Positions 1 to 64,000 of a stretch of 64,000 nucleotides of DNA are shown piece by piece. The stretch comes from Leucoraja ocellata (taxonomy: Eukaryota), in contig JAWMAR010000128.1 in assembly GCA_036785375.1 (NCBI GenBank), positions 4,774,001-4,838,000 on the forward strand, given 5' to 3'. Each line of letters starts with the position of its first letter. Within the stretch, counting starts at the first letter, position 1. The position numbers and the translations under genes are program-made. A model generated the notes under the pieces. That model was not told the DNA's origin. It searched no databases and was given only the letters and a program-made list of their open reading frames with translations.

Positions 1-114
1 GAAGGCAGGTACGGGATACTGAGTTTGGATGATCAGCCATGATCATATTGAATGGCGGTGCAGGCTCGAAGGGCCGAATGGCCTACTCCTGCGCCTAATT
101 TCTATGTTTCTATG
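1..114 (+). mobile_element. CR1-type LINE 3' tail fragment
   Basis: Encodes the ORF2 end ..KAGTGY*, followed by the conserved 3'UTR and (TTTCTATG)n tail seen in the full-length copy at 23293-27623. Confidence 0.85.
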
Positions 115-312
115 TGATGTTATTGCGGGGTTGTATTTTATATTTGCGATTTTGTCCGGATTTAATAAGGATGTTCGAGAAGTGCAATAGATTCAAATGT
201 TCTATTATTTATTTGTAAATAAATCCTTTTATGAGCTTGATTGATCATTTAATTGTAACGGCTCCACTGTATTAATGTGTGTCCGCAGAACCGCAGCTCC
301 TTAATTCTGATG

Positions 313-504
313 GTACACAAAAATGCTGGAGAAACTCAGCGGGTGCAGCAGCATCTATGTAGCGAAGGAAATAGGCAACCTTGAAGGGTTTCGGCCCGTA
401 ACGTTGCCTATTTCCTTCGCTCCATAGATGCTGCTGCACCCGCTGAGTTTCTCCAGCATTTTTGTGTACCTTCGATTTTCCAGCATCTGCAGTTCCTTCT
501 TACA
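313..504. mobile_element. Short palindromic Penelope-like (pLTR-type) insertion with 15-bp target-site duplication
   Basis: Arms at about 312-379 and 403-470 are inverted repeats. Flanked by the direct repeat TCCTTAATTCTGATG (298-312, 505-519). Same family as 35792-36002 and 47777-47905. Confidence 0.65.
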
Positions 505-698
505 TCCTTAATTCTGATGACAGGACACACAAATACGTTAACATTCTATCGTCATCTCAAGGAAAACAATGTTCCTGAAGGTAGACCCCAGAAGACCTGT
601 ATATAACCCCCCTTGTCATGCTTCATTTAGTGGCACACAATAGAGAATGAGATCGGTTCTAAATGCCAATATCTGGGTACTTGATGGCCGGCGTAGAC

Positions 699-1300
699 AT
701 AGAAACATAGCAAATAGGTGCAGGAGTAGGCCATTCGGACCTTCGAGCCTGCACCGCTATTCAATATGAACATGACTGATCATACAACTCAGTATCCTGT
801 TCCTGCCATCTCTCCATACCCCCTGATCCCTTTAGCCACAAGGGCCACATCTAACTCCCTCTTAAATATAGCTAATGAACTGGTCTCAATTACCTTCTGT
901 AGCAGAGAATTCCACAGATTCACCACTCTCTGTGTAAAAAATGATTTTCTCATCTCGGTCGTAAAAGACTTCCCCCTTATTCTTAAACTGTGACCCCTTG
1001 TTCTGGACTTTCCCAACATCGGGAATAATCTTCCTGCATCTAGCCTGTCCAACACCTTAAGAATTTTGTAAGTTTCCATAAGATCCCCCCTCAATCTTCT
1101 AAATTCTAGTGAGTTCAAGCTGAGTCTATCCGGTCTTTCTTCATATGAAAGTCCTGTCATCCCAGGAATCAGTCTGATGTACCTTCTCTGTACTGCCTCT
1201 ATGGCAAGAATGTCTTTCCTTAGATTAGGAGACCAAAACTGTACGCAATACTCCAGGTGTGGTCTCACCAAGACCCTGCATAACTGCAGTAGAACCTCCC
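699..1300 (-). mobile_element. 5'-truncated CR1 LINE (ORF2 C-terminus plus tail)
   Basis: ORF 789-1418 contains [41 protein letters not shown]. Tail repeat CATAGAAA on the + strand. Confidence 0.9.
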
Positions 1301-4300
1301 TACACGGTAGGCCGTGCGGCCTGTTTCTTTGTTGTGTAACATGACTGTTTCTTGAAATGGAAAACAATTGTTTTAACGCGGATTCAATAATTAAAACCAA
1401 GACAATATCCCATATCACCCACTTGCCACATAAATTTCCCCACCATTGCCCTTCCCTCGTCTCCTTCCACCTACATCGCTTCGAGCCGCTCTCTTCTCAT
1501 CTCACTGGCCTTTATTTTAATTTCATTTCTTGCCGTCTTCCACCCACATGTTCATCAAACAGCCCCCCCCCCCTCACACGTCCCCACCAATCACTTGCCT
1601 GCCTTTACCCGCTTCCACCTGTCTTCCAGCTTTCTCTCCACCGACTACAATCAATCTGATAAAGGGCTGTGACCCGAAACATTGCCCTATCCATATCCTC
1701 CTGCGGTGCTACCTGACCCGATGTGTTATTGGAGGAGACTGTCTCCAACAGAGGACTAAAACTGCGCAATGTTTCCTTTTGGGGGACAACGGATTCGTTT
1801 ACCATAGACATCTAACACTTATTAGCCATATGATAGACGGTAGCTGCTTCTGGGTATTCAGGATACGATTGCGTCATACGCGGGCCTTACAGTGAACATC
1901 CAGCACATTGGCAACGGTGCATGAAATTAAGTTACAGAGATGGGCAGAGTGGGGGCAGCGTAGTAAATTTGGAAGAAGCAAGATGGTGATTCAAGTTGAA
2001 ATTATAGAGGGCGGGGAAGGGAAAGGAAGAGTAAATAGACGATGAACGGTAAAGGCAATAGGATAAAATGATTATGCAGAATATAGCTATGGCGCAAAGA
2101 AGGAGTGGCCGGAATACAATTAGTTTTTTCTCCACTTTCATTAGATGCCGTTTAATGTGATACTGACTAACGGACGACTGGAAGGCTAATGGCTGCGCTC
2201 TGGTACTTCACACTGTTGGGTCTAAAATAGCGAGAAAGTCACCATAAAACTTTCTTTACTTGCATTATTTAGTTCCCCATTTTCCGCTAAGCGGTGCAAT
2301 TGTATTTTCTATTTCACTCTCCCCTTGCACTCTGCCTGAAGAAGGCTCACCCATTCCATCCCTCATCCCTCCATAAATGCTACCTGAACGACAGAGTTAC
2401 TCCAGCATTCTGAACCTTTCTGAGGTGTAAACCACATCTGCAGTTCGCTTCTGGACAATGTCATACTAAGCATGTCAACCTGTCCCCCCGCACCCCCCCC
2501 CCCCCCACCCCCATTCGTTGCGACAATTCAGGCAACGGAAACATTTTCGAGTACTAGTCGACGTAAGTACTCAACATAATTGCTTGAATTATGAAGCGTG
2601 ATTTGACATTTTCCAATTGACTTGCCTACATGAAGCCAGGAGAAATTCCAGCAGCTATCTTTAAGACTTTCTTATACTATAGGTCCCAGAATTGTCCACA
2701 ATATTGCCAAATGGTTCCACGTTTGAGGCAACGGCACTGTAGTTTACTTACCACTGACGTCGGAAGAAGAAACCTTCCACAAAATGCCCAGTGTGTGCGA
2801 ACTTCCTCTCTTACCCTACTTACAATTGGCAACCGTCCAACAGCGACAGTGGCTACCACCACAGAGATTTATATGAGATATTTCATCGCAATACCATACT
2901 TTTAAGTGTAAAACCATTCTGCTGAAACTAAAAATTATATTGGTAGTTATTCCCCATCTATAGCCCTAACCTTCCCGTCAAACAAATTCTCCTTGCCAAA
3001 TGCGATTTTATTTCACGAAACTGGGGTTAGTGGCGTCAAGGGATATGGGGAGAAGGCAGGCACGGGTTATTGATACGGGACGATCAGCCATGATCACAAT
3101 GAATGTCGGTGCTGGCTCGAAGGGCTGAACGGCCTCCTCCTGCACCTATTTTCTATGTTTCTATGAAACTGTTTTCTCCCGAGGCTCACTTTTGTGTTTA
3201 TAATGACACCCAGCCCATTAAATGCGGTGTCACAAGTGTTCAACAAAGCGTTGTTTGATTTTTAAGGATCATCGTAAAATTCATCTTCATTCCCGAATGC
3301 CTCGACTTTCTGTCCGGATGAAATCCTCTCTCGAATTATTTCAGATGTGTTTCAAAAATGTCTACTTAATTATGGCTTAATAACGGCAAAAAAAACGTAT
3401 ACTTAAATTCTGGAAAAATGCACCCACACCGACGCTCAAAATGTGGATTTCAAGCAGGTCGGAAATGTTACACCTTGAAGATATGAGATTCGTCCTATCG
3501 GGCAAATCAGACCGATTTTGAAGATTTGGTCTCCATTTATCGACTTATTACAAGCATGTGGTGCAACACAGCCTTAGAAATTAAGTGTTTCAGAACCCGG
3601 TGAGAGGTGGGTAAAGATACGAAGGAGGCAAATCCCTTTCAACTGCTTTCTGCTTTCTCTTTTTTTTCTCTTCTCTCTTTTCTCTCTATTCTTTTTTCTT
3701 TTTGTTTAGTTCACATCACCTACTTTTCTGTTTCGTGCTAAATAATATTCTCTCTCTCTCTATTCCTTGCTTTTCTTACTCTTTTTTTTCTACTATTAAA
3801 TTAAAAATAAGAAGTTGTACATTAAATTTAATATGTCATTTATGTCTTATATTATTGTACATCATTTCTAATAAAAATATTTTAAAAAAAGAATTATTTC
3901 AGATGTGAAACTACCGTTGGAACCGCAAGCGCACCTGCATCTTGCAGACACACCGTAAAAGGTAAATGTCTGCAGAGCTATGGGCAAAATTAACTCCAGC
4001 CCAGAGTGTGGTTTCTTTCAGACCACACTCGTTTTAAACAGCTTTGGTACTTACTCAGAAAAACGTTGCTTTCAAGGTGGCAATGTGGGGGTTGTGTTCA
4101 TTGGATAGACACTGTCGGATGTAAAAACCGCAGAGAGGAAGTTAGATAGGGCCATTCTACTTGACACACTGACAACTTAACAGAATTAATATGGTCTGAA
4201 TGTTTGTTCCAAGAGCCTAAAGATGCAGGTGCCTCACGCAGCCCAAACATCACAGCATTGGTGTTAATGTTCGCAGAATATTTAATCCGAAATAAAATAT

Positions 4301-7300
4301 TAGAGGATGCTTCCTTGTGTTCAGATAAACTTCGCAAACTTTAATACCTATTCTTGTAGAAACAAACATACAAAGCAATATTTTTCCGGTTAATTACTAT
4401 AAAGAGCATAAAGCATGTTTATGAATCTATGGCATGAAACCACTTATCCTTTCCACATATCTGTTCTCCTAATTGGACTGTACGTGGCTGCCATTTTCCC
4501 GACTCGGCTCTGTATTATCATCGGCTAGAGGGTGCGACTGTCCTACCAGATTTTAAGCATTTCGCTGCACGGGAGCAACGATGTGACAAAAAATGAATCT
4601 AGATATGATGGAAATCAGAAGTAGAAAGAGAAACCGGAAGGAGGACTCGTCAAACTGTGCAGTATCTGTGGAAATATAAACAGAATGAGGCCAGGTCAGA
4701 GATTCTTCAACAGGGCAGGAATAGACTGCACAAAGACGAATGTTGGGGGCCGTTGGTCCCAGAGTAGTCCTACTCGTCAACCATATCAGCACATCTACTA
4801 CGACCATCCCTTCTAGTGTTACCTCTATGATCACAGCGTTACTACAACCCTCAATGCTATTACAATTATTCTTACTATTATTACTTCTATTATTACTGCT
4901 GCCGCTACAGCCACCACAATTGTTACTACTATTATTACTATCTTTCTTTCTTTTAAAATCTTTTTATTGTTTTTTTCCCCCCAAAAAAAACAAAAATAAT
5001 ATATAAAAAACAGTGCAAAAAGAACAATGATAAACATAACAATGATATTGATACATAGAGATCAGGATTACAACCTAATATGAGACCAGTGTCAAAATAC
5101 ACATTGAATATAGACCTCCCGGTCTCTATGTAAATATAGTTAAATCTTTAAAAGGAAACTTATACATGTAAAAATAAAACACAAAGAGAAAAAGACAAAG
5201 AGAAAAAGAAAAAAGGGGAAAAAAACAAACCCCCCCCCTAAACTAAAGAAGAAAAAAAAGAAAAAAAAGAAAAATTAATAATAATAAAATAAGAATAAAA
5301 ATAAAATAAATAAATAAATAGATAGACAAAGCAACACAAAACCGAATCTGAACTGAGAATTTCAACAATTTAAGTCTGTTTGTCGTCAAGTCCGTTCCAC
5401 CCTATAGAGGTAAAATAATTTTTATAACGGGTAAAGAGGGGACAATTTATGTTGTATGAAAGTGTTCAATAAATTTTTCCCCAAGTCTTATCGCTATTAT
5501 TACTATCATTACGTCTACTACTGTTATCAATGTTGCAAGTGGATCTGTAGCTGTATATTATATTCCTGTTTAGTTAAAGCATCATAGCTAACTTCTCGAT
5601 GTCAGAAATGTTGACGCAAGTAACACGTGACGGCAACAAAACCATCCTGAGACATTGAACATAGATTTAATCGGTGAGATAATTCATCGCAGCAGATATC
5701 CGGCAGTCTTCCCTTGAATGCTCTGATGCAAATCATGCTGACATTGTTCAGATTGACAATAATGTTTTCTATTCGAATCAAATGTATGAGATGTAAGTAT
5801 TGAAACGTGAGAGCTAACGTGAAAAGATCGTGTAGGAATCTGATCATATATTTCCGATTCAGGGGCACAAAGTTGCACATCCACGTTTGTAGATTGCATT
5901 GATTTGGAAACAGATTCAAGATTCAGATTCAGATTCGATCTTTATTGTCATTGTGCTGTGTACAGTACAGAGACAACGAAATGCAGTTAGCATCTCACCC
6001 AGAAGAGCGAACATAGAACAATGAGCAGTAAAATATATATATGTAAGTAAAATATATATATGTAAGTAAAATATATATATATGTACGTCAGTAATCTTCG
6101 GAACTAAACGGAGTAAGTGAACAGACACAACTGTGGTAAATTGAGGTTAGAACCTACGTGCCTCTGATAATTCCGTGAAGCGTAAATTTATTGCAGGTTA
6201 TAAAATGTAATGACGTGTGCTCATTGAACGATGAGCTTTATCAGAAGTGCTACAAATGACAGTTCTGTTTGAAAATCCACAAACCGTTATTCAGATAAAA
6301 GTGTCTTTGATCTTTTTTTCCTTCTGTTCACCTTCCTGAATATTTTCATTATTCTCAGTTTCGACCTCGAGCTTGTGTTTTTCCGCTGTGCAAGCAGCCC
6401 CTATTTGCGCCGGATCTGGCGCACGGTATCGCAATATGATTACCGTCATTCGAGAAGATAATATTTGGCATGGAACAGCGGCAGCCCAGGTTCTGCAGAA
6501 CGTACCCTAGCCATAGAATAATAGCTTGAATAAAAGCAATTCGGGGTGATGCAAGGGTATTTTCTAAAGGTAGAACGCATTCGATAAGTAATGTGAATGA
6601 AAGGTTTCTCTGAACATGTAAGCCTCTTATCATCTTTTTAAAGCTTAGGACTTGAGGTGTACAGAAACGCGTACAAATCGTGCAGACTTTTGTGTACTGA
6701 TTCGATATGGTCTATTATCTTACACTCACAAACTTGGTATAATTGTGCGTACTGAATGTACTGTTAAACTGCATGCAAAAATACCATTTCTTTATTCATT
6801 ATACTTGAAAATAAAGTGCCGTTGAACCATTGATATAGAAATTATATAGATAACGCCATTTTAAATGACCTGGACCATTCAAAAATGAGGCATTTTGCAA
6901 CCGAAAGTATCAGAGATGTCCCCGATCGCTCTCCTTCGAAACCGATTCGCAATGCACGGAATGCACGGCCCACGGAGCAGGGTCAAGACACTGCTGTTGC
7001 TCCTCAGAAACCTCTTCCGCTCTTTGCCTCCACAACGCTCGCTGACTAATGAAGATTATTTTGTCTTCAGTTTACAGATGTAGTTCTATTTCTGACACCA
7101 CAGACTTATAGAGTGGGACAGCACTGAAATAGGCCCTTTCGGCCCGCCATGACCCTGCCTTGCCACACTAATCTCATTTACACGCATTCTGTGCCTTGGA
7201 GATTGAAGAACCTGTCAGACTTGTCGTTCGGTTATCTGCCTCCATCCCCTCTTCAGACAGCGCAATCCAGATTCCAGCAACCCTGCGGGCAACGGTTCGC

Positions 7301-8629
7301 TCAGAGTTCCTCTATACCTCCTAACTCTCACCCTAAACATATGCTCTCTTGTTTAAGGAACTTGCACATCGGGGAAATTATTTTTACTATCTACCATATG
7401 TATATACATGTTTTCTCAATTTCTATCACATCCACACACAGCCCCTCCTCTCCACGAAAACCAAACCCAGACTCTTTATCTGCCCTTACACTCAGGTTCC
7501 CCAGTCCAGCCAACATCCTCGTAAATTTCAGATGCATCCTCTCCAGAACAATTGCATCATTTATTTAGCGTGGCCAGCAGAACAGCAGAAAGTAGTTAAT
7601 GTGTGAACCATGTTTTATGCAGTTGTTATATGAGATCCCAGTTATTTTGTTAGCCAATGAGTTCGACCACGTCTTATGCCTTCTTCGCCGCCTTATCAAC
7701 ATGTGCTTCAACTTTGAGGGATATTTGAACTTGGACATTAATGTCCCTCTGTTCATTAACACTCCTCGTGGCCTTGTTTTTAAATAACTCGCCCTACTCT
7801 CAAAACTGTGACGACCCGGTTGACTTGGTTGCACTAGGGACTTGGGACTTAGTTTTGTTTTGCGCTATGTTATAGTTTTTCTTTGTTGAACTTTTTCTGT
7901 AATGTATTAAGCACTGTACTTACAACCCTGTTGTACTGCTGCAAAGGGGGAAAAACATTGTTTCGATTAGGTACATATGACAATTGAACATTATTGAATC
8001 TTGACTCATGACTACTCTCGTTTGCCATCTCTCTATGCATCACAGCCCATTTGTCAGGTTTTAACTCCATCTACCATTGCTCCAAGCCATTTTCCAACCG
8101 ATCCGTCTCATGTTGTTACGTTGAACAGACTTCATTGCTTTCGACAACATCACCTCTGCTCGTATTAACTGCAGATATATCATACCCTCTATATTCACAT
8201 TCGGGTAGCTTGGGAATATATAATATATAGAGCCAATGTTTCTGGTTAGCTCTCAACCCTGGTGCAAGATCTCAATGCGAAATGTCGACTTACATGTTTT
8301 GGCTCCATAGATGTCGATTGGCCCACTAAGCGCTATTCTGTTGCTGCATGTAGAAACACATGATCCATATGCTGTTATCTCCTAAAATATTTATTCAGAT
8401 TTGTTCGCCCGAATTTACCCACTGGTGACTATCAACTCTCGCCTTTCCACACGAATCTTGTTCCTTTGAAGTTTTCCAATATTTTCCCTGTCACTGAAGG
8501 AAGATGCACGAGTCTGCACTGATCTGGCTTCTTTTTTTTTATTGCAAGCGATGCAATTGTAAGTGCAAATGGGGATCTGCGCTCATCATTTCCTTCTTGA
8601 ATTATGGAAATATTTGCTGTCTTCCGATT

Positions 8630-9010
8630 CACGAACAGAGAAAGGCCTGGATAAATTAGACGTGGAGAAGATGTTTCCACTAGTGGGAGAGTCTAGGACC
8701 AGGGGCCATAACCTCAGAATAAAATAATGTACCTTTAGAAAGAAGACGAGGAGGAATTCATTTAGACAGAGGTTGCTGAATCCGTGGAATTCTTTGCAAC
8801 AGAAGGCTGTAGAGGCTAGATGAATGCATATTTTAAAGATAGAGTTTGGTAGGGTCTAGATTAGGAAGGGTGTCAACGGTTATGGGGAGAAGGCACAAGA
8901 ATGATATTGAGAATGAAAGATAGTTCGGTCATAATTGAATGGCGGAGAAGACTCGATCGGCCGAATGGCTTAATTCTTAACTCATACAACTTATGAACTT
9001 AGGAAATTAT
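8630..9010 (+). mobile_element. Degraded CR1 LINE 3' fragment
   Basis: Recognisable SRTRGH and WNSL coding remnants plus 3'UTR. Confidence 0.7.
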
Positions 9011-9673
9011 GAACTATGTACTTCAACGGTGGCTAATGAGGCGCATGAATACCCGTTAGGCCCCAGCAATCTCATTCATTTATTCCCATGGCAGTATTGA
9101 ACGCATTTCAGCAGATCCCGGGGAGTTGTGGACTTTATGGACTATGACTCTAAACACTCGCACTGCCTCCTTCATTAAGCTATCACTCTCAAATATGAAC
9201 GTGTCTCACTCTGTACTCTCTCTGCAACATGTCTTCGTCGGAGTAGAAACACGCTCACCGCGTCAGTGCTTTCAAACTTCGAGGCTTCTATGAGGGCGCT
9301 TCGCAGCCTTCACCTTTCCAACTCAAGGAGGGAAAGACACAGCATGGTCGATATTTTCCTACAGGTAGCCCTGGTGAAAATCTTGTAACAGAATATTTGC
9401 CCCATCAATCGGGACTAACATTAGGGAGTTGGAGGTGTTACCGATCCCCCAAAGGCAATGCCTTGCATGCAGAACTGTATTTGTCAATTCCTCCACCTTG
9501 AGCACCTTTATTAATTTTTCTCCGACTTACATTCGTATGACATTACATGGCTTAGGACATCAAATACTATGGAATGATTCGAGCTTAGTAATGCATGTTC
9601 CCGTGTTCACGAAATATATTTTGGAAACGCCTGGCCGTGTCTGTTTGTCCACTAATGATATCGTTTGGCTTAG

Positions 9674-9946
9674 GTGAGGGAAACGTTGTGCAGACATCTC
9701 CATCACAAATTCCCAGCGAATGGAAGACGATCTCGATGGAATGTGAAACAACCATTGCATTCTCGGAGATGTATTGGTATGTGCAGCAGGCAGCCGAGGG
9801 CCCAAAATTATTGATCGTGGCTTCAGATCGGGGTGAACATGAAGGTCGATTTAAAGCAGTCGGTCGAAGTTCGGAGAAGAGTGGTTCCTTGACAATCTCG
9901 TCCTTGCGTCTGTCAGACACCGGAACCTACTACTGTGCGGTGCACA
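9674..9946 (+). CDS. Germline T-cell receptor alpha/delta-like variable (V) gene segment
   Basis: Open frame GEGNVVQTSPSQ..TISMEC..MYWYVQQAAEGPKLLI..EGRF..SGSLTISSLRLSDTGTYYCAV has the Ig V-set hallmarks Cys23, Trp41, D-x-G-x-Y-Y-C104. A phase-1 acceptor ttag|GT lies at 9673/9674, and there is also an in-frame ATG at 9595. An RSS follows immediately. Confidence 0.88.
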
Positions 9947-9983
9947 CACAGTGCCAAATAGCGCCGGAGACCGTACAAAAACT
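9947..9983 (+). promoter_or_regulatory. V(D)J recombination signal sequence (23-class)
   Basis: Perfect heptamer CACAGTG (9947-9953), 21-nt spacer, nonamer ACAAAAACT (9975-9983), directly after the YYCAVH codons. Confidence 0.88.
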
Positions 9984-10814
9984 GTCCAGCGTTCAAGTTG
10001 CTAGTTTTAAAGTGACTGAACTAATAGGCGCTCTGTTGTGTGAAAGGTGGTGAAGTGCCCACTTCATCATAGTCGTAAGATGTATTCTTTTGATATCTGT
10101 TGATAAAAATATATGGGCTCTATGGAACACTTTTCCCGAAAGCTTTCTTCGAGTGCGCATTCTTACACTATCAATCCGTCCACCCAGTAGAAATCTCCAG
10201 CGAAAAGCACAAAGGTTCAAGATCATCGAATCGCAGTTTGAAGAAGTAATTACTGTTCGCGGCGTTCAAAATATAATCGACAAATACTTTCACAACGGGC
10301 AAGCGAGGTATTACGTGATAAAATATTTTCAAATTTTAGATGTTATTTCAACACAATACAGTGTAATCAATATTTCGCTGTCAATCCATAGAGTTTCGGG
10401 ATAAATTAATACTGATTCATTCAAATACAAGTTTGTTTGTATTTAGCAGTGAATAACATTTTGGAGAGTAATTTATTGGACGAGCTACTGCGCTCCGGGG
10501 TAGAATGTGGTATATTTTTCGTGAATGGAAACAGGGGTATTGGATTGCTATATTATATCATATCATAAAAGTGATACAAATAATATAATCTAATGTAGTT
10601 GAATGCATAAGACACATATAACGGATGCTTTGAACATACTGTATATGAAATGCCGCTGGCAGGATTAAATTGCAATTGAAAATGTTGCGAGTTTTGTTGT
10701 AGGATTCTGAACATTCCACCAGGTACACGTACCGGGAACTATATTCTCTCTGCCTTACTAGAATTCCATGAGAAGGCGCATGTTGAGTTACAGTGCATAT
10801 TGATGAATTGAGGG

Positions 10815-11347
10815 TTTAGGTCCTAATTTGACGAAGGACATTCTTGTTATTGAGGGAGTGCAGCGTAGGTTTACAAGGTTAATTCCCGGGATGGCGGGGG
10901 CTGTCATATGCTGAGAATGGAGCAGCTGGGCTTGTACACTCTGCGGTTTAGAAGAATAAACGGTGATTCCATTGAAACATATATGATTGTTAAGGGTTTG
11001 GACACGTTAGAGGAAGGAAACATGTTCCCGGTGTTGGGGGAGTCCAGAACTAAAAGCCACAGTTTAAGAATAAGGAATAAGCCATTTAGAACGGAGACGA
11101 GGAAACACTTTTTCTCACAGAGAGTGGTGAGTCTGTGGAATTCTCTGCCTCAGAGGTCGGTGGAGTCGGGTTCTCTGGATGCTTTCAAGAGAGAGCTAGA
11201 TAGGGCTCTTAAAAATGGCGGAGTCAGGGGATATGGGGAGAAGGCAGGAACGGGGTACTGATTGGGGATGATCAACCATTGAATGGCGGTGCTGGCGCGA
11301 AGGGCCGAATGGCCTACTCCTGCACCTATTGTCTATTGTCTATTGTC
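10815..11347 (+). mobile_element. 5'-truncated CR1 LINE (second subfamily, CTATTGT tail)
   Basis: ORF 10908-11261 is CR1 ORF2 C-terminus ending GEKAGTGY, followed by a (CTATTGT)n tail. Confidence 0.88.
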
Positions 11348-12207
11348 TTAAAAGCTAAGTAAATGGATTTGTAAACAACACGAAGTGGAAGTATAGCTGA
11401 ACAAAAGAAGTGCAGTTGAATAAGTAAAGAAACTTAAGCCGCAAGGTGAAATACACACCTAAATGATTACGTTGTATGAATCATTTTGATCAATCAATCA
11501 ATCAATGAGTAGACATGGGCACTGGATGTCAAACAATAGATGTCAAGAGTTATTATATGGCTTTAATCCGCCGTCAAGCGAGTTGATGTGACGCCTCGGA
11601 TGTAAGACACAACAAAATTCACACCATGGGGGAGGGAGGGGGAGGCGCGTTAACTAAAGAAAGATATATCGGAAGTCCTAGAATGGAAAGCTTCAGTTTG
11701 GGAGCAGATGCGGTGGTGAAGAGAAGTTGAGAGTATGGGGTTACGTCATTGCCAGAGGCAAGGTCGAAGGAAATGGCGTCACGTTAACTGGGAGAACAGA
11801 TGGACAATACGTCAGTGAGGCCACACTTGTACCATCGTGTTGAGTTTTGGTCAAGCGACTAGAGGCAGAATGGCATTAAGCAGGAAGTCGCGCGGAGACG
11901 ATTGAGGAGGATGGCGCCAGAACACGAGACCATGAGCTATTGAGAGAGGTTATGGAGTATATGACTATTCCTCTCAGGGGTGGAGTCTGAGAGGTGATCT
12001 TGCAGATGTGTACACACTCATGGGGTGAATAGATAAAGTCAGTGCAGTCGTTTTGGGGGGTGGGGGCATGACGAACAAGAGCACATCAACTGGAATAGAG
12101 AGGGGAAAGATTTAATAGGAACACGAGTGGTAAATTTGTCACACAGAAGATGCTAGGTGCTGTAATTGGGACGAGCTGTAGGGGAAGTAGTTGGAGTGGT
12201 TACAATA

Positions 12208-12287
12208 ACAAACTTTGAAATATATTTAGGTACACGAATAGAGACAATCGTTTCTATTCGTGTACCTAAATATATTTCAAAGTTTGT
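12208..12287. repeat. Perfect 35-bp inverted repeat (hairpin)
   Basis: 12208-12242 is the exact reverse complement of 12253-12287, with a 10-nt spacer. Confidence 0.9.
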
Positions 12288-12874
12288 ATAGAGGCAGTAT
12301 AGACGGAGCCTTGGTTGTGGCGTCTTTAAAATTATATGACGTCGCATGCATGAGGTTGTTTAAGAGCTATGATGTTTGGACGAGTGGGGTGGGGGGGAAA
12401 TGACATAGATCCAGAATTGTTGAACAGAAAAAAAGAAGAAGAGGTTGGGAACAAATGGACTCTCCGTTTTGCAAATCTGTGTGCTGGGATCATGGAGATG
12501 GCCGTACTCAAGAACAGCTTCCCCGCTGTTATCAGACTAATGAAGGATGAGGGGGGTCTTATAGAAACATATACAATTATAAAAGGACTAGACAAGCTAG
12601 ATGCAGGAAAAATGTTCCCAATGTTGGGCGAGTCCAGAACCAGGGGCCACAGTCTAAAGGGGAGGTCATTTAAGACTTGAGGTGAGAAAAAAAAAACGTT
12701 TTCACCCAGAGAGGTGTGAATTTATGGAATTCCCTGGCACAGAGGGCAGTGGAGGCCAAGTCACTGGATGGATATAAGATAGAGTAATGCCCCTGTCCCA
12801 CTTAGGAAACCTGAACGGAAACCTCTGGAGACTTTGCGCCCACCCCGCCCCCCCCCCCCCCCACCCACCCTACC

Positions 12875-12906
<32 letters not shown>

Positions 12907-13117
12907 ACCCCCAAGGTTTCCGTGCGTGGATTTGCCTGGATTGCACCGCAAAACACAGTTTTCAATGTATCTCGATACAGGTGACAATAATAAACCAACA
13001 CACATCCCAATTATTTATCGGCCATTTATCGTCCAATACCAATACATCAGATAATGCCAGATCGATGGTCGTTGGATAACAAGATTTCTTCGCACGATTA
13101 GCCAAAGTTGAGATTTA

Positions 13118-13353
13118 TGCCCCTGTCCCACTTAGGGAACCTGAACGGAAACCTCTGGAGACTTTGCGCCGCACCCAAGGTTTCCATGCTGTTCCCGGAG
13201 GTTCCCGGAGGTTCCGGGAGGTTTCTGTCAGTCTACCTACCTGATTCCACTACCTGCAACCTCCGGCAACCTTCGAAAACCGCACGGAAACCTTGGGTGG
13301 GGCGCAAAGTCTCCAGAGCTTTCCGTTCAGCTTTCCTAAGTGGGACAGGGGCA
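13118..13353. mobile_element. PIF/Harbinger-type MITE
   Basis: Long terminal inverted repeats TGCCCCTGTCCCACTTAG...CTAAGTGGGACAGGGGCA with TTA on both sides. Related copies at about 12788-12925, 38348-38525 and 49278-49484. Confidence 0.8.
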
Positions 13354-13366
13354 TTAACGTTTGCCC

Positions 13367-14274
13367 TCATCTTACTAATGTAGTAATTCGATTCCAAAGA
13401 TACAGTGCAGCATTTTTAATTTCCTTCCTGAATTTACTCTGGGTGACTACATAAATGCAGGTGTTGGTGCAAGAGCTCAGAAGCTGAAGCATGTTTCCAC
13501 TTTCCTGGCGAATGAACCTTGGGTCGTTGAAATTAGAACCGCTGAAATAGGGTTCCTTTGAAATTTCCACGTAGAGGAAATCAACAACGTACGTCATCCA
13601 CAACAGGATGAAACTGCCCGAGATGAGAAAGAGCAAAACGATGGACTTTCTCCGACTGTCCATCTCTGCGTCGCTCTGCTTTTCTCCGTGACTCTGGGAC
13701 ACGAGTTTTTTGCGGCCTCTATTCGCCACGAGAATGTGTCTGACCGTCAGAATATTAAAGATTAAAATCAGGACGAACGGGAGTCCTGGGTTTAAAATGC
13801 GTGCGAACCAATCATACAGTGTCCAGGCGAGGGATATGCTGTAGATTGGTTTTCTGGTGCAAAACCACGGTTGGTTGTCAATGATGTAGAGTGGTTCGTA
13901 GATGAAGTACCAAGGGACGCTTTTCAAACAGCTCAACACACAGATTGTCCCAATGACCGCCGCCGCCGTTCTCTCTGTGCAATATGTACTCCTCAGCTTC
14001 TGGCAACAAATGGCCACGAACCGATCAAAGGTGAATGCGACCGTCAACCAGACCGAACTCTCGATGGCTGCATAAATTGCAACAGTGCTGAGAGTACAAG
14101 CTGGGGTTAAGGACATAAAACTAAATGGGAAATAAATGCCAACAATCCGGTTGAATATAACAGCAGTGATAACGACCAGTAGATCCGTCACCGCCATGGA
14201 CACCAGGTACCGACTGATGCACTTGGAGAGACCGCATCTTCCTCTGAACAGGATGATAATCGCCACCACATTCA
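13367..14274 (-). CDS. GPR139/GPR142-like class A GPCR, gene 1 (subfamily A), coding exon 2
   Basis: Acceptor catcag|TG. Open to stop with TM1-TM7, DLL (TM2), C3.25, TFDRFVAIC, FILLW, NML..NTCIY, SKFR helix 8. Gives 325 aa with exon 1. Confidence 0.93.
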
Positions 14275-14504
14275 CTGATGGAAAATAAATTTAAAATTAA
14301 TAGACGTGTTATCGTATTTATTTTAGTTTAGCCCAGTTGAGTTTAGTCTATTGTCACGTGCACCAAAGTACAGCGAACCCCTTTTTATTGCGTGTAACCA
14401 GTCCACTGAAAGACAATACAAGATTCGGCTCGAAAGACCGAATGGCCTCCTCTTGCACCTATTGTCTATTGTCATGATGAAAATCGAGCCATCCACAGTG
14501 GTTC

Positions 14505-14882
14505 GAAACTTATAGAAACTTACAAAATTATTAAGGGGATGGACAGACTAGATGCAGGAAGATTATTCCCGATGTTGGGGAAGTCTAGAACAAGGGGTCA
14601 CAGTTTAATGATAAGGGGGAAATCTTTTAGGACCGAGATGAGAAAATCATTTTTTTACACAGAGTGGTGAATCTGTGGAATTCTCTGGCCCAGTAGGTAG
14701 TTGAGGCCAGTTCATTGGCTATATTTAAGAGGGTGTTAGATGTGGCCCTTGTGGCTAAAGGGATCAGGGGGTATGGAGAGAAGGCATGGACAGGATACTG
14801 AGTTAGATGATCAGCCATGATCATATTGAATGGCGGTGCTGGCTCGAAGGGCCGAATGGCCTACTCCTGCGCCTATTTTCTA
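14505..14882 (+). mobile_element. CR1 LINE 3' fragment (intronic)
   Basis: High identity to the 3' end of the full-length CR1. Confidence 0.85.
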
Positions 14883-15975
14883 CCGCGAAAATCCATTGAA
14901 TGTTAGTCGGTATCTATTAGCGAACAATTTTCCCTTTGAGGGGACAATGCAATGAAAATCTAGGTCTCTTCCACTATGGCTGTCAATCTGTACTGCGGCC
15001 TTTCCAGTAACGGTACAAGCACAATGTACCAGTTTCCCTTTACCTTGAAGTGTATTGAGCCTTAACGCATAAGGTATAGCAAGGTAGTGGTGCCACAAAT
15101 ACGATACTGATAAGATATTGAACCGCAAGGTACAAAGTCGCCCCAAACTAACCATCAAGTTGCAGAACACAATTAATATTTATCTGTATGCACGCTCAAA
15201 CAATAAACACAATATCGGCGTTAACTTGGATGTGTTAACGATCAGAGAACAGCCTTTACAGTAAATATCCGTAAAGTAAAACGATCAAGAATGTTCTCCA
15301 AGACCCATGAGAAATTGTAGCACCTTCTGAAAACAAATAAGAAGCTCTTGCCCAAGGCCGACTAAAATGAAGACGTTATGCGTGGTTGGTGAGCTCCCTA
15401 GTCTCGTCCGGTAAAGTAAAAATAATATGTGGCAAAGAGAAGTCCGAAAGTAAGGATGACCTCGCACACCATACAGCCACCACTGTTGTCCGATAGGGAT
15501 CTCCTTGTCTGTTGAATCGCTCTGCGACTTTGGACCATTTACATCGTCCACGTAGATCGGGTAAATTGTGACTTGGAGTGATGGCATACAATCTATGATT
15601 ACGAATTTGCAGTTGAATTTGCATCTTCCCAATTAGCAATCCTTGTGAAATGAATAGAAATACATTTCGGGAAAAGGCATCTCAGGTTGCAAGATCGACA
15701 TTAATCATTTTGTTTCATCACTGAGGGTCAGGATTTGTGCAAGCTGGCGTAGTTGATTTCAGCAAGTCCGACAGGAGACCTCTCATCAAAGCCTCACATT
15801 TTATAAGTAGTTACCAAAAGTTTCGTTTCGTGACAAATTCTGAAAATGAACCATTGCAGCTTGCTTACCGAGGTAGAAACACACAGAGAGATATGTGCCA
15901 CGTTGTTAATTGTCAGAAAAACAGCAATTGATTAAACATCGATATATCACTCGCTGATTTAGTACAACGGCTTAC

Positions 15976-16045
15976 CCGGAACGCCGATGGCTGCAAGAAG
16001 TGGGTAATAAATAGCATAAACTGGACCCGTTATTCTGTCGTGCAT
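15976..16045 (-). CDS. GPR139-like gene 1, coding exon 1
   Basis: 70 nt, MHDRITGPVYAIYYPLLAAIGVP + G|gtaagc. The phase-1 donor matches the exon 2 acceptor phase. Confidence 0.9.
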
Positions 16046-16129
16046 TGTTCATGAGATGGGTTGGTTTATCCTGAAGGTATTCCGGAGTACAATTTTGCCA
16101 CAACCGACCTCTCAGTTTTACGCGGCGGG

Positions 16130-16150
16130 AATCCACAGAGATTCAATTAG
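16130..16150 (-). promoter_or_regulatory. Conserved proximal promoter motif of subfamily A receptors
   Basis: CTAATTGAATCTCTGTGGATT starting 105 nt upstream of the ATG. Same motif at 30986 and 39101. Confidence 0.6.
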
Positions 16151-16538
16151 ATGAACGATGATTCAATTTCTTAAACGAATAAATTTGACACACGTTCCCT
16201 GTGCTCATTTTGTTTTCCAGCCATTGGCCATCGAGGCGAAACAACCGCAGTTGGGTGAGATATAGTTGAGTAGAGAATTGAAGCAACACAGTAGAGGTGG
16301 TTACGCGTTTTTGTCCTGTGTCGCAACATTGTAAATCTAATTTGCACAACACGAAATGCACTTACATAATACACGGAGGACTCATTCAACGCACGGTGGA
16401 TTCACAACATAGAAACATGTCCCACACTGCCATCAATGCCATCCACATTTTCCCCTTTCCATTGCGAACGTTAGATCAGTGTAACGCTAATACAATGAAA
16501 GTCTTGTTTTTAGCAGCATAACAGGCACACAGACCCAG

Positions 16539-17126
16539 ATAGAAACATAGAAAATAGGCGCAGGAGTAGGCCATTCGGCCCTTCGAGCCTGCACCGCCAT
16601 TCAATATGATCATGGCTGATCATCCAGCTCAGTATCCTGTACCTGCCTTCTCTCCATACCCCCTGATACCTTTAGCCACAAGGGCCGCATCTAACTCCCT
16701 CTTAAATATAGCCAATGAACTGGCCTCAACTACCTTCTGTGGCAGAGAATTCCAGAGATTCACCACCCTCTGTGTGAAAAATGTTTTTCTCATCTCGGTC
16801 CTAAAAGATTTCCCCTCATCCTTAAACCGTGACCCCTTGTTCTGGACTTCCCCAACATCAGGAACAATCTTCCTGCATCCAGCCTGTCAACCCCTTAAGA
16901 ATGTTGTGAGTTTCTATAAGAACCCCCCTCAATCTTCTAAATTCTAGCGAGTACAAGCCGAGTCTATCCAGTCTTTCTTCATATGAAAGTCCTGACATCG
17001 CACGAATCAGTCTGGTGAACCCTTTCTGTACTCCCTCTATGGCAAGAATGTCTTTCCTCAGATTAGGAGACAAAAATTGCACGCTATACTCCAGGTATGG
17101 TCTCTCCAAGACCCTGTACAACTGCA
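16539..17126 (-). mobile_element. 5'-truncated CR1 LINE
   Basis: ORF2 C-terminal motifs (RPYLEYSVQF, RRLRG) and CATAGAAA tail. Confidence 0.88.
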
Positions 17127-17469
17127 ACATTTTTCGACACATCTCTGTAGAAATATTGCTCACACCCACCATCCAAGGTCTACACAAGATTACAAGATGT
17201 ACTCGCTAAGGCGGTCTCATAAAACAGAAAGTGCAAGATGAGACCTCATAGGCAAATTACAGCATACTCCTTGCATTGCAAACAAGCTCACACAATACAC
17301 GGTCTGCAAGTAGAAAATGAAGGTAACTTATTTTGCACAAGAGCCATTCACCCTGTATTTCACCTAAAGACGTTGCTGTCGTTTACATGTAGGAAACGTA
17401 TTATTCAAAACGGTTGACGACCCGTATGTGCTTGTAGATGTTCGTCCATTGCAAGGGATAAAATAGTTA

Positions 17470-17748
17470 AGAGTCAAGAGTCAGGGTGATTAATGGCAAT
17501 AATGGTGCAAAAACAAAAGTGGATGTAGTTCGGAGCTTATTTAAAGGTTGTAGCGTTTATTAACCCAACGGTTGTAGCAACGAAGCTGCCCATGAACCTT
17601 GACGTTACAGTTTTCAGGCTCTTATCACTTATTTCCGATGGCAGGAGTGACATGAGAGTGTGGCCAGACTGGTGTGGGCTACTGATGATGCTGGTTGCCT
17701 TTTTGAGGCAGCGACTCTTGTACATCCCGTTGATGGTGGTGATGGTGT

Positions 17749-17779
<31 letters not shown>

Positions 17780-17825
17780 GTTATTACCTGTGATGGACAG
17801 AGCTGTCTTCAGCACTCTTACCACC
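17470..17825 (-). mobile_element. Rex/Babar-like non-LTR retrotransposon 3' fragment
   Basis: Translates to Y..RCLKKATSII..PH..GH.L..LLPS....SL...TSRF..SF, typical of the Rex1/Babar ORF C-terminus. Related fragments at about 44560-44990, 46190-46730 and 48850-49900. Confidence 0.6.
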
Positions 17826-18548
17826 AAAGATTATAGAGCAGAGTCCGGCCCCGCTACCAAAGATGTCGCGTTTGGCATAAACAAATGGCGGCCGTGACGT
17901 TCCGCTTAGTACTACACGTCAGTCCATTGGATTTCGGAGGAGTGATCTATCTTGCTCCTCTAGGATCTTTGCTTACCACTCTTTGCAATCTTCTTCGATA
18001 TTAGGCGTTGGAGTTGCTGACCCAAGCCATTTTGTAATGGTTTGCAGTCCATTGAAACGATAAGCATTACAGTTTTTAGACATTTGTACCAGGAAGACTG
18101 ATCAAAAGTGCTGAAATAAACTATCTTTTTGAGGTATACAAAATCATGATGGGAATAGATCGGGTAAATACACAGTCTCTTGCCCAGAGTATGTGAATCG
18201 AGGACCAGAAGGCATAGGTATAAGGTGAAAGGGATAAGAATCTGAGGGGTAGCTTTTTCACACAAAGAGTGGTGGGTGTATGGAAGAAGCTGCCAGAGGA
18301 GGTAGTTGCTGCTGGGACTATTCCAACCTTTAAGAAACTGTTAGAAAGGTACATGGACATGACAGGTTTGGAGGGAGATGGACTAAACGCGCGCAGATGG
18401 GACTAGCATAAAGGGGAGGCCTTCTTAGAATAAAGGGGAGGCCATTTAAGACTGAGGTGAGAAAAAACCTTTTTCACCCAGAGAGTTGTGAATTTATGGA
18501 AATCCCTGCCACAGAGGGCAGTGGAGGCCCAATCACTGGATGGATTTA

Positions 18549-19129
18549 CAGTTTTTGCCCGTTGCTTGAACACGTTTTTCAAAACTTTGCTCATTGTGTC
18601 AAAACTCTACACACAAGCAAATAAGACGCAACACTGGGAAATAAACCATTCACATCCATGTCAAATTGAAACTCTGCTATCGAAACCAAAACTCTGCTAT
18701 GAAAACCTAACAATCCTTTGTCAAAACGTCACTCTGATGACAAAATGATACACACTTGCATCATATGAATACACTTTCAGATCAGCAGCAACACACTAGT
18801 CTACTTTATATAAAACACTGCAGTCTTTAATTTTCACTGTTTTTATTTAGTTCCACAGAAGGCACGTTTTCACAACAACCAAAAAATCAAATACTCAATA
18901 CAGTACATTGCAGTACTGTACTTCACAGTACTGTAAAGTCAGTTAAAGCAAAAATAAAACAAAAATAAAACCAAAAATACACTATACTGTAAACACAGAA
19001 AAACACGGCAATCGTTTGTAGGTGGGCTTATGGATCCTGCCGTCTGAGGTCTGGCCACAGGATCTCATCCACATCGCAAGCAATGTCTTCTCCGCTAGGC
19101 ATCGGGGAAATATCCCTTGAGGTGCCGAA
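18549..19129 (-). mobile_element. IS630/Tc1-superfamily DNA transposon end, truncated by gap
   Basis: Begins TA|CAGTTTTTG. The minus strand encodes ..EDIACDVDEILWPD, recalled as the C-terminus of a fish Tc1-like DDE transposase family. Confidence 0.55.
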
Positions 19130-19329
19130 NNNNNNNNNNNNNNNNNNNNNNNNNNNNNNNNNNNNNNNNNNNNNNNNNNNNNNNNNNNNNNNNNNNNNNN
19201 NNNNNNNNNNNNNNNNNNNNNNNNNNNNNNNNNNNNNNNNNNNNNNNNNNNNNNNNNNNNNNNNNNNNNNNNNNNNNNNNNNNNNNNNNNNNNNNNNNNN
19301 NNNNNNNNNNNNNNNNNNNNNNNNNNNNN

Positions 19330-19876
19330 GTATTTTGTACACGAGCCGATCTATGTAATTGACGGCATTCCGTGGTATTGCAGACTGCGGGAGATCCGCC
19401 ACACTTCGCCTGCATGGATAACATTTGTCTGGTTTGACAGAATTGCGACCCCATGTGTCCCGTTTCTCCTGATTTTGCTGCTCAACGCACTGACGGTCAG
19501 ACAAATTCTGGTGGCCAGCAGAGCCCGTAAAAGACTCCGGGCCGAGAGCAACGTCGAGAATCAGAACGACGCGGAGATGGAGAGCCGAAGGAAATCCATC
19601 ATTTTACTCTTTGCCATCTCCTGGAGTTTCATCCTCATGTGGATGGCGTATGTTGTGCAGTTCCTGTATGTCCGCATCGCAAGCAACTACAAGATACAAA
19701 ATAACGACCCCATATTTATTCTCCGGGAAGCCGGAAACATGCTTCAACTTCTGAGTTCTTGCACCAACACGTTCATCTACACAGCGATCCAGAGCAAATT
19801 TAGAGCAGAGTTCAATAAGTTGGCCAGATATCCGTTCACAATGTTCAGCAAATTAATTTCAAAATCAAGAAACTAA
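19330..19876 (+). CDS. GPR139-like GPCR, gene 2 (subfamily B), 3' part of exon 2 (5' part lies in the gap)
   Basis: Open from the gap edge: YFVHEPIYVIDGIPWYCRL..WFDRIATPCVPF..RRKSIILLF..NMLQLLSSCTNTFIY..SKFR to stop. Confidence 0.88.
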
Positions 19877-20402
19877 AATCTCTTGAAATAATGTATTCAT
19901 TTTTGAAACCAAGATATTCCCTAATAAGCATTGATCAGTCTTGAGATGGCCATCGATGTTTGTGCTTTGTTTAATCAAATCGCCAACAATTACTCTGTAA
20001 ACAGAGGAATAATGCAGTTATTTGAGAATGGTTTAGCCCACTCTTAAAGTTCGTGACGATACCGGATCGGTCTGGCGAATGTCCTCACCGTTCAAATAAC
20101 TTCCATATCATTGCTAAAATATCCTAATTATCATAATAAGTAAAATATCCGAATTACAGGGGTGTGGTGGCATGTGCTAGTTTTTAAAAATCTTATGAGC
20201 TTTCTCAACTAAATCAGAGCGAACAGCCCGCCGTTGGGAGACGGGAAGGGCACTTCACCGCCAAATGCCCAAATTGGAGTAGTGATGAAAATGTAGTGCT
20301 CCTTACAATCTTAGCGCATACAACGCCACTGCTCATTTCGTAACATTTTAGCATCAGTCATGTTCATCCGCGTTTATTACGCAGATGGAACTATTCTAGC
20401 AT

Positions 20403-20915
20403 TAGAACATAGAAAATAGGTGCAGGAGTAGGCCATTCTGCCCTTCGAGCCTGCACCGCCATTCAATATGATCTTGGCTATTCATCCAACTCAGTATCCT
20501 GTACCTGCCTTCTCTCCATACCCCCTGATCCCTTTGGCCACAAGGGCCACATCTAACTCCGTCTTAAATATAGCCGATGAACTGGCCTCAACTACATTCT
20601 GTGGCAGAGAATTCAGAGATTCACCACTCTGTGTAAAAAATGTTTTTCCCAATCTCAGTCCTAAAATATTCCCCTTTATCCTCAAACTGTGACCTCTTGT
20701 TCTGGACTTCCCCCAACATCTGGAACATTCTTCTGCCTCTAGCCTGTCCAACCCCTTAAGAATTTTGTAAGTTTCTATAAGATCCCCCCTCAATCTTCTA
20801 AATTCCAGCAAGTACATGCCGAGTCTATCCAGCCGTTCTTCGTATGAAAGTCCTGACATCCAAGGAATCAGTCTGGTGAACCTTCTCTGTACTCCCTCTA
20901 TGGCAAGAATGTCCT
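20403..20915 (-). mobile_element. 5'-truncated CR1 LINE
   Basis: ORF 20491-21033 is ORF2 C-terminus, and the tail is present. Confidence 0.88.
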
Positions 20916-22276
20916 TCGACGATAGAGAGTTATTGTTGTGGCTAACTTGTCCATCCCTGTAGAATTTTAGCAACATTCCAATTTGTAGATGGTGTGAATT
21001 TAGCAATGCGTCGTCTGCTGCATTGTTGTACATTGAATGCTGAATAAAGAAGTTACCATCCGTTGCTTGGTGGCCAGATATTCTTCTCTTCTGAAGCTAT
21101 AGATTTAGTCTAAGTGAAGCAAGTTTTCGTGGTTTAGGATTCATGACCATTATCCCCAAGCATGGTATCAATAGCGGGGTAAGATGTGGGAATTTCTGGA
21201 AACTCTAAGAATATTGGCCCAGTTCCTAGTATGCTTAACCCAAGAGCCATACATACTGGGGACGTATGATGGCAAAGTGGTCAACATGAATAAGGTAACT
21301 TAAAGGTCATGCTAGAATAGTTGTAAATGAATGGGGATGTGTTTAGTTTGCAAGGTGTCGCTGATAGATGAAAGATAAATGTAGGACACTTGTAAAACAG
21401 GCTGAGGGCAATAGAATTGCTCATAAGATAAGGAGGCATTATATGACACTATTTACAAGTAGGGAGAAGGCTTTTACGGAAAGGGAAAGTCCCAGCTGCC
21501 AAATAATAGAGGCGCCTCCAACAGAGATAAAAAACAAGTATGAAAGACTGCAAAGAAAAGTGGATTATTAGTGAATTACAGTAAAACAAAACGAAACCAA
21601 CATGTACCTGCTGTGACGCGGGCACTACAAATTGTTGCAAGTGTTTTGAAGCAATTAAACACTTTGGGTCCTCTCAGAGTTCTTCCCAATATAGACTATC
21701 AAGGCCGGAATAAACATACCTGTTTAAGCCACTCACCACCACAATATATGGTATTTCTGTGTGTGCTGTCTCAATCCTTGACTTAATTAGGAGGGCGATT
21801 GAGCAGCACGGAATCGCCTGATTCAGACGACAAGGTAAACATGGAAACATAGGAGGTAGGGGGAGTAGCGGGGGGGGGGGGGGGGGGGCAGTACCGGTCG
21901 GCACCCGGTGGTATACTGGGACAGGATTGTTTCTCCAGTGCTTAGGGTGTGAAAAATTGTGCCCGAGGCCGCCGTTCGTTAGCAGCTGTACTTGGGATTG
22001 GGAACGAGTTCAAACTTAAAGAAGCGCAATAGTCTGGGAATTGTTTCTTGTGGGGGCCATGGAAGGATTCTAAAGCGAAAGGAGAATGGCGACGCAGCCG
22101 GCAGAGCCAGAGACTCGGGTTGGATCTTGACCTCGGGTGCTGCTTGTGTGGAGTTTCCATGATCACCCTGTGACCACGTGGTTTCCGCCAAGTGTTCCAG
22201 TTTCCTCCCACATCGTAAAGCCGAGCGGGGTTGTAGGATAAATGGCCTCTGCAAGTTGTCCCTAATGTGAAGGGAG

Positions 22277-23292
22277 TAGACAATAGACAATAAACAATAG
22301 ACAATAGATGCAGGAGTAGGTCATACGGCCCTTCAAGCCAGCACCGCCATTCAATGTGATCATGGCTGATCATCCACAATCAGTACTCGGTTCCAGCCTT
22401 CTCCCCATATCCCCTCACTCCGCTATCTTCAAGAGCGCGATCTAACTCACCTTTGAAAGCTTCCAGAGAACCGGCCTCCGCCACCCTTTGAAACAGAGAA
22501 TTCCACAGACTCACAACACTCTCTGTGAAAAAGTGTTTCCTCATCTTCGTTCTAAATGGCTGACCCCTTATTCTTAAACTGTGGCCCCTGGTCCTGGACT
22601 CCCCAACATCGGAAACATGTTTCCGTCCTCTAGCGTATCCAACCCCTTAATAATCTTGTATGTTTCAATAAGATCTCCTCTCATCCTTCTAAATTCCAGC
22701 GTATACAAGCCCAACCGCTCCATTCACTCAGCATATAACAGTCTCGCCATCCCGGGAATTAACATTGTGAACCTACGCTGCACTCCCTCAATACTCTAGG
22801 TGTGGTCTCACTGAGGCCCCGTACACCTGCAGAAGGGCCTCTTTGCTCCTATCATCAACTCCTCTTATTATGAAGGTCAACATGCCATTCGCTTTCTTCA
22901 CTGCCTACAGTACCTGCATGCTTCCTTTCATAGACTGATGAACAAGCCCCCCCCCCCCCCCCAGATCCCGTTGTACTTCCCCTTTTCCAAACTTGTCAAC
23001 ATTTAGATATTAATCTTCCTTCCTGTTTTGCCTACAAAAGTGGATAACCTCACATTTATCCACATTAAAATGCATCTGCCCTGCATCTGCTCACTCACCC
23101 AACCTGTCCAAGTCACCCTGCATTCTCATAGCATCCTCCTCACAGTTCACATTGCCACCCAGCTTTGTGTCGTCTGCGAATTTGCTAATGTTTCTTGTAA
23201 TCCCTTCTTCTAAACCATTAATATATATTGTAAATAGCTGCGGTCCCAGCACCGAGCCTTGCGGTACCCCACCAGTCACTGCCTGCTATTCT
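22277..23292 (-). mobile_element. Older CR1 LINE copy, 3' part (split by a younger CR1)
   Basis: RT remnants GVPQGSVLGP and KFADDTKL with indels, plus a CAATAGA tail. Sequence resumes at 27624. Confidence 0.85.
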
Positions 23293-23388
23293 AGAAACAT
23301 ATAAACATAGAAATTAGGTGCAGGAGTAGGCCATTCGGCCCTTCGAGCCTGCACCGCCATTCAATATGATCATGGCTGATCATCCAAC

Positions 23389-26300
23389 TCAGTATCCCGT
23401 ACCTGCCTTCTCTCCATACCCCCTGATCCCCTTAGCCACAAGGGCCACATCTAACTCCCTCTTAAATGTAGCCAATGAACTGGCCTCAACTATCCTCCGT
23501 GGCAGAGAGTTCCAGAGATTCACCACTCTCTGCGTGAAAAAAATTCTTCTCATCTCGGTTTTAAAGGATTTCCCCCTTATCCTTAAGCTGTGACCCCTTG
23601 TCCTGGACTTCCCTAACATCGGGAACAATCTTCCTGCATCTAGCATGTCCAACCCCTTAAGAATTTTGTAAGTTCTATAAGATCCCCTCTCAATCTTCTA
23701 AATTCTAGAGAGTATAAACCAAGTCTATCCAGTCTTTCTTCATAAAACAGTCCTGACATCCCAGGAATCAGTCTGGTGAACCGTCTCTGCACTCCCTCTA
23801 TGGCAATAATGTCCTTCCTCAGATTTGGAGACCAAAACTGTACGCAATACTCCAGGTGTGGTCTCACCAAGACCCTGTACAACTACAGTAGAACCTCTCT
23901 GCTCCTATACTCAAATCCTTTTGCAATGAAAGCTAACATACCATTCGCTTTCTTTACTGCCTGCTGCACCTGCATGCCTACCTTCAATGACTGGTGTACC
24001 ATGACACCCAGGTCTCGCTGCATCTCCCCCTTTCCCAATCGGCCACCATTTAGATAATAGTCTGCTTTCCTATTTTTGCCACCAAAATGGATAACCTCAC
24101 ATTTATCCACATTATACTGCATCTGCCAAACATTTGCCCACTCACCCAGCCTATCCAAGTCACCCTGCAGTCTCCTAGCATCCTCCTCACAGCTAACACT
24201 GCCCCCCAGCTTAGTGTCATCCGCAAACTTGGAGATATTGCCTTCAATTCCCTCATTCAGATCATTAATATATATTGTAAATAGCTGGGGTCCCAGTACT
24301 GAGCCTTGGGGTACCCCACTAGTCACTGCCTGCCATTGTGAAAAGGACCCGTTTACTCCTACTCTTTGCTTCCTGTTTGCCAGCCAGTTCTCTATCCACA
24401 TCAATACTGAACCCCCAATGCCTTGTGCTTTAAGTCTGTATACTAATTTCTTATGTGGGACCTTGTCGAAAGCCTTCTGGAAGTCCAGATACACCACATC
24501 CACTGGTTCTCCCCTATCCACGCTACTAGTTACATCCTCGAAAAATTCTATAAGATTCGTCAGACATGATTTACCTTTCGTAAATCCATGCTGACTTTGT
24601 CCAATGATTTCACCACTTTCCAAATGTGCTGCTATCCCATCTTTAATAACTGACTCTAGCAGTTTCCCCACTACCGATGTTAGACTAACTGGTCTGTAAT
24701 TCCCCATTTTCTCTCTCCCTCCCTTCTTAAAAAGTGGGGTTACGTTTGCTACCCGCCAATCTTCAGGAACTACTCCAGAATCTAAAGAGTTTTGAAAGAT
24801 TATTACTAATGCATCCACTATTTCTGGAGCTACTTCCTTAAGTACTCTGGGATGCAGCCTATCTGGCCCTGGGGATTTATCGGCCTTTAATCCATTCAAT
24901 TTACCCAACACCACTTCCCCGCTAACCGGGATTTCACTCAATTCCTCCAACTCCTTTGACCCGCGGTCCCCTGCTATTTCCGGCAAATTATTTATGTCTT
25001 CCTTAGTGAAGACGGAACCTAAGTAGTTATTCAATTGGTCCGCCATATCCTTGTTCCCCATGATCAACTCCCCTGTTTCTGACTGCAAGGGACCTACATT
25101 TGTTTTAACTAATCTCTTTCTTTTCACATATCTATAAAAACTTTTGCAGTCAGTTTTTATGTTCCCTGCCAGTTTTCTTTCATATTCTATTTTTCCTTTC
25201 CTAACTAAGCCCTTTATCCTCCTCTGCTGGTCTTTGAATTTCTCCCAGTCCTCCGGTATGCTGCTTTTTCTGGCTAATTTGTACGCATCATCCTTCGCTT
25301 TGATACTATCCCTGATTTCCCTTGTTATCCATGGATGTACTACCTTCCCTGATTTATTCTTTTGCCAAACTGGGATGAATAATTTTTGTAGTTCATCCAT
25401 GCAGTCTTTAAATGTCTTCCATTGCATATCCACCGTCAACCCTTTTAGAATTAATTGCCAGTCAATCTTGGCCAATTCACGTCTCATACCCTCAAAGTTA
25501 CCTTTCTTTAAGTTCAGAACCATTGTTTCTGAATTAACAATGTCACTCTCCATCCTAATGAAGAACTCAACCATATTATGGTCACTCTTGCCCAAGGGGG
25601 CACGTACAACAAGATTGCTAACTAACCCTTCCTCATTACTCAATACCCAGTCTAAAATAGCCTGCTCTCTCGTTGGTTCCTCTACATGTTGATTTAGATA
25701 ACTATCCCGCATACATTCCAAGAAATCCTCTTCCTCAGCACCCCTGCCAATTTGGTTCATCCAATCTATATGTAGATTGAAGTCACCCATTATAACCGTT
25801 TTGCCTTTGTCGCACGCATTTCTAATTTCCTGTTTGATACCATCTCCAACTTCACTACTACTGTTAGGTGGCCTGTACACAACACCCACCAGCGTTTTCT
25901 GCCCCTTAGTGTTTTGCAGCTCTACCCATACCGATTCCACATCCTCCAAACTAATGTCCTTCCTTTCCATTGCATTAATCCCCTCTCTAATCAGTAACGC
26001 TACCCCACCTCCTTTTCCTTTCTGTCTATCCCTCCTGAATATTGAATATCCCTGGATGTTCAGCTCCCAGCCTTGGTCACCCTGGAGCCATGTCTCCGTG
26101 ATCCCAACTATATCATAGTCATTAATAGCTATCTGCACATTCAACTCATCCACCTTATTACGAATGCTCCTTGCATTGAGACACAAAGCCTTCAGGCTTG
26201 TTTTTACAACACTCTTACCCCTTACACAATTATGTTGAAAAGTGGCCCTTTTTGATTTTTGCCCTGGTTTTGTCTGCCTGCCACTTTTACTTTTCACCTT

Positions 26301-26480
26301 GCTACCTATTTCTTCTACCCTCATTTTACACCCTTCGGTCTCTACGCTCACACATTTAAGAAACCCTTTCCCTTTAACTCCATCCTCCACTGTCCCATTC
26401 AACACCCCACCCCCCTTATTCAGTTTAAAGCCATTCGTGTAGCAGTGGCAAACCTGCCTGCCAGAATGCTGGTCCCACAC
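23389..26480 (-). pseudogene. CR1 ORF2: APE endonuclease plus reverse transcriptase, two lesions near the C-terminus
   Basis: NARS, ITETW, GGGV, YRPP, MGDFN, SDH (endonuclease). KSPGPD, NYRPVSL, LDFQKAFD, GVPQGS, FADD (RT). Premature TAG at 23883-23885 and a 1-nt deletion near 23673. Confidence 0.9.
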
Positions 26481-27311
26481 CTGTTAAGATGCAATCCGTC
26501 CCTTTTGTACAGTTCCCCCTTACCCCAAAACAGATCCCAGTGATCTAAGAATCTAAATCCCTGCCCCGCGCACCAGTTCCTCAGCCACACGTTCAGGTCC
26601 CGTATCTCCCTGTTCCTGCTCTCGCCAGCACGGGGAACTGGAAGCAAACCGGAGATAACAACCCTGGAGGTCCTGCTTTTCAACATTTTTCCGAGCTCTC
26701 TAAAGTCACGCTGCAGAATATTCATCCCCTTCTTTCCGACATCGTTTGTGCCGACATGCACTACCACTTCCGGATGTTCACCTTCGCCCTTGAGGATTTT
26801 CTGCACTCTGTCCGTGACATCCTGGATCCTGGCACCGGGAAGGCAGCACACCATCCTCGCATCCCGTCTGTTGCCGCAGAAACCCCTGTCCGTACCTCTC
26901 ACGATGGAGTCTCCCACTACAATGGCCTTGCCTGCCTTAGGCCTTTTTGGTTTTGGCTCAACAGCCCTATTCGCATCACAGGCCAGTCCGCCGCTCACGT
27001 CTTCTGTCCCAACAGCTTCTAAGCGGATGAACCTGTTTACAAGAGGTACATCATCCTCCCTTTCTCACTGTCTCCCACCTTCTCTCTTCCAGTACCTTAG
27101 GTGTAACAATCGTACTGTAGGACTTGTCGAGGAACGACTCCGTTTCTCGTACGAACCGGAGGTCATCCACTTGCTTCTCCAGTTCCCCAACACGGCCCTT
27201 CAGGAGCTCTACCTGGATGCACTTTTCGCATTTGTAGCAGCCAGAGGCACCAGCGATGTCCTTGACCTCCCACATACTGCAAGCATCGCACTGAATCAGC
27301 TTGCCTGACAT
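26420..27311 (-). pseudogene. CR1 ORF1: Zn-finger/coiled-coil plus SGNH esterase, frameshifted
   Basis: MSGKLIQCDAC..CEKC plus heptad region (27051-27311). Then VVGDS, PGA, HVGTND, DGLHL (SGNH blocks) in a different frame (26420-26998). Confidence 0.85.
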
Positions 27312-27623
27312 CTCCTTCTTTCGTCTCCCTCTCAAGCGTATTGCGTGGTCTCCTCTCCTCAGCCTCCTCTCCGAAGACTCTCGAGCCAAAGACTCACACT
27401 TTTCTCACAGGGCACTTCACTCACTAGGCCGCTCACTCACTGCCGCTCGCAAAGAGCTGTCCTGCTTAAATTGACTGATAAATTGCCTGATTTACCAATT
27501 TACAGAGCAAATCCCTCAGTTTTCAACTGTTTTCACCCCTCTCCTCACACTTGGGCTAGAGCCAATCAGTCGTATCTCTTGCTAATCTGTTGCTGCTGTT
27601 GTTCCTCCCAAATCTACAGCAGG

Positions 27624-28005
27624 TCTGAAAGGGATATGTTAATCCCTACTCTTTGTTACCCGTCTCAACCAATGTTCTATCCATGTCAGCCCCCAATACC
27701 ATCTGCCCTAATTTTGCCCACTAATCTCCTATGTGGGACCTTATCAAATGCCTTCTGAAAGTCCAGGTACACTAAAGCCTTGCCCATTGCCCGTTCTCCC
27801 TTGCCCATTTTCTTGTTACATCCTCACAAAGTTCCAGAAGATTAGTCAAGGATGATTTCCCCTTCGTAAATCCATGCTGACTCGAACAGATCCTGTTACT
27901 GTTATCCAAATGTGCCGCTATTTCATCTTTTACGATTGACTCCAGCATCTTCCCCACCACCGATGTCAGGCGAACTGGTCTATAATTCCCTGTTTTCTCT
28001 CTCCC
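27624..28005 (-). mobile_element. Older CR1 LINE copy, 5' part
   Basis: GNYRPV.LTSVVGKMLES..QHGFTKGKS.LTNL. Collinear continuation of 22277-23292. Confidence 0.8.
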
Positions 28006-29944
28006 TTTTCGGCTGGTGAACCTTCCGCGACGTTGGGGCTCCCGACTCGGCCTCACCGGAGACTGCGAGCCCTTGATGTTGATTCGCGGTGGTCACGGTG
28101 GGAGCGATCCCCGGCAAGTGGTGGGGCTCACGACCGCGGTGGGCCTCACGACTGTCCGAGGAGGCTTTCAGCTCCATCGATGGTAGGCCGCAGAGCCCGG
28201 AGAATGTGATCCGAAAAATAACCTGACATCTCCGGGAAGGTAAGAGCTTGAAGGAAAGTCCCCCCCCCCCCCCAACACACACACACACATAAAACGAACC
28301 GAAGAACATTAAAACAAAACTTTTAACAAACTAAAAAATAACAAAAAGAGTGAAAAAGACGAACAGACTGCCGGCAGGGCTGCCATCTCCCCGGTGCCCC
28401 TGGTGGTCATATGTCCAAGGGTCCAATTTTGGTTTTAACTCGTTTTTTCCTCTTCACATACCTAAAGAAAGTTGCAAAACGTAGAACTAGTATGGGCGGA
28501 TAATCGAGACCTGAACTTCTGACAGCGCCAAAGTGGTACCGGAATTAAATCAACCAAAATCCTGAACGTCGGATCAGGCTCGACTGTTCCACTGGAGTCC
28601 ACCTACGCTAGTTTCTAAAGGAATATGTGCATCCGTGGTATCTCTTGCCGTGTGACCATCCCAGTTACTCATCACATTATCATTTCCAGCAGTTATCAGT
28701 GCGCTACATTCTGTAATTCGATTCCTGGATCGTTCTAAAGTCTGGTTCACCTCTCCCGAAAATTACTGTTTCAAACGAACCCGTCACCACTTTTCCTTAA
28801 TTTTTCGGCTTTGGGATCATCAACATATTTCTCGTTGTTACATTCCGCACATTACAATGGCATCGCTATACTAATGACCGTACAGAAACTCAGTGTGTAC
28901 TGGCGAATGGTTAGAAAGGAAGACAGCATAGTCCACGCTTCCCATCGATCACCCTTCCACACTAGCACTAGGGACAATTTTACAGAGACTGCATCGCCGA
29001 CAACCCCTCGCGTCTGTCGGATGTGGGGGGGAAACCAGTGAACCCCGAGGAAACTCACGCGGTCACTGGGAGAAAGTGCAGATTCCACGCTGACAGCACC
29101 CGAGGTCAGACTTCTCCCGCCCGAGTTGCGGGGTCGAAGAGCTCCTGGAGCGGGGCCTGACACCGCTGCCCCGCGCGGCTGGAATGGCCGCGGACTTTGC
29201 GAGCGCACACCGGGGGCACCGACATCAAGACCCGGTGTGCGACCTCGCACCACCCGGCGTGGCTTTAATGGCCGCGGGACAATCACCATCGCCAGCCGGG
29301 GGCTATGACTTTGACTCTGACATCGGGGGGGGGGGGGAGAGTGCAGTGGAGAGATACGTTTATTTGGCCTCCATCACAGTTATGTGATGGATGTTTATGT
29401 TAAATGTAATTATGTTGTGTCTTGGGTCTATTTGTGTGTTATGTATGGCTGCAGAAACGGCATTTCGTTTGGACCTCCAGGGGTCCAAATGACAAATAAA
29501 TTGATTCTGATTCTGATTCTGATTCTGATGGAACCCGGGACTCTGGCGCTGACAAGCAGCGGCTCTATCAGCTGCGCTGCTCGTATCAACCAGCTGCTGA
29601 TGCTTGTACTGAATCTGAAAGGTATCATATATGCATTGTCTTTTGGTGCATACATTATGTAAACTGTGCATAGCAAACCGTTGTGTAGAAAGGAACCGCA
29701 GATGCTGGTTTATACCGAAGATACGCACAAAATGCTGGAGCAACTCAGCGGGTTAGGCAGCATCTCTAGAGAAAAAGGGATGGGTGACGTTTCGGGTTGG
29801 TTTGCGTGTGTTGAGGTTTGCTGTGTTTGGCAACTCCATACATTCGGTGAACATTATGCATGCCATGCTTATTTTAGAAGACTCCGGACAACATTTAAAC
29901 AATTAGCATTCAAAGTGAAACTCCGAGTTTCGTGGGGACATCCA

Positions 29945-30200
29945 TAGATAGAAACATAGAAACATAGAAATTAGGTGCAGGAGTAGGCCATTCGGCCCTT
30001 CGAGCCTGCACCGCCATTCAATATGATCATGGCTGATCATCCAACTCAAGATCCCGTACCTGCCTTCTCTCCATACCCCCTGATCCCCTTAGCCACAAGG
30101 GCCACATCTAACTCCCTCTTAAATATAGCCAATGAACTGGCCTCAACTACCCTCTGTGGCAGAGAGTTCCAGAGATTCACCACTCTCTGTGTGAAAAAAA
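29945..30200 (-). mobile_element. CR1 LINE 3' tail fragment
   Basis: Near-identical to the 3' end of the full-length element. Confidence 0.85.
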
Positions 30201-30985
30201 AAACAGATTCAACATTGCTTTCCTCACAGCTACGAATAAAAGTTTATTCAGTCAATAATTTGCATATCTCGTGGTTACTGCTTTACATAAACAAAACTGT
30301 TATACCTTGGTTAACAGCGCCATCAGAGCTGCCCCCTCCATCGACTCCTTTAAGTCTAGACTAAAAGATTATCTGTTCTCCCAAGCCTTTCCTGACGTCC
30401 TCTGAGCGAGGGCTATTTGTATACATGTATGTAGCTTGCTTGTGTATACTATTCTTATAACAAATGTAAAGCACTTGGTCAACGAGAGTTGTTTTTTAAA
30501 TGTGCTATATAAATAAATGTGACTTGATTTGAATGTGACTTATCATGTGGGCCACCGCTTCGATCGGGAGATTAGCGGCGGTATTCCAGTTACAAAAAGG
30601 ACGGACTGTATATATATTTTGCCATCTTGTCGAAATTATTTTTAACTCGTAAAAATGCACACCAACGTCACTCTGATTCGTGTTCTGTGCCAGTGTCTCT
30701 GATACATGCAAAATGCTGGAGTGACTCAGCGGGACAGGCAGCATCTCTGGAGAGAAATAACAGGTGACGTTTCGGGTCGCCACCTTGCTGATACATGATT
30801 CATTTGTCTGGCAGATTGGCTTAATCTTTCGCGGCCATTATGCATCCAGGCTAGAGGGCGGTCCTTAACTATACCGAAGCTCCTCAGAAATGAATCTTGA
30901 ACATGTCCCAATCCTTCCGTATCCCAAGAGTGTAAGAACAATCCAGTCACCTGCTTATTAAACACGGGAAACAGTATTATTAGAA

Positions 30986-31020
30986 CTAATTTCCTCTCTG
31001 TGGATTTCAATGGGCTATAT
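30986..31020 (+). promoter_or_regulatory. Conserved proximal promoter motif plus TATA-like box, gene 3
   Basis: CTAATTTCCTCTCTGTGGATTT followed by CTATAT, starting 114 nt upstream of the ATG. Confidence 0.55.
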
Positions 31021-31099
31021 CAGAGTGCTTCTTAAAACGTCGGGAGCACAGTTTGCCCGATCCACTGACGCTTGGAGAGACTATCGCTTCCCGTGAAAA

Positions 31100-31169
31100 A
31101 TGCACGGCCGAATAAGTGGCCCAGTTTATGCCGTTTACTACCCAATGCTTGCAGCACTTGGAGTTCCAG
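31100..31169 (+). CDS. GPR139-like gene 3 (subfamily A), coding exon 1
   Basis: 70 nt, MHGRISGPVYAVYYPMLAALGVP + G|gtgagt. Confidence 0.9.
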
Positions 31170-31374
31170 GTGAGTCGCACTGTCTAACCAAATGTATTTA
31201 ATGAGCTAAACACGAAGTGCTGGAGGAACCCCGTGTAACAGACCATCTGCCCATTCCCTCCACAGATGCTACCTGACCCGTTGAGTTTTTCCATGAAATT
31301 GTGTTTTGCTCCAGATCATGGCCTCACTGTTTAATGGGTTCTATTAAAATGGTTAACGGGTTAACTCATTCATA

Positions 31375-32020
31375 GAAAGATAGACAACGTAGACAAATGG
31401 GTACACGAGTAGGTCATTCGGTCCATCGAGCTCGCACCGCCATTCAATATGACCATGTCTAATCACCCAAAATCAGTACCCCGTTCCTGCTGTTTCCCCC
31501 ATATCCCTCAATCCATTTAGCCCTGAGCTTTATTTAACTCTCTCTTGAAAACATCCAGTGAATTGGCCCCCACAGAGAAGTCCACAGATTCACAACTCTG
31601 TGGGGAAAAGCATTTCATCACCTCAGTACAAAATGGCCTGCCCTTATTCTTAAACTGTGACCACTGGTTCTGGACTTCCTCCAACATCGGGAATTTTTTC
31701 CTGCAATATTTTAAGAATGTTACATGTTTCTATGCGACCCCCTCTCATCTTTCTAAATTCAAGTGAACACAAGCCCAGTCGACCCATTCTTTCATCATAT
31801 GTCAGTCCCGCCGTCCCGGGAATTATCCTGGTGAACCTACGCTGCACTCCCTCAATAGCAATAATGTTCTTCCTCAAATTAGGAGACCAAAATTGAACAC
31901 AATACTCCAGGTGGGGACCTCCTTGCTCCTAAACTCAAATCCTCTCGCAATGAAGACCAAAATACCATTAGCTTTCTTCACTGCCTGCTGTACCTGCATG
32001 CTTAATTTCAGTGATGTACA
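31375..32020 (-). mobile_element. Degraded CR1 LINE 3' fragment (intronic)
   Basis: [12 protein letters not shown] remnant and 3'UTR. Confidence 0.8.
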
Positions 32021-32452
32021 AGGATGATTCCATGTGTGCTCTCATACATATTAGAGGCGAATCGAAATATCTATTGACAACTTTTTTTTCATGCTATCCA
32101 AGTTTGCACATTTATATCTCACTTGTCCGTAACTAATCAATGGCAACATTGCACGGGGAGAACGGCGATGGTGAATTTAAGCACCATGTGTATCCTCAGT
32201 TGTTCAAAAAAAAATCCCGCTTTACTTCACGTGGGAGTCTCTGAACTCCATTAATAACGTCGCCTGGCAAATGGAAATAAGTATGAGGTGTTGCACTTTG
32301 AGAAGTCAAATGTAGCAGGAAAATGAATAAATAATTGCGTGAGCTTTAACAGGAATGTACAGATGAATTTTGGGGCGCAAGTTAATAGTCCCCGAAAATA
32401 TCAACACAAGTCGATAGAGAGGCTTGTTTTCATAGATCGGTGCATTGAGAAT

Positions 32453-32860
32453 AAACATAGAAACATAGAAACATAGAAAATAGGTGCAGGGGTAGGCCAT
32501 TCGGCCCCTCGAGCCTGCACCGCCATTCAATATCATCATGGCTGATCATCCAACTCAGTATCCTGTACCTGCTTTTTCTCCATACCCCCTGATCCCTTTA
32601 GCCACAAGGGCCACATCTAACTCCCACTTAAATATAGCCAATGAACTGGCCTCAACCACATTCTGTGGCAGAGAATTCCAGAGATTCACCACTCTCTGTG
32701 TAAAAATGTTTTTCTCATCTCGGTCCTAAAAGATTCCCCCTTATCCTTAAACTGTGATCCCTTGTTCTGGACTTCCCCAACCTCGGGAACAATCTCCCTG
32801 CGTCTAGCCTGTCCAACCCCTTAAGAATTTTGTAAGTTTCTATCTTCTAAATTCTACCGA
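32453..32860 (-). mobile_element. CR1 LINE 3' fragment (intronic)
   Basis: (CATAGAAA)n tail and ORF2 end. Confidence 0.85.
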
Positions 32861-33406
32861 GTCAATAAGAGTAAGGAATTCATGATGCAGATTTATAATA
32901 CTTTGGCTCGGCCACATTTGAAGTATTACGTGTAGTTTTGATCGCCCCAGTGCACCAAATGTGTGGAGACTTTGGAAAGGGTGCAGAGGAGGTCTAGCAG
33001 AATGATACATGCATTGCTGTGTATTGGCTTAAGTGAACGATTAGACAAACTTGGATTGGTTTCCCCGGAACGACTGGCTTTAAGTGGAGACCTGATAAGA
33101 TTTATGAGAGGTATAGTTAATAACCTATTACCAGCATGGGGAAAAAAATACTAAAGGACACAACCTTAAGGTGAGAGGGGCAAAGTTTAAAGGGGATGTG
33201 CGGAATATGTTTTTTTTTACACAGAACGCGGTGAGCGCCTGGAACGCGCTGCCTGGGAGTTGAGGCATTAACGATCCAAACACTAATCACTGCTTGTTGT
33301 CCTTTCGGGCTGCGCGAACTGATAAAGTTGAAAGACAACATGGCAATGCTCGACTCAATGTAAATTTGTATCCCCAAATTCCTAATTTCATATGCCTTTT
33401 TCACAG

Positions 33407-34314
33407 TTAATTTCATGGCGATAGTGATCCTGTCTCGAGGAAAGTGCGGTCTCTCCAGATGCATCACGCGGTACCTGGTGTCCATGGCGGTGACGGATCT
33501 ACTGGTCGTGATCACAGCTGTCATCTTCAATCGCATTATTGGCATTTACTTTCCAATCAGTTTTATGTCCTTGACTCCCGCTTGCACTCTCAGCACTGTG
33601 ATCATTTATGCGGCCACCGAGAGTTCCGTCTGGTTAACGGTCGCTTTCACCTTTGACCGATTTGTAGCCATTTGTTGGCAGAAGTTGAAAACGAAATATT
33701 GCACCGCGAAAACAGCGGCGGTGGTCATAGCGACAATTTGTGTGTTAAGCTGTTTCAAGAGCGTTCCCTGGTATTTCATCTACGAACCCCTCTACACAAT
33801 TAACAACGTGCATTGGTTTTGTAACATAGTATCAAGCTATTACACATCAGTCCCATGGTCAATATTTGACTGGTTTGCACGGATTTTAAACCCAGGTCTC
33901 CCTTTCATTTTAATTTTACTCTTCAATGCATTGACGGTCAGACATATTCTAATGTCCAGCCGGGCACGTAGGAGACTCCGGGGTCAGGGCACTGGAGAAA
34001 ATCATAACGACCCTGAGATGGAGAGTCGGCGGAAGTCCATCATTTTACTCTTCGCCATCTCGGGCAGTTTCATCCTTCTATGGATGACGTACGTTGTCGA
34101 TTTTCTCTATGTGGAAATCTCAAACGAATCCTATTTCAGTGGTTCCAATTTCAACGACCCGAGGTTCATTCGCCAAGAAAGTGGAAACATGCTTCAGCTT
34201 TTGAGCTGCTGCACCAACACGTGTATTTATGTGGTGACCCAGAGTAAATTCAGGGAAGAGATAAGGAATGCTGCTCTGTTTCTTCGTGATCGTGTTGCTT
34301 CGTTAGTAAGATAG
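33407..34314 (+). CDS. GPR139-like GPCR, gene 3, coding exon 2
   Basis: Acceptor ctttttcacag|TT. Intact 7TM frame with TFDRF and NTCIY. Gives 325 aa with exon 1. Confidence 0.93.
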
Positions 34315-34354
34315 TTGAGCGTTGGGTTCTACATCCACTTAGACCTCTGATTTA

Positions 34355-34684
34355 CGGGCCTGTCCCACGAGCATGCGACTGCATGCGGCAAGCGCGGCCA
34401 AACCAGAAGCGGGGGACGCGCGGGGGTCGCGCGGAGGTCGAGTGAGGGGTGAAGTTCGAGCGAAGTCCGCGGGAAGTTCGCGCGTGACGTACGGCGTCAA
34501 GGCGGTGCGTACGGAGTCAAGACGGTGAGTTTTCCGGAGCCCGCGCGATGTCGGGACCAGCTCCGCACAACTCCATACGACTCCGGCGATCGAAGTGGGA
34601 CCGGCCCCGCGAGGCCGTACGGCTCAAGCGACCACGTTAGGTCGCGCTTGCCGCCTGCAGTCACATGTTCGTGGGACAGGCCCT
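34355..34684. mobile_element. Harbinger-type MITE (GC-rich family)
   Basis: TIRs GGGCCTGTCCCACGAGCATGCGACTGCA...TGCAGTCACATGTTCGTGGGACAGGCCC, preceded by TTA. Confidence 0.75.
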
Positions 34685-34998
34685 TTGGTATGCCCCGTTT
34701 TCGTCACGTTTTCTTCCTTTCAATGCAGTGATGACATTGTTCTCCTGTGTTCGAGTAAAATGGCCAATAAATTAACTGTCGTCGTATTTATTCTTGTGCG
34801 ATTGTCTGTAATTGATAGCAACCCCCAAAAAAGTACATGCAATTGGCCAAATGTAACAGAAGTAGCCCACACCCTATTGTGAGCCTTTGACTTCCGCTGC
34901 TTCCACGACATTTCCCACCCATCTTCGCATGGGATGGAAAAATACGAAACAGTGGCAGCAAAATGGTGAAACAAAGAAAAAGAGAGCGCGGAGACGGG

Positions 34999-35240
34999 TT
35001 TAAGAAGGAACTGCAGATGCTGGAAAATCGAAGGTACACAAAAATGCTGGAGAAACTCAGCGGGTGCAGCAGAACCTATGGAACGAAGGAAATAGGCAAC
35101 GTTTCGGGCAGAAACACGTCTTCAAACTGACTTCAGACGCGAAGAAGGGTCCCAACCCGAAACGTCATCTATCCGTTCCTTCCACAGATGTAGCCTGGCC
35201 CGGTTAGTTCCACCAACTTTGTGTGTTTGGCTTCAAATAG
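34999..35240. mobile_element. Inverted pair of Penelope-like pLTR fragments
   Basis: Reverse copy of the 47777 element followed by a forward related copy (GAAGAAGGGTCCCAACCCGAAACGTC). Confidence 0.6.
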
Positions 35241-35791
35241 AAGCAGCAGATCGTCCCCAATTCGATGTGTTAGTGGCTGGACGACAAAGTTCTCCCTGCT
35301 TTATTTTCGTTCTCTTTTGCCACACGTACAAAAATATTCAACTACATTTTGACGTTTCTGATTAGCTGGGTATCCAAATCACGGAATTCCGAAGGTGCAG
35401 ACTTGGGCGTTACTTCATTAACTGTACCCTTAATTATCCAGCGGTTAGAACACAGCACATAAAAACACGTTCAGCGCAGGAACAGGCCCTTCGGCCCACA
35501 ATGTCTACGGTGTACACGTTGCCAAGCTAAATCACGTACAGTGTACAAAATCATGAGTGGAATAGATCGGGTAGAGTCACAGAGTCTCTTGCCCAGAGTT
35601 GGGGAATTGAGGACCAGAGAACATAGGTTCCCTGTGGAGGGAAGGGGAAATGATTTAATGGGAATCTGAGGGGTAACTTTTTTTTAAACAAATGGTGGTG
35701 GGTGTATGGAACCCGCTGCCAGATGAGGTAGCTGAGGCTGGGACTATCCCAATGTTTCAGAAACAGTTTGACAGGTACATGGATAGGACAA

Positions 35792-36002
35792 GGTACACAA
35801 AAATGCTGGAGAAACTCAGCGGGTGCAGCAGCATCTATGGAGCGAATGAAATAGGCAACGTTTCGGACCGAAACTCTTCAGCCCGTTTCGGCCCGAAACG
35901 TTGCCTATTTCCTTCACTCCATAGATGCTGCTGCACCCGCTGAGTTTCTCCAGCATTTTTGTGTACCTTCGATTTTCCAGCATCTGCAGATCCTTCTTAA
36001 AA
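35792..36002. mobile_element. Palindromic Penelope-like insertion inside a CR1 fragment
   Basis: Inverted arms, flanked by the imperfect 15-bp direct repeat ACATGGATAGGACAA / ACGTGGATAGAACAA. Confidence 0.65.
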
Positions 36003-39000
36003 ACGTGGATAGAACAAATTTGGGGGGATATGGACCAAGCGCATGTAGGTGGGACTGGTGTAGCTGGGACATGTTGGCCAGTGTGGGCACGTTGGGCCGA
36101 AGGGGCTGTTTCCACATTATCAATCAATCAACCTTTATTGTCATCTTGCAAGCAACAAGTACAGTGCAAAATGAAAAGACGTTATATCACTCTTCGACTC
36201 TATGACTCTAAACGAATCTCATCTGGCTGCACAAGATCCATACCGTTCCATTCCGTGCACAATCCGACGCCCATCTGAACCCCTCTGAAACGCCACCACC
36301 CTATCTGCTCCCACCACCACTCAGGCAACGAGATAAAACTCCCCATCACCATATCTCCTTTAAACTTTGCACCTTTTACATTAACAAAATAATCCCTCTC
36401 GTCTTTGACATGTTCATCCTGGGAAAAGGATTCGCTATCTCTGCCCTGTCTATGCCTCCCATAATGTTGTATACTGCACCACTATAAGATCTCGCCGCAA
36501 CCTTCGGCAAGCCGGCTATTATGTGATAGATTACAGAAGTGAAAACATGCTCTTCCACTTTCACAATATCAAGTTCACGTGAACATTTTAGATTTTATAA
36601 TATGGTCACTTCCGCTTCTAAACTCGGAGAATAACGTCATGTGCTTCCCAATATCATTAAGTCGACGTTTTGTAAACACGCGCTCTGTGCACAGCGTGAA
36701 AGGTTGATATGTTAATGCTTTCAGTTTTGCAGTAATGCCAAGCTGACCATTCGATAGGAATCTTACTGAAGTGCTTACTGATGATCAGAACCCGTGTCTA
36801 ATGCACCGATGAAAAGGCGGCAAATTGGAAGTGTGAAATATGGAGAGAAGGGGAGTGGGGGAGAGAGAAAGCAAGAAGCGGGGCATTTTGGGATCCCTGT
36901 TTACCATCCCTTTGCGTCTCGGCCGCAGTACATGGAGCCGCCAATCCGAGTGTTTCGCAATTGTAAGGGAAGCAGCGCAGAAATGTTGGACGTACCGGTC
37001 TGGCTGTTAATTAAAATCACCCAAATTAGCTCATTGCCGTTCTAGGTGGAAGAGGACGGGATGTCGGCCCAAGGCTGGCACTTTGAAAGGTGAGAGTTCC
37101 ACCAGCACTACACTAGAGACGTATTAGGGCGATGTTGCTGAAGTAACAATAGCAGGGTTGGTGTAAGGCCGAATACGTGGTCCTTTGTCCGCCTTTGATC
37201 GAGGCTCCGAATTGGCGTGTTCACCTCGATACCATCTCCATGCAAGTAGGGTAACTTATGGGAAGCTGATGGTGGAGTGGCGGTGACTTGGGCAGTGGGT
37301 TCTGATTATGTGTTCCAAACCCCGACGCTGTAGGTCCATCACCCCAATGCAACAAGATGGGTTCAGGCATGGAGAGGCATGGAGAGGCATGGGAACAGGC
37401 CATTTGGCCCATCGAGTGCACACTGACCATCAACCAATCCTACACCAATTTAAACACTTTATTCTCCCCATATTATCGTCAAATACCCCCCACATTCTAT
37501 CACTCGCCGACACACAAAGGCCAATTTATAGCGGCCAATTAACTTAGCAACCTGCAAGTCTTTGGGATATGAGAAGAAAACCGGAACAGTCTGAGGGAGA
37601 ACATGCAAACTCCACACAGACAACACCCGGGGTCCGGATTTGAACCCGGGTCTCTGGTGCTGGGAGGCGCTGTGCCATCTGGAAATACAGGTTGTCTTCT
37701 GATCACATTCCCACTCTTCTCTGGGTTGTTGCGCTGTTCCTGTGATACACAACACTCCTGTCGTAAAACTATAAGCCGTTCTAATATTGGGGTGAACCTA
37801 CTCGACATATTCTGTCCCCTCCATGAACTCCTGTCCATTGAGATGTTTCACTGCGCATCACTTTCCACCGCCTTCTCAACATCGTCCAACATCGGTAAGT
37901 TCATAAGTTCATAAGTGGGAGGAGCAAAATTAGCCCATTCGGCCCATCAAGTCCACCCGTCATTCAATCATGGCTGGTCTATCTCTTCCGCTTAACCTCG
38001 TTCTCCTGCCTTCTCCTGATACCCCTGTGCTTCTGCCTTTCTTTAGCTGCTGGTAACGTCCTGGTTCATCTCTAGGCTCCCTCTGAGACACACTCTGGAA
38101 TGTGCAGTGCAAACTTTCAGCTGCAATATCCGTATACAGTCTAAGTCCAAATTGTGCATCATTTATTTCCAACTATCTCTGCTTCCCGCGCAGATATTTG
38201 ATCCCGAAACCATTCCACATCTGAGCCTCTCCCTCCTATCGTCGACCAGACTCGGGAAACCAAACTCATCTACACCGTCTGACCTAATGGTTCCTTATCC
38301 GCCCTGGAACGCATAGGTATTTCTGAAAACGCTCCTTTGAAGGCTTATGCCCCTGTCCCACTTAGGAAACCTGAACGGAAACCTCTGGAGACTTTGCGTC
38401 CCACCCAAGGTTTCCGTGCGGTTTCCGTGCGGTTCCCGGAGGTTTTTGTCAGTCTCCCTACCTGCTTCCACTACCTGCAACCTCCGGCAACCACCTGCAA
38501 CCTCCGGGAACCGCACGGAAAGTTGGGAGCATTAGTGCTGGCTGAATGTACTTCCGTCGTTTAGTTCGTATTGCGCTGTGTGGAAGGACCTTTCGTGGTC
38601 CAGATGTACTAACAAACGAAAGTCTTATTTACGTGAGTGGTACTTCGTGGTGACCCTGTGTTTGTTCCGTGTACATTACGTCGTGCCAGTATGACTTCCA
38701 TTGAAGGTAGACACAAAATGCTGGAGTAACAGGCAACATATTTGAAACATATAAGATTGTTAAGGGCTTGGACACACTAGACGCAGGAAACATGTTCCCG
38801 ATGTTGGGGACGTCCAGAACCAGGGGCCACAGTTTAAGAACAAGGAGTAAGCCATTTAGAACGGAGACGAGGAAACACTTTTTCTCACAGAGAGTGGTGA
38901 GCCTGTGGAATTCTCTGCCTCAGAGGGCGGTGGAGGCAGGTTCTCTGGATTCCATTGAGTTTGGATGCACGCATTTTGTTTCTGACGTTATTAGTTTCTG

Positions 39001-39100
39001 AAACGTAATTCAATCAACTGTAACGCGGGCACGGGGAGGGTCGGGGGGGGGGGGGCAGATGCGGAATCTGTTTGTACAACCAACGCAATAACTGACTGCG

Positions 39101-39135
39101 CTAATTGATTCTCTGTGGATTTCGAACACCTATAA
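39101..39135 (+). promoter_or_regulatory. Conserved proximal promoter motif plus TATA-like box, gene 4
   Basis: CTAATTGATTCTCTGTGGATTT followed by TATAA, starting 104 nt upstream of the ATG. Confidence 0.6.
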
Positions 39136-39204
39136 CTGGGAAGCTCCTTGGACGTCGGAAGCAGCCGCTGTCGTATCGGGAGAGACCACCGCTTCTTATG
39201 CAAA

Positions 39205-39274
39205 ATGCACGGCCGAATAAGTGGTCCAGTTTATGCCATTTACTACCCAATTCTAGCAGCCATTGGAGTTCCGG
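39205..39274 (+). CDS. GPR139-like gene 4 (subfamily A), coding exon 1
   Basis: 70 nt, MHGRISGPVYAIYYPILAAIGVP + G|gtgagt. Confidence 0.9.
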
Positions 39275-40136
39275 GTGAGTCGTTTTAATAATCCATTGAA
39301 TATTCAGATTCAGGACAATGAAATGACTGTGCTTACTTATAATTTACGAGGCCATTGGTTTATCTACGCACTTTTTAAAAATCTGATCGGGGGATTCTAG
39401 CTTGCTATGGGTGAAGTTATGATATGTTAGCGAGTATTCTTTATCACCAAAAGACATGTAGTGCTGGAGTGACTCTGATGGTCAGGCAGTATCTCTGCGG
39501 AACATGGAAATGCGATGTTTCGTGTATGGATCCTTCTTCAGACGTCACCTCTCCATCTTCTCCAAAGATGCTGCCTGTCCCACTGAGTTACTCCAGCGCT
39601 CCGTGTTCTTATGTGTAAAGCAGCATCTGCGGTTCCTTGTTTCTACATCCCTTGTCACAAGTTTATTTTCCAGAACAATTCCCTTTAATTGGTCGTTACG
39701 AATATATTTTAGACATTTACACACCAAACCGTTGGATGTGATGGCACACCTTTGCCGGAGCAAAATTTGGGGAGAGTTTCCAACAATAGTATAACTGATA
39801 TCTAGTTTGCATGTTGGTATAAAACATGTGCCGGCCAGTACGCGGCCGAAATATCAGCTCTCCTGAATTTTATTTTCATTGCGTATACGAGAGATGTATA
39901 CTAACAGAAGTGATAAGATACGAACTGCAAATCCACCATCACCCATCGGCGCAGCCGATGTTGCCATGATCCGCTCACCTGGATCGTCAAAAATCGGAAT
40001 TTCCAGAGCAACTCGACAATCATTGTATTTGACATTCATTTGCCCTTCAAGAGAGAGCTAGATAGGGCTCTTAAAATAGCGGAGCCAGGGAATATGGGGA
40101 GAAGGCAAGAACGGGGAACTGATTGGGGAAGATCAG

Positions 40137-40828
40137 TAGGCATGCAGGTGCAGCAGGCAGTAAAGAAAGCGAATGGTATGTTAGCTTTCATTGCAAAAGG
40201 ATTTGAGTATAGGAGCAGAGAGGTTCTACTGCAGTTGTACAGGGTCTTGGTGAGACCACACCTGGAGTATTGCGTACAGTTTTGGTCTCCTAATCTGAGG
40301 AAAGACATTCTTGCCATAGAGGGAGTACATAGAGGGAGGTTCACCAGACTGATTCCTGGGATGTCAGGACTTTCTTATGAAGAAAGACTGGATAGACTTG
40401 GTTTATACTCTCTAGAATTTAGAAGATTGAGAGGGGATCTTATAGAAACTTACAAAATTCTTAAGGGGTTGGACAGGCTAGATGCAGGAAGATTGTTCCC
40501 GATGTTAGGGAAGTCCAGGACAAGGGGTCACAGCTTAAGGATAAAGGGGAAATCCTTTAAAACCGAGATGAGACGAACTTTTTTCACGCAGAGAGTGGTG
40601 AATCTCTGGAACTCTCTGCCACAGAGGGTAGTTGAGGCCAGTTCATTGGCTATATTTAAGAGGGAGTTAGATGTGGCCCTTGTGGCTAAGGGGATCAGGG
40701 GGTATGGAGAGAAGGCAGGTACGGGATACTGAGTTGGATGATCAGCCATGATCATATTGAATGGCGGTGCAGGCTCGAAGGGCCGAATGGCCTACTCCTG
40801 CACCTAATTTCTATGTTTCTATGTTTCT
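40137..40828 (+). mobile_element. Young 5'-truncated CR1 inserted in an older CR1 tail
   Basis: Near-identical to 23293-23980. Flanked by an ATCAG duplication inside an older 3'UTR. Confidence 0.9.
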
Positions 40829-41780
40829 ATCAGCGGTGATCACATTGAATGGCGGTGCTGGCTCGAAGGGCCAAATGACTTACTCCTGCACCTATTGTCT
40901 ATTGTCTATTCTTCAAAAGAGAAATGGAAAAAAATAAACAGTCATACTGGGAGGAAGGAGGACGCTTGGCTATTTTGGTGTTGTATTGTATTTTAATGAC
41001 CACACAGCCAGACTGATGGAATTTGTTATCAGTACAGCTCGGTACAGGTTCCAACATTTCATCAAACATTTAAACATATAGCATAGATATACATACAAAC
41101 AGACACATTACATAATACACAAGGGCCATGCTTATTCTTATTCCTCACCGTACAGAGTTTAAAATGTTAATTGCAGTGGGAATGAAACTGTTTTTGAAGC
41201 GGTTTGTTTTGGAGGCAATTGTCCTGTAGCGCCTCCCAGAGGGCAGTAGCTGAAAGGCATAGTGTGCAGGGTGAGTAGGATCAGAGATGATCTTGCGGGC
41301 TGTGTGTAATGTCCGTTTGTGGTAAAGTGATTCAAGGGATGGTAGGGGTAAGCCAACAATTTATATTATTTTCATAATTCCAAAATTTGCCATCGATTAT
41401 GACGGCGCTGTGGTGCGGCTGTTCGGGCCGCAGCCCATATTTCCCGGTAAAATACTGACCTCGGGTGCTGCGTACGTGCAGTTTTACACGTTTCCAATCG
41501 AGTGAATTTACATCCGAAGCCTCTGTTTCCTCTGAGACGTGAATGTTGGCAAGGTAATTTCCAGTTGTAAATTGCTCCTTGTAGAAGCTGAGGGTGTTGA
41601 TGGAGATGTGGGGAAATAGATCACTGGGACAATTAGTGGATTCTCCAATTGCTCTATGAGATAACAACATTTCACCGCAACAGCTTCCTTGTATGTCGCA
41701 ATGAAACATGGCCAATATATTTTAAGAAATGTTAACATGAACCAGCCACAAATGCCTAATAGTGTCCTTGAAACGATTAA

Positions 41781-42011
41781 AGGGCCTGTCCCACTTAGAC
41801 GTCATTTGCACGTCACGCAGATGGCGCGTGAAGATTTTGTACATCCCAAAATCCTGGGGCGCCGCGCGCGAACACGCGTCGCTGCCTACGATACCACTCA
41901 CCATGCGCGCGTAATGGGCACCACGCGCGCATCACGTGCGCGTCGTGCGTCGTGACGCGTAAATGATGTCGCGTAAATGACGCGCAAATGGCGCCCAAGT
42001 GGGACAGGCAT
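41781..42011. mobile_element. Harbinger-type MITE (intronic)
   Basis: TIRs GCCTGTCCCACTT...AAGTGGGACAGGC, preceded by TAA, CpG-rich interior. Confidence 0.7.
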
Positions 42012-42196
42012 TACTTTCTATTGTGCAGCGTACTATAAGTAACAAATCCGATATGGCACAGTTATTGAAATATATGTAAGGGTGAAAGTCACTGATATAT
42101 AGAATCGTCCCCTCCTGTTAATTCAGATATCAAAACTTTTTTTCTTCCAAATCCTATCGTATTCCAGCCTTACAGTCTTACGTGTCTTTTTCACAG

Positions 42197-43104
42197 TAAA
42201 TTTGGTGGCGATTGTGATCCTGTCTCGAGGAAAGTGCGGTCTCTCCAGATGCATCACGCGGTACCTGGTGGCCATGGCGGTGGCGGATCTACTGGTCGTG
42301 ATCACAGCTGTCATCTTCAATCGCATTATTGGCATTTACTTTTCAATTAGTTTTATGTCCTTGACTCCCGCTTGCACTCTCAGCACTGTGATCATTTATG
42401 CGGCCACCGAGAGTTCGGTCTGGTTAACGGTCGCTTTCACCTTTGACCGATTTGTAGCCATTTGTTGCCAAGAACTAAAAATAAAATATTCTACCGAAAG
42501 AACGGCGACTGTGGTCATTGGGACAATCTGTGTGTTGAGCTGTTTGAAGAGCGTCCCTTGGTACTTTATATACGAACCCCTCTACACAGTTAATGATGTG
42601 CCGTGGTTTTGCAACATAATATCAAGCTACTACACATCGGTGGCATGGACAATATTTGATTGGTTTGCACGAATTTTAAACCCAGGACTCCCGTTCCTAT
42701 TTATTTTCCTGCTCAATGGTCTGACTGTCAAACACATTCTAGTGGCCAACAAAGCTCGCGGGAGACTCCGGGCGAAGACCGGTGGAAAGAACCGTAGCGA
42801 CCCAGAGACTGAGAACCGAAGGAAGTCTATTATTTTGCTCTTTGCCATTTCCGGTAGTTTCATCCTTTTATGGATGACATACGTGGTCAATTTCCTTTAT
42901 GTGCAAATTTCAAATGAACCCTATTTCGGGGGTTCCAACTACAATGACCCAAGGTTCATTCGCCAAGAAAGTGGAAACATGCTCCAGTTGCTCAGCTGCT
43001 GCACCAACACCTGCATCTATGCAGCCACGCAAAGTAAATTCAGAGCGGAATTGAAGAATGCGGCAACCTATATTTGTAACCAAATGGCAGCATTGGTGAG
43101 GTAA
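42197..43104 (+). CDS. GPR139-like GPCR, gene 4, coding exon 2
   Basis: Acceptor ctttttcacag|TA. Intact 7TM frame, 325 aa with exon 1. Confidence 0.93.
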
Positions 43105-45424
43105 AGCGTCGCCGTGCTTCGGCTTCACTCACTTCTTGGATTATATTTCGTCACCTCTATCTTTCGTGCCCTAAATCGCGACAATTAGGCCTCTTGGTAT
43201 ACGCCCATGTCAATGCATTATCAACTCTAGATTATCCACACCATCAATCGCCTGAGTTTGCTCAATCCATTCGTCTTACCTTTCGTTCCCAACAGTCATT
43301 AGAGATGTGGGATCATCGAAGCATTCAGCATGCAAACAGGCCCTTCGGTCCATCGAGTCCGCGCCGACCATCAGACGCCCATATCCACTATTCCCATATT
43401 AATCCTTTATTCCAAAAGTTCATATTTGACCATATGGCCAATCGCATTTTTAGTAACTGTATTCCATCTGAACCGGGTTGTATAACACGAATCTCTTCCC
43501 AAAAATAGCACCTGTTTTTTTTCCCATCTCAGATAAACATGCAAAGGATGGCCCTTGTGGCTAAGGGGATCAGGGGGTATGGAGAGAAGGCAGGTACGGG
43601 ATACTGAGTTGGATGATCAGCCATGATCATATTGAATGGCGGTGCAGGCTCGAAGGGCCGAATGGCCTACTCCTGCACCTAATTTCTATGTCTACGTTTC
43701 TATGTTTACCTGAGTATTTGTTTACTTGTCATTTACGTTCCCGCATACTCTGTTACAACTTTTAATTCCTCCTTTAACTCTCGATCATCTGTGCCATCCT
43801 GGTTCAACATATATTTTGATCAACCTCAAGGAAATGTTGATCAGTCTCAAGGAAATAAAACATATTAGTCCGCTTGACTAGCAACATCATTGGGTTATTG
43901 ATAGGGGAAGATCGGCCATGATCACAATGAATGGCGGTGCTGGCTCGAAGGGCCGAATGGCCTCCTCCTGCACCTATTTTCTATGTCTATCAATTAAACG
44001 TCGTGAAATATAATGCAAAACACGTGAGAATTTTTTCTTTAAATTGAAGTCTGGCATTAAGTAAGTCTGACAGCGTATGCAGCAAAATAGAAAACGAGAT
44101 GAAAGGCGAAGGACATAGTGTTGTTTATAGATGAATGGAATTGGACCGTGATGTTGCCCGGTATCTGTAGGCCTCGGGCAGTAAATATAAGCTGTCAGGC
44201 CATCGATTTAAAGAAGGGTCTCGACCGGAAACGTCGCCTGCCCATTCCCTCCCCAGATGCATCCTGACCCGCAAAGTTCCCCCAGTATTATGTGTTTGCT
44301 CAAGATTTCTGGGTTTATAGTTTCTCGTGTCTCTGTGATCATCGTCTTCCGTGCACAGTGAGAAGGAAAGACGGGGTGGGAACGGGTTTGATATTGTTGG
44401 TTGAATTTCCCAGGCATTGGGAGAAAAAGGTGGGGCGTTTATTCTGGTGTTTGTTCTGATGCCAAAGAAAAGTGTGGTACCTGCCTTATTGACTGGCTCT
44501 GACATCCATTATGAATTGCTTCCAGAGATAAGTGATGGTGCACATTAAATCCAGTCTATCAGCCATACTTGATTCAAAGCAGTTTGATTACAGTTGCAAC
44601 AGGCCCACGGGAGACGCCATCTCTCTGGTCCTGAACCCATCTCTGGAACGCCCAAACAACGAGTACTGATATCTTACACACCTCTTTGTTGACTTATGTC
44701 AGAGCATTGGAAGGAGATAGAGAACGCAGTAACATGGTGTCACGCCAATAACCTCCTCCTCAATGTCAGCAAGACGGAGAAGCTAGGTGTCCATTTCAGG
44801 AAGCTTGGGTGAGTACATGCCCAAATCAGCATGAATAGGTCTGAAGGGGAAATAGTTTATACCTTCAAGTTCTTTGGCGTAACTATCAGCAACAATCTGT
44901 CATGGACCAACCAAATTGATGTGGCAGTGAAGAAGGCACACCACCTTCTTCCCGAAGAGCATAAGGAAATTCTGCATGTCTGATAGAGTCATAGAGTCAT
45001 AGTCATGGAGTCATAGAGTGATACAGCATTGAAACATGCCCAACTTGCCCACACAGGCCATCCTGTCCCAGCTACGCTTGTCCCACCTGTCTGCGTTTGG
45101 TCCATATCCGTCCAAACCTGTCCTATCCATGTACCTGTCTAACTGTTTCTGAAACGTTGAGATAGTTCCAGCCTCAACTACACCCTCTGGCAGCTTGTTC
45201 TATACACTCACCACCCTTTGTGTGAAAAAGCTATCCCTCATATTCCTAATTAAATCTTTTCCCCATCACCTTAAAGCTACGTCTTCTGGTCCGTGATTCC
45301 CCTACTCTGGGCAAGAGACTTTGTGCATCTACCTGATCTATTCCTCTCATTTTATACATTTCTCTAAGATCACCACCATACCCCTGCGTTCCAAGAATGG
45401 AGAATACAATGAACATCAATTATT

Positions 45425-46078
45425 TAGATAAAAGGATTCAAAGTAACATTAGCAAATTTGCAGATGACACAAAGCTGGGTGGCAGTGTGAACTAAGAGGA
45501 GGATGCTATGAGAATGCAGGGTGACTTGGACAGGTTGTGTGAGTGGGCAGGCACATGGTAGATGCAGTTTAATGTGGATACATGTGAAGTTGCCCACTTT
45601 GGTAGCAAAAACAGGAAGGCAGATTATTATCTAAATGTTGTCAAGTTGGGAAAAGAGGAAGTACAACGGGATCTGGGGGTCCTTGTTCATCAGTCAATGA
45701 AGTCAACAAGAGGAGTTGAGTATAGGAGCAAAGAGTTTATTAAATGTTTGGACACGCTAGAGGCAGGAAACATGTTCCCGATGTTGGGGGGAGTCCATTA
45801 AGTATAAGGGGTAGACCATTTAGAACCGAGATGTGGAAACACTTTTTCACAGAGATTTGTGAGTGTGGAATTTTCTGCCTCAGACGGCGTTGGAGGCCGG
45901 TTCTCTGGATACTTTTAAGAGAGAGCTTGATAAGGCCCTTAAAGATAGCGGTCAGGTGATGTGGGGAGAAGGCAAGAACGGGGTACTGGTTGTGGATGAT
46001 GAGCCATGATCACATTGAATTACGGTGCTGGCTCGAAGGGCCGAATGGCCTACTCCTGCATCTATTGTCTATTGTCTA
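45425..46078 (+). mobile_element. Internally deleted CR1 fragment nested in other repeats
   Basis: KFADDTKLGG remnant through to a (CTATTGT)n tail. Confidence 0.8.
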
Positions 46079-46764
46079 TAGAGTCCCAGCTGACTCAACC
46101 TCTCCCTATAGCTCAGACCCTCTAGCCCTGGCAACATCCTCGTAAATCTTCTCTGTACCCTTTCCAGCTTGACAACATTGTTCCTATGACATCTCCAATG
46201 ACTCTTTCAAACCTTTACAGAAGCACATTAAAAAGCATGCTGTCGCGTTGCATCGCTGTTTGATTTGGGAACAACTCTGCCCAAGACGGTAAAAACATGG
46301 AGAGCGTTGCTTAAACCATCACACAGACCAGATGTCCCACGATTGAGTCCACCAACACATCACGCTGGCTTGGAAAAGCATCCAACATAAACAAAGACTT
46401 GTCCCAACCCGGTCATTCCTTCTTCTCACTGCTGCCATCCAGCAAACGGTACCAATACTTAAAAGTGCTCACCACTAGATGCGGGAACAGTTTGTTATCA
46501 GGCTCCAGAAAAATCCTTTGTGTACAAATACATAGTATTTGTGTACGGAACTAATGCGCTACAATGCTGAGGACTACTTTCTGCTCTCTTTTGCTCTATC
46601 TGTTCTACTTGAATTTGACTCGAATGTATTTATGTATAGTATATCTGATCTGTTTAGATATCATACCAAACAAAGCTTTCCACGGCACCTCTGTACATGT
46701 GAAAATAATAAACTTAAACCTGAACCTGACACCAATTTACTGAGAATCGCATCCAATCCTGGAT

Positions 46765-47186
46765 AGACTCGCTAGAATTGAGAAGATTGAGGGGGGATCT
46801 TATAGAAATTACAAAATGATTGAGTGGTTGGACAAGCTAGATGCAGGAAGATTATTCCCGATGTTGGGGAAGTCCAGAACAAGGGGTCACAGTTGAAGGA
46901 TAAGGGGGAAGTATTTTAGGACCGAGATGAGAAAATCATTTTTTACACAGTGAGTGGTGAATCTGTGGAATTCTCTGCCACAGAAGGTAGTTGAGGCCAG
47001 TTCATTGGCTATATTTAAGAGGGAGTTAGATGTGGCCCTTGTGGCTGAAGGGATCAGGGGATATGGAGAGAAGGCAGGTACAGGATACTGAGTTGGATGA
47101 TCAGCCATGATCACATTGAATGGCGGTGCAGGCTCGAAGGGCCGAATGGCCTACTCTTGCACCTATTTTCTATGTTTCTATGTTTC
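46765..47186 (+). mobile_element. CR1 LINE 3' fragment
   Basis: ORF2 end plus tail. Confidence 0.85.
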
Positions 47187-47776
47187 CAATCCTATGTATT
47201 AGTTATAGATTCAAAGGTGAAAATTAACGTTCGTTCTCTACAGCAAAAATAGCCAATTATGTTGCATCACCATCGATATCAGTTACGTTGCTTGAACAAA
47301 TAAGTTCATGCATCCGACATGTTGTTTATTTGCCGATTCACGCCAGAACATCGAATGTTTCTAAACGGATTCACTGCGTCCGCCAATGGTTGTAATTTAC
47401 TCTCCCTATCTCCATATAAACTAAACTAAGCCAAGAAACAAATATTAGATTACAATTAAATTAATTATTATGGAATGCTATGAACACGCACCGACGCCGT
47501 ATATCAGTGCCACTGGCCCAGTAATCCACCTCGCCACTTCCCCCTGGTGGTTAAAGTTGGAATTCATTCCAAATGATACGATGACTGCGTCAGAACCGGG
47601 TGAAGGGTGGGTAAGGATATTAAATAGGTATATCTCTTTCAATCTCTTTCTTTTTATTTCCTTTCTTTTTCTCTATTTCTTTGTTTTTCCTTCTCTTTTT
47701 TCCTTTCCATCTCTTTCTGCCTTTTCTCCGGGCTTTCTTTACTATCTCACGAACTAACACTATCATCACTGATTAT

Positions 47777-47812
47777 CAGTCTGAAGAAGGGTTTCGGCCC
47801 GAAACGTCGCCT
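47777..47812 (+). ncRNA. Minimal type I hammerhead ribozyme-like core
   Basis: CTGAAGA-A-GGGT-TTCG-GCCC-GAAA-CG-TC: conserved core boxes, helix II with UUCG loop, vestigial palindromic helix III. Helix I pairing is weak in this copy. Confidence 0.55.
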
Positions 47813-47905
47813 ATTTCCTTCGCTCCGTGGATGCTGCTGCACCCGCTGAGTTTCTCCAGCATTTTTGTGTACCTTCGATCTTCCAGCATCTGCAGTTCCT
47901 TCTTG
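47777..47905 (+). mobile_element. 129-bp Penelope-like insertion with 12-bp target-site duplication
   Basis: Flanked by ATCACTGATTAT (47765-47776, 47906-47917). Confidence 0.7.
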
Positions 47906-48240
47906 ATCACTGATTATGAGACTCTTTTCCTCTCTATCTTTGCTTGTCTAATTTTCTGTTCTATTTATTCTGTTAAATTTGAAACAAGAAGTTGTACATG
48001 AACTGTAATATCTCATTATGTATTAGCTACTTATGTACTACATTATTGTACTTACTTCTAATTTTTATTTTTTAATCTATCGCAAACGCACTTTGAATCT
48101 TTGGAATTCTTTACCCAAGGCCGCTGTGGAAGTCCGGCCCTGACGTTCATTCAATATCGATCAAGCTTGTTCGTGGAATTAAATTGCCCAAAGTGGAGAT
48201 ATTGGTGGGAGACGACGCTGAGATTGAGGGTTTTAGGTTG

Positions 48241-48301
48241 GTTTAGTTTAGTTTAGTTGTCATTAGTTTAGTTTAGTTTAGTTTAGTTTAGTTTAGTTTA
48301 G

Positions 48302-48329
<28 letters not shown>
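48241..48329. repeat. (TTTAG)n microsatellite
   Basis: Direct observation. Confidence 0.9.
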
Positions 48330-48333
<4 letters not shown>

Positions 48334-49277
48334 TCACGTGTACCTGGAAGGCGAATTCCGTAGGCCAATCGAATCCTGCTATCAGAGATACGAGGAACTG
48401 CAGATGATGGGATCTTGATCTAAGCACAAAGTGCTGGAGAAACTCAGCGGCCAGGTCGCACCTATGGAGAGAATGGATAGGCGACGGTAAAATATTGCCC
48501 CGCATAGCGAGTGCTGGGTGCCTGGAATGGTGGTGGAGGCTGGTATAATCGTGGCATGCAAGAGGCTTTTAGGTAGGCTCAAGAAATGTTCAGGTAGAAA
48601 ATGTTAGCTTTCGGGTCTGGGGCTTATTATTGTCGCATGTAGAGTGAAAAGCTTTATTTTTGCATATCTACAATCAGATCAGATAATACTAAAGTCAAAC
48701 TCAAGGTCACTAGGTAGAGTGAAGGGGAAGATACAGAATGCAGAATATAGTTATCAGAATTGTAGCGCATCGGGTTCATAGACAAAATTCCAATATCCAA
48801 AAGGGGTAGAGGTGAATCTGACAGAACTCCAACTTATGAAAGCACCATTCAGGAGAAACTGGTCCCGGGTCAGGTGGTGCGCGCTTTTGAGCTCCTGTGA
48901 CTTCTGGAGCAAGGACATGAAATAATGATCGGAGTGGGACAACTCTTTGATTGTGTTGGCTGCTTTTCTGAGGCAGCGTGATAGGTAGATGGGGTCAATG
49001 GTGGGAATTTGGGTCAGTGATGGACTGCGCTATATCTACAGTTCTCTATAATTCATTGAGGTCTTAGGCAGAGCTCTTCCCAAACCAATCTGCAACGCAG
49101 CCCGACCAATATGCTTCCTATGGTGCATCTGTAAACGTGTGTAAGAGTCGTTGTGGATATGCTGACTTTCCCCAGTCTCCTCGGGAACCATTGGTGCTGA
49201 TTGGGGCATACGCTCCACCAGGCCTCCTTAAGTGGGTAACTAACTGCTTCGTCTTGCTGACGTCGAGATATTGGTAA

Positions 49278-49484
49278 TGCCCCTGTCCCACGTATGAAAC
49301 GTGAACGGAAACCTCTGGAGACTTTGCGCCCCACCCAAGATTTCCGTGCGGTTCCCGGAGGTTTTTTGTCAGTCTCCCTACCTGTTTCCACTACCTGCAA
49401 CCTCCGGCAACCGCACGGAAACCTTGGGTGGGGCGCAAAGTCTCCAGAGGTTTCTGTTCGGGTTTTCTAAGTGGGACAGGGGCA
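49278..49484. mobile_element. Harbinger-type MITE
   Basis: Same TIRs as 13118-13353, with TAA/TTA flanks. Confidence 0.78.
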
Positions 49485-50753
49485 TTATTGTCCTGATACT
49501 AAGTTTTCACTCTCCTTGTACACCGTCCTGTCATTCTCGTGATATGGCCCAACACAATGTGTCGTCTGCAATTTTATACGTGGAGCTGGAGGGGAATTTG
49601 ACCGTAGAGTAGTGAGTATATAGGGAGCGTAACAGGGGACGGAGAATGCATCCCTGCGAGGCATCGGCGTGGAGGAGATTTGACATCTACCCTCACTGAT
49701 GTGATCAGTGAGTCAGAAGATCGAAAATCCAATGGCAGGTGGGACTGTTGACCTTCGATCCACGTGTTTGGAGATCAGTTTGGATTGGAGTATTATGTTG
49801 AAGGGGGAGCTATGGACGATAAATAGGCATCTCTCGGAGCCCTTGTCGTCTAGATGTTCTAGAATTGAGCTTAGGGTCAGGTAGATGGCGTCTGCTGTGG
49901 ATCTGTGCACATGACCGCGTGGCTTCGTTCGTCGTGGATATTATGAGCCGAATGGACTGTTCCTGTGCTATGTTCTATGTTCCATATTATATATACGATA
50001 TACATATAGACAAGGGGCAGAATTTGGGCAGTGGGCAGGTGCTATAGACCTGCACGGGAAGGTAGTCGCTCCAGCCCCCATAGGTCTCGGGCAGATGGGG
50101 CTCGTCAGTCTGGGAAGGCAGTCCATCTAGGAGAGGGAAAACTCTGATTTAAAACCTCTACGACCTTGTGGCCATATCCAGTCATGGAAAACGCTCCTGG
50201 AGTAAACCTCAAGAAAATCAGGAGTCGGAGCCCCCAAGGCAGTTCGTCGTTGTCTACAACCTCGCCCTGGCAGCTCCTGCTGCAGCGCTGGTGCCAAACT
50301 GTAACGGCCCTGCTGTTCCTTTGGATCGATCGGCGACGTGGAGAGGGGGGACGTGCCACATGGGCAACAGCCTGTCCTCCATATGACATCGCCCAGCCTT
50401 GCATCCGACCACACATCACCTGCAAACTAGGATGCATCGCCCATGGCCAGTCATGACCGAAGGGGGCCTACTACTAAGGGACATTCTCCTTATCTGAAGA
50501 TGTGTTACTCAAATGTGTCTCCCGTTCTAAAGAACCAGAGCGAGAAATAACGTAATTGCTGAAACTAATGTGATAAATCCATGTGATCAAATTAACGGTG
50601 ACGTAAAATAATTAGCATATTGACGCGTGGAACTGATCTTAATTGTAACGTTATCTCATTTTCTCTCTAGGGTTAATATCAAATATAACATGGATTCATA
50701 TAAAAGTCAATTAGAACATCGGGAATGAATGCTAGTCACGACGTCTCTGAAGC

Positions 50754-50823
50754 ATGCATGTCCCTCCCACAGGTCTGGCATATGCCATCTACTACACCTC
50801 ACTTGCGGTTCTCGCTGTTCCAG
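50754..50823 (+). CDS. GPR139-like gene 5 (subfamily B), coding exon 1
   Basis: 70 nt, MHVPPTGLAYAIYYTSLAVLAVP + G|gtaaaa. TATAAAA at 50699. The intron spans a gap, so pairing with exon 2 is assumed. Confidence 0.85.
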
Positions 50824-51254
50824 GTAAAAGACTGCAACAGGATACTTATTTTCTAATATCTTTACTGTCCGGTATTACAGTGAGCTGAACGTGAGGCTAC
50901 AATAGGGAAAACCTTCGCCTGCATCACATCGGGAATAATGTGTTCAGCTCCAAGCATCGCTGTTCTTGAAGTATGTATTTCAGTAAACAAAGCACGCATT
51001 TTTTCGGAGAATATACTGAGTGCTGGGGTAACTGAGCGGATCAGGCAGCATCTCCGGGGAGCATGGATAGCCGACGTTTCGGGTCAGGGCGCTGCTTGTG
51101 TTCAGGGAAATGTGTTGGTCTAGATGCATAGAACATGAAAACGGTCACGAGTAGTAAAATATTTTGTACGTTTATATAGGTTAAACAGGCAGCGTTGGAG
51201 TGATGGCTACAGTGACATCTACGGCGCTCCGTGCCAGTCCCCTCTTTTGGTGGC

Positions 51255-51645
51255 ATATATTAAAGATTGTTAAGGGCTTGGACACGCAAGAGGCAGGAAA
51301 CATGTTCTCGATGTTGGGGGAGTCCAGAACCAGGGGCCACAGTTTAAGAATAAGGAGTAAACCATTTAGAACGGAGACGAGGAAACACTTTTTCTCACAG
51401 AGAGTGGTGAGTCTGTAAAATTCTCTGCCTCAGATGGCGGTGGAGGCATGTTCTCTGGATGCTTTCAAGATAGAGCTAGATAGGGCCATTAAAATAGCGG
51501 AATCAGGGGATATGGGGAGAAGGCAGGAACGGGGTACTGATTGGGACTGATCAGCCATGATCACATTGAAGGGCGGTGCTGGCTCGAAGGGCCAAATGGC
51601 CTACTCCTGCACCTATTGTATATTGTCTATTGTCTATTGTCTATT
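51255..51645 (+). mobile_element. CR1 LINE 3' fragment (intronic)
   Basis: ESRTRGHSLRI..FFSQRVV remnant with CTATTGT tail. Confidence 0.85.
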
Positions 51646-51916
51646 TGTCCTCAAACCAAACGAGTTGTCCTCAAAGCAAATTATTTGTCCTTCAGCCAAG
51701 AGATCTATTAGGAATGTTACATTTAAAACTACAATTGGCAATGTTATCTGAAGTGCGGAAAAGTGTTTCAAGAAGTAGAATCCATAAAACAATGTCAAAG
51801 AGACAAATAGTATTCACGCGGAGAGATTTAAAGTTATGCATCTGGAAAGGACTAAACAGGTGTGGATGCGTGAATGTAAAATGCGGAGAAACGTACAGGA
51901 AGAAGTAAACTCAATT

Positions 51917-52340
51917 CATAGAAACATAGAAAATAGGAACAGGAGTAGGCCATTCGGCCCTTCGAGCCTGCACCGCCATTCAATATGATCATGGCTGATC
52001 ATCCAAATCAATATCCCATACCTGCCTTCTCTCCATACCCCCTGATCCCTTTAGCCACAAGGGCCACATCTAACTCCCTCTTAAATATAGCCAATGAACT
52101 GGCCTCAATTGCCTTCTGTGGCAGAGAATTCCAGAGATTCACCACTCTCAGTGTAAAACATGTTTTTCTCAACTCGGTCCTAAAATACTTCCCTCTTATC
52201 CTTAAACTGTGACCCCTTGTTCTGGACTTCCCCAACACCGCGAATAATCTTTCTGCATCTAGCCTGTCCAACCCCTTAAGAATTTTGTAAGTTTCTATAA
52301 GACACCCCCCCCCCCCCCCCCAATCTTCTAAATTCTAGTG
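51917..52340 (-). mobile_element. CR1 LINE 3' fragment (intronic)
   Basis: ORF 52008-52271 and tail. Confidence 0.85.
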
Positions 52341-53548
52341 TGTTCGGAAGATTCGGAAGATTACCGACTATTGCAAGACCAGTATCGTTCAGAAAGAGAA
52401 GATGGTATTTCCCTTTAATGACCGATGCACAGAATGAACGAGCGAAGAGGTCGTTGTAGAAGTGTATAACACGGCAGTTGGAATTCGGGGTCTATTTTTA
52501 AGGGTTACGGGGTGGGTGCATGGGCATGTATCTTTCAAAGCGATAGAGTATTTCGAGAAAGCCGTAATAAAGCACACAGTATACTGTGTAAAGCGCACAG
52601 GGTGAATAAGGATAATGGCGGGCATGAACAAGGAAATCACTACGCATTCCGCAGCCACTTGAGTATTGTGGCCGAATGTTAAAGATATGAAGGTCCGCGG
52701 TTAGACAAATAAGACATTGATGAACCGATTCGAGGAGTGGGGGACTTCAACTGTGTGGCTTTACCGAATGCTCCGTCTCTATGATTTCAAATATGTTACA
52801 TTCTGTAGTCGAATTTGCATCGCAGAAATCTCACACAATTCTTGGGTGGGTATATTAGTTTTAAGAATGGAAGGAAGGAAAAAAGAAAGGAAGAAAGAAA
52901 GACAGAAAGGATAGATGGATAGATGGATAGATGCATAGATGGATAGGGATNNNNNNNNNNNNNNNNNNNNNNNNNNNNNNNNNNNNNNNNNNNNNNNNNN
53001 NNNNNNNNNNNNNNNNNNNNNNNNNNNNNNNNNNNNNNNNNNNNNNNNNNNNNNNNNNNNNNNNNNNNNNNNNNNNNNNNNNNNNNNNNNNNNNNNNNNN
53101 NNNNNNNNNNNNNNNNNNNNNNNNNNNNNNNNNNNNNNNNNNNNNNNNNNNNNNNNNNNNNNNNNNNNNNNNNNNNNNNNNNNNNNNNNNNNNNNNNNNN
53201 NNNNNNNNNNNNNNNNNNNNNNNNNNNNNNNNNNNNNNNNNNNNNNNNNNNNNNNNNNNNNNNNNNNNNNNNNNNNNNNNNNNNNNNNNNNNNNNNNNNN
53301 NNNNNNNNNNNNNNNNNNNNNNNNNNNNNNNNNNNNNNNNNNNNNNNNNNNNNNNNNNNNNNNNNNNNNNNNNNNNNNNNNNNNNNNNNNNNNNNNNNNN
53401 NNNNNNNNNNNNNNNNNNNNNNNATTAATTTATAACATTCAACATTAATATTATATAGCAGAAGGGCTTCACAATGTTATAATAGGATTGGCCAATGCAC
53501 CACCTCTGTTGGACCTCTCTTTGAAACTTCGCATTTTCTCTCTTTCAG

Positions 53549-54468
53549 TTAATTTGCTGGCGATTGTAATCCTGGCCCGAGGGAAGTGTGGTCTCTCCAG
53601 ATGCATCACTCGGTACCTGGTGTCCATGGCGGCGACCGATCTCCTTGTCATTATCACCGCAGTGATATTAAACCGGATCAGTGGCATTTATTTCCCAGGC
53701 AGTTTACTGAACGTCACGCCAGTGTGTAGTCTCAGCGCTGCGGTCACTTTCGCAGCTAGAGTTTGCTCCGTGTGGTTAACCGTCTCGTTTACCTTTGATC
53801 GGTTTTTAGCCATTTGCTGCCAGAAGCTGAAGGCAAAATATTGCACTGAGCGAACGGCGACTGTAGTGATAACAACGATTTGTGTGTTGAGTTGTGTAAC
53901 CAATATCCATTGGTACTTTATACACGAGCCATTATATGTGGCTGACAACATCCCGTGGTTTTGCAAACTGAAAACAATTCGTAATACCTCACTGGTGTGG
54001 ATTGCGATTATTTGGCTCGATCGCGTTCTGACACCGTGCCTCCCCTTCTTCCTGATTTTGCTGTTTAACGCGCTCACCATGCGGCATATTCTAGCGGCCA
54101 GCAGAGCTCGCAGGAGACTGAGGGCCCTGAGCAATGGAGCGACTCAGAACGACCCAGAGATAGAGAATCGAAGAAAGTCCATCGTCTTACTCTTTGCCAT
54201 CTCGGGAAGCTTCATCCTGTTGTGGATGACGTATGTCGCACGCTTTCTGTATTTGCATATCACCAACGATTCCAATTTCACCAACTCCAATGACCCCAGG
54301 TACATACTGCAGGAAGTTGCAAACATGCTTCAGCTTCTGAGTTCTTGCACGAATACCTTTATTTATGCGGCAATTCAACGAAAATTCAGGGAAGAATTAA
54401 GGAAAATGGTCACATATCCGCTCAATGGAATAGTAAAAACATTACAATTGCGGCAAATAGAAACATAG
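53549..54468 (+). CDS. GPR139-like GPCR, gene 5, coding exon 2
   Basis: Acceptor ttttctctctttcag|TT. Intact 7TM frame, 329 aa with exon 1. Confidence 0.93.
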
Positions 54469-54611
54469 AAACATAGAAAATAGGTGCAGGAGTAGGCCAT
54501 TCGGCCCTTCGAGCCTGCACCGCCATTCAATATGATCATGGCTGATCATCCAACTCAGTATCCTGTACCTGCCTTTTCTCCATATCCCCTGATCCCTTTA
54601 GCCACAAGGCC
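54457..54611 (-). mobile_element. CR1 3' tail overlapping the stop codon of gene 5
   Basis: ATAGAAACATAGAAACATAGAAAATAGGTGCAGG.. starts inside the coding frame. Confidence 0.85.
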
Positions 54612-54669
54612 CATAAGATCCCACAGCTGTATCTCAGCCCTCTCCTCCTACTGTAAGGCCGGCCCTCTG

Positions 54670-54940
54670 ATGCGACTAGTAGAGCCGCCACCTCACAGCG
54701 CCCGAGACCCGGGTTCGATCCTGACATCGGGTGCTTTCGGTGTAGAGTTTGCACGTTCTACTTGACACCGCATGGGTTCCACACGCCCATCGCAAAGGCG
54801 TGCAGTTTTATAGGTAACTTGGCCTCTGTATATTCTACCTAGTGTGTAGGTAGTGGATGAGAAATTAGAATAATATGGAAGTGGTATGAACGGGTCGGCG
54901 TGCAGTCGGTGAGTCGAGCGCAGGCCTGTTTGTGTGGAGT
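54670..54940 (+). mobile_element. tRNA-derived SINE (HE1-like)
   Basis: CCTCACAGCGCC..GACCCGGGTTCGATCCT (B box), then GAGTTTGCACGTTCT core. Reverse-oriented relatives at about 28950-29110 and 37500-37680, forward relative at about 22090-22275. Confidence 0.65.
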
Positions 54941-55438
54941 AACTCTAATAGTAAAACCCAAGGAGATCATCCATTTGTCTCAAAGACTTTTTCTCCGCCG
55001 GATATATCTGTTAGGGGTTCCGAAATATCCCCCTTCTCCAATTTATATCATTCAACGGCTCCGACACGAGTGTTAGCAAATCCCGCGACCTTAACAATTT
55101 GGCACTGTGCTATTTGAATCGCTTGTTGCACAACGACACAGCTTTGCTTAGAAATACGGGGATGGGAAAGTATGGGTAGTAAGGTTAATTTATCTACCAA
55201 TTCCACTGGCTTGCGCTGTTAATTAATGTCCAAGACACTCTACTATCATCTACCCCGTTCATTCTTTTGCTGGCTTCTAGCCATTCAGTCGGACATCAGC
55301 CAAGCCGAGTTTGAAACCAGTAACACTCTCTCAAGACTTCGGTAATAATTACATTAAAAATTAAGCTGTGTCTATCAAACATCAACGACAGTAAATGTAA
55401 ATCAATGTGTGAATGTGATGCTTCAGGGTCCGTCGCTA

Positions 55439-56020
55439 ACATCGAAACATGGAAATTAGGTGCAGGAGTAGGCCATTTGGCCCTTCGAGCCTGCAACGCC
55501 ATTCAATATGATCATGGCTGATCATTCAACTCAGTATCCTGTACCTGCCTTCTCTCCATACCCCCTGATACTTTAGCCACAAGGGCCACATCTAACTCCC
55601 TCTTAAATATAGCCTATGAGACTGGCCTCAACAACATTCTGTGGCAGAGAATTCCAGAGATTCACCACTCTCCGTGTGAAAAATGTTTTTTCTCATCTCG
55701 GTCCTAAAAGGTTTCCCCCTTATCCTTAAAATGTGACCCCTTATTCTGGACTTCCCTAACATCGGGAACAATCTTCCTGCATCGAGCCTGTCCAGCCCCT
55801 TAAGAATGCTTCAAGTTTCTATAAGATTCCCCCCTCAATCCTCTAAATTCTAGCGAGTACAAGGCGAGTCTATCCAGTCGTTTTTTCATATGAACTTCCT
55901 GACATCCCAGGAATCAGTCTGGTGAACCTTTTCTGTACTGCCTCTATGGCAAGAATGTCTTTCCTCGGATTAGGAGACCAAAACTGTACGCAATACTCCA
56001 GTTGTGGTCACCCTGTACAA
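55439..56020 (-). mobile_element. 5'-truncated CR1 LINE
   Basis: ORF2 C-terminal remnants plus tail. Confidence 0.85.
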
Positions 56021-56277
56021 CTGACAACATAAGCGGAAATGTAATATAATTCATTTTTCTGCCTCCAACAAACGGCAATTGCAATCTGTTTGACCAATTA
56101 AGATGACGTGTACGAATGATGATGCAATCGAGTTTGTTTTTGAGTTCAGGCATTGGGTTGTGATGGCAATTAACAATGGTTTCATCACCCTCTCATTGTC
56201 TCCCGGGCCCAAACACGAGGTATATTAAAGCATTCGTCCAAAGTCAAACGGTAAAAACTCATCACTGATTGGCGACA

Positions 56278-56347
56278 ATGCATGTCCCGCCGACAGGGTT
56301 GCCCTACGCTATTTACTACACAATCCTCGCAGCTATCGCCGTTCCAG
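56278..56347 (+). CDS. GPR139-like gene 6 (subfamily B), coding exon 1
   Basis: 70 nt, MHVPPTGLPYAIYYTILAAIAVP + G|gtaaaa. Confidence 0.9.
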
Positions 56348-56644
56348 GTAAAACAATCAGTCTTCTTCTTCTTCTTCTTCTTCATGCGTATGGCGTGCAC
56401 AGCCTAAAGTTGTAGATCATTGAAAGACATAAGGCCAGGACACGGTCAGAAAACAACGAGTTATCCATCATTTGCGAGTCGCTGTCCACTGTAAGCGGCG
56501 ACAGTTGGATGTCTGTCTCCCGTAAATCTTAATCAGAACCGTCTGCATCGGTTCAGGCGCCTCGGTCCAGCAAAGATGTTTTCCAGCAGCGCAGTGCAAG
56601 TGCTTCGGACCAGCCATATGCCGGAAACAGGATGTGTAACTCGT

Positions 56645-57152
56645 GATTGAAGCAGTGCAGCGTAGGTTCACGAGATTGATCCCTGGGATGGCGGGACTGT
56701 CACATGAGGAAAGATTGAAAAGACCAGGCTTGTATTCACCGGAGTTTAGAAGGGTGAGAGGATATCTTATAGAAACATATAACATTATAAAAGGACTGGA
56801 CAAGCTAGATGCAGGAAAAAATGTTCCCAATATTGGGCGAATCCAGAACCAGGGGCCACAGTCTTAGAATTATGTAGAGGTCATTTAAGACTGAGGTGAG
56901 AAAAAACGTTTCCACCCAGAGAGTTGTGAATTTATGGAATTCCCTGCCACAGAGGGCAGCGGAGGCCAAGTCACTGGATGGATTTAAGAGAGTGTTAGAT
57001 AGAGCTCTAGGGACTAGTGGAGTCAAGGGATATGGGGAGAAGGCAGGCACGGGTTATTGATAGGGGACGATCATCCATGATCACAATGAATGGCGGTGCT
57101 GGCTCGAAGGGCCGAATGGCCTCTTCCTGCACCTAGTTTCTATGTTTCTATG
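56645..57152 (+). mobile_element. CR1 LINE 3' fragment (intronic)
   Basis: [15 protein letters not shown] remnant through to the tail. Confidence 0.85.
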
Positions 57153-58610
57153 TCATATGCCGTTCAACACACTTAAATGAATTAAAGAATTGGATGCCCC
57201 GAATAAGGAAAAGGTACTTCTAAAGGTAGCTAGTCTATAACAGTGGATTCTAACTTGAAAACATAGCAAGAAATGGGGCAGTTGAATGGGATCAAGGTCG
57301 AAATGCCAGCAGTTGTTGCCATCACGAAAAACGTTCCGATGTAGGTGGACTGTCGGCTTGGATCTTTTCTATTTGATTGGGATTAGGCACATACGATATC
57401 AATCATTTGTTAGGGCCCATTGTATAAATTCATTTGTATAAATTGTGATCATACGATATAAATCATTTGTTAGGGCCCGTTGTCGGTATTGTGTGCAACT
57501 CTGGTCAACATCCTAACGAAGGGCGTGATTGCTTCGACGATGTTGCAAAGAGGTTCACGGATTTGATGGCATTGGCTACAAAGTGAGTTTGGACTAAGTT
57601 GAATTGTTTTCTCTGGAGCGTAGGAGGGTGAGGGAATACCAGATAGACGATAGAGGGTAGGTACAGTAGATCAGCCGAGTGTATGTAGAAACAAACAACT
57701 ACAGATGATGGTTTATACCAAAGATAGACAGTGGCGCTGGAGTACCTCAGAAGGTCATGCAGCATCTCTGGAGAAAAAGGTTGGGCGGCGTTTCGGTTCG
57801 GGACTTTTCTTCAGATTGAAGCGATTTACTACATTCAACCAAAACAAGGAAACGTTTGAAGCATTTTGCAAATTCCATTCACGATAAATTGGGTTTTTTT
57901 TTAACCGAGGATACGTGCACCCGATGTCAATCACTCGATTTACCCGTTCCCCATCCTTCCATGTATCGAAACTATAAACTCCAGGAAACGCAAATCTCTT
58001 TCCATCTCTCGCATTTTTCACACACCCCTCGTCTATATCCACCTATCATTTGCCAGGCTTTGCCCCGCCTATTCCACCTATTTTTTCCAGCATTCTACTC
58101 ATCTCCCCTACTTGAAGCAATCTAACGAAGGGTCCCGATCTGAAACCTCGCCTGTCCGTTCCCTCCGTAGGAGCTGCCTGGCCCGCTGAGTTGCTCCACC
58201 ATTTTTTGTTTTGCCCAAGATTCCTGCATGTCATAGAGTCAAAGAGACAAACAGCGTGGAAACACCCCCCCCCCCCCCCCCCCCCCCCCCGGAACAATTT
58301 GCCCAGGCCGACCTTACCGAGGAGTACAAGTACCAAACCTGGACTTTCCACTGGTAACTTTAATTTCATGTTTCTTATATCTTGTGTGTTATGACTGTTG
58401 GCAGATCAATTTCCCTCCTGTGATAAAGTTCGATCGTATCGTACACTAGATTGTCGAGACACTGTGTTCTTTTTTCCAATGGAAGGGTCTCGACCCGAAT
58501 CGTCATCCATTCTTTTGTCTCGAGAGATGCTGCCTGTCCCGCTCCAACATTTAGTGTCGACCACATCTATGCAACCCGTAACCTATCGTCTTTCTCTTCT
58601 CTCCCTGCAG

Positions 58611-59509
58611 TGAATCTGGTGGCGATTGTGATTCTGGCTCGGGGAGAGTGCGGACTCTCCAGATGTATCACTCGGTACCTGGTCTCCATGGCTGTGACGG
58701 ATCTCCTGGTCATTATCACGGCCGTGATATTAAACCGGCTCAGCGGCATTTATTTCCCGGGCAGTTTACTAAACATCACCCCCGTGTGTAGTCTCAGCGC
58801 CGCTGTAACTTTCGCAGCTCGAGTTTGCTCGGTTTGGTTAACCGTCTCGTTCACCTTTGATCGATTTGTAGCCATTTGCTACCAGAAACTGAAGACTAAA
58901 TATTGCACCGAGCGAACGGCGACCGTGGTTATAATAACGGTTTGTCTGTTAAGTTGTTTGACCAACATCCCTTGGTACTTCATACATGGACCGCTCTACA
59001 TATCTGGCGATGTCTCGTGGTATTGCAGATTGAAGAAAATCCTTTACACTTCGCCCATCTGGAGAGCGTTCGACGCACTCGATCGCATTTTAACCCCGTG
59101 CCTCCCGTTCCTCCTGATCTTGCTGCTCAACGCGCTCACGGTCAGACACATCCTGGCGGCGAGCCGAGCCCGCGAGAGGCTCCGCGCCGTCAGCAAGGCG
59201 GAGACTCAGAGCGACCCGGAGATGGAGAGTCGGAGGAAGTCCATCGTTTTGCTCTTCAGCATTTCCGGGACCTTCATCCTCCTGTGGATGACGTACGTCG
59301 TTCGCTTCTTGTACGTCCGCATCACCAATGACGCCAGCTTCAAAAGTTTCACCGACCCCAAGTTCCTTCTGCAAGAGGCCGCCAACATGCTCCAGCTTCT
59401 GAGTTCCTGCACCAACACGTTCATTTATGCCGCGGTTCAGAGCAAATTTAGAGATGAGCTGAAGAAAGCAGCCAAATATCCATTCACTCTAATTGCTAAA
59501 ATAATCTAG
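58611..59509 (+). CDS. GPR139-like GPCR, gene 6, coding exon 2
   Basis: Acceptor ctttctcttctctccctgcag|TG. Intact 7TM frame, 322 aa with exon 1. AATAAA at 59661. Confidence 0.93.
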
Positions 59510-59680
59510 AAGAGAAGCGATTAACTCCCATTGTCAATCCTGCAGTGAACTAACCAAATCCTCATTGCTTTATTGTTAGGATAGCATGTCACGCGGTTCT
59601 CTAGTGTGATGAATTATAATGACAAACACGTCCCACTTTCAATTTCATGCAAGTAACGTAAATAAAAATAGAGAAACATA

Positions 59681-60989
59681 CAGTGTCCTCCATAATGTTT
59701 GGGACAAAGACCCATTGTTCATTTATTTTCATCTGTTCTCCGCAATTTGAGATTTGTAATAGAAAAAAAAATCACATGTGGTCAAAGTGCATAATGTCAG
59801 ATTTTAATAAAGGCGATTTTTATACATTTTAGTTTCACCATGTAGAAATTACAGCGGTTTATACATAGTCCCCCCATTTCAGGGCACCATAATGTTTGAG
59901 ATGTAAATCAAAGTAGTCATGTTTAGTATTTTGTTGCATATCCTTTGCATGCAATGACTGCTTGAAGTCTGTGATTCATGGACATCACCAGTTGCTGGGT
60001 GTCTTCTCTGGTGATGCCCTGCCAGGCCCGTATTATAGCCATCTTTAGCTGATGCTTGTTTTGGGAGCTAGTCCCCTTCCGTTTTCTCTTCAGCATATAA
60101 AAGGCAAGCTCAATTGGGTTAAGATCCGGTGATTGACGTGGTCACAAGAATTGACCATTTTGTAGCTTTGAAAAACTCCTTTGTTGCTTTTGGCAGTATG
60201 TTTGGGATCATTGTCTTGCTGTAGAATAGACCGCCACTTTGAGGCATTTCTTTGAACTTGAGCAGATAGGATGTGTCTATACACTTCAGAATATCATCAG
60301 CAGTTGTATCATCAATGAAGATACGTGAGCCAGTACCTTCAGCAGCCATACATCCCTCGCCATCACACCCCCACCACCGTGTTTCACAGATGAGGTGATA
60401 TGCTTTGGATCTTGGGCAGTTCCTTCTCCCTTCCATACGTTTCCCTTGCCATCACTCTGATATAAGTAAATTTTCGTCTAATCTGTCCACAAGACCTTTT
60501 TCCAGAACTGTGGTTGCTCTTTCAAGTACTTCTTGGCAAACTGTAACCTGGCCATCCTATTTTTGTCGCTAACCAGTGGTTTGCATCTTGCAGTGTAACC
60601 TCTGTATTTATGTTCATGGAAGTCTTTAGCGGGCAGCGGTCATTGATAAATCGACACCTGACTACTGAAGAGTGTTTCTGATCTGTCAGACAGGTATTTG
60701 TGGATTTGTCTTTATTATAGAGAGAATTCTTCTGTCATCAGCAGTGGTGGTCTTCCTTGGCCTGCCAGTCCCTTTACGATTAGTAAGCTCACCAGTGCTA
60801 TATTTCTTCTTAATGATGTTCGAAACAGTTGATTTTGATGACCCTATGGTTTGGCTGATGTCTCTAACAGTTTTATTCTTGATTCTCAGCCTCATAATGG
60901 CTTAATGACTTTCAAGCGGCAACATGTTTGATCCTCATGTTGATAAACAGCAATAAAAGTTTCCAAAGGCGATGGAAAGACCGGAGGAA
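59681..60989 (-). mobile_element. Tc1-like DNA transposon (degenerate transposase), truncated by gap
   Basis: TA|CAGTG terminus with internal direct repeat CCATAATGTTTG (IR/DR type). Minus strand has HTH/GRPRKTT (60686-60895) and ILQQDNDPKHT catalytic motif. Confidence 0.88.
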
Positions 60990-61344
60990 NNNNNNNNNNN
61001 NNNNNNNNNNNNNNNNNNNNNNNNNNNNNNNNNNNNNNNNNNNNNNNNNNNNNNNNNNNNNNNNNNNNNNNNNNNNNNNNNNNNNNNNNNNNNNNNNNNN
61101 NNNNNNNNNNNNNNNNNNNNNNNNNNNNNNNNNNNNNNNNNNNNNNNNNNNNNNNNNNNNNNNNNNNNNNNNNNNNNNNNNNNNNNNNNAGAGGGAGGAG
61201 GGGGGTGGCCCTCTTTCTGAAATCAACAACCAGCTCCTTAGTTTTTGAGATGTTAAGTATGAGGTTGTTGTTCTCACACCACCTTACTAGCTCCTCTACT
61301 TCACTACGGTAAACGGTTTCGATGTTATTGGTAATAAGACCTGT

Positions 61345-61912
61345 AGGGATGTAATGTTAAAATTGTACAAGGCATTGGTGAGACCAAATCTGGAGTATGG
61401 TGTACAATTTTGGTCGCCCAATTTTAGGAAGGATGTCAACAAAATAGAGAGAGTACAGAGGAGATTTACTAGAATGTTGCCTGGGTTTCAACAACTAAGT
61501 TACAAAGAAAGGTTGAATAAGTTAGGTCTTTATTCTCTGGAGCGTCTTTAAAATGATGAGAGGGATAGACAGAGTTGATGTGGATCAGCTTTTCCCTTTG
61601 AGAATAGGGAAGATTCAAACAAGAGGACACGACTTCAGAATTAAGGGACAGATGTTTAGGGGTAACATGACGGGGAACTTCTTTACTCAGAGAGTGGTTG
61701 CGGTGTGGAATGAGCTTCCAGTGGAAGTGGTGGAGGCAGGTTCGTAGGTATCATTTAAAAATAAATTGGATAGGCATATGGAGGTGAAGGGAATGGGGGG
61801 TTATGGTATGAGTGCAGGCAGGTGGGACTAAGGGAAAAATGTTGTTCGGCACTACTTGTAGGGCCGAGATGGCCTGTTTCCGTGCTGTAATTGTTATATG
61901 GTTATATGGTTA
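61345..61912 (+). mobile_element. CR1-family LINE 3' fragment (GGTTATAT tail)
   Basis: LYKALVRPNLEYGVQFWSP, TRGH, FFTQRVV. Confidence 0.85.
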
Positions 61913-62387
61913 TACCTACATTTTGAGTGGTTTAAATGATCCGTGGTTTTAAATATGATTCAGTTAGCCGAGTTTAGTCACTACTCCAAGGACGGGAGTA
62001 TGTAAGTTCCTATCCCTTAAAATATTAATGCTTTATGTTTTGTTTGGTTGCAATGTTNNNNNNNNNNNNNNNNNNNNNNNNNNNNNNNNNNNNNNNNNNN
62101 NNNNNNNNNNNNNNNNNNNNNNNNNNNNNNNNNNNNNNNNNNNNNNNNNNNNNNNNNNNNNNNNNNNNNNNNNNNNNNNNNNNNNNNNNNNNNNNNNNNN
62201 NNNNNNNNNNNNNNNNNNNNNNNNNNNNNNNNNNNNNNNNNNNNNNNNNNNNNNNNNNNNNNNNNNNNNNNNNNNNNNNNNNNNNNNNNNNNNNNNNNNN
62301 NNNNNNNNNNNNNNNNNNNNNNNNNNNNNNNNNNNNNNNNNNNNNNNNNNNNNNNNNNNNNNNNNNNNNNNNNNNNNNNGTCTGCAG

Positions 62388-63300
62388 CGAATTTGGTGGC
62401 GATCGTGATCCTGCATCGAGGCAAATGCGGTCTCTCCAAGTGCATCACTCGCTACCTGCTGGCCATGTCGGCGACGGATCTACTGGTCATTATCACCGCT
62501 GTGATAATCAACAGGATCGGTGGGATTTATTTTCCGGGCAGTTTCCTGTCCATAACCCCAGTCTGTAGTCTCAGCCTCACATTGACATATGCAGCCAGGG
62601 TCAGTTCCGTCTGGTTAACGGTAACTTTCACCTTTGACCGGTTTGTAGCTATTTCCTGCCAGAAACTGAAAGCTTCGTATTGCACCGAGAAGGCGGCAGT
62701 TGCCGTCATAGGAACGGTGTGTGTGTTGGGGTGTGTGATAAGTATCCCGTGGTATTTTGTACTGGAACCAATGTATATCATCAACGACGTTCCATGGTAT
62801 TGTAAACTGAAGAAATCCGTTACACTTCGCCAGTGTGGACAGCACTGGACTGGTTTGACAGAATTGCAACCCCGTGTCTCCCGTTCGTCCTGATTTTGCT
62901 GCTGAACGCGCTGACGGTCAGACACATCCTGGCGGCCAGCAGAGCCCGCAGGAGGCTCTGGGCCCAGAGCAATGGACAGACTCAGAGCGACCCAGAGATG
63001 GAAAGTCGAAGGAAGTCCATCATTTTGCTCTTCACCATCTCCGGAAGTTTCATCCTCTTGTGGATGATGTATGTTGTACTTTTCCTGTACATCCGCATCA
63101 CGAACGACTACACCTTCCAAAGCTACAGTGACCCCAAGTTTATTCTCCAGGAAGCAGGAAACATGCTTCAACTTCTGAGTTCTTGCACCAACACGTTTAT
63201 TTATGCTGCGACTCAGGGGAAATTCAGAGACGAGTTAAAGAATATGGTTCAGTGTCCATTTAGTACGCTCGCCAAATTATATACTGCAAAAATAAATTGA
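62388..63300 (+). pseudogene. GPR139-like GPCR, gene 7 (subfamily B), exon 2 with a 1-nt frameshift (pseudogene or sequencing error)
   Basis: Acceptor tctgcag|CG. AAGAAATCCGT at about 62810-62820 lacks one base relative to gene 6 (AAGAAAATCCTT). Both halves are otherwise open. Exon 1 not seen and is probably in a gap. Confidence 0.8.
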
Positions 63301-63379
63301 AATAATCAGGAAATAATGATTGTGGCCTTCAATTAAATTGGCACAGAACTAGAAATTTAGAAGTTTAGAAGTATCAGTG

Positions 63380-63762
63380 CACTGGAGTTTGGAAGGATGA
63401 GGTGGGGGGGGGGGGGGGGGGGGGGTCTTATAGAAACATATAAAATTATAAATGGACAGGCCAAGCTACATGTAGGAAAAATATTCCCAATGTTGGGCGA
63501 GACCAGAACCAGGGGCCACAATCTTAGAATAAAGGGGAGGTCATTTAAGACTGAGGTGAGAAAATACTTTGTGGCCAAGTCACTGGATGGATTTAAGCGA
63601 GAGTTAGAAGGAGCTCCCGGGGCTAGTGGAGTTAAGGGATATGGGGAGAAGGCAGGCACGGGTTATTGATAGGAGACGATCAGCCATGATCACAATGAAT
63701 GGCGGTGCTGGCTCGAAGGGCCGAATGGCCTCCTCCTGCACCTATTTTCTATGTTTCTATGT
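63380..63762 (+). mobile_element. CR1 LINE 3' fragment
   Basis: ORF 63397-63669 ending GEKAGTGY plus tail. Confidence 0.85.
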
Positions 63763-64000
63763 ACATTTACTTTATAAACAGTGATTATTTTTTTGCGGGA
63801 TGGAAGTTTTGTAGCATCTATAAACATTTCACCATCTGTAAGTCCAGGAACAGTGCAGTGATTTCAAATGTATGGTGTCAATATCCCCGCTCCATCCGCC
63901 TTGTCCAACAACACATTCTGTTTCATTTTACTTATATTTTTTATTATATTTGCATTGAATATTTTGCGAGAAAGATACGGCCCACCCTGTCCACGCCGCA

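What the first reader, a model, noticed from the sequence alone, without database searches (positions are those of the whole stretch)
9595..16045. A TCR alpha/delta-like V segment with RSS sits beside, and points into, the GPCR cluster
Seen: an intact V domain with RSS only about 3.4 kb from the 3' end of receptor gene 1. I found no other V, D, J or C in the window. Established: in the human TRA/TRD locus the most distal V genes (TRAV1-1, TRAV1-2) are interleaved with olfactory receptor genes, and trypsinogen genes lie inside TRB. Inference: this is either an analogous or ancestral linkage of antigen-receptor V genes with a sensory-type GPCR array, or an orphon V. If J segments lie to the right, deletional rearrangement of this V would excise the whole receptor cluster from that T-cell allele.
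Basis: partly seen in the sequence, partly recalled or inferred. Interest (0 to 1): 0.78.

Follow-up and report, generated by a model that had tools for sequence, protein, structure and literature searches.

The report
Stranded T-cell-receptor segments among orphan receptors
In a cartilaginous fish, two T-cell-receptor-type gene segments lie inside a large array of orphan (not smell) receptor genes, on an assembled stretch lacking the segments they would be joined to; they were likely carried there long ago as one block with two neighbouring receptor genes, and their use is untested.

Summary
In detail: an intact V exon (9674-9946) with a recombination signal lies 3.4 kb from a convergent two-exon GPCR. 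The V sits inside the receptor array, not beside it. A second V (V2) lies 10.5 kb upstream, just outside the window. The 6.4-Mb scaffold has only these two signal-bearing TCR-type V segments and no J-alpha, so nothing supports deletion of the cluster. The receptors are GPR139-like orphans, not olfactory receptors.

New here: the two receptors directly upstream of V2 belong to the receptor subfamily interleaved with V genes in the main TCR alpha/delta scaffold (bootstrap 100); 57 other receptors of this scaffold rank lower. The block [receptor, receptor, V2, V1] is therefore likely a displaced piece of that array. V1 is single-copy and old: a catshark orthologue is 61% identical and its read-through implies a canonical 23-bp signal. 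Here the spacer is 21 bp, and no rearranged product was found.

Scattered TCR V exons among shark IgH clusters are published (PMC12227049). This scan had already noted V/receptor interleaving at the main locus, on other pieces of this genome.

The parts
8504..8558 (+). best candidate leader exon of V1 (18 codons + 1 base, phase 1, donor GTAAGT); predicted, not shown by a transcript
   Evidence: no repeat match in 1.64 Mb of fetched DNA
8632..9005 (.). high-copy repeat fragment inside the predicted leader intron
   Evidence: up to 239 matches in fetched DNA
9344..9384 (+). second leader-like stretch; its donors give phase 0 or 2 and do not fit the phase-1 acceptor
9595..9673 (+). in-frame ATG and open stretch before the V exon; most likely the intron's 3' end, possibly an unspliced leader
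   Evidence: also open in P0001 and P0002
9674..9946 (+). V1 exon: intact V-set domain, single copy, short CDR1 and CDR2 regions
9947..9983 (+). recombination signal: consensus heptamer, 21-bp spacer, nonamer with one mismatch (or heptamer CACACAG at 9945 with 23 bp)
13367..14274 (-). receptor gene 1, coding exon 2 (GPR139-like orphan class A GPCR; not of the TCR-locus subfamily)
15976..16045 (-). receptor gene 1, coding exon 1 (start codon at 16045, phase 1)
19331..19876 (+). receptor gene 2, only the 3' part readable
33397..34314 (+). receptor gene 3, main exon (groups with genes 1 and 4)
42187..43104 (+). receptor gene 4, main exon
53533..54468 (+). receptor gene 5, main exon
58601..59509 (+). 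receptor gene 6, main exon
62384..63300 (+). receptor gene 7, main exon with one frame change

Best explanation
An intact V segment with a recombination signal, a second V 10.5 kb upstream and two receptor genes of the subfamily found among the T-cell-receptor alpha/delta V genes lie together inside an orphan-GPCR array on a scaffold without J-alpha segments; they are likely an old block displaced from the alpha/delta V-plus-receptor array, and V1 is likely rearranged rarely or not at all in this species. Mechanism, step by step. (1) Shown: in this genome TCR alpha/delta V genes and GPR139-like receptor genes are interleaved, and those receptors mostly form one subfamily. (2) Inferred: an inversion or ectopic recombination, plausibly between related receptor copies, moved a block [receptor, receptor, V2, V1] into another array of the same family, near IgW and IgNAR-like genes, probably elsewhere on the IgH/TCR chromosome. 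(3) Inferred: V1's frame and signal survive in both this fish and a catshark, so the segment was under selection for a long time, most simply as a far-distal V joined by RAG to alpha/delta J or D segments. (4) Shown: here the spacer is 21 bp and V2 has a poor heptamer and no convincing leader. Inferred: use is now low. The receptors are passengers; the 3.4-kb distance is ordinary in a region with about one receptor per 16 kb.
For: Interleaving on C471: receptors at 411, 449, 458, 464 and 477 kb between V genes at 396-496 kb, and at 1281-1346 kb between V genes at 1277-1359 kb; J-alpha array at 1.40-1.60 Mb. The receptors C128:4,752,939 and 4,763,062 (about 19 and 9 kb upstream of V2) group with 10 of 12 sampled C471 receptors and with none of the other 24 sampled C128 receptors (SH-aLRT 100). 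On 38 of those 49 rows the clade has SH-aLRT 99.9 and bootstrap 100. Genome-wide, the 22 hits after the query and its tandem neighbour are 13 on C471 and 9 on five small scaffolds; all 57 other listed C128 receptors rank lower (counted by hand). V2 joins a C471 V family (98/86). Only V2 and V1 match a V-end-plus-RSS pattern on C128. No J-alpha pattern match is listed for C128 (134 matches in all, listing ordered by scaffold; the pattern recovers 96 of 131 known J). The catshark orthologue P0009 (Scyliorhinus torazame GCB75380.1) is 61-62% identical and groups with V1 at 99/100, against at most 39% for any other V in this genome. Its read-through P-T-Q-C-(7 residues)-Y-K-N-L fits heptamer + 23 + nonamer (back-translated, inferred). 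The same short read-through in three independent Logan proteins shows that the 21-bp spacing is not an assembly error. Scattered TCR alpha/delta V exons among IgH clusters, megabases from C-alpha, are published for sharks and a stingray (PMC12227049). The block and array-type receptors on both sides of it lie in sequence without N.
Against: No transcript or rearranged form was seen either way: no read data could be examined, and the protein searches for longer products are weak. That C128 and C471 share a chromosome is not shown; C-alpha was not located and no proteasome-subunit match lies on C128 (0 of 30). V1's class is unresolved in the tree. The best subfamily hit, on scaffold C1809, has no V in the 70 of 198 kb scanned, so the subfamily is not strictly tied to V genes. 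Two of 12 sampled C471 receptors fall outside the clade. Only 132 of 4,500 first-look candidates were scored. Direction of movement is not shown: the block could be a remnant of a once continuous array. A 21-22-bp spacer does not forbid use (human IGHJ5, PMC7753069), and the alternative heptamer gives 23 bp.
Confidence: 0.6

Rival explanations
1. V1 is a working far-distal TCR alpha/delta V, joined by RAG over several megabases to J or D segments beyond the end of this scaffold. If the J array lies to the right in the same orientation, the join would delete the seven receptors to its right, the zinc-finger array and two IgW clusters; otherwise it would invert them.
For: Frame and signal kept in two lineages; candidate phase-1 leader in unique DNA; heptamer CACACAG + 23 bp is one base from CACACTG, seen in 8 of 29 reference V rows; published V exons lie 3.7-5.2 Mb from C-alpha in a stingray and up to about 9 Mb in the white shark.
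Against: No J-alpha in the remaining 1.6 Mb; 21-bp spacers sharply cut recombination in assays cited by PMC7753069; no V1-like row among the first rows of nine expressed nurse shark V-alpha families (about 45 of 447 rows seen, judged by eye); most of the array lies left of the V and would survive.
Confidence: 0.2
2. V1 is a dead orphon that landed by chance in a receptor-dense region.
For: No J or C nearby; shortened spacer; acceptor 2 bases before the mature domain, against 8-11 bases in 14 of 15 reference V genes; signal-less orphons exist on C98 and C307.
Against: Two V genes and two TCR-locus-type receptors lie together. V1 has no parent family in the main locus, and an intact 61%-identical orthologue with a signal exists in a catshark, which is unlikely after long neutral decay.
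Confidence: 0.07
3. V1 is its own old class of V segment, kept because it joins D segments of nearby IgW or IgNAR clusters, the mirror image of the known IgH-V-to-TCR-delta joins.
For: Long stem and unresolved class; a same-strand IgW cluster 0.94 Mb downstream has D segments with 5' 12-bp signals, compatible with a 23-type V; an IgNAR-like constant fragment lies 0.23 Mb upstream.
Against: Shark IgH rearrangement stays within one cluster, with one possible exception among 97 (PMC2435157); V2 is a plain TCR alpha/delta V; no such product was found.
Confidence: 0.06
4. The block belongs in the main TCR alpha/delta locus and was misjoined into this scaffold.
For: The assembly shows duplicated, inverted J arrays around 200-base N runs on C471 and frameshifted V copies beside such a run.
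Against: No N lies between the array-type receptor left of the block (C128:4,741,448) and receptor gene 1 on its right, so two false joins inside one continuous stretch would be needed. An isolated V pair is also listed on catshark chromosome 17 (orthology not verified).
Confidence: 0.05
5. The linkage is the ancestor of the olfactory-receptor/TRAV1 linkage of mammals.
For: Human OR10G2 and OR4E2 and mouse Olfr1507-1509 lie among distal TRAV genes (PMC4574546).
Against: The receptors are not olfactory receptors, and V1 does not group with the two mammalian TRAV rows tested (TRAV1 itself was not in the set).
Confidence: 0.02

Closest known systems
Dispersed TCR alpha/delta V exons of the elasmobranch antigen-receptor complex (AgRC; Flajnik et al. 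2025, PMC12227049)
   Same: TCR alpha/delta-type V exons lying between IgH clusters, megabases from C-alpha. Table S1 lists an isolated same-strand pair on catshark chromosome 17 (103.154 and 103.166 Mb), about 29 Mb from psmb5/IgW.
   Different: That paper does not mention GPCRs (0 hits for 'GPR' or 'G protein' in the main text, 0 for 'GPR' or 'G-protein' in the supplements) and does not examine signals, leaders or origin of these V exons. Linkage of C128 to C-alpha is not shown here.
Olfactory receptor genes among distal mammalian TRAV genes (OR10G2, OR4E2; Olfr1507-1509; PMC4574546)
   Same: Class A GPCR genes interleaved with TCR V segments.
   Different: Another receptor family (GPR139-like, two coding exons), dozens of copies, and a V pair with no J on its scaffold.
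Ig/TCR orphons (recalled concept; examples here on C98 and C307)
   Same: V exon outside the assembled main locus.
   Different: The C98 and C307 copies are close to a main-locus family and lack a signal. V1 keeps its signal, has no parent family, has an orthologue in a shark, and lies with its likely original neighbours.
'Probable G-protein coupled receptor 139' clusters (automatic names in the ESM Atlas)
   Same: Feature score 0.97 with clusters of that name; Pfam 7tm_1.
   Different: The name is automatic. No solved structure matched at E<=1e-10, so kinship to human GPR139 is at best distant and was not tested by a tree.

Membership tests
TCR alpha/delta V segment (V1) | V-set domain with both cysteines, the tryptophan and D-x-x-x-Y-x-C in one open exon | tested here: met
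TCR alpha/delta V segment (V1) | 3' recombination signal with 22-23-bp spacer | tested here: inconclusive
   21 bp with the consensus heptamer, 23 bp with CACACAG; 28 of 29 reference V rows have 22-23 bp, none 21; catshark orthologue inferred 23 bp
TCR alpha/delta V segment (V1) | split leader with phase-1 intron | tested here: inconclusive
   candidate exon 8504-8558 fits; the same scan also returned false candidates from repeats
TCR alpha/delta V segment (V1) | groups with alpha/delta V genes rather than beta, gamma or Ig V | tested here: inconclusive
   V1 + catshark orthologue on a long unresolved stem; V2 does group with a C471 family, 98/86 (39 rows). All 31 other own-genome matches of V1 are on C471, C4341 or C4836
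TCR alpha/delta V segment (V1) | in cis with J-alpha/C-alpha or D/J/C-delta | tested here: not met
   no J-alpha pattern match on C128; holds for the scaffold only, chromosome-scale linkage could not be examined
TCR alpha/delta V segment (V1) | found rearranged in transcripts | not testable with these tools
   no read data examined; three germline read-through proteins only; weak negative searches
Dispersed V exon of the elasmobranch AgRC | lies among IgH miniclusters | tested here: met
   two IgW-type clusters at 5.72-5.82 Mb and an IgNAR/IgW-like fragment at 4.55 Mb of the same scaffold
Dispersed V exon of the elasmobranch AgRC | same chromosome as C-alpha and PSMB5 | not testable with these tools
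   fragmented assembly; C-alpha not located; no proteasome match on C128
Olfactory receptors | olfactory-receptor Pfam family and motifs | tested here: not met
   only 7tm_1 (and a weak Srx hit) at E<=1 for 2 receptors; 0 of 49 with each of three recalled motifs
GPR139-like orphan receptors | sequence-feature likeness to clusters named GPR139 | tested here: met
   score 0.97, 225 of 256 features shared
GPR139-like orphan receptors | orthology to human GPR139/GPR142, ligand, sensory expression | not tested
   no human sequence or expression data used
Recent orphon | close parent family in the main locus and decayed signal | tested here: not met
   at most 39% identity to any other V; signal present

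The most novel reading that the evidence does not exclude
V1 is an old single-copy V lineage, kept in place across sharks and rays with its partner V and TCR-locus receptors megabases from the J array, and still joined by RAG over that distance (or to neighbouring IgW/IgNAR D segments). That would give cartilaginous fish a conserved, possibly invariant-T-cell-like V and chromosome-scale V(D)J joins that delete or invert whole receptor and IgH clusters.
Probability: 0.2. Interest if true: 0.75.

Novelty: new variant of a known kind. Interest (0 to 1): 0.45.

Why it matters
It gives a traceable origin for the scattered TCR V exons of sharks and rays: the neighbouring receptor genes act as tags showing that the V pair likely came out of the alpha/delta V array as a block. 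It also names one deeply conserved V (V1) and a natural contrast, an inferred 23-bp signal in a catshark and a 21-bp signal here. With these one can test whether RAG joins segments over many megabases in cartilaginous fish, which bears on how the clustered IgH and translocon TCR layouts share one chromosome. If V1 is not used, it is an evolutionary relic of modest interest.

Tried and rejected
- Olfactory-receptor homology: rejected.
- C-alpha not located: Pfam DUF1968 gave 0 matches; no constant domain recognised in two gaps of the J array; a recalled transmembrane motif gave 8 hits against 6 in the control, none on C128 or C471.
- Word-index protein searches missed the 62% catshark orthologue, so their blanks are weak; the HMMER search found it.
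- AlphaFold on the two-row alignment failed (pLDDT 35), so no fold search was run.
- A PDB sequence search of V1 is dominated by multi-domain antibodies and does not settle its class.
- The first chance estimate for the RSS had an end-of-sequence bug and was replaced.
- The careful receptor tree did not finish; a 38-row tree, dropping 11 near-duplicate or redundant rows, was used.
- Amino-acid motif look-ups in the nurse shark supplements were void, as the main table holds DNA.
- An unspliced leader from ATG 9595 was considered. The catshark model's pyrimidine-codon-rich N-terminus reads like intron read-through, so it is not favoured, but it is not excluded.
- Paper searches found no description of GPR139-like genes in elasmobranch TCR loci. 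The library lacks most subscription papers, and bioRxiv supplements were not available.
Full report
SETTING. The window is G000:C128:4,774,001-4,838,000, on a 6.38-Mb scaffold of a 3.44-Gb genome in 5,847 pieces. IgW-type miniclusters and a catshark orthologue show a cartilaginous fish. Earlier scan notes call it a skate; I did not test that.

OBSERVATION. The V exon, its signal and the distance to receptor gene 1 are as described. The signal is not chance (0.015 expected per window). With the consensus heptamer the spacer is 21 bp; with CACACAG two bases upstream it is 23 bp. Of 29 TCR alpha/delta V rows with a scorable signal in fetched DNA (some overlapping), 23 have 23 bp, 5 have 22, 1 has 24, none has 21 and none uses CACACAG. 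Three Logan proteins at about 99% identity read through the signal with the same number of residues, so the spacing is genuine. All three are germline read-throughs, including the 269-residue one. The best leader candidate is 8504-8558 (phase 1, unique DNA). The acceptor lies 2 bases before the mature domain, against 8-11 bases in 14 of 15 reference V genes. Receptor gene 1 is intact, has two coding exons and converges on the V.

SURROUNDINGS. The V lies inside the array. Three receptors lie left of the window, 69 of 130 listed matches fall on C128 at 3.70-4.83 Mb (counted by hand; about one per 16 kb), and zinc-finger arrays flank the local group. A second V (V2; C128:4,773,165-4,773,511 with its signal, same strand) has heptamer CACCATG + 23 bp + a good nonamer and no convincing phase-1 leader within 2.5 kb. 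I scanned 4.45-5.16, 5.69-5.84 and 6.23-6.38 Mb of C128 directly and found no further TCR V or J. For the rest I rely on genome-wide patterns whose listings are ordered by scaffold. A V-end-plus-RSS pattern hits C128 only at V2 and V1 (171 matches, 10 in the control). A J-alpha pattern lists no C128 match (134 matches, 100 listed, 0 in the control; it recovers 96 of 131 known J). C128 carries two IgW-type V-D-D-J-C clusters at 5.72-5.82 Mb and a constant-region fragment at 4.55 Mb whose best single-domain PDB match is an IgNAR domain.

THE MAIN LOCUS. Scaffold C471 holds the V arrays and, at 1.40-1.60 Mb, the J-alpha array with 12-bp signals. The same receptor family is interleaved among its V genes. 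I saw this before consulting earlier notes, which report it too. Duplicated, inverted J blocks around 200-base N runs show that orientation within C471 cannot be trusted. C-alpha was not located.

THE RECEPTORS AS TAGS OF ORIGIN. In a tree of 49 intact receptors (26 from C128, 12 from C471, 11 from other scaffolds), the two genes directly upstream of V2 fall in one clade with 10 of the 12 C471 genes and with genes from C1809 and C4017 (SH-aLRT 100; 99.9/100 on a 38-row subset). Their median identity is 73-74% to C471 receptors and 62-63% to other C128 receptors; for the five intact window receptors and C128:4,741,448 it is 59-62% to C471. Genome-wide, the 22 hits that follow the query and its tandem neighbour are 13 on C471 and 9 on C1809, C1182, C3093, C4017 and C2754; 57 other C128 receptors follow (132 of 4,500 candidates scored). 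C1182 and C3093 carry V hits. C1809 showed no V in 70 of 198 kb, which is a caveat. Receptor gene 1, the one that the V faces, belongs to a local subfamily. The block and array-type receptors on both sides of it lie in sequence without N, which argues against a false join.

THE V GENES. V1 is single-copy, at most 39% identical to other V genes of the genome. A search of 1.8 billion representatives found one close relative, Scyliorhinus torazame GCB75380.1 (62%), alignable without gaps and grouped with V1 at 99/100 on a long stem whose class is unresolved. Its germline read-through fits CACAGTG + 23 + ACAAAAACC if back-translated (inference, DNA not seen), so the spacer was probably shortened in this lineage. 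V2 groups with a C471 family (98/86). Signal-less recent orphons on C98 and C307 show what a decayed escapee looks like here.

HOW IT LIKELY WORKS. Shown: the interleaving, the subfamily identity of the two upstream receptors, the absence of J-alpha on the scaffold, the conservation of V1. Inferred: the block left the alpha/delta array by inversion or ectopic recombination, long ago (its receptors differ from their C471 kin by about 25%); V1 stayed under selection as a far-distal V; its use in this species is now low. Assays cited in PMC7753069 report sharply reduced joining with 21-bp spacers, although human IGHJ5 has 21-22 bp and is used (passages). Joining to the IgW D segments is 12/23-compatible, but shark IgH rearranges within clusters (PMC2435157, passages). 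None of about 45 of 447 expressed nurse shark V-alpha rows that I saw, covering nine families, looks like V1 (PMC5931798, passages and supplement rows, judged by eye); this is weak evidence.

COMPARISON. Flajnik et al. 2025 (PMC12227049; read parts 1-2 of 8, term searches and all of Table S1) report alpha/delta V exons between IgH clusters. They list V exons 3.7-5.2 Mb from C-alpha in a stingray, up to about 9 Mb in the white shark, and an isolated pair on catshark chromosome 17. They do not mention GPCRs. My searches (listings only, unless named above) found no paper on this receptor family in elasmobranch TCR loci.

VERDICT. It is a new variant of a known kind: a dispersed TCR V pair whose likely origin can be traced through co-displaced receptors. 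Interest 0.45. The bolder reading (V1 still joined over megabases) has probability about 0.2.

Noticed in passing
G000:C128:4,773,165-4,773,511 (L018:9165-9511, +): Second V segment (V2), open frame, heptamer CACCATG + 23 bp, no convincing leader; related to the C471 100-kb V family.
   Followed up: yes
G000:C98:635,124 (L135) and C307:2,812,399 (L137): Two near-identical TCR V orphons without a recombination signal, close to a main-locus family.
   Followed up: partly
G000:C128:6,238,914-6,368,000 (L188-L200, L146): Seven tandem copies of a divergent receptor subfamily whose nearest sampled relative (58%) is C471:1,281,078, a second hint of shared history between C128 and the TCR alpha/delta scaffold.
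   Followed up: partly
G000:C128:5,723,496-5,745,400 and 5,798,000-5,820,347 (L037-L047): Two IgW-type V-D-D-J-C clusters in inverted arrangement with nearly identical sequence; may be two haplotypes of one cluster.
   Followed up: partly
G000:C128:4,550,461-4,553,300 (L033): Last two constant exons and secretory tail of an IgNAR- or IgW-like gene inside the receptor array.
   Followed up: partly
G000:C471:1,396,610-1,596,694 (L144, L073-L092): About 130 J-alpha segments in three blocks, two of them inverted near-duplicates; one J family is tandemly expanded to dozens of copies.
   Followed up: no
G000:C471:1,375,677 (L142) and 1,387,365 (L143): An IgH-like V within the TCR alpha/delta scaffold (groups with IgM/IgW V at 91/95) and a short, divergent V next to the J array.
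   Followed up: partly
G000:C128:4,658,473-4,681,900 (L100-L103): Three long open frames that look like another 7-transmembrane receptor family, embedded in the array; not identified.
   Followed up: no
window 23883-27064 (-): Long LINE-type retroelement remnant: 866-residue endonuclease/reverse-transcriptase-like frame and an upstream ORF1-like frame (identified by eye from recalled motifs).
   Followed up: no
G000:C128:4.69-4.74 Mb and 4.84-5.16 Mb: Dense C2H2 zinc-finger gene arrays flank the local receptor group on both sides.
   Followed up: no

What the first reader, a model, noticed from the sequence alone, without database searches (positions are those of the whole stretch)
13367..63300. 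Tandem array of seven diversified GPR139/142-like receptors: candidate lineage-specific chemosensory or amino-acid receptor repertoire
Seen: seven paralogues in about 50 kb, five fully reconstructable (322-329 aa), in two subfamilies. They have almost no extracellular N-terminus and many synonymous differences between genes 5 and 6, suggesting purifying selection. Established: mammalian GPR139 and GPR142 are single-copy receptors activated by aromatic L-amino acids, and cartilaginous fishes have very few classical OR genes. Inference: clustered, compact, birth-and-death-evolving receptors with variable pockets are the signature of a sensory or immune-surveillance repertoire. This may be an uncharacterised receptor system built from the GPR139 lineage.
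Basis: partly seen in the sequence, partly recalled or inferred. Interest (0 to 1): 0.88.

Follow-up and report, generated by a model that had tools for sequence, protein, structure and literature searches.

The report
Skate array of GPR139-like orphan receptors
A 50-kb stretch of skate DNA holds seven copies of an orphan cell-surface receptor gene from a very large, apparently undescribed receptor family of sharks and rays; what the receptors detect, and in which cells, is still unknown.

Summary
The window (a skate, nearest Leucoraja erinacea) carries seven rhodopsin-type GPCR loci. Five are complete two-exon genes of 322-329 aa. One survives only as its C-terminal half behind an assembly gap. 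One lacks exon 1 and has a 1-nt frameshift. They fall into two subfamilies, have a 7-residue N-terminus, and show pairwise dN/dS of 0.11-0.26 with dS of 0.6-2.

The name is only partly right. Human GPR139 is the nearest solved receptor, but at about 26 % identity. The nearest outside kin is a conserved orphan receptor of amphibians and sturgeon.

The array is a small sample of a cartilaginous-fish family with more than 2,100 non-redundant public proteins. At least 78 come from one shark; only 5 chimaera rows appeared. RefSeq auto-names them 'probable GPR139'. Eight literature searches on the family or its setting found no description.

All five complete genes share a promoter cassette. Pocket-side residues differ between subfamilies but hardly within subfamily A.

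Function is untested. One poly-A RNA run from a related species showed no reads on two genes. I favour a chemoreceptor-type repertoire (about 50 %) over immune or neuropeptide roles. Earlier notes of this scan report similar arrays, often interleaved with TCR V segments, elsewhere in this genome.

The parts
13367..14274 (-). g1 exon 2 (subfamily A), through the stop codon
   Evidence: tblastn; open frame; acceptor; Pfam 7tm_1 82.9 bits
15976..16045 (-). g1 exon 1 (ATG plus 23 codons plus 1 nt), followed by donor GTAAG
16133..16150 (-). conserved promoter cassette CTAATTGAATCTCTGTGG, 105 nt upstream of the g1 ATG
19331..19876 (+). g2: the C-terminal 181 codons plus stop (subfamily B); the 5' part is lost in gap 19130-19329; no exon 1 found
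   Evidence: 180 of 181 residues identical to Leucoraja erinacea P0057
30986..31003 (+). conserved promoter cassette of g3
31100..31169 (+). g3 exon 1
32144..32267 (+). degenerate receptor fragment (TM3/ICL2 region, two frames) inside the g3 intron
   Evidence: E 2.6e-6
33407..34314 (+). g3 exon 2 (subfamily A)
   Evidence: 95 % identical to Rhinoraja P0095
39101..39118 (+). conserved promoter cassette of g4
39205..39274 (+). g4 exon 1
42197..43104 (+). g4 exon 2 (subfamily A); its intron holds a LINE 3' fragment (40040-40732)
50655..50672 (+). conserved promoter cassette of g5
50754..50823 (+). g5 exon 1 (separated from exon 2 by an intron that holds gap 52951-53423)
53549..54468 (+). g5 exon 2 (subfamily B)
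   Evidence: DNA contig of run X6 with 1 difference in 683 nt
56192..56207 (+). conserved promoter cassette of g6 (shorter spacer)
56278..56347 (+). g6 exon 1
   Evidence: its 23 residues are identical to Amblyraja P0004
58611..59509 (+). g6 exon 2 (subfamily B)
   Evidence: 293 of 298 residues identical to P0004; X6 contigs with 0-3 differences
62388..63300 (+). g7 exon 2 (subfamily B), with a 1-nt frame change in an A-run near 62812-62815; exon 1 not in readable sequence; gap 62058-62379 ends 8 nt before its acceptor

Best explanation
WHAT IS SHOWN. This is one tandem array of a very large receptor family of cartilaginous fish, expanded mainly in sharks and rays. The proteins are rhodopsin-type (class A) GPCRs. 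Each gene has two coding exons. Exon 1 (70 nt) encodes the start codon, a 7-residue outer N-terminus and most of TM1. A phase-1 intron of about 2-3 kb follows. Exon 2 encodes the rest. The genes multiply by local tandem duplication, stay under purifying selection, and occasionally decay: g7 has a frameshift and a fragment sits in the g3 intron. They share a short promoter cassette followed by a TATA-like box.

WHAT IS INFERRED. The family works as a ligand-diverse chemoreceptor-type repertoire. The conserved inner face and helix 8 would couple to one common G-protein pathway. The outer TM halves and ECL2/ECL3 would set ligand specificity, which differs between subfamilies. The shared promoter cassette would put the genes under one cell-type programme. 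The most likely site is sensory cells (olfactory, or other chemosensory or somatosensory cells). Neither ligand nor tissue is known.
For: - Seven loci and the two-exon model.
- Fold: 7tm_1 hits. AlphaFold model of orthologue P0004 has pLDDT 87.5 and pTM 0.85, with seven helices, an ECL2 hairpin and helix 8.
- Conserved residues across 64 aligned sequences: R108 of D-R-F is invariant; C83/C162, W249 and N292..Y296 are nearly invariant.
- Selection: dN/dS 0.11-0.26 for all 21 pairs.
- Family size: 2437 proteins at E<=1e-10; 2134 at E<=1e-40 with a chimaera member as query; 112 clusters at 50 % identity with E<=1e-30.
- One shark: Heterodontus francisci accounts for 26 of 120 rows, and for 54 of 120 rows, of which 52 are new (my hand count of the listings).
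- Lineage-specific clades: g1/g3/g4 plus Rhinoraja form a skate-only clade beside shark sequences; g5/g6 form a skate pair.
- Variability across 57 family rows: outer TM halves 1.48 bits against inner halves 0.87 bits, Mann-Whitney p 1e-9.
- Variability between the window's subfamilies: 37-39 of 99 outer against 21-23 of 110 inner TM residues differ.
- Promoter: the cassette CTMATT-N1-3-TCTCNNKGG occurs exactly 5 times in 64 kb. Each copy lies 86-114 nt upstream of one of the five exon-1 ATGs. Shuffles gave a mean of 0.02.
- Background (established knowledge, recalled): large tandem class-A GPCR expansions in vertebrates, such as OR, TAAR, V1R/ORA and MRGPR, are expressed in sensory neurons.
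Against: - No expression evidence. Poly-A RNA run X12 gave depth of 0.5 or less on every bin lying wholly in g5 or g6 coding exons. Runs X1 and X3 held only repeats.
- The catshark sensory-organ paper reports that its 50 most specific 'brain & olfactory epithelium' genes did not include GPCRs (passage seen).
- Within subfamily A the pocket-side residues are almost identical (8-11 of 99), and the whole-gene dN/dS is low. These near paralogues may therefore be redundant, not ligand-diversified.
- The promoter pattern was written after seeing the five sequences. Its count of 5 is partly circular.
- The Atlas look-alikes beyond the family itself are FMRFamide-type and other peptide receptors. That would fit endogenous ligands as well.
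Confidence: 0.55

Rival explanations
1. The receptors are true derivatives of GPR139/GPR142. They keep that pharmacology and sense aromatic L-amino acids.
For: - GPR139 is the best solved match: 49 bits for a single sequence, and 125 bits against 98 for NTSR1 with a family profile.
- GPR139 is Foldseek rank 1.
- RefSeq names most members 'probable GPR139'.
Against: - Identity to human GPR139 is only about 26 %, counted by me from the alignment.
- No true GPR139 appears among the best 150 of 1.8 billion representatives. The hits auto-named GPR139 that I checked score only 60-70 bits to the human protein.
- The nearest outside kin is an amphibian/sturgeon orphan receptor.
- The Foldseek E-value for GPR139 is no better than for CXCR2, NTSR1 or the mu-opioid receptor.
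- The residue three positions after the TM6 Trp is Tyr here and Arg in GPR139 (alignment). That this Arg matters for agonists is recalled, not tested.
Confidence: 0.1
2. The receptors are leukocyte or lymphoid receptors of chemoattractant type. They were co-amplified with, and perhaps co-regulated with, the T-cell-receptor V segments among which the arrays lie.
For: - A V-set gene segment with an RSS-like signal lies 3.4 kb from g1.
- Unchecked first-stage notes report GPR139-like arrays interleaved with TCR V segments on several other pieces of this genome.
- Some members are auto-named GPR15-like or CCR3-like.
- An EBF-like half-palindrome in the promoter cassette would also fit lymphoid EBF (inference).
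Against: - In opossum, human and mouse, TRAV genes are interspersed with olfactory receptor loci at the 5' end of TRA/D (passage seen in PMC2275272). That those olfactory receptors have no immune role is my background knowledge, not stated in the passage; on that basis, interleaving predicts nothing about function.
- Chemokine receptors score clearly below GPR139 and NTSR1 with the family profile.
- No expression data exist.
Confidence: 0.15
3. The receptors are an expansion of neuropeptide or hormone receptors for endogenous peptides, expressed in brain or endocrine tissue.
For: - The nearest non-family Atlas clusters are FMRFamide-receptor-like, GHSR-like and neuropeptide-receptor-like.
- After GPR139, the family profile matches the neurotensin, TRH, PrRP and NMU receptors.
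- There is strong purifying selection, and orthologues are conserved between skate genera at 95-99 %.
Against: - Thousands of members with lineage-specific clades are not the pattern of vertebrate peptide receptors (background knowledge).
- A 7-residue N-terminus gives little surface for peptide capture (inference).
- No matching expansion of ligand genes is known to me.
Confidence: 0.15
4. The array is decaying or artefactual: the copies are pseudogenes, or duplications created by the assembly.
For: - g7 has a frameshift, g2 and g7 are incomplete, and a fragment lies in the g3 intron.
- Four assembly gaps fall in the region.
- No RNA reads were found.
Against: - Five complete reading frames have canonical splice sites.
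- dN/dS is 0.11-0.26 at dS 0.6-2.
- The copies differ by 19-43 % at the protein level, so they are not assembly duplicates.
- Contigs of DNA run X6 match the g5 and g6 exons with 0-3 differences. That run may be the source sample.
- Orthologues are annotated in three other skates.
Confidence: 0.03

Closest known systems
GPR139 / GPR142 (mammalian orphan class-A receptors; aromatic L-amino acids as agonists is recalled, not tested here)
   Same: - It is the best solved-structure match by sequence and by profile.
- Both have a non-canonical TM7 motif in place of NPxxY: N-T-x-I-Y here and N-F-F-L-Y in GPR139 (alignment).
- Both have a D-R-aromatic motif followed by (I/V)A(I/V)C.
   Different: - Identity is about 26 %.
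- This family has thousands of copies against single-copy genes.
- The N-terminus is 7 residues.
- The residue after the TM6 Trp-x-x is Tyr, not Arg.
- Nearer relatives exist outside mammals.
Amphibian/sturgeon orphan receptor auto-named 'probable GPR139' (e.g. Pleurodeles P0237, Xenopus tropicalis P0306, Acipenser P0322)
   Same: It is the sister group of the cartilaginous-fish family in the careful tree. The joint clade has support 100/96. Length is similar (339-356 aa).
   Different: - Each of the 20 amphibian rows comes from a different species, at 66-100 % identity. That is one row per species.
- It is only 32-33 % identical to the shark and skate members.
- No expansion is seen. Its function is also unknown.
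Vertebrate chemosensory multigene GPCR families (OR, TAAR, ORA/V1R, MRGPR)
   Same: - Tandem arrays.
- Nearly the whole coding sequence in one exon.
- Lineage-specific clades.
- Occasional pseudogenes.
- A more variable outer face and a conserved inner face.
- A shared short promoter cassette with a TAAT-type core.
   Different: - It is not a member by sequence: Pfam 7tm_4 scores 18.6-21.9 bits against a cut-off of 27.
- A coding intron lies inside TM1.
- Sensory expression has not been shown.
Olfactory receptor genes interspersed with TRAV segments at the 5' end of the mammalian TRA/TRD locus
   Same: A GPCR array and rearranging V segments lie side by side. Here it is one V-set segment with an RSS-like signal 3.4 kb from g1. 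For mammals, the passage seen is in PMC2275272.
   Different: The GPCR family is different. Whether the skate locus is TRA/TRD was not established here. The interleaving elsewhere in this genome rests on unchecked scan notes.

Membership tests
Class A (rhodopsin-type) GPCR, Pfam PF00001 7tm_1 | Profile match above the curated cut-off | tested here: met
   5 of 5 ORFs score 75.5-82.9 bits against a cut-off of 30.5
Class A (rhodopsin-type) GPCR, Pfam PF00001 7tm_1 | Seven transmembrane helices plus helix 8 | tested here: met
   AlphaFold model of orthologue P0004: pLDDT 87.5, helices at 8-34, 41-71, 80-113, 124-147, 172-217, 226-262, 273-299 and 301-321
Class A (rhodopsin-type) GPCR, Pfam PF00001 7tm_1 | E/DRY-type motif at the end of TM3, and the TM3-ECL2 cysteine pair | tested here: met
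   D107-R108-F109 with R108 invariant; C83 and C162 nearly invariant in 64 sequences
Class A (rhodopsin-type) GPCR, Pfam PF00001 7tm_1 | CWxP (TM6) and NPxxY (TM7) micro-switches | tested here: inconclusive
   W249, N292 and Y296 are nearly invariant, but both prolines are absent: L-W-M-T and N-T-F-I-Y. GPR139 also lacks the TM7 proline
GPR139/GPR142 subfamily | Orthologue-level similarity to GPR139 or GPR142 | tested here: not met
   49.2 bits and about 26 % identity to human GPR139. Closer kin score 120 bits (P0234). That closer kin is itself only 70 bits from GPR139
GPR139/GPR142 subfamily | GPR139 is the nearest characterised receptor | tested here: met
   It is the best PDB hit for a single sequence and for the family profile: 125 bits against 98 for NTSR1
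GPR139/GPR142 subfamily | Placement inside the GPR139+GPR142 clade in a tree with true orthologues | not tested
   No true GPR139 or GPR142 sequence was returned by any tool, and I did not type one from memory
GPR139/GPR142 subfamily | Activation by L-Trp or L-Phe | not testable with these tools
   Needs heterologous expression
Vertebrate odorant receptors (Pfam PF13853 7tm_4) | Profile match above the curated cut-off | tested here: not met
   18.6 and 21.9 bits for g3 and g4 against a cut-off of 27; no hit for g1, g5 or g6
Chemosensory-type multigene receptor repertoire (a functional kind, not a sequence family) | Large copy number in tandem arrays with lineage-specific clades | tested here: met
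   7 loci in 50 kb. 2134 proteins at E<=1e-40. Skate-only and batoid-only clades
Chemosensory-type multigene receptor repertoire (a functional kind, not a sequence family) | Ligand-side diversification with a conserved signalling side | tested here: inconclusive
   Met across the family (1.48 against 0.87 bits) and between subfamilies. Not met within subfamily A (8-11 of 99 outer against 22-29 of 110 inner differences)
Chemosensory-type multigene receptor repertoire (a functional kind, not a sequence family) | Expression in sensory cells, sparse and one receptor per cell | not testable with these tools
   The only RNA run laid (X12: tissue unknown, another species, about 6 % of the run read) gave no reads on the g5/g6 exons

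The most novel reading that the evidence does not exclude
This family, and not the few OR, TAAR or ORA genes, is a major missing chemoreceptor repertoire of sharks and rays. It would comprise on the order of a hundred or more genes per species. The genes would be expressed one or few per cell in olfactory or other chemosensory cells, under a shared homeodomain-plus-EBF-like promoter cassette. It would have grown from a single ancestral gene that amphibians and sturgeon still keep. Its arrays would have grown together with T-cell-receptor V segments, echoing the OR/TRAV neighbourhood of mammals.
Probability: 0.3. Interest if true: 0.9.

Novelty: new member of a known kind. Interest (0 to 1): 0.62.

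Why it matters
Cartilaginous fish are described as poor in GPCRs and in odorant receptors. [quoted passage not shown]

A class-A receptor family with more than 2,000 non-redundant public sequences, and at least 78 in one shark, runs against that picture. It has only automatic names. If it is sensory, it bears directly on how sharks and rays smell or taste. If it is immune, it is an unrecognised receptor system embedded in an antigen-receptor locus. Either way the family is directly testable now: public genomes already carry gene models, and the amphibian single-copy relative offers a tractable entry point.

This window itself adds the following:
- a clean two-exon gene model
- a shared promoter cassette
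- evidence of old paralogues (dS 0.6-2) kept under constraint

Tried and rejected
NCBIfam. No hit; it is a prokaryote-centred library.

Genomic context in other species.

Expression. No listed holder was on record as RNA. Runs X1 and X3, guessed to be RNA, held only interspersed repeats. Poly-A run X12 showed reads only on repeats.

Foldseek against PDB. It did not discriminate: GPR139 ranked first, but its E-value matched that of CXCR2, NTSR1 and the mu-opioid receptor.

Lhx2/Ebf composite motif. I looked for a textual consensus of the mouse composite motif to compare with the cassette. The homeodomain/EBF reading of the cassette therefore rests on recalled consensus sequences only.

Bacterial-type promoter scan. 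It was irrelevant to a eukaryotic gene and is discarded.

V segment against PDB. It did not separate TCR from Ig light-chain V domains.

'Seven intact genes'. Rejected: only five are complete.

'Recent amplification'. Rejected: dS is at least 0.63 for every pair.

Tree with true GPR139/GPR142. Not done, for lack of tool-given sequences.

Literature.
- Searches on the family and on its TCR-locus setting found no description of it.
- One further search concerned the mouse motif.
Supplementary gene-family tables of the shark genome papers may list these genes.

Full report
WHAT IS IN THE WINDOW

The window has four runs of N: 19130-19329, 52951-53423, 60990-61189 and 62058-62379. Translated search with the gene-5 ORF found eight HSPs at seven loci and nowhere else at E<=1e-3. 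A looser search added one degenerate fragment of about 40 codons at 32144-32267. All five long ORFs tested match Pfam 7tm_1 at 75.5-82.9 bits against a cut-off of 30.5. The odorant-receptor model 7tm_4 stays below its cut-off, at 18.6 and 21.9 bits against 27.

GENE MODEL

None of the long ORFs has an in-frame ATG ahead of TM1. Public homologues are 320-329 aa long. They begin with a 23-residue stretch (MH....YAIYY..LA...VP) that the ORFs lack.

Searching those N-termini against the window found that stretch five times: at 16045-15977(-), 31100-31168, 39205-39273, 50754-50822 and 56278-56346. Each copy lies 1.7-2.9 kb upstream of an exon 2 on the same strand. Each is followed by G|GTAAG or G|GTGAG. 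Each exon 2 is preceded by a pyrimidine-rich tract and AG. The intron is in phase 1 and splits the codon just before the TM1 asparagine.

From coordinates alone, the five complete genes encode 325, 325, 325, 329 and 322 residues. Searches used exon 2, and whole-protein steps used the public orthologue P0004.

GAPS AND BROKEN COPIES

- g2. The left flank of gap 19130-19329 is not receptor-coding. The right flank enters g2 exon 2 in frame at about codon 143, and the frame runs to a stop at 19874-19876. At least 426 nt of exon 2 are missing, more than the 200 N written. The gap size is therefore underestimated, or the copy is truncated.
- g5. Gap 52951-53423 lies inside its intron. No coding sequence is affected, but the two exons are paired by scaffold order only.
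- g7. Its exon 2 starts 8 nt after gap 62058-62379. No exon 1 for g7 or g2 is in the readable sequence. g7 also changes frame at an A-run near 62812-62815. No reads were laid there, so mutation and assembly error cannot be separated.

In total there are five complete genes, two incomplete or broken loci, and one fragment.

SOURCE ORGANISM

- g6 exon 2 is identical to Amblyraja radiata P0004 at 293 of 298 residues. It has one mismatch to Leucoraja erinacea P0063.
- g2 is identical to L. erinacea P0057 at 180 of 181 residues.
- g3 is 95 % identical to Rhinoraja longicauda P0095.

The window is therefore from a skate, nearest Leucoraja. Contigs of DNA run X6 match the g5 and g6 exons with 0-3 differences. 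That run may be the source sample.

PARALOGUE RELATIONS AND SELECTION

Subfamily A is g1, g3 and g4, at 74-81 % identity. Subfamily B is g5, g6, g7 and g2, at 63-76 %. Identity between A and B is 57-65 %. Nei-Gojobori estimates over all 21 pairs give dN/dS of 0.11-0.26 at dS 0.63-2.0. For g5/g6, dS is 1.09 and dN/dS is 0.12. The copies are old and constrained.

FAMILY SIZE AND RANGE

With g5 as query, 2437 proteins (90 % clusters) score E<=1e-10. Of the best 120, 118 carry a name and all 118 are sharks, rays or skates. Most are auto-named 'probable GPR139', and a few 'GPR15-like' or 'CCR3-like'.

An exhaustive search of 50 % representatives found 112 clusters at E<=1e-30. Identity then falls sharply from 40 % or more to 26-32 %. 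I looked up 18 family representatives:
- 16 are elasmobranch.
- 1 is unnamed.
- 1 is the chimaera Callorhinchus milii.

With that chimaera protein as query, 2134 proteins score E<=1e-40. The best 120 hold 5 Callorhinchus rows and 54 Heterodontus francisci rows, 52 of them absent, which had 26 (hand counts). That gives at least 78 distinct clusters in one shark.

The first-stage notes of this scan mention GPR139-like arrays in 24 notes on this genome. These notes are unchecked.

RELATION TO GPR139

Human GPR139 is the best solved match: 49 bits against 34 for the next hit with a single sequence, and 125 bits against 98 for NTSR1 with a family profile. Identity is only about 26 %.

The nearest non-cartilaginous hits come from coelacanth, teleosts, bichir and amphioxus. 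They are also auto-named GPR139, yet the three that I checked against the solved human protein (coelacanth P0234, bichir P0268, anchovy P0253) score only 60-70 bits to it. They are not its orthologues.

A salamander hit led to a conserved receptor present in 20 amphibian rows from 20 species at 66-100 % identity. A sturgeon relative stands at 46 %, then elasmobranch members at 32-33 %. No amniote appeared.

In the careful tree (63 rows):
- The amphibian+sturgeon clade (100/100) is sister to the 45 cartilaginous-fish rows. Their monophyly is weak, at 74/61.
- The joint clade is strong, at 100/96.
- It stands apart from the other 'GPR139-like' sequences.

PROTEIN FEATURES

The AlphaFold model of P0004 has pLDDT 87.5 and pTM 0.85. 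It shows seven helices, an ECL2 hairpin, helix 8 and a 7-residue N-terminus. In 64 aligned sequences, R108 of D-R-F is invariant. C83/C162, W249 and N292..Y296 are nearly invariant. A family signature, G-x-C-G-L-S-x-C, sits in ICL1.

Across 57 family rows, the outer TM halves are more variable than the inner halves (1.48 against 0.87 bits, p 1e-9). Inside the window the picture is mixed:
- Between subfamilies, 37-39 of 99 outer against 21-23 of 110 inner TM residues differ.
- Within subfamily A, only 8-11 of 99 outer residues differ, and TM3 differs at 0-2 of 34. The differences lie in ECL2, the TM5 extension with ICL3, and the tail.
- dN/dS of the outer part is not raised (0.10-0.13).

'Variable pockets' is therefore true between subfamilies but not among the A copies.

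PROMOTER

Aligning 400 nt upstream of the five start codons showed one conserved block. The subfamily-A form occurs 3 times in the window, with 0 expected. A looser pattern written from the five copies (CTMATT, 1-3 nt, TCTCNNKGG) occurs exactly 5 times in 64 kb. Each copy lies 86-114 nt upstream of an exon-1 ATG. Shuffles gave a mean of 0.02. The count is partly circular.

A TATA-like element follows 12-14 nt later. Reading the block as a homeodomain core plus an EBF-like half-palindrome rests on recalled consensus sequences. The paper on the mouse Lhx2/Ebf composite motif gave no textual consensus to compare. This lead came from an earlier scan note (s1-885575) that described it for subfamily A. 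I find it upstream of both subfamilies.

EXPRESSION

No run holding the stretch was on record as RNA. I laid four runs on 53520-59509. Poly-A run X12 (a related organism, about 6 % of the run read) gave depth of 0.5 or less in every bin wholly inside g5 or g6 coding exons. It gave high depth only on interspersed repeats. Runs X1 and X3 likewise held only repeats. This is weak negative evidence.

LITERATURE

Six searches on the family and two on its TCR-locus setting found no description of it. A further search concerned the mouse motif. Passages I saw state that:
- the catshark has 2 OR and 6 OR-like genes;
- that study treated only OR, TAAR, ORA and V2R (PMC11979771);
- cartilaginous fish have a relative paucity of GPCRs (PMC8455134).

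VERDICT

This is a real, constrained, tandemly duplicating receptor repertoire restricted to cartilaginous fish. It is only a distant relative of GPR139. It is already present, with automatic names, in public annotations. Its function is untested.

I favour a chemoreceptor-type role (about 50 %). The grounds are family size, mode of evolution, gene architecture and the shared promoter. An immune role (15 %) and a neuropeptide-receptor role (15 %) come next.

The neighbouring V segment does not decide between them. In mammals olfactory receptor genes are interspersed with TRAV genes too (PMC2275272).

Noticed in passing
window 9595-9985 (+): An immunoglobulin V-set gene segment (Pfam V-set 52.5 bits) ends in YYCAV. 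An RSS-like signal follows directly: CACAGTG at 9947-9953 and ACAAAAACT at 9975-9983. The spacer is 21 nt, or 23 nt if counted from the overlapping CACACAG at 9945-9951. The segment lies 3.4 kb from g1 and is convergent with it. The chain type (TCR or Ig light chain) was not resolved.
   Followed up: partly
window 16133-16150(-), 30986-31003, 39101-39118, 50655-50672, 56192-56207: A conserved 16-18-nt cassette (TAAT/TCAT core plus TCTCNNKGG) lies 86-114 nt upstream of each of the five exon-1 start codons and nowhere else in the window. A TATA-like box follows it. The cassette is present in both subfamilies despite dS above 1 between them.
   Followed up: partly
window 23883-26998 (-); also 789-1418, 20491-21033, 40040-40732, 10908-11261: A long LINE-type element has an 865-aa endonuclease/reverse-transcriptase ORF and an upstream ORF. 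Several 3' fragments of the same family are scattered between and inside the receptor genes; one lies in the g4 intron.
   Followed up: no
window 54320-54919, 55320-56119, 56520-57319, 57520-58719: Interspersed repeats between g5 and g6 and inside the g6 intron attract very deep coverage in all four runs, including both strands of poly-A RNA run X12. They are high-copy, transcribed repeats. They explain the small 'share of words' of the supposed RNA holders.
   Followed up: partly
window 32144-32267 (+): A short degenerate receptor fragment (TM3/ICL2 region, split over two frames) sits inside the g3 intron. It is a remnant of a further copy.
   Followed up: partly
window 52900-52950: A GATA/GATG-type microsatellite runs directly into gap 52951-53423. 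It is a likely cause of the assembly break.
   Followed up: no
proteins P0237, P0303-P0322 (public, not in the window): An orphan receptor auto-named 'probable GPR139' is conserved at 66-74 % identity across salamanders, frogs and a caecilian, with a sturgeon relative. It appears as one row per species. It is the sister of the cartilaginous-fish family, and no amniote hit appeared.
   Followed up: partly
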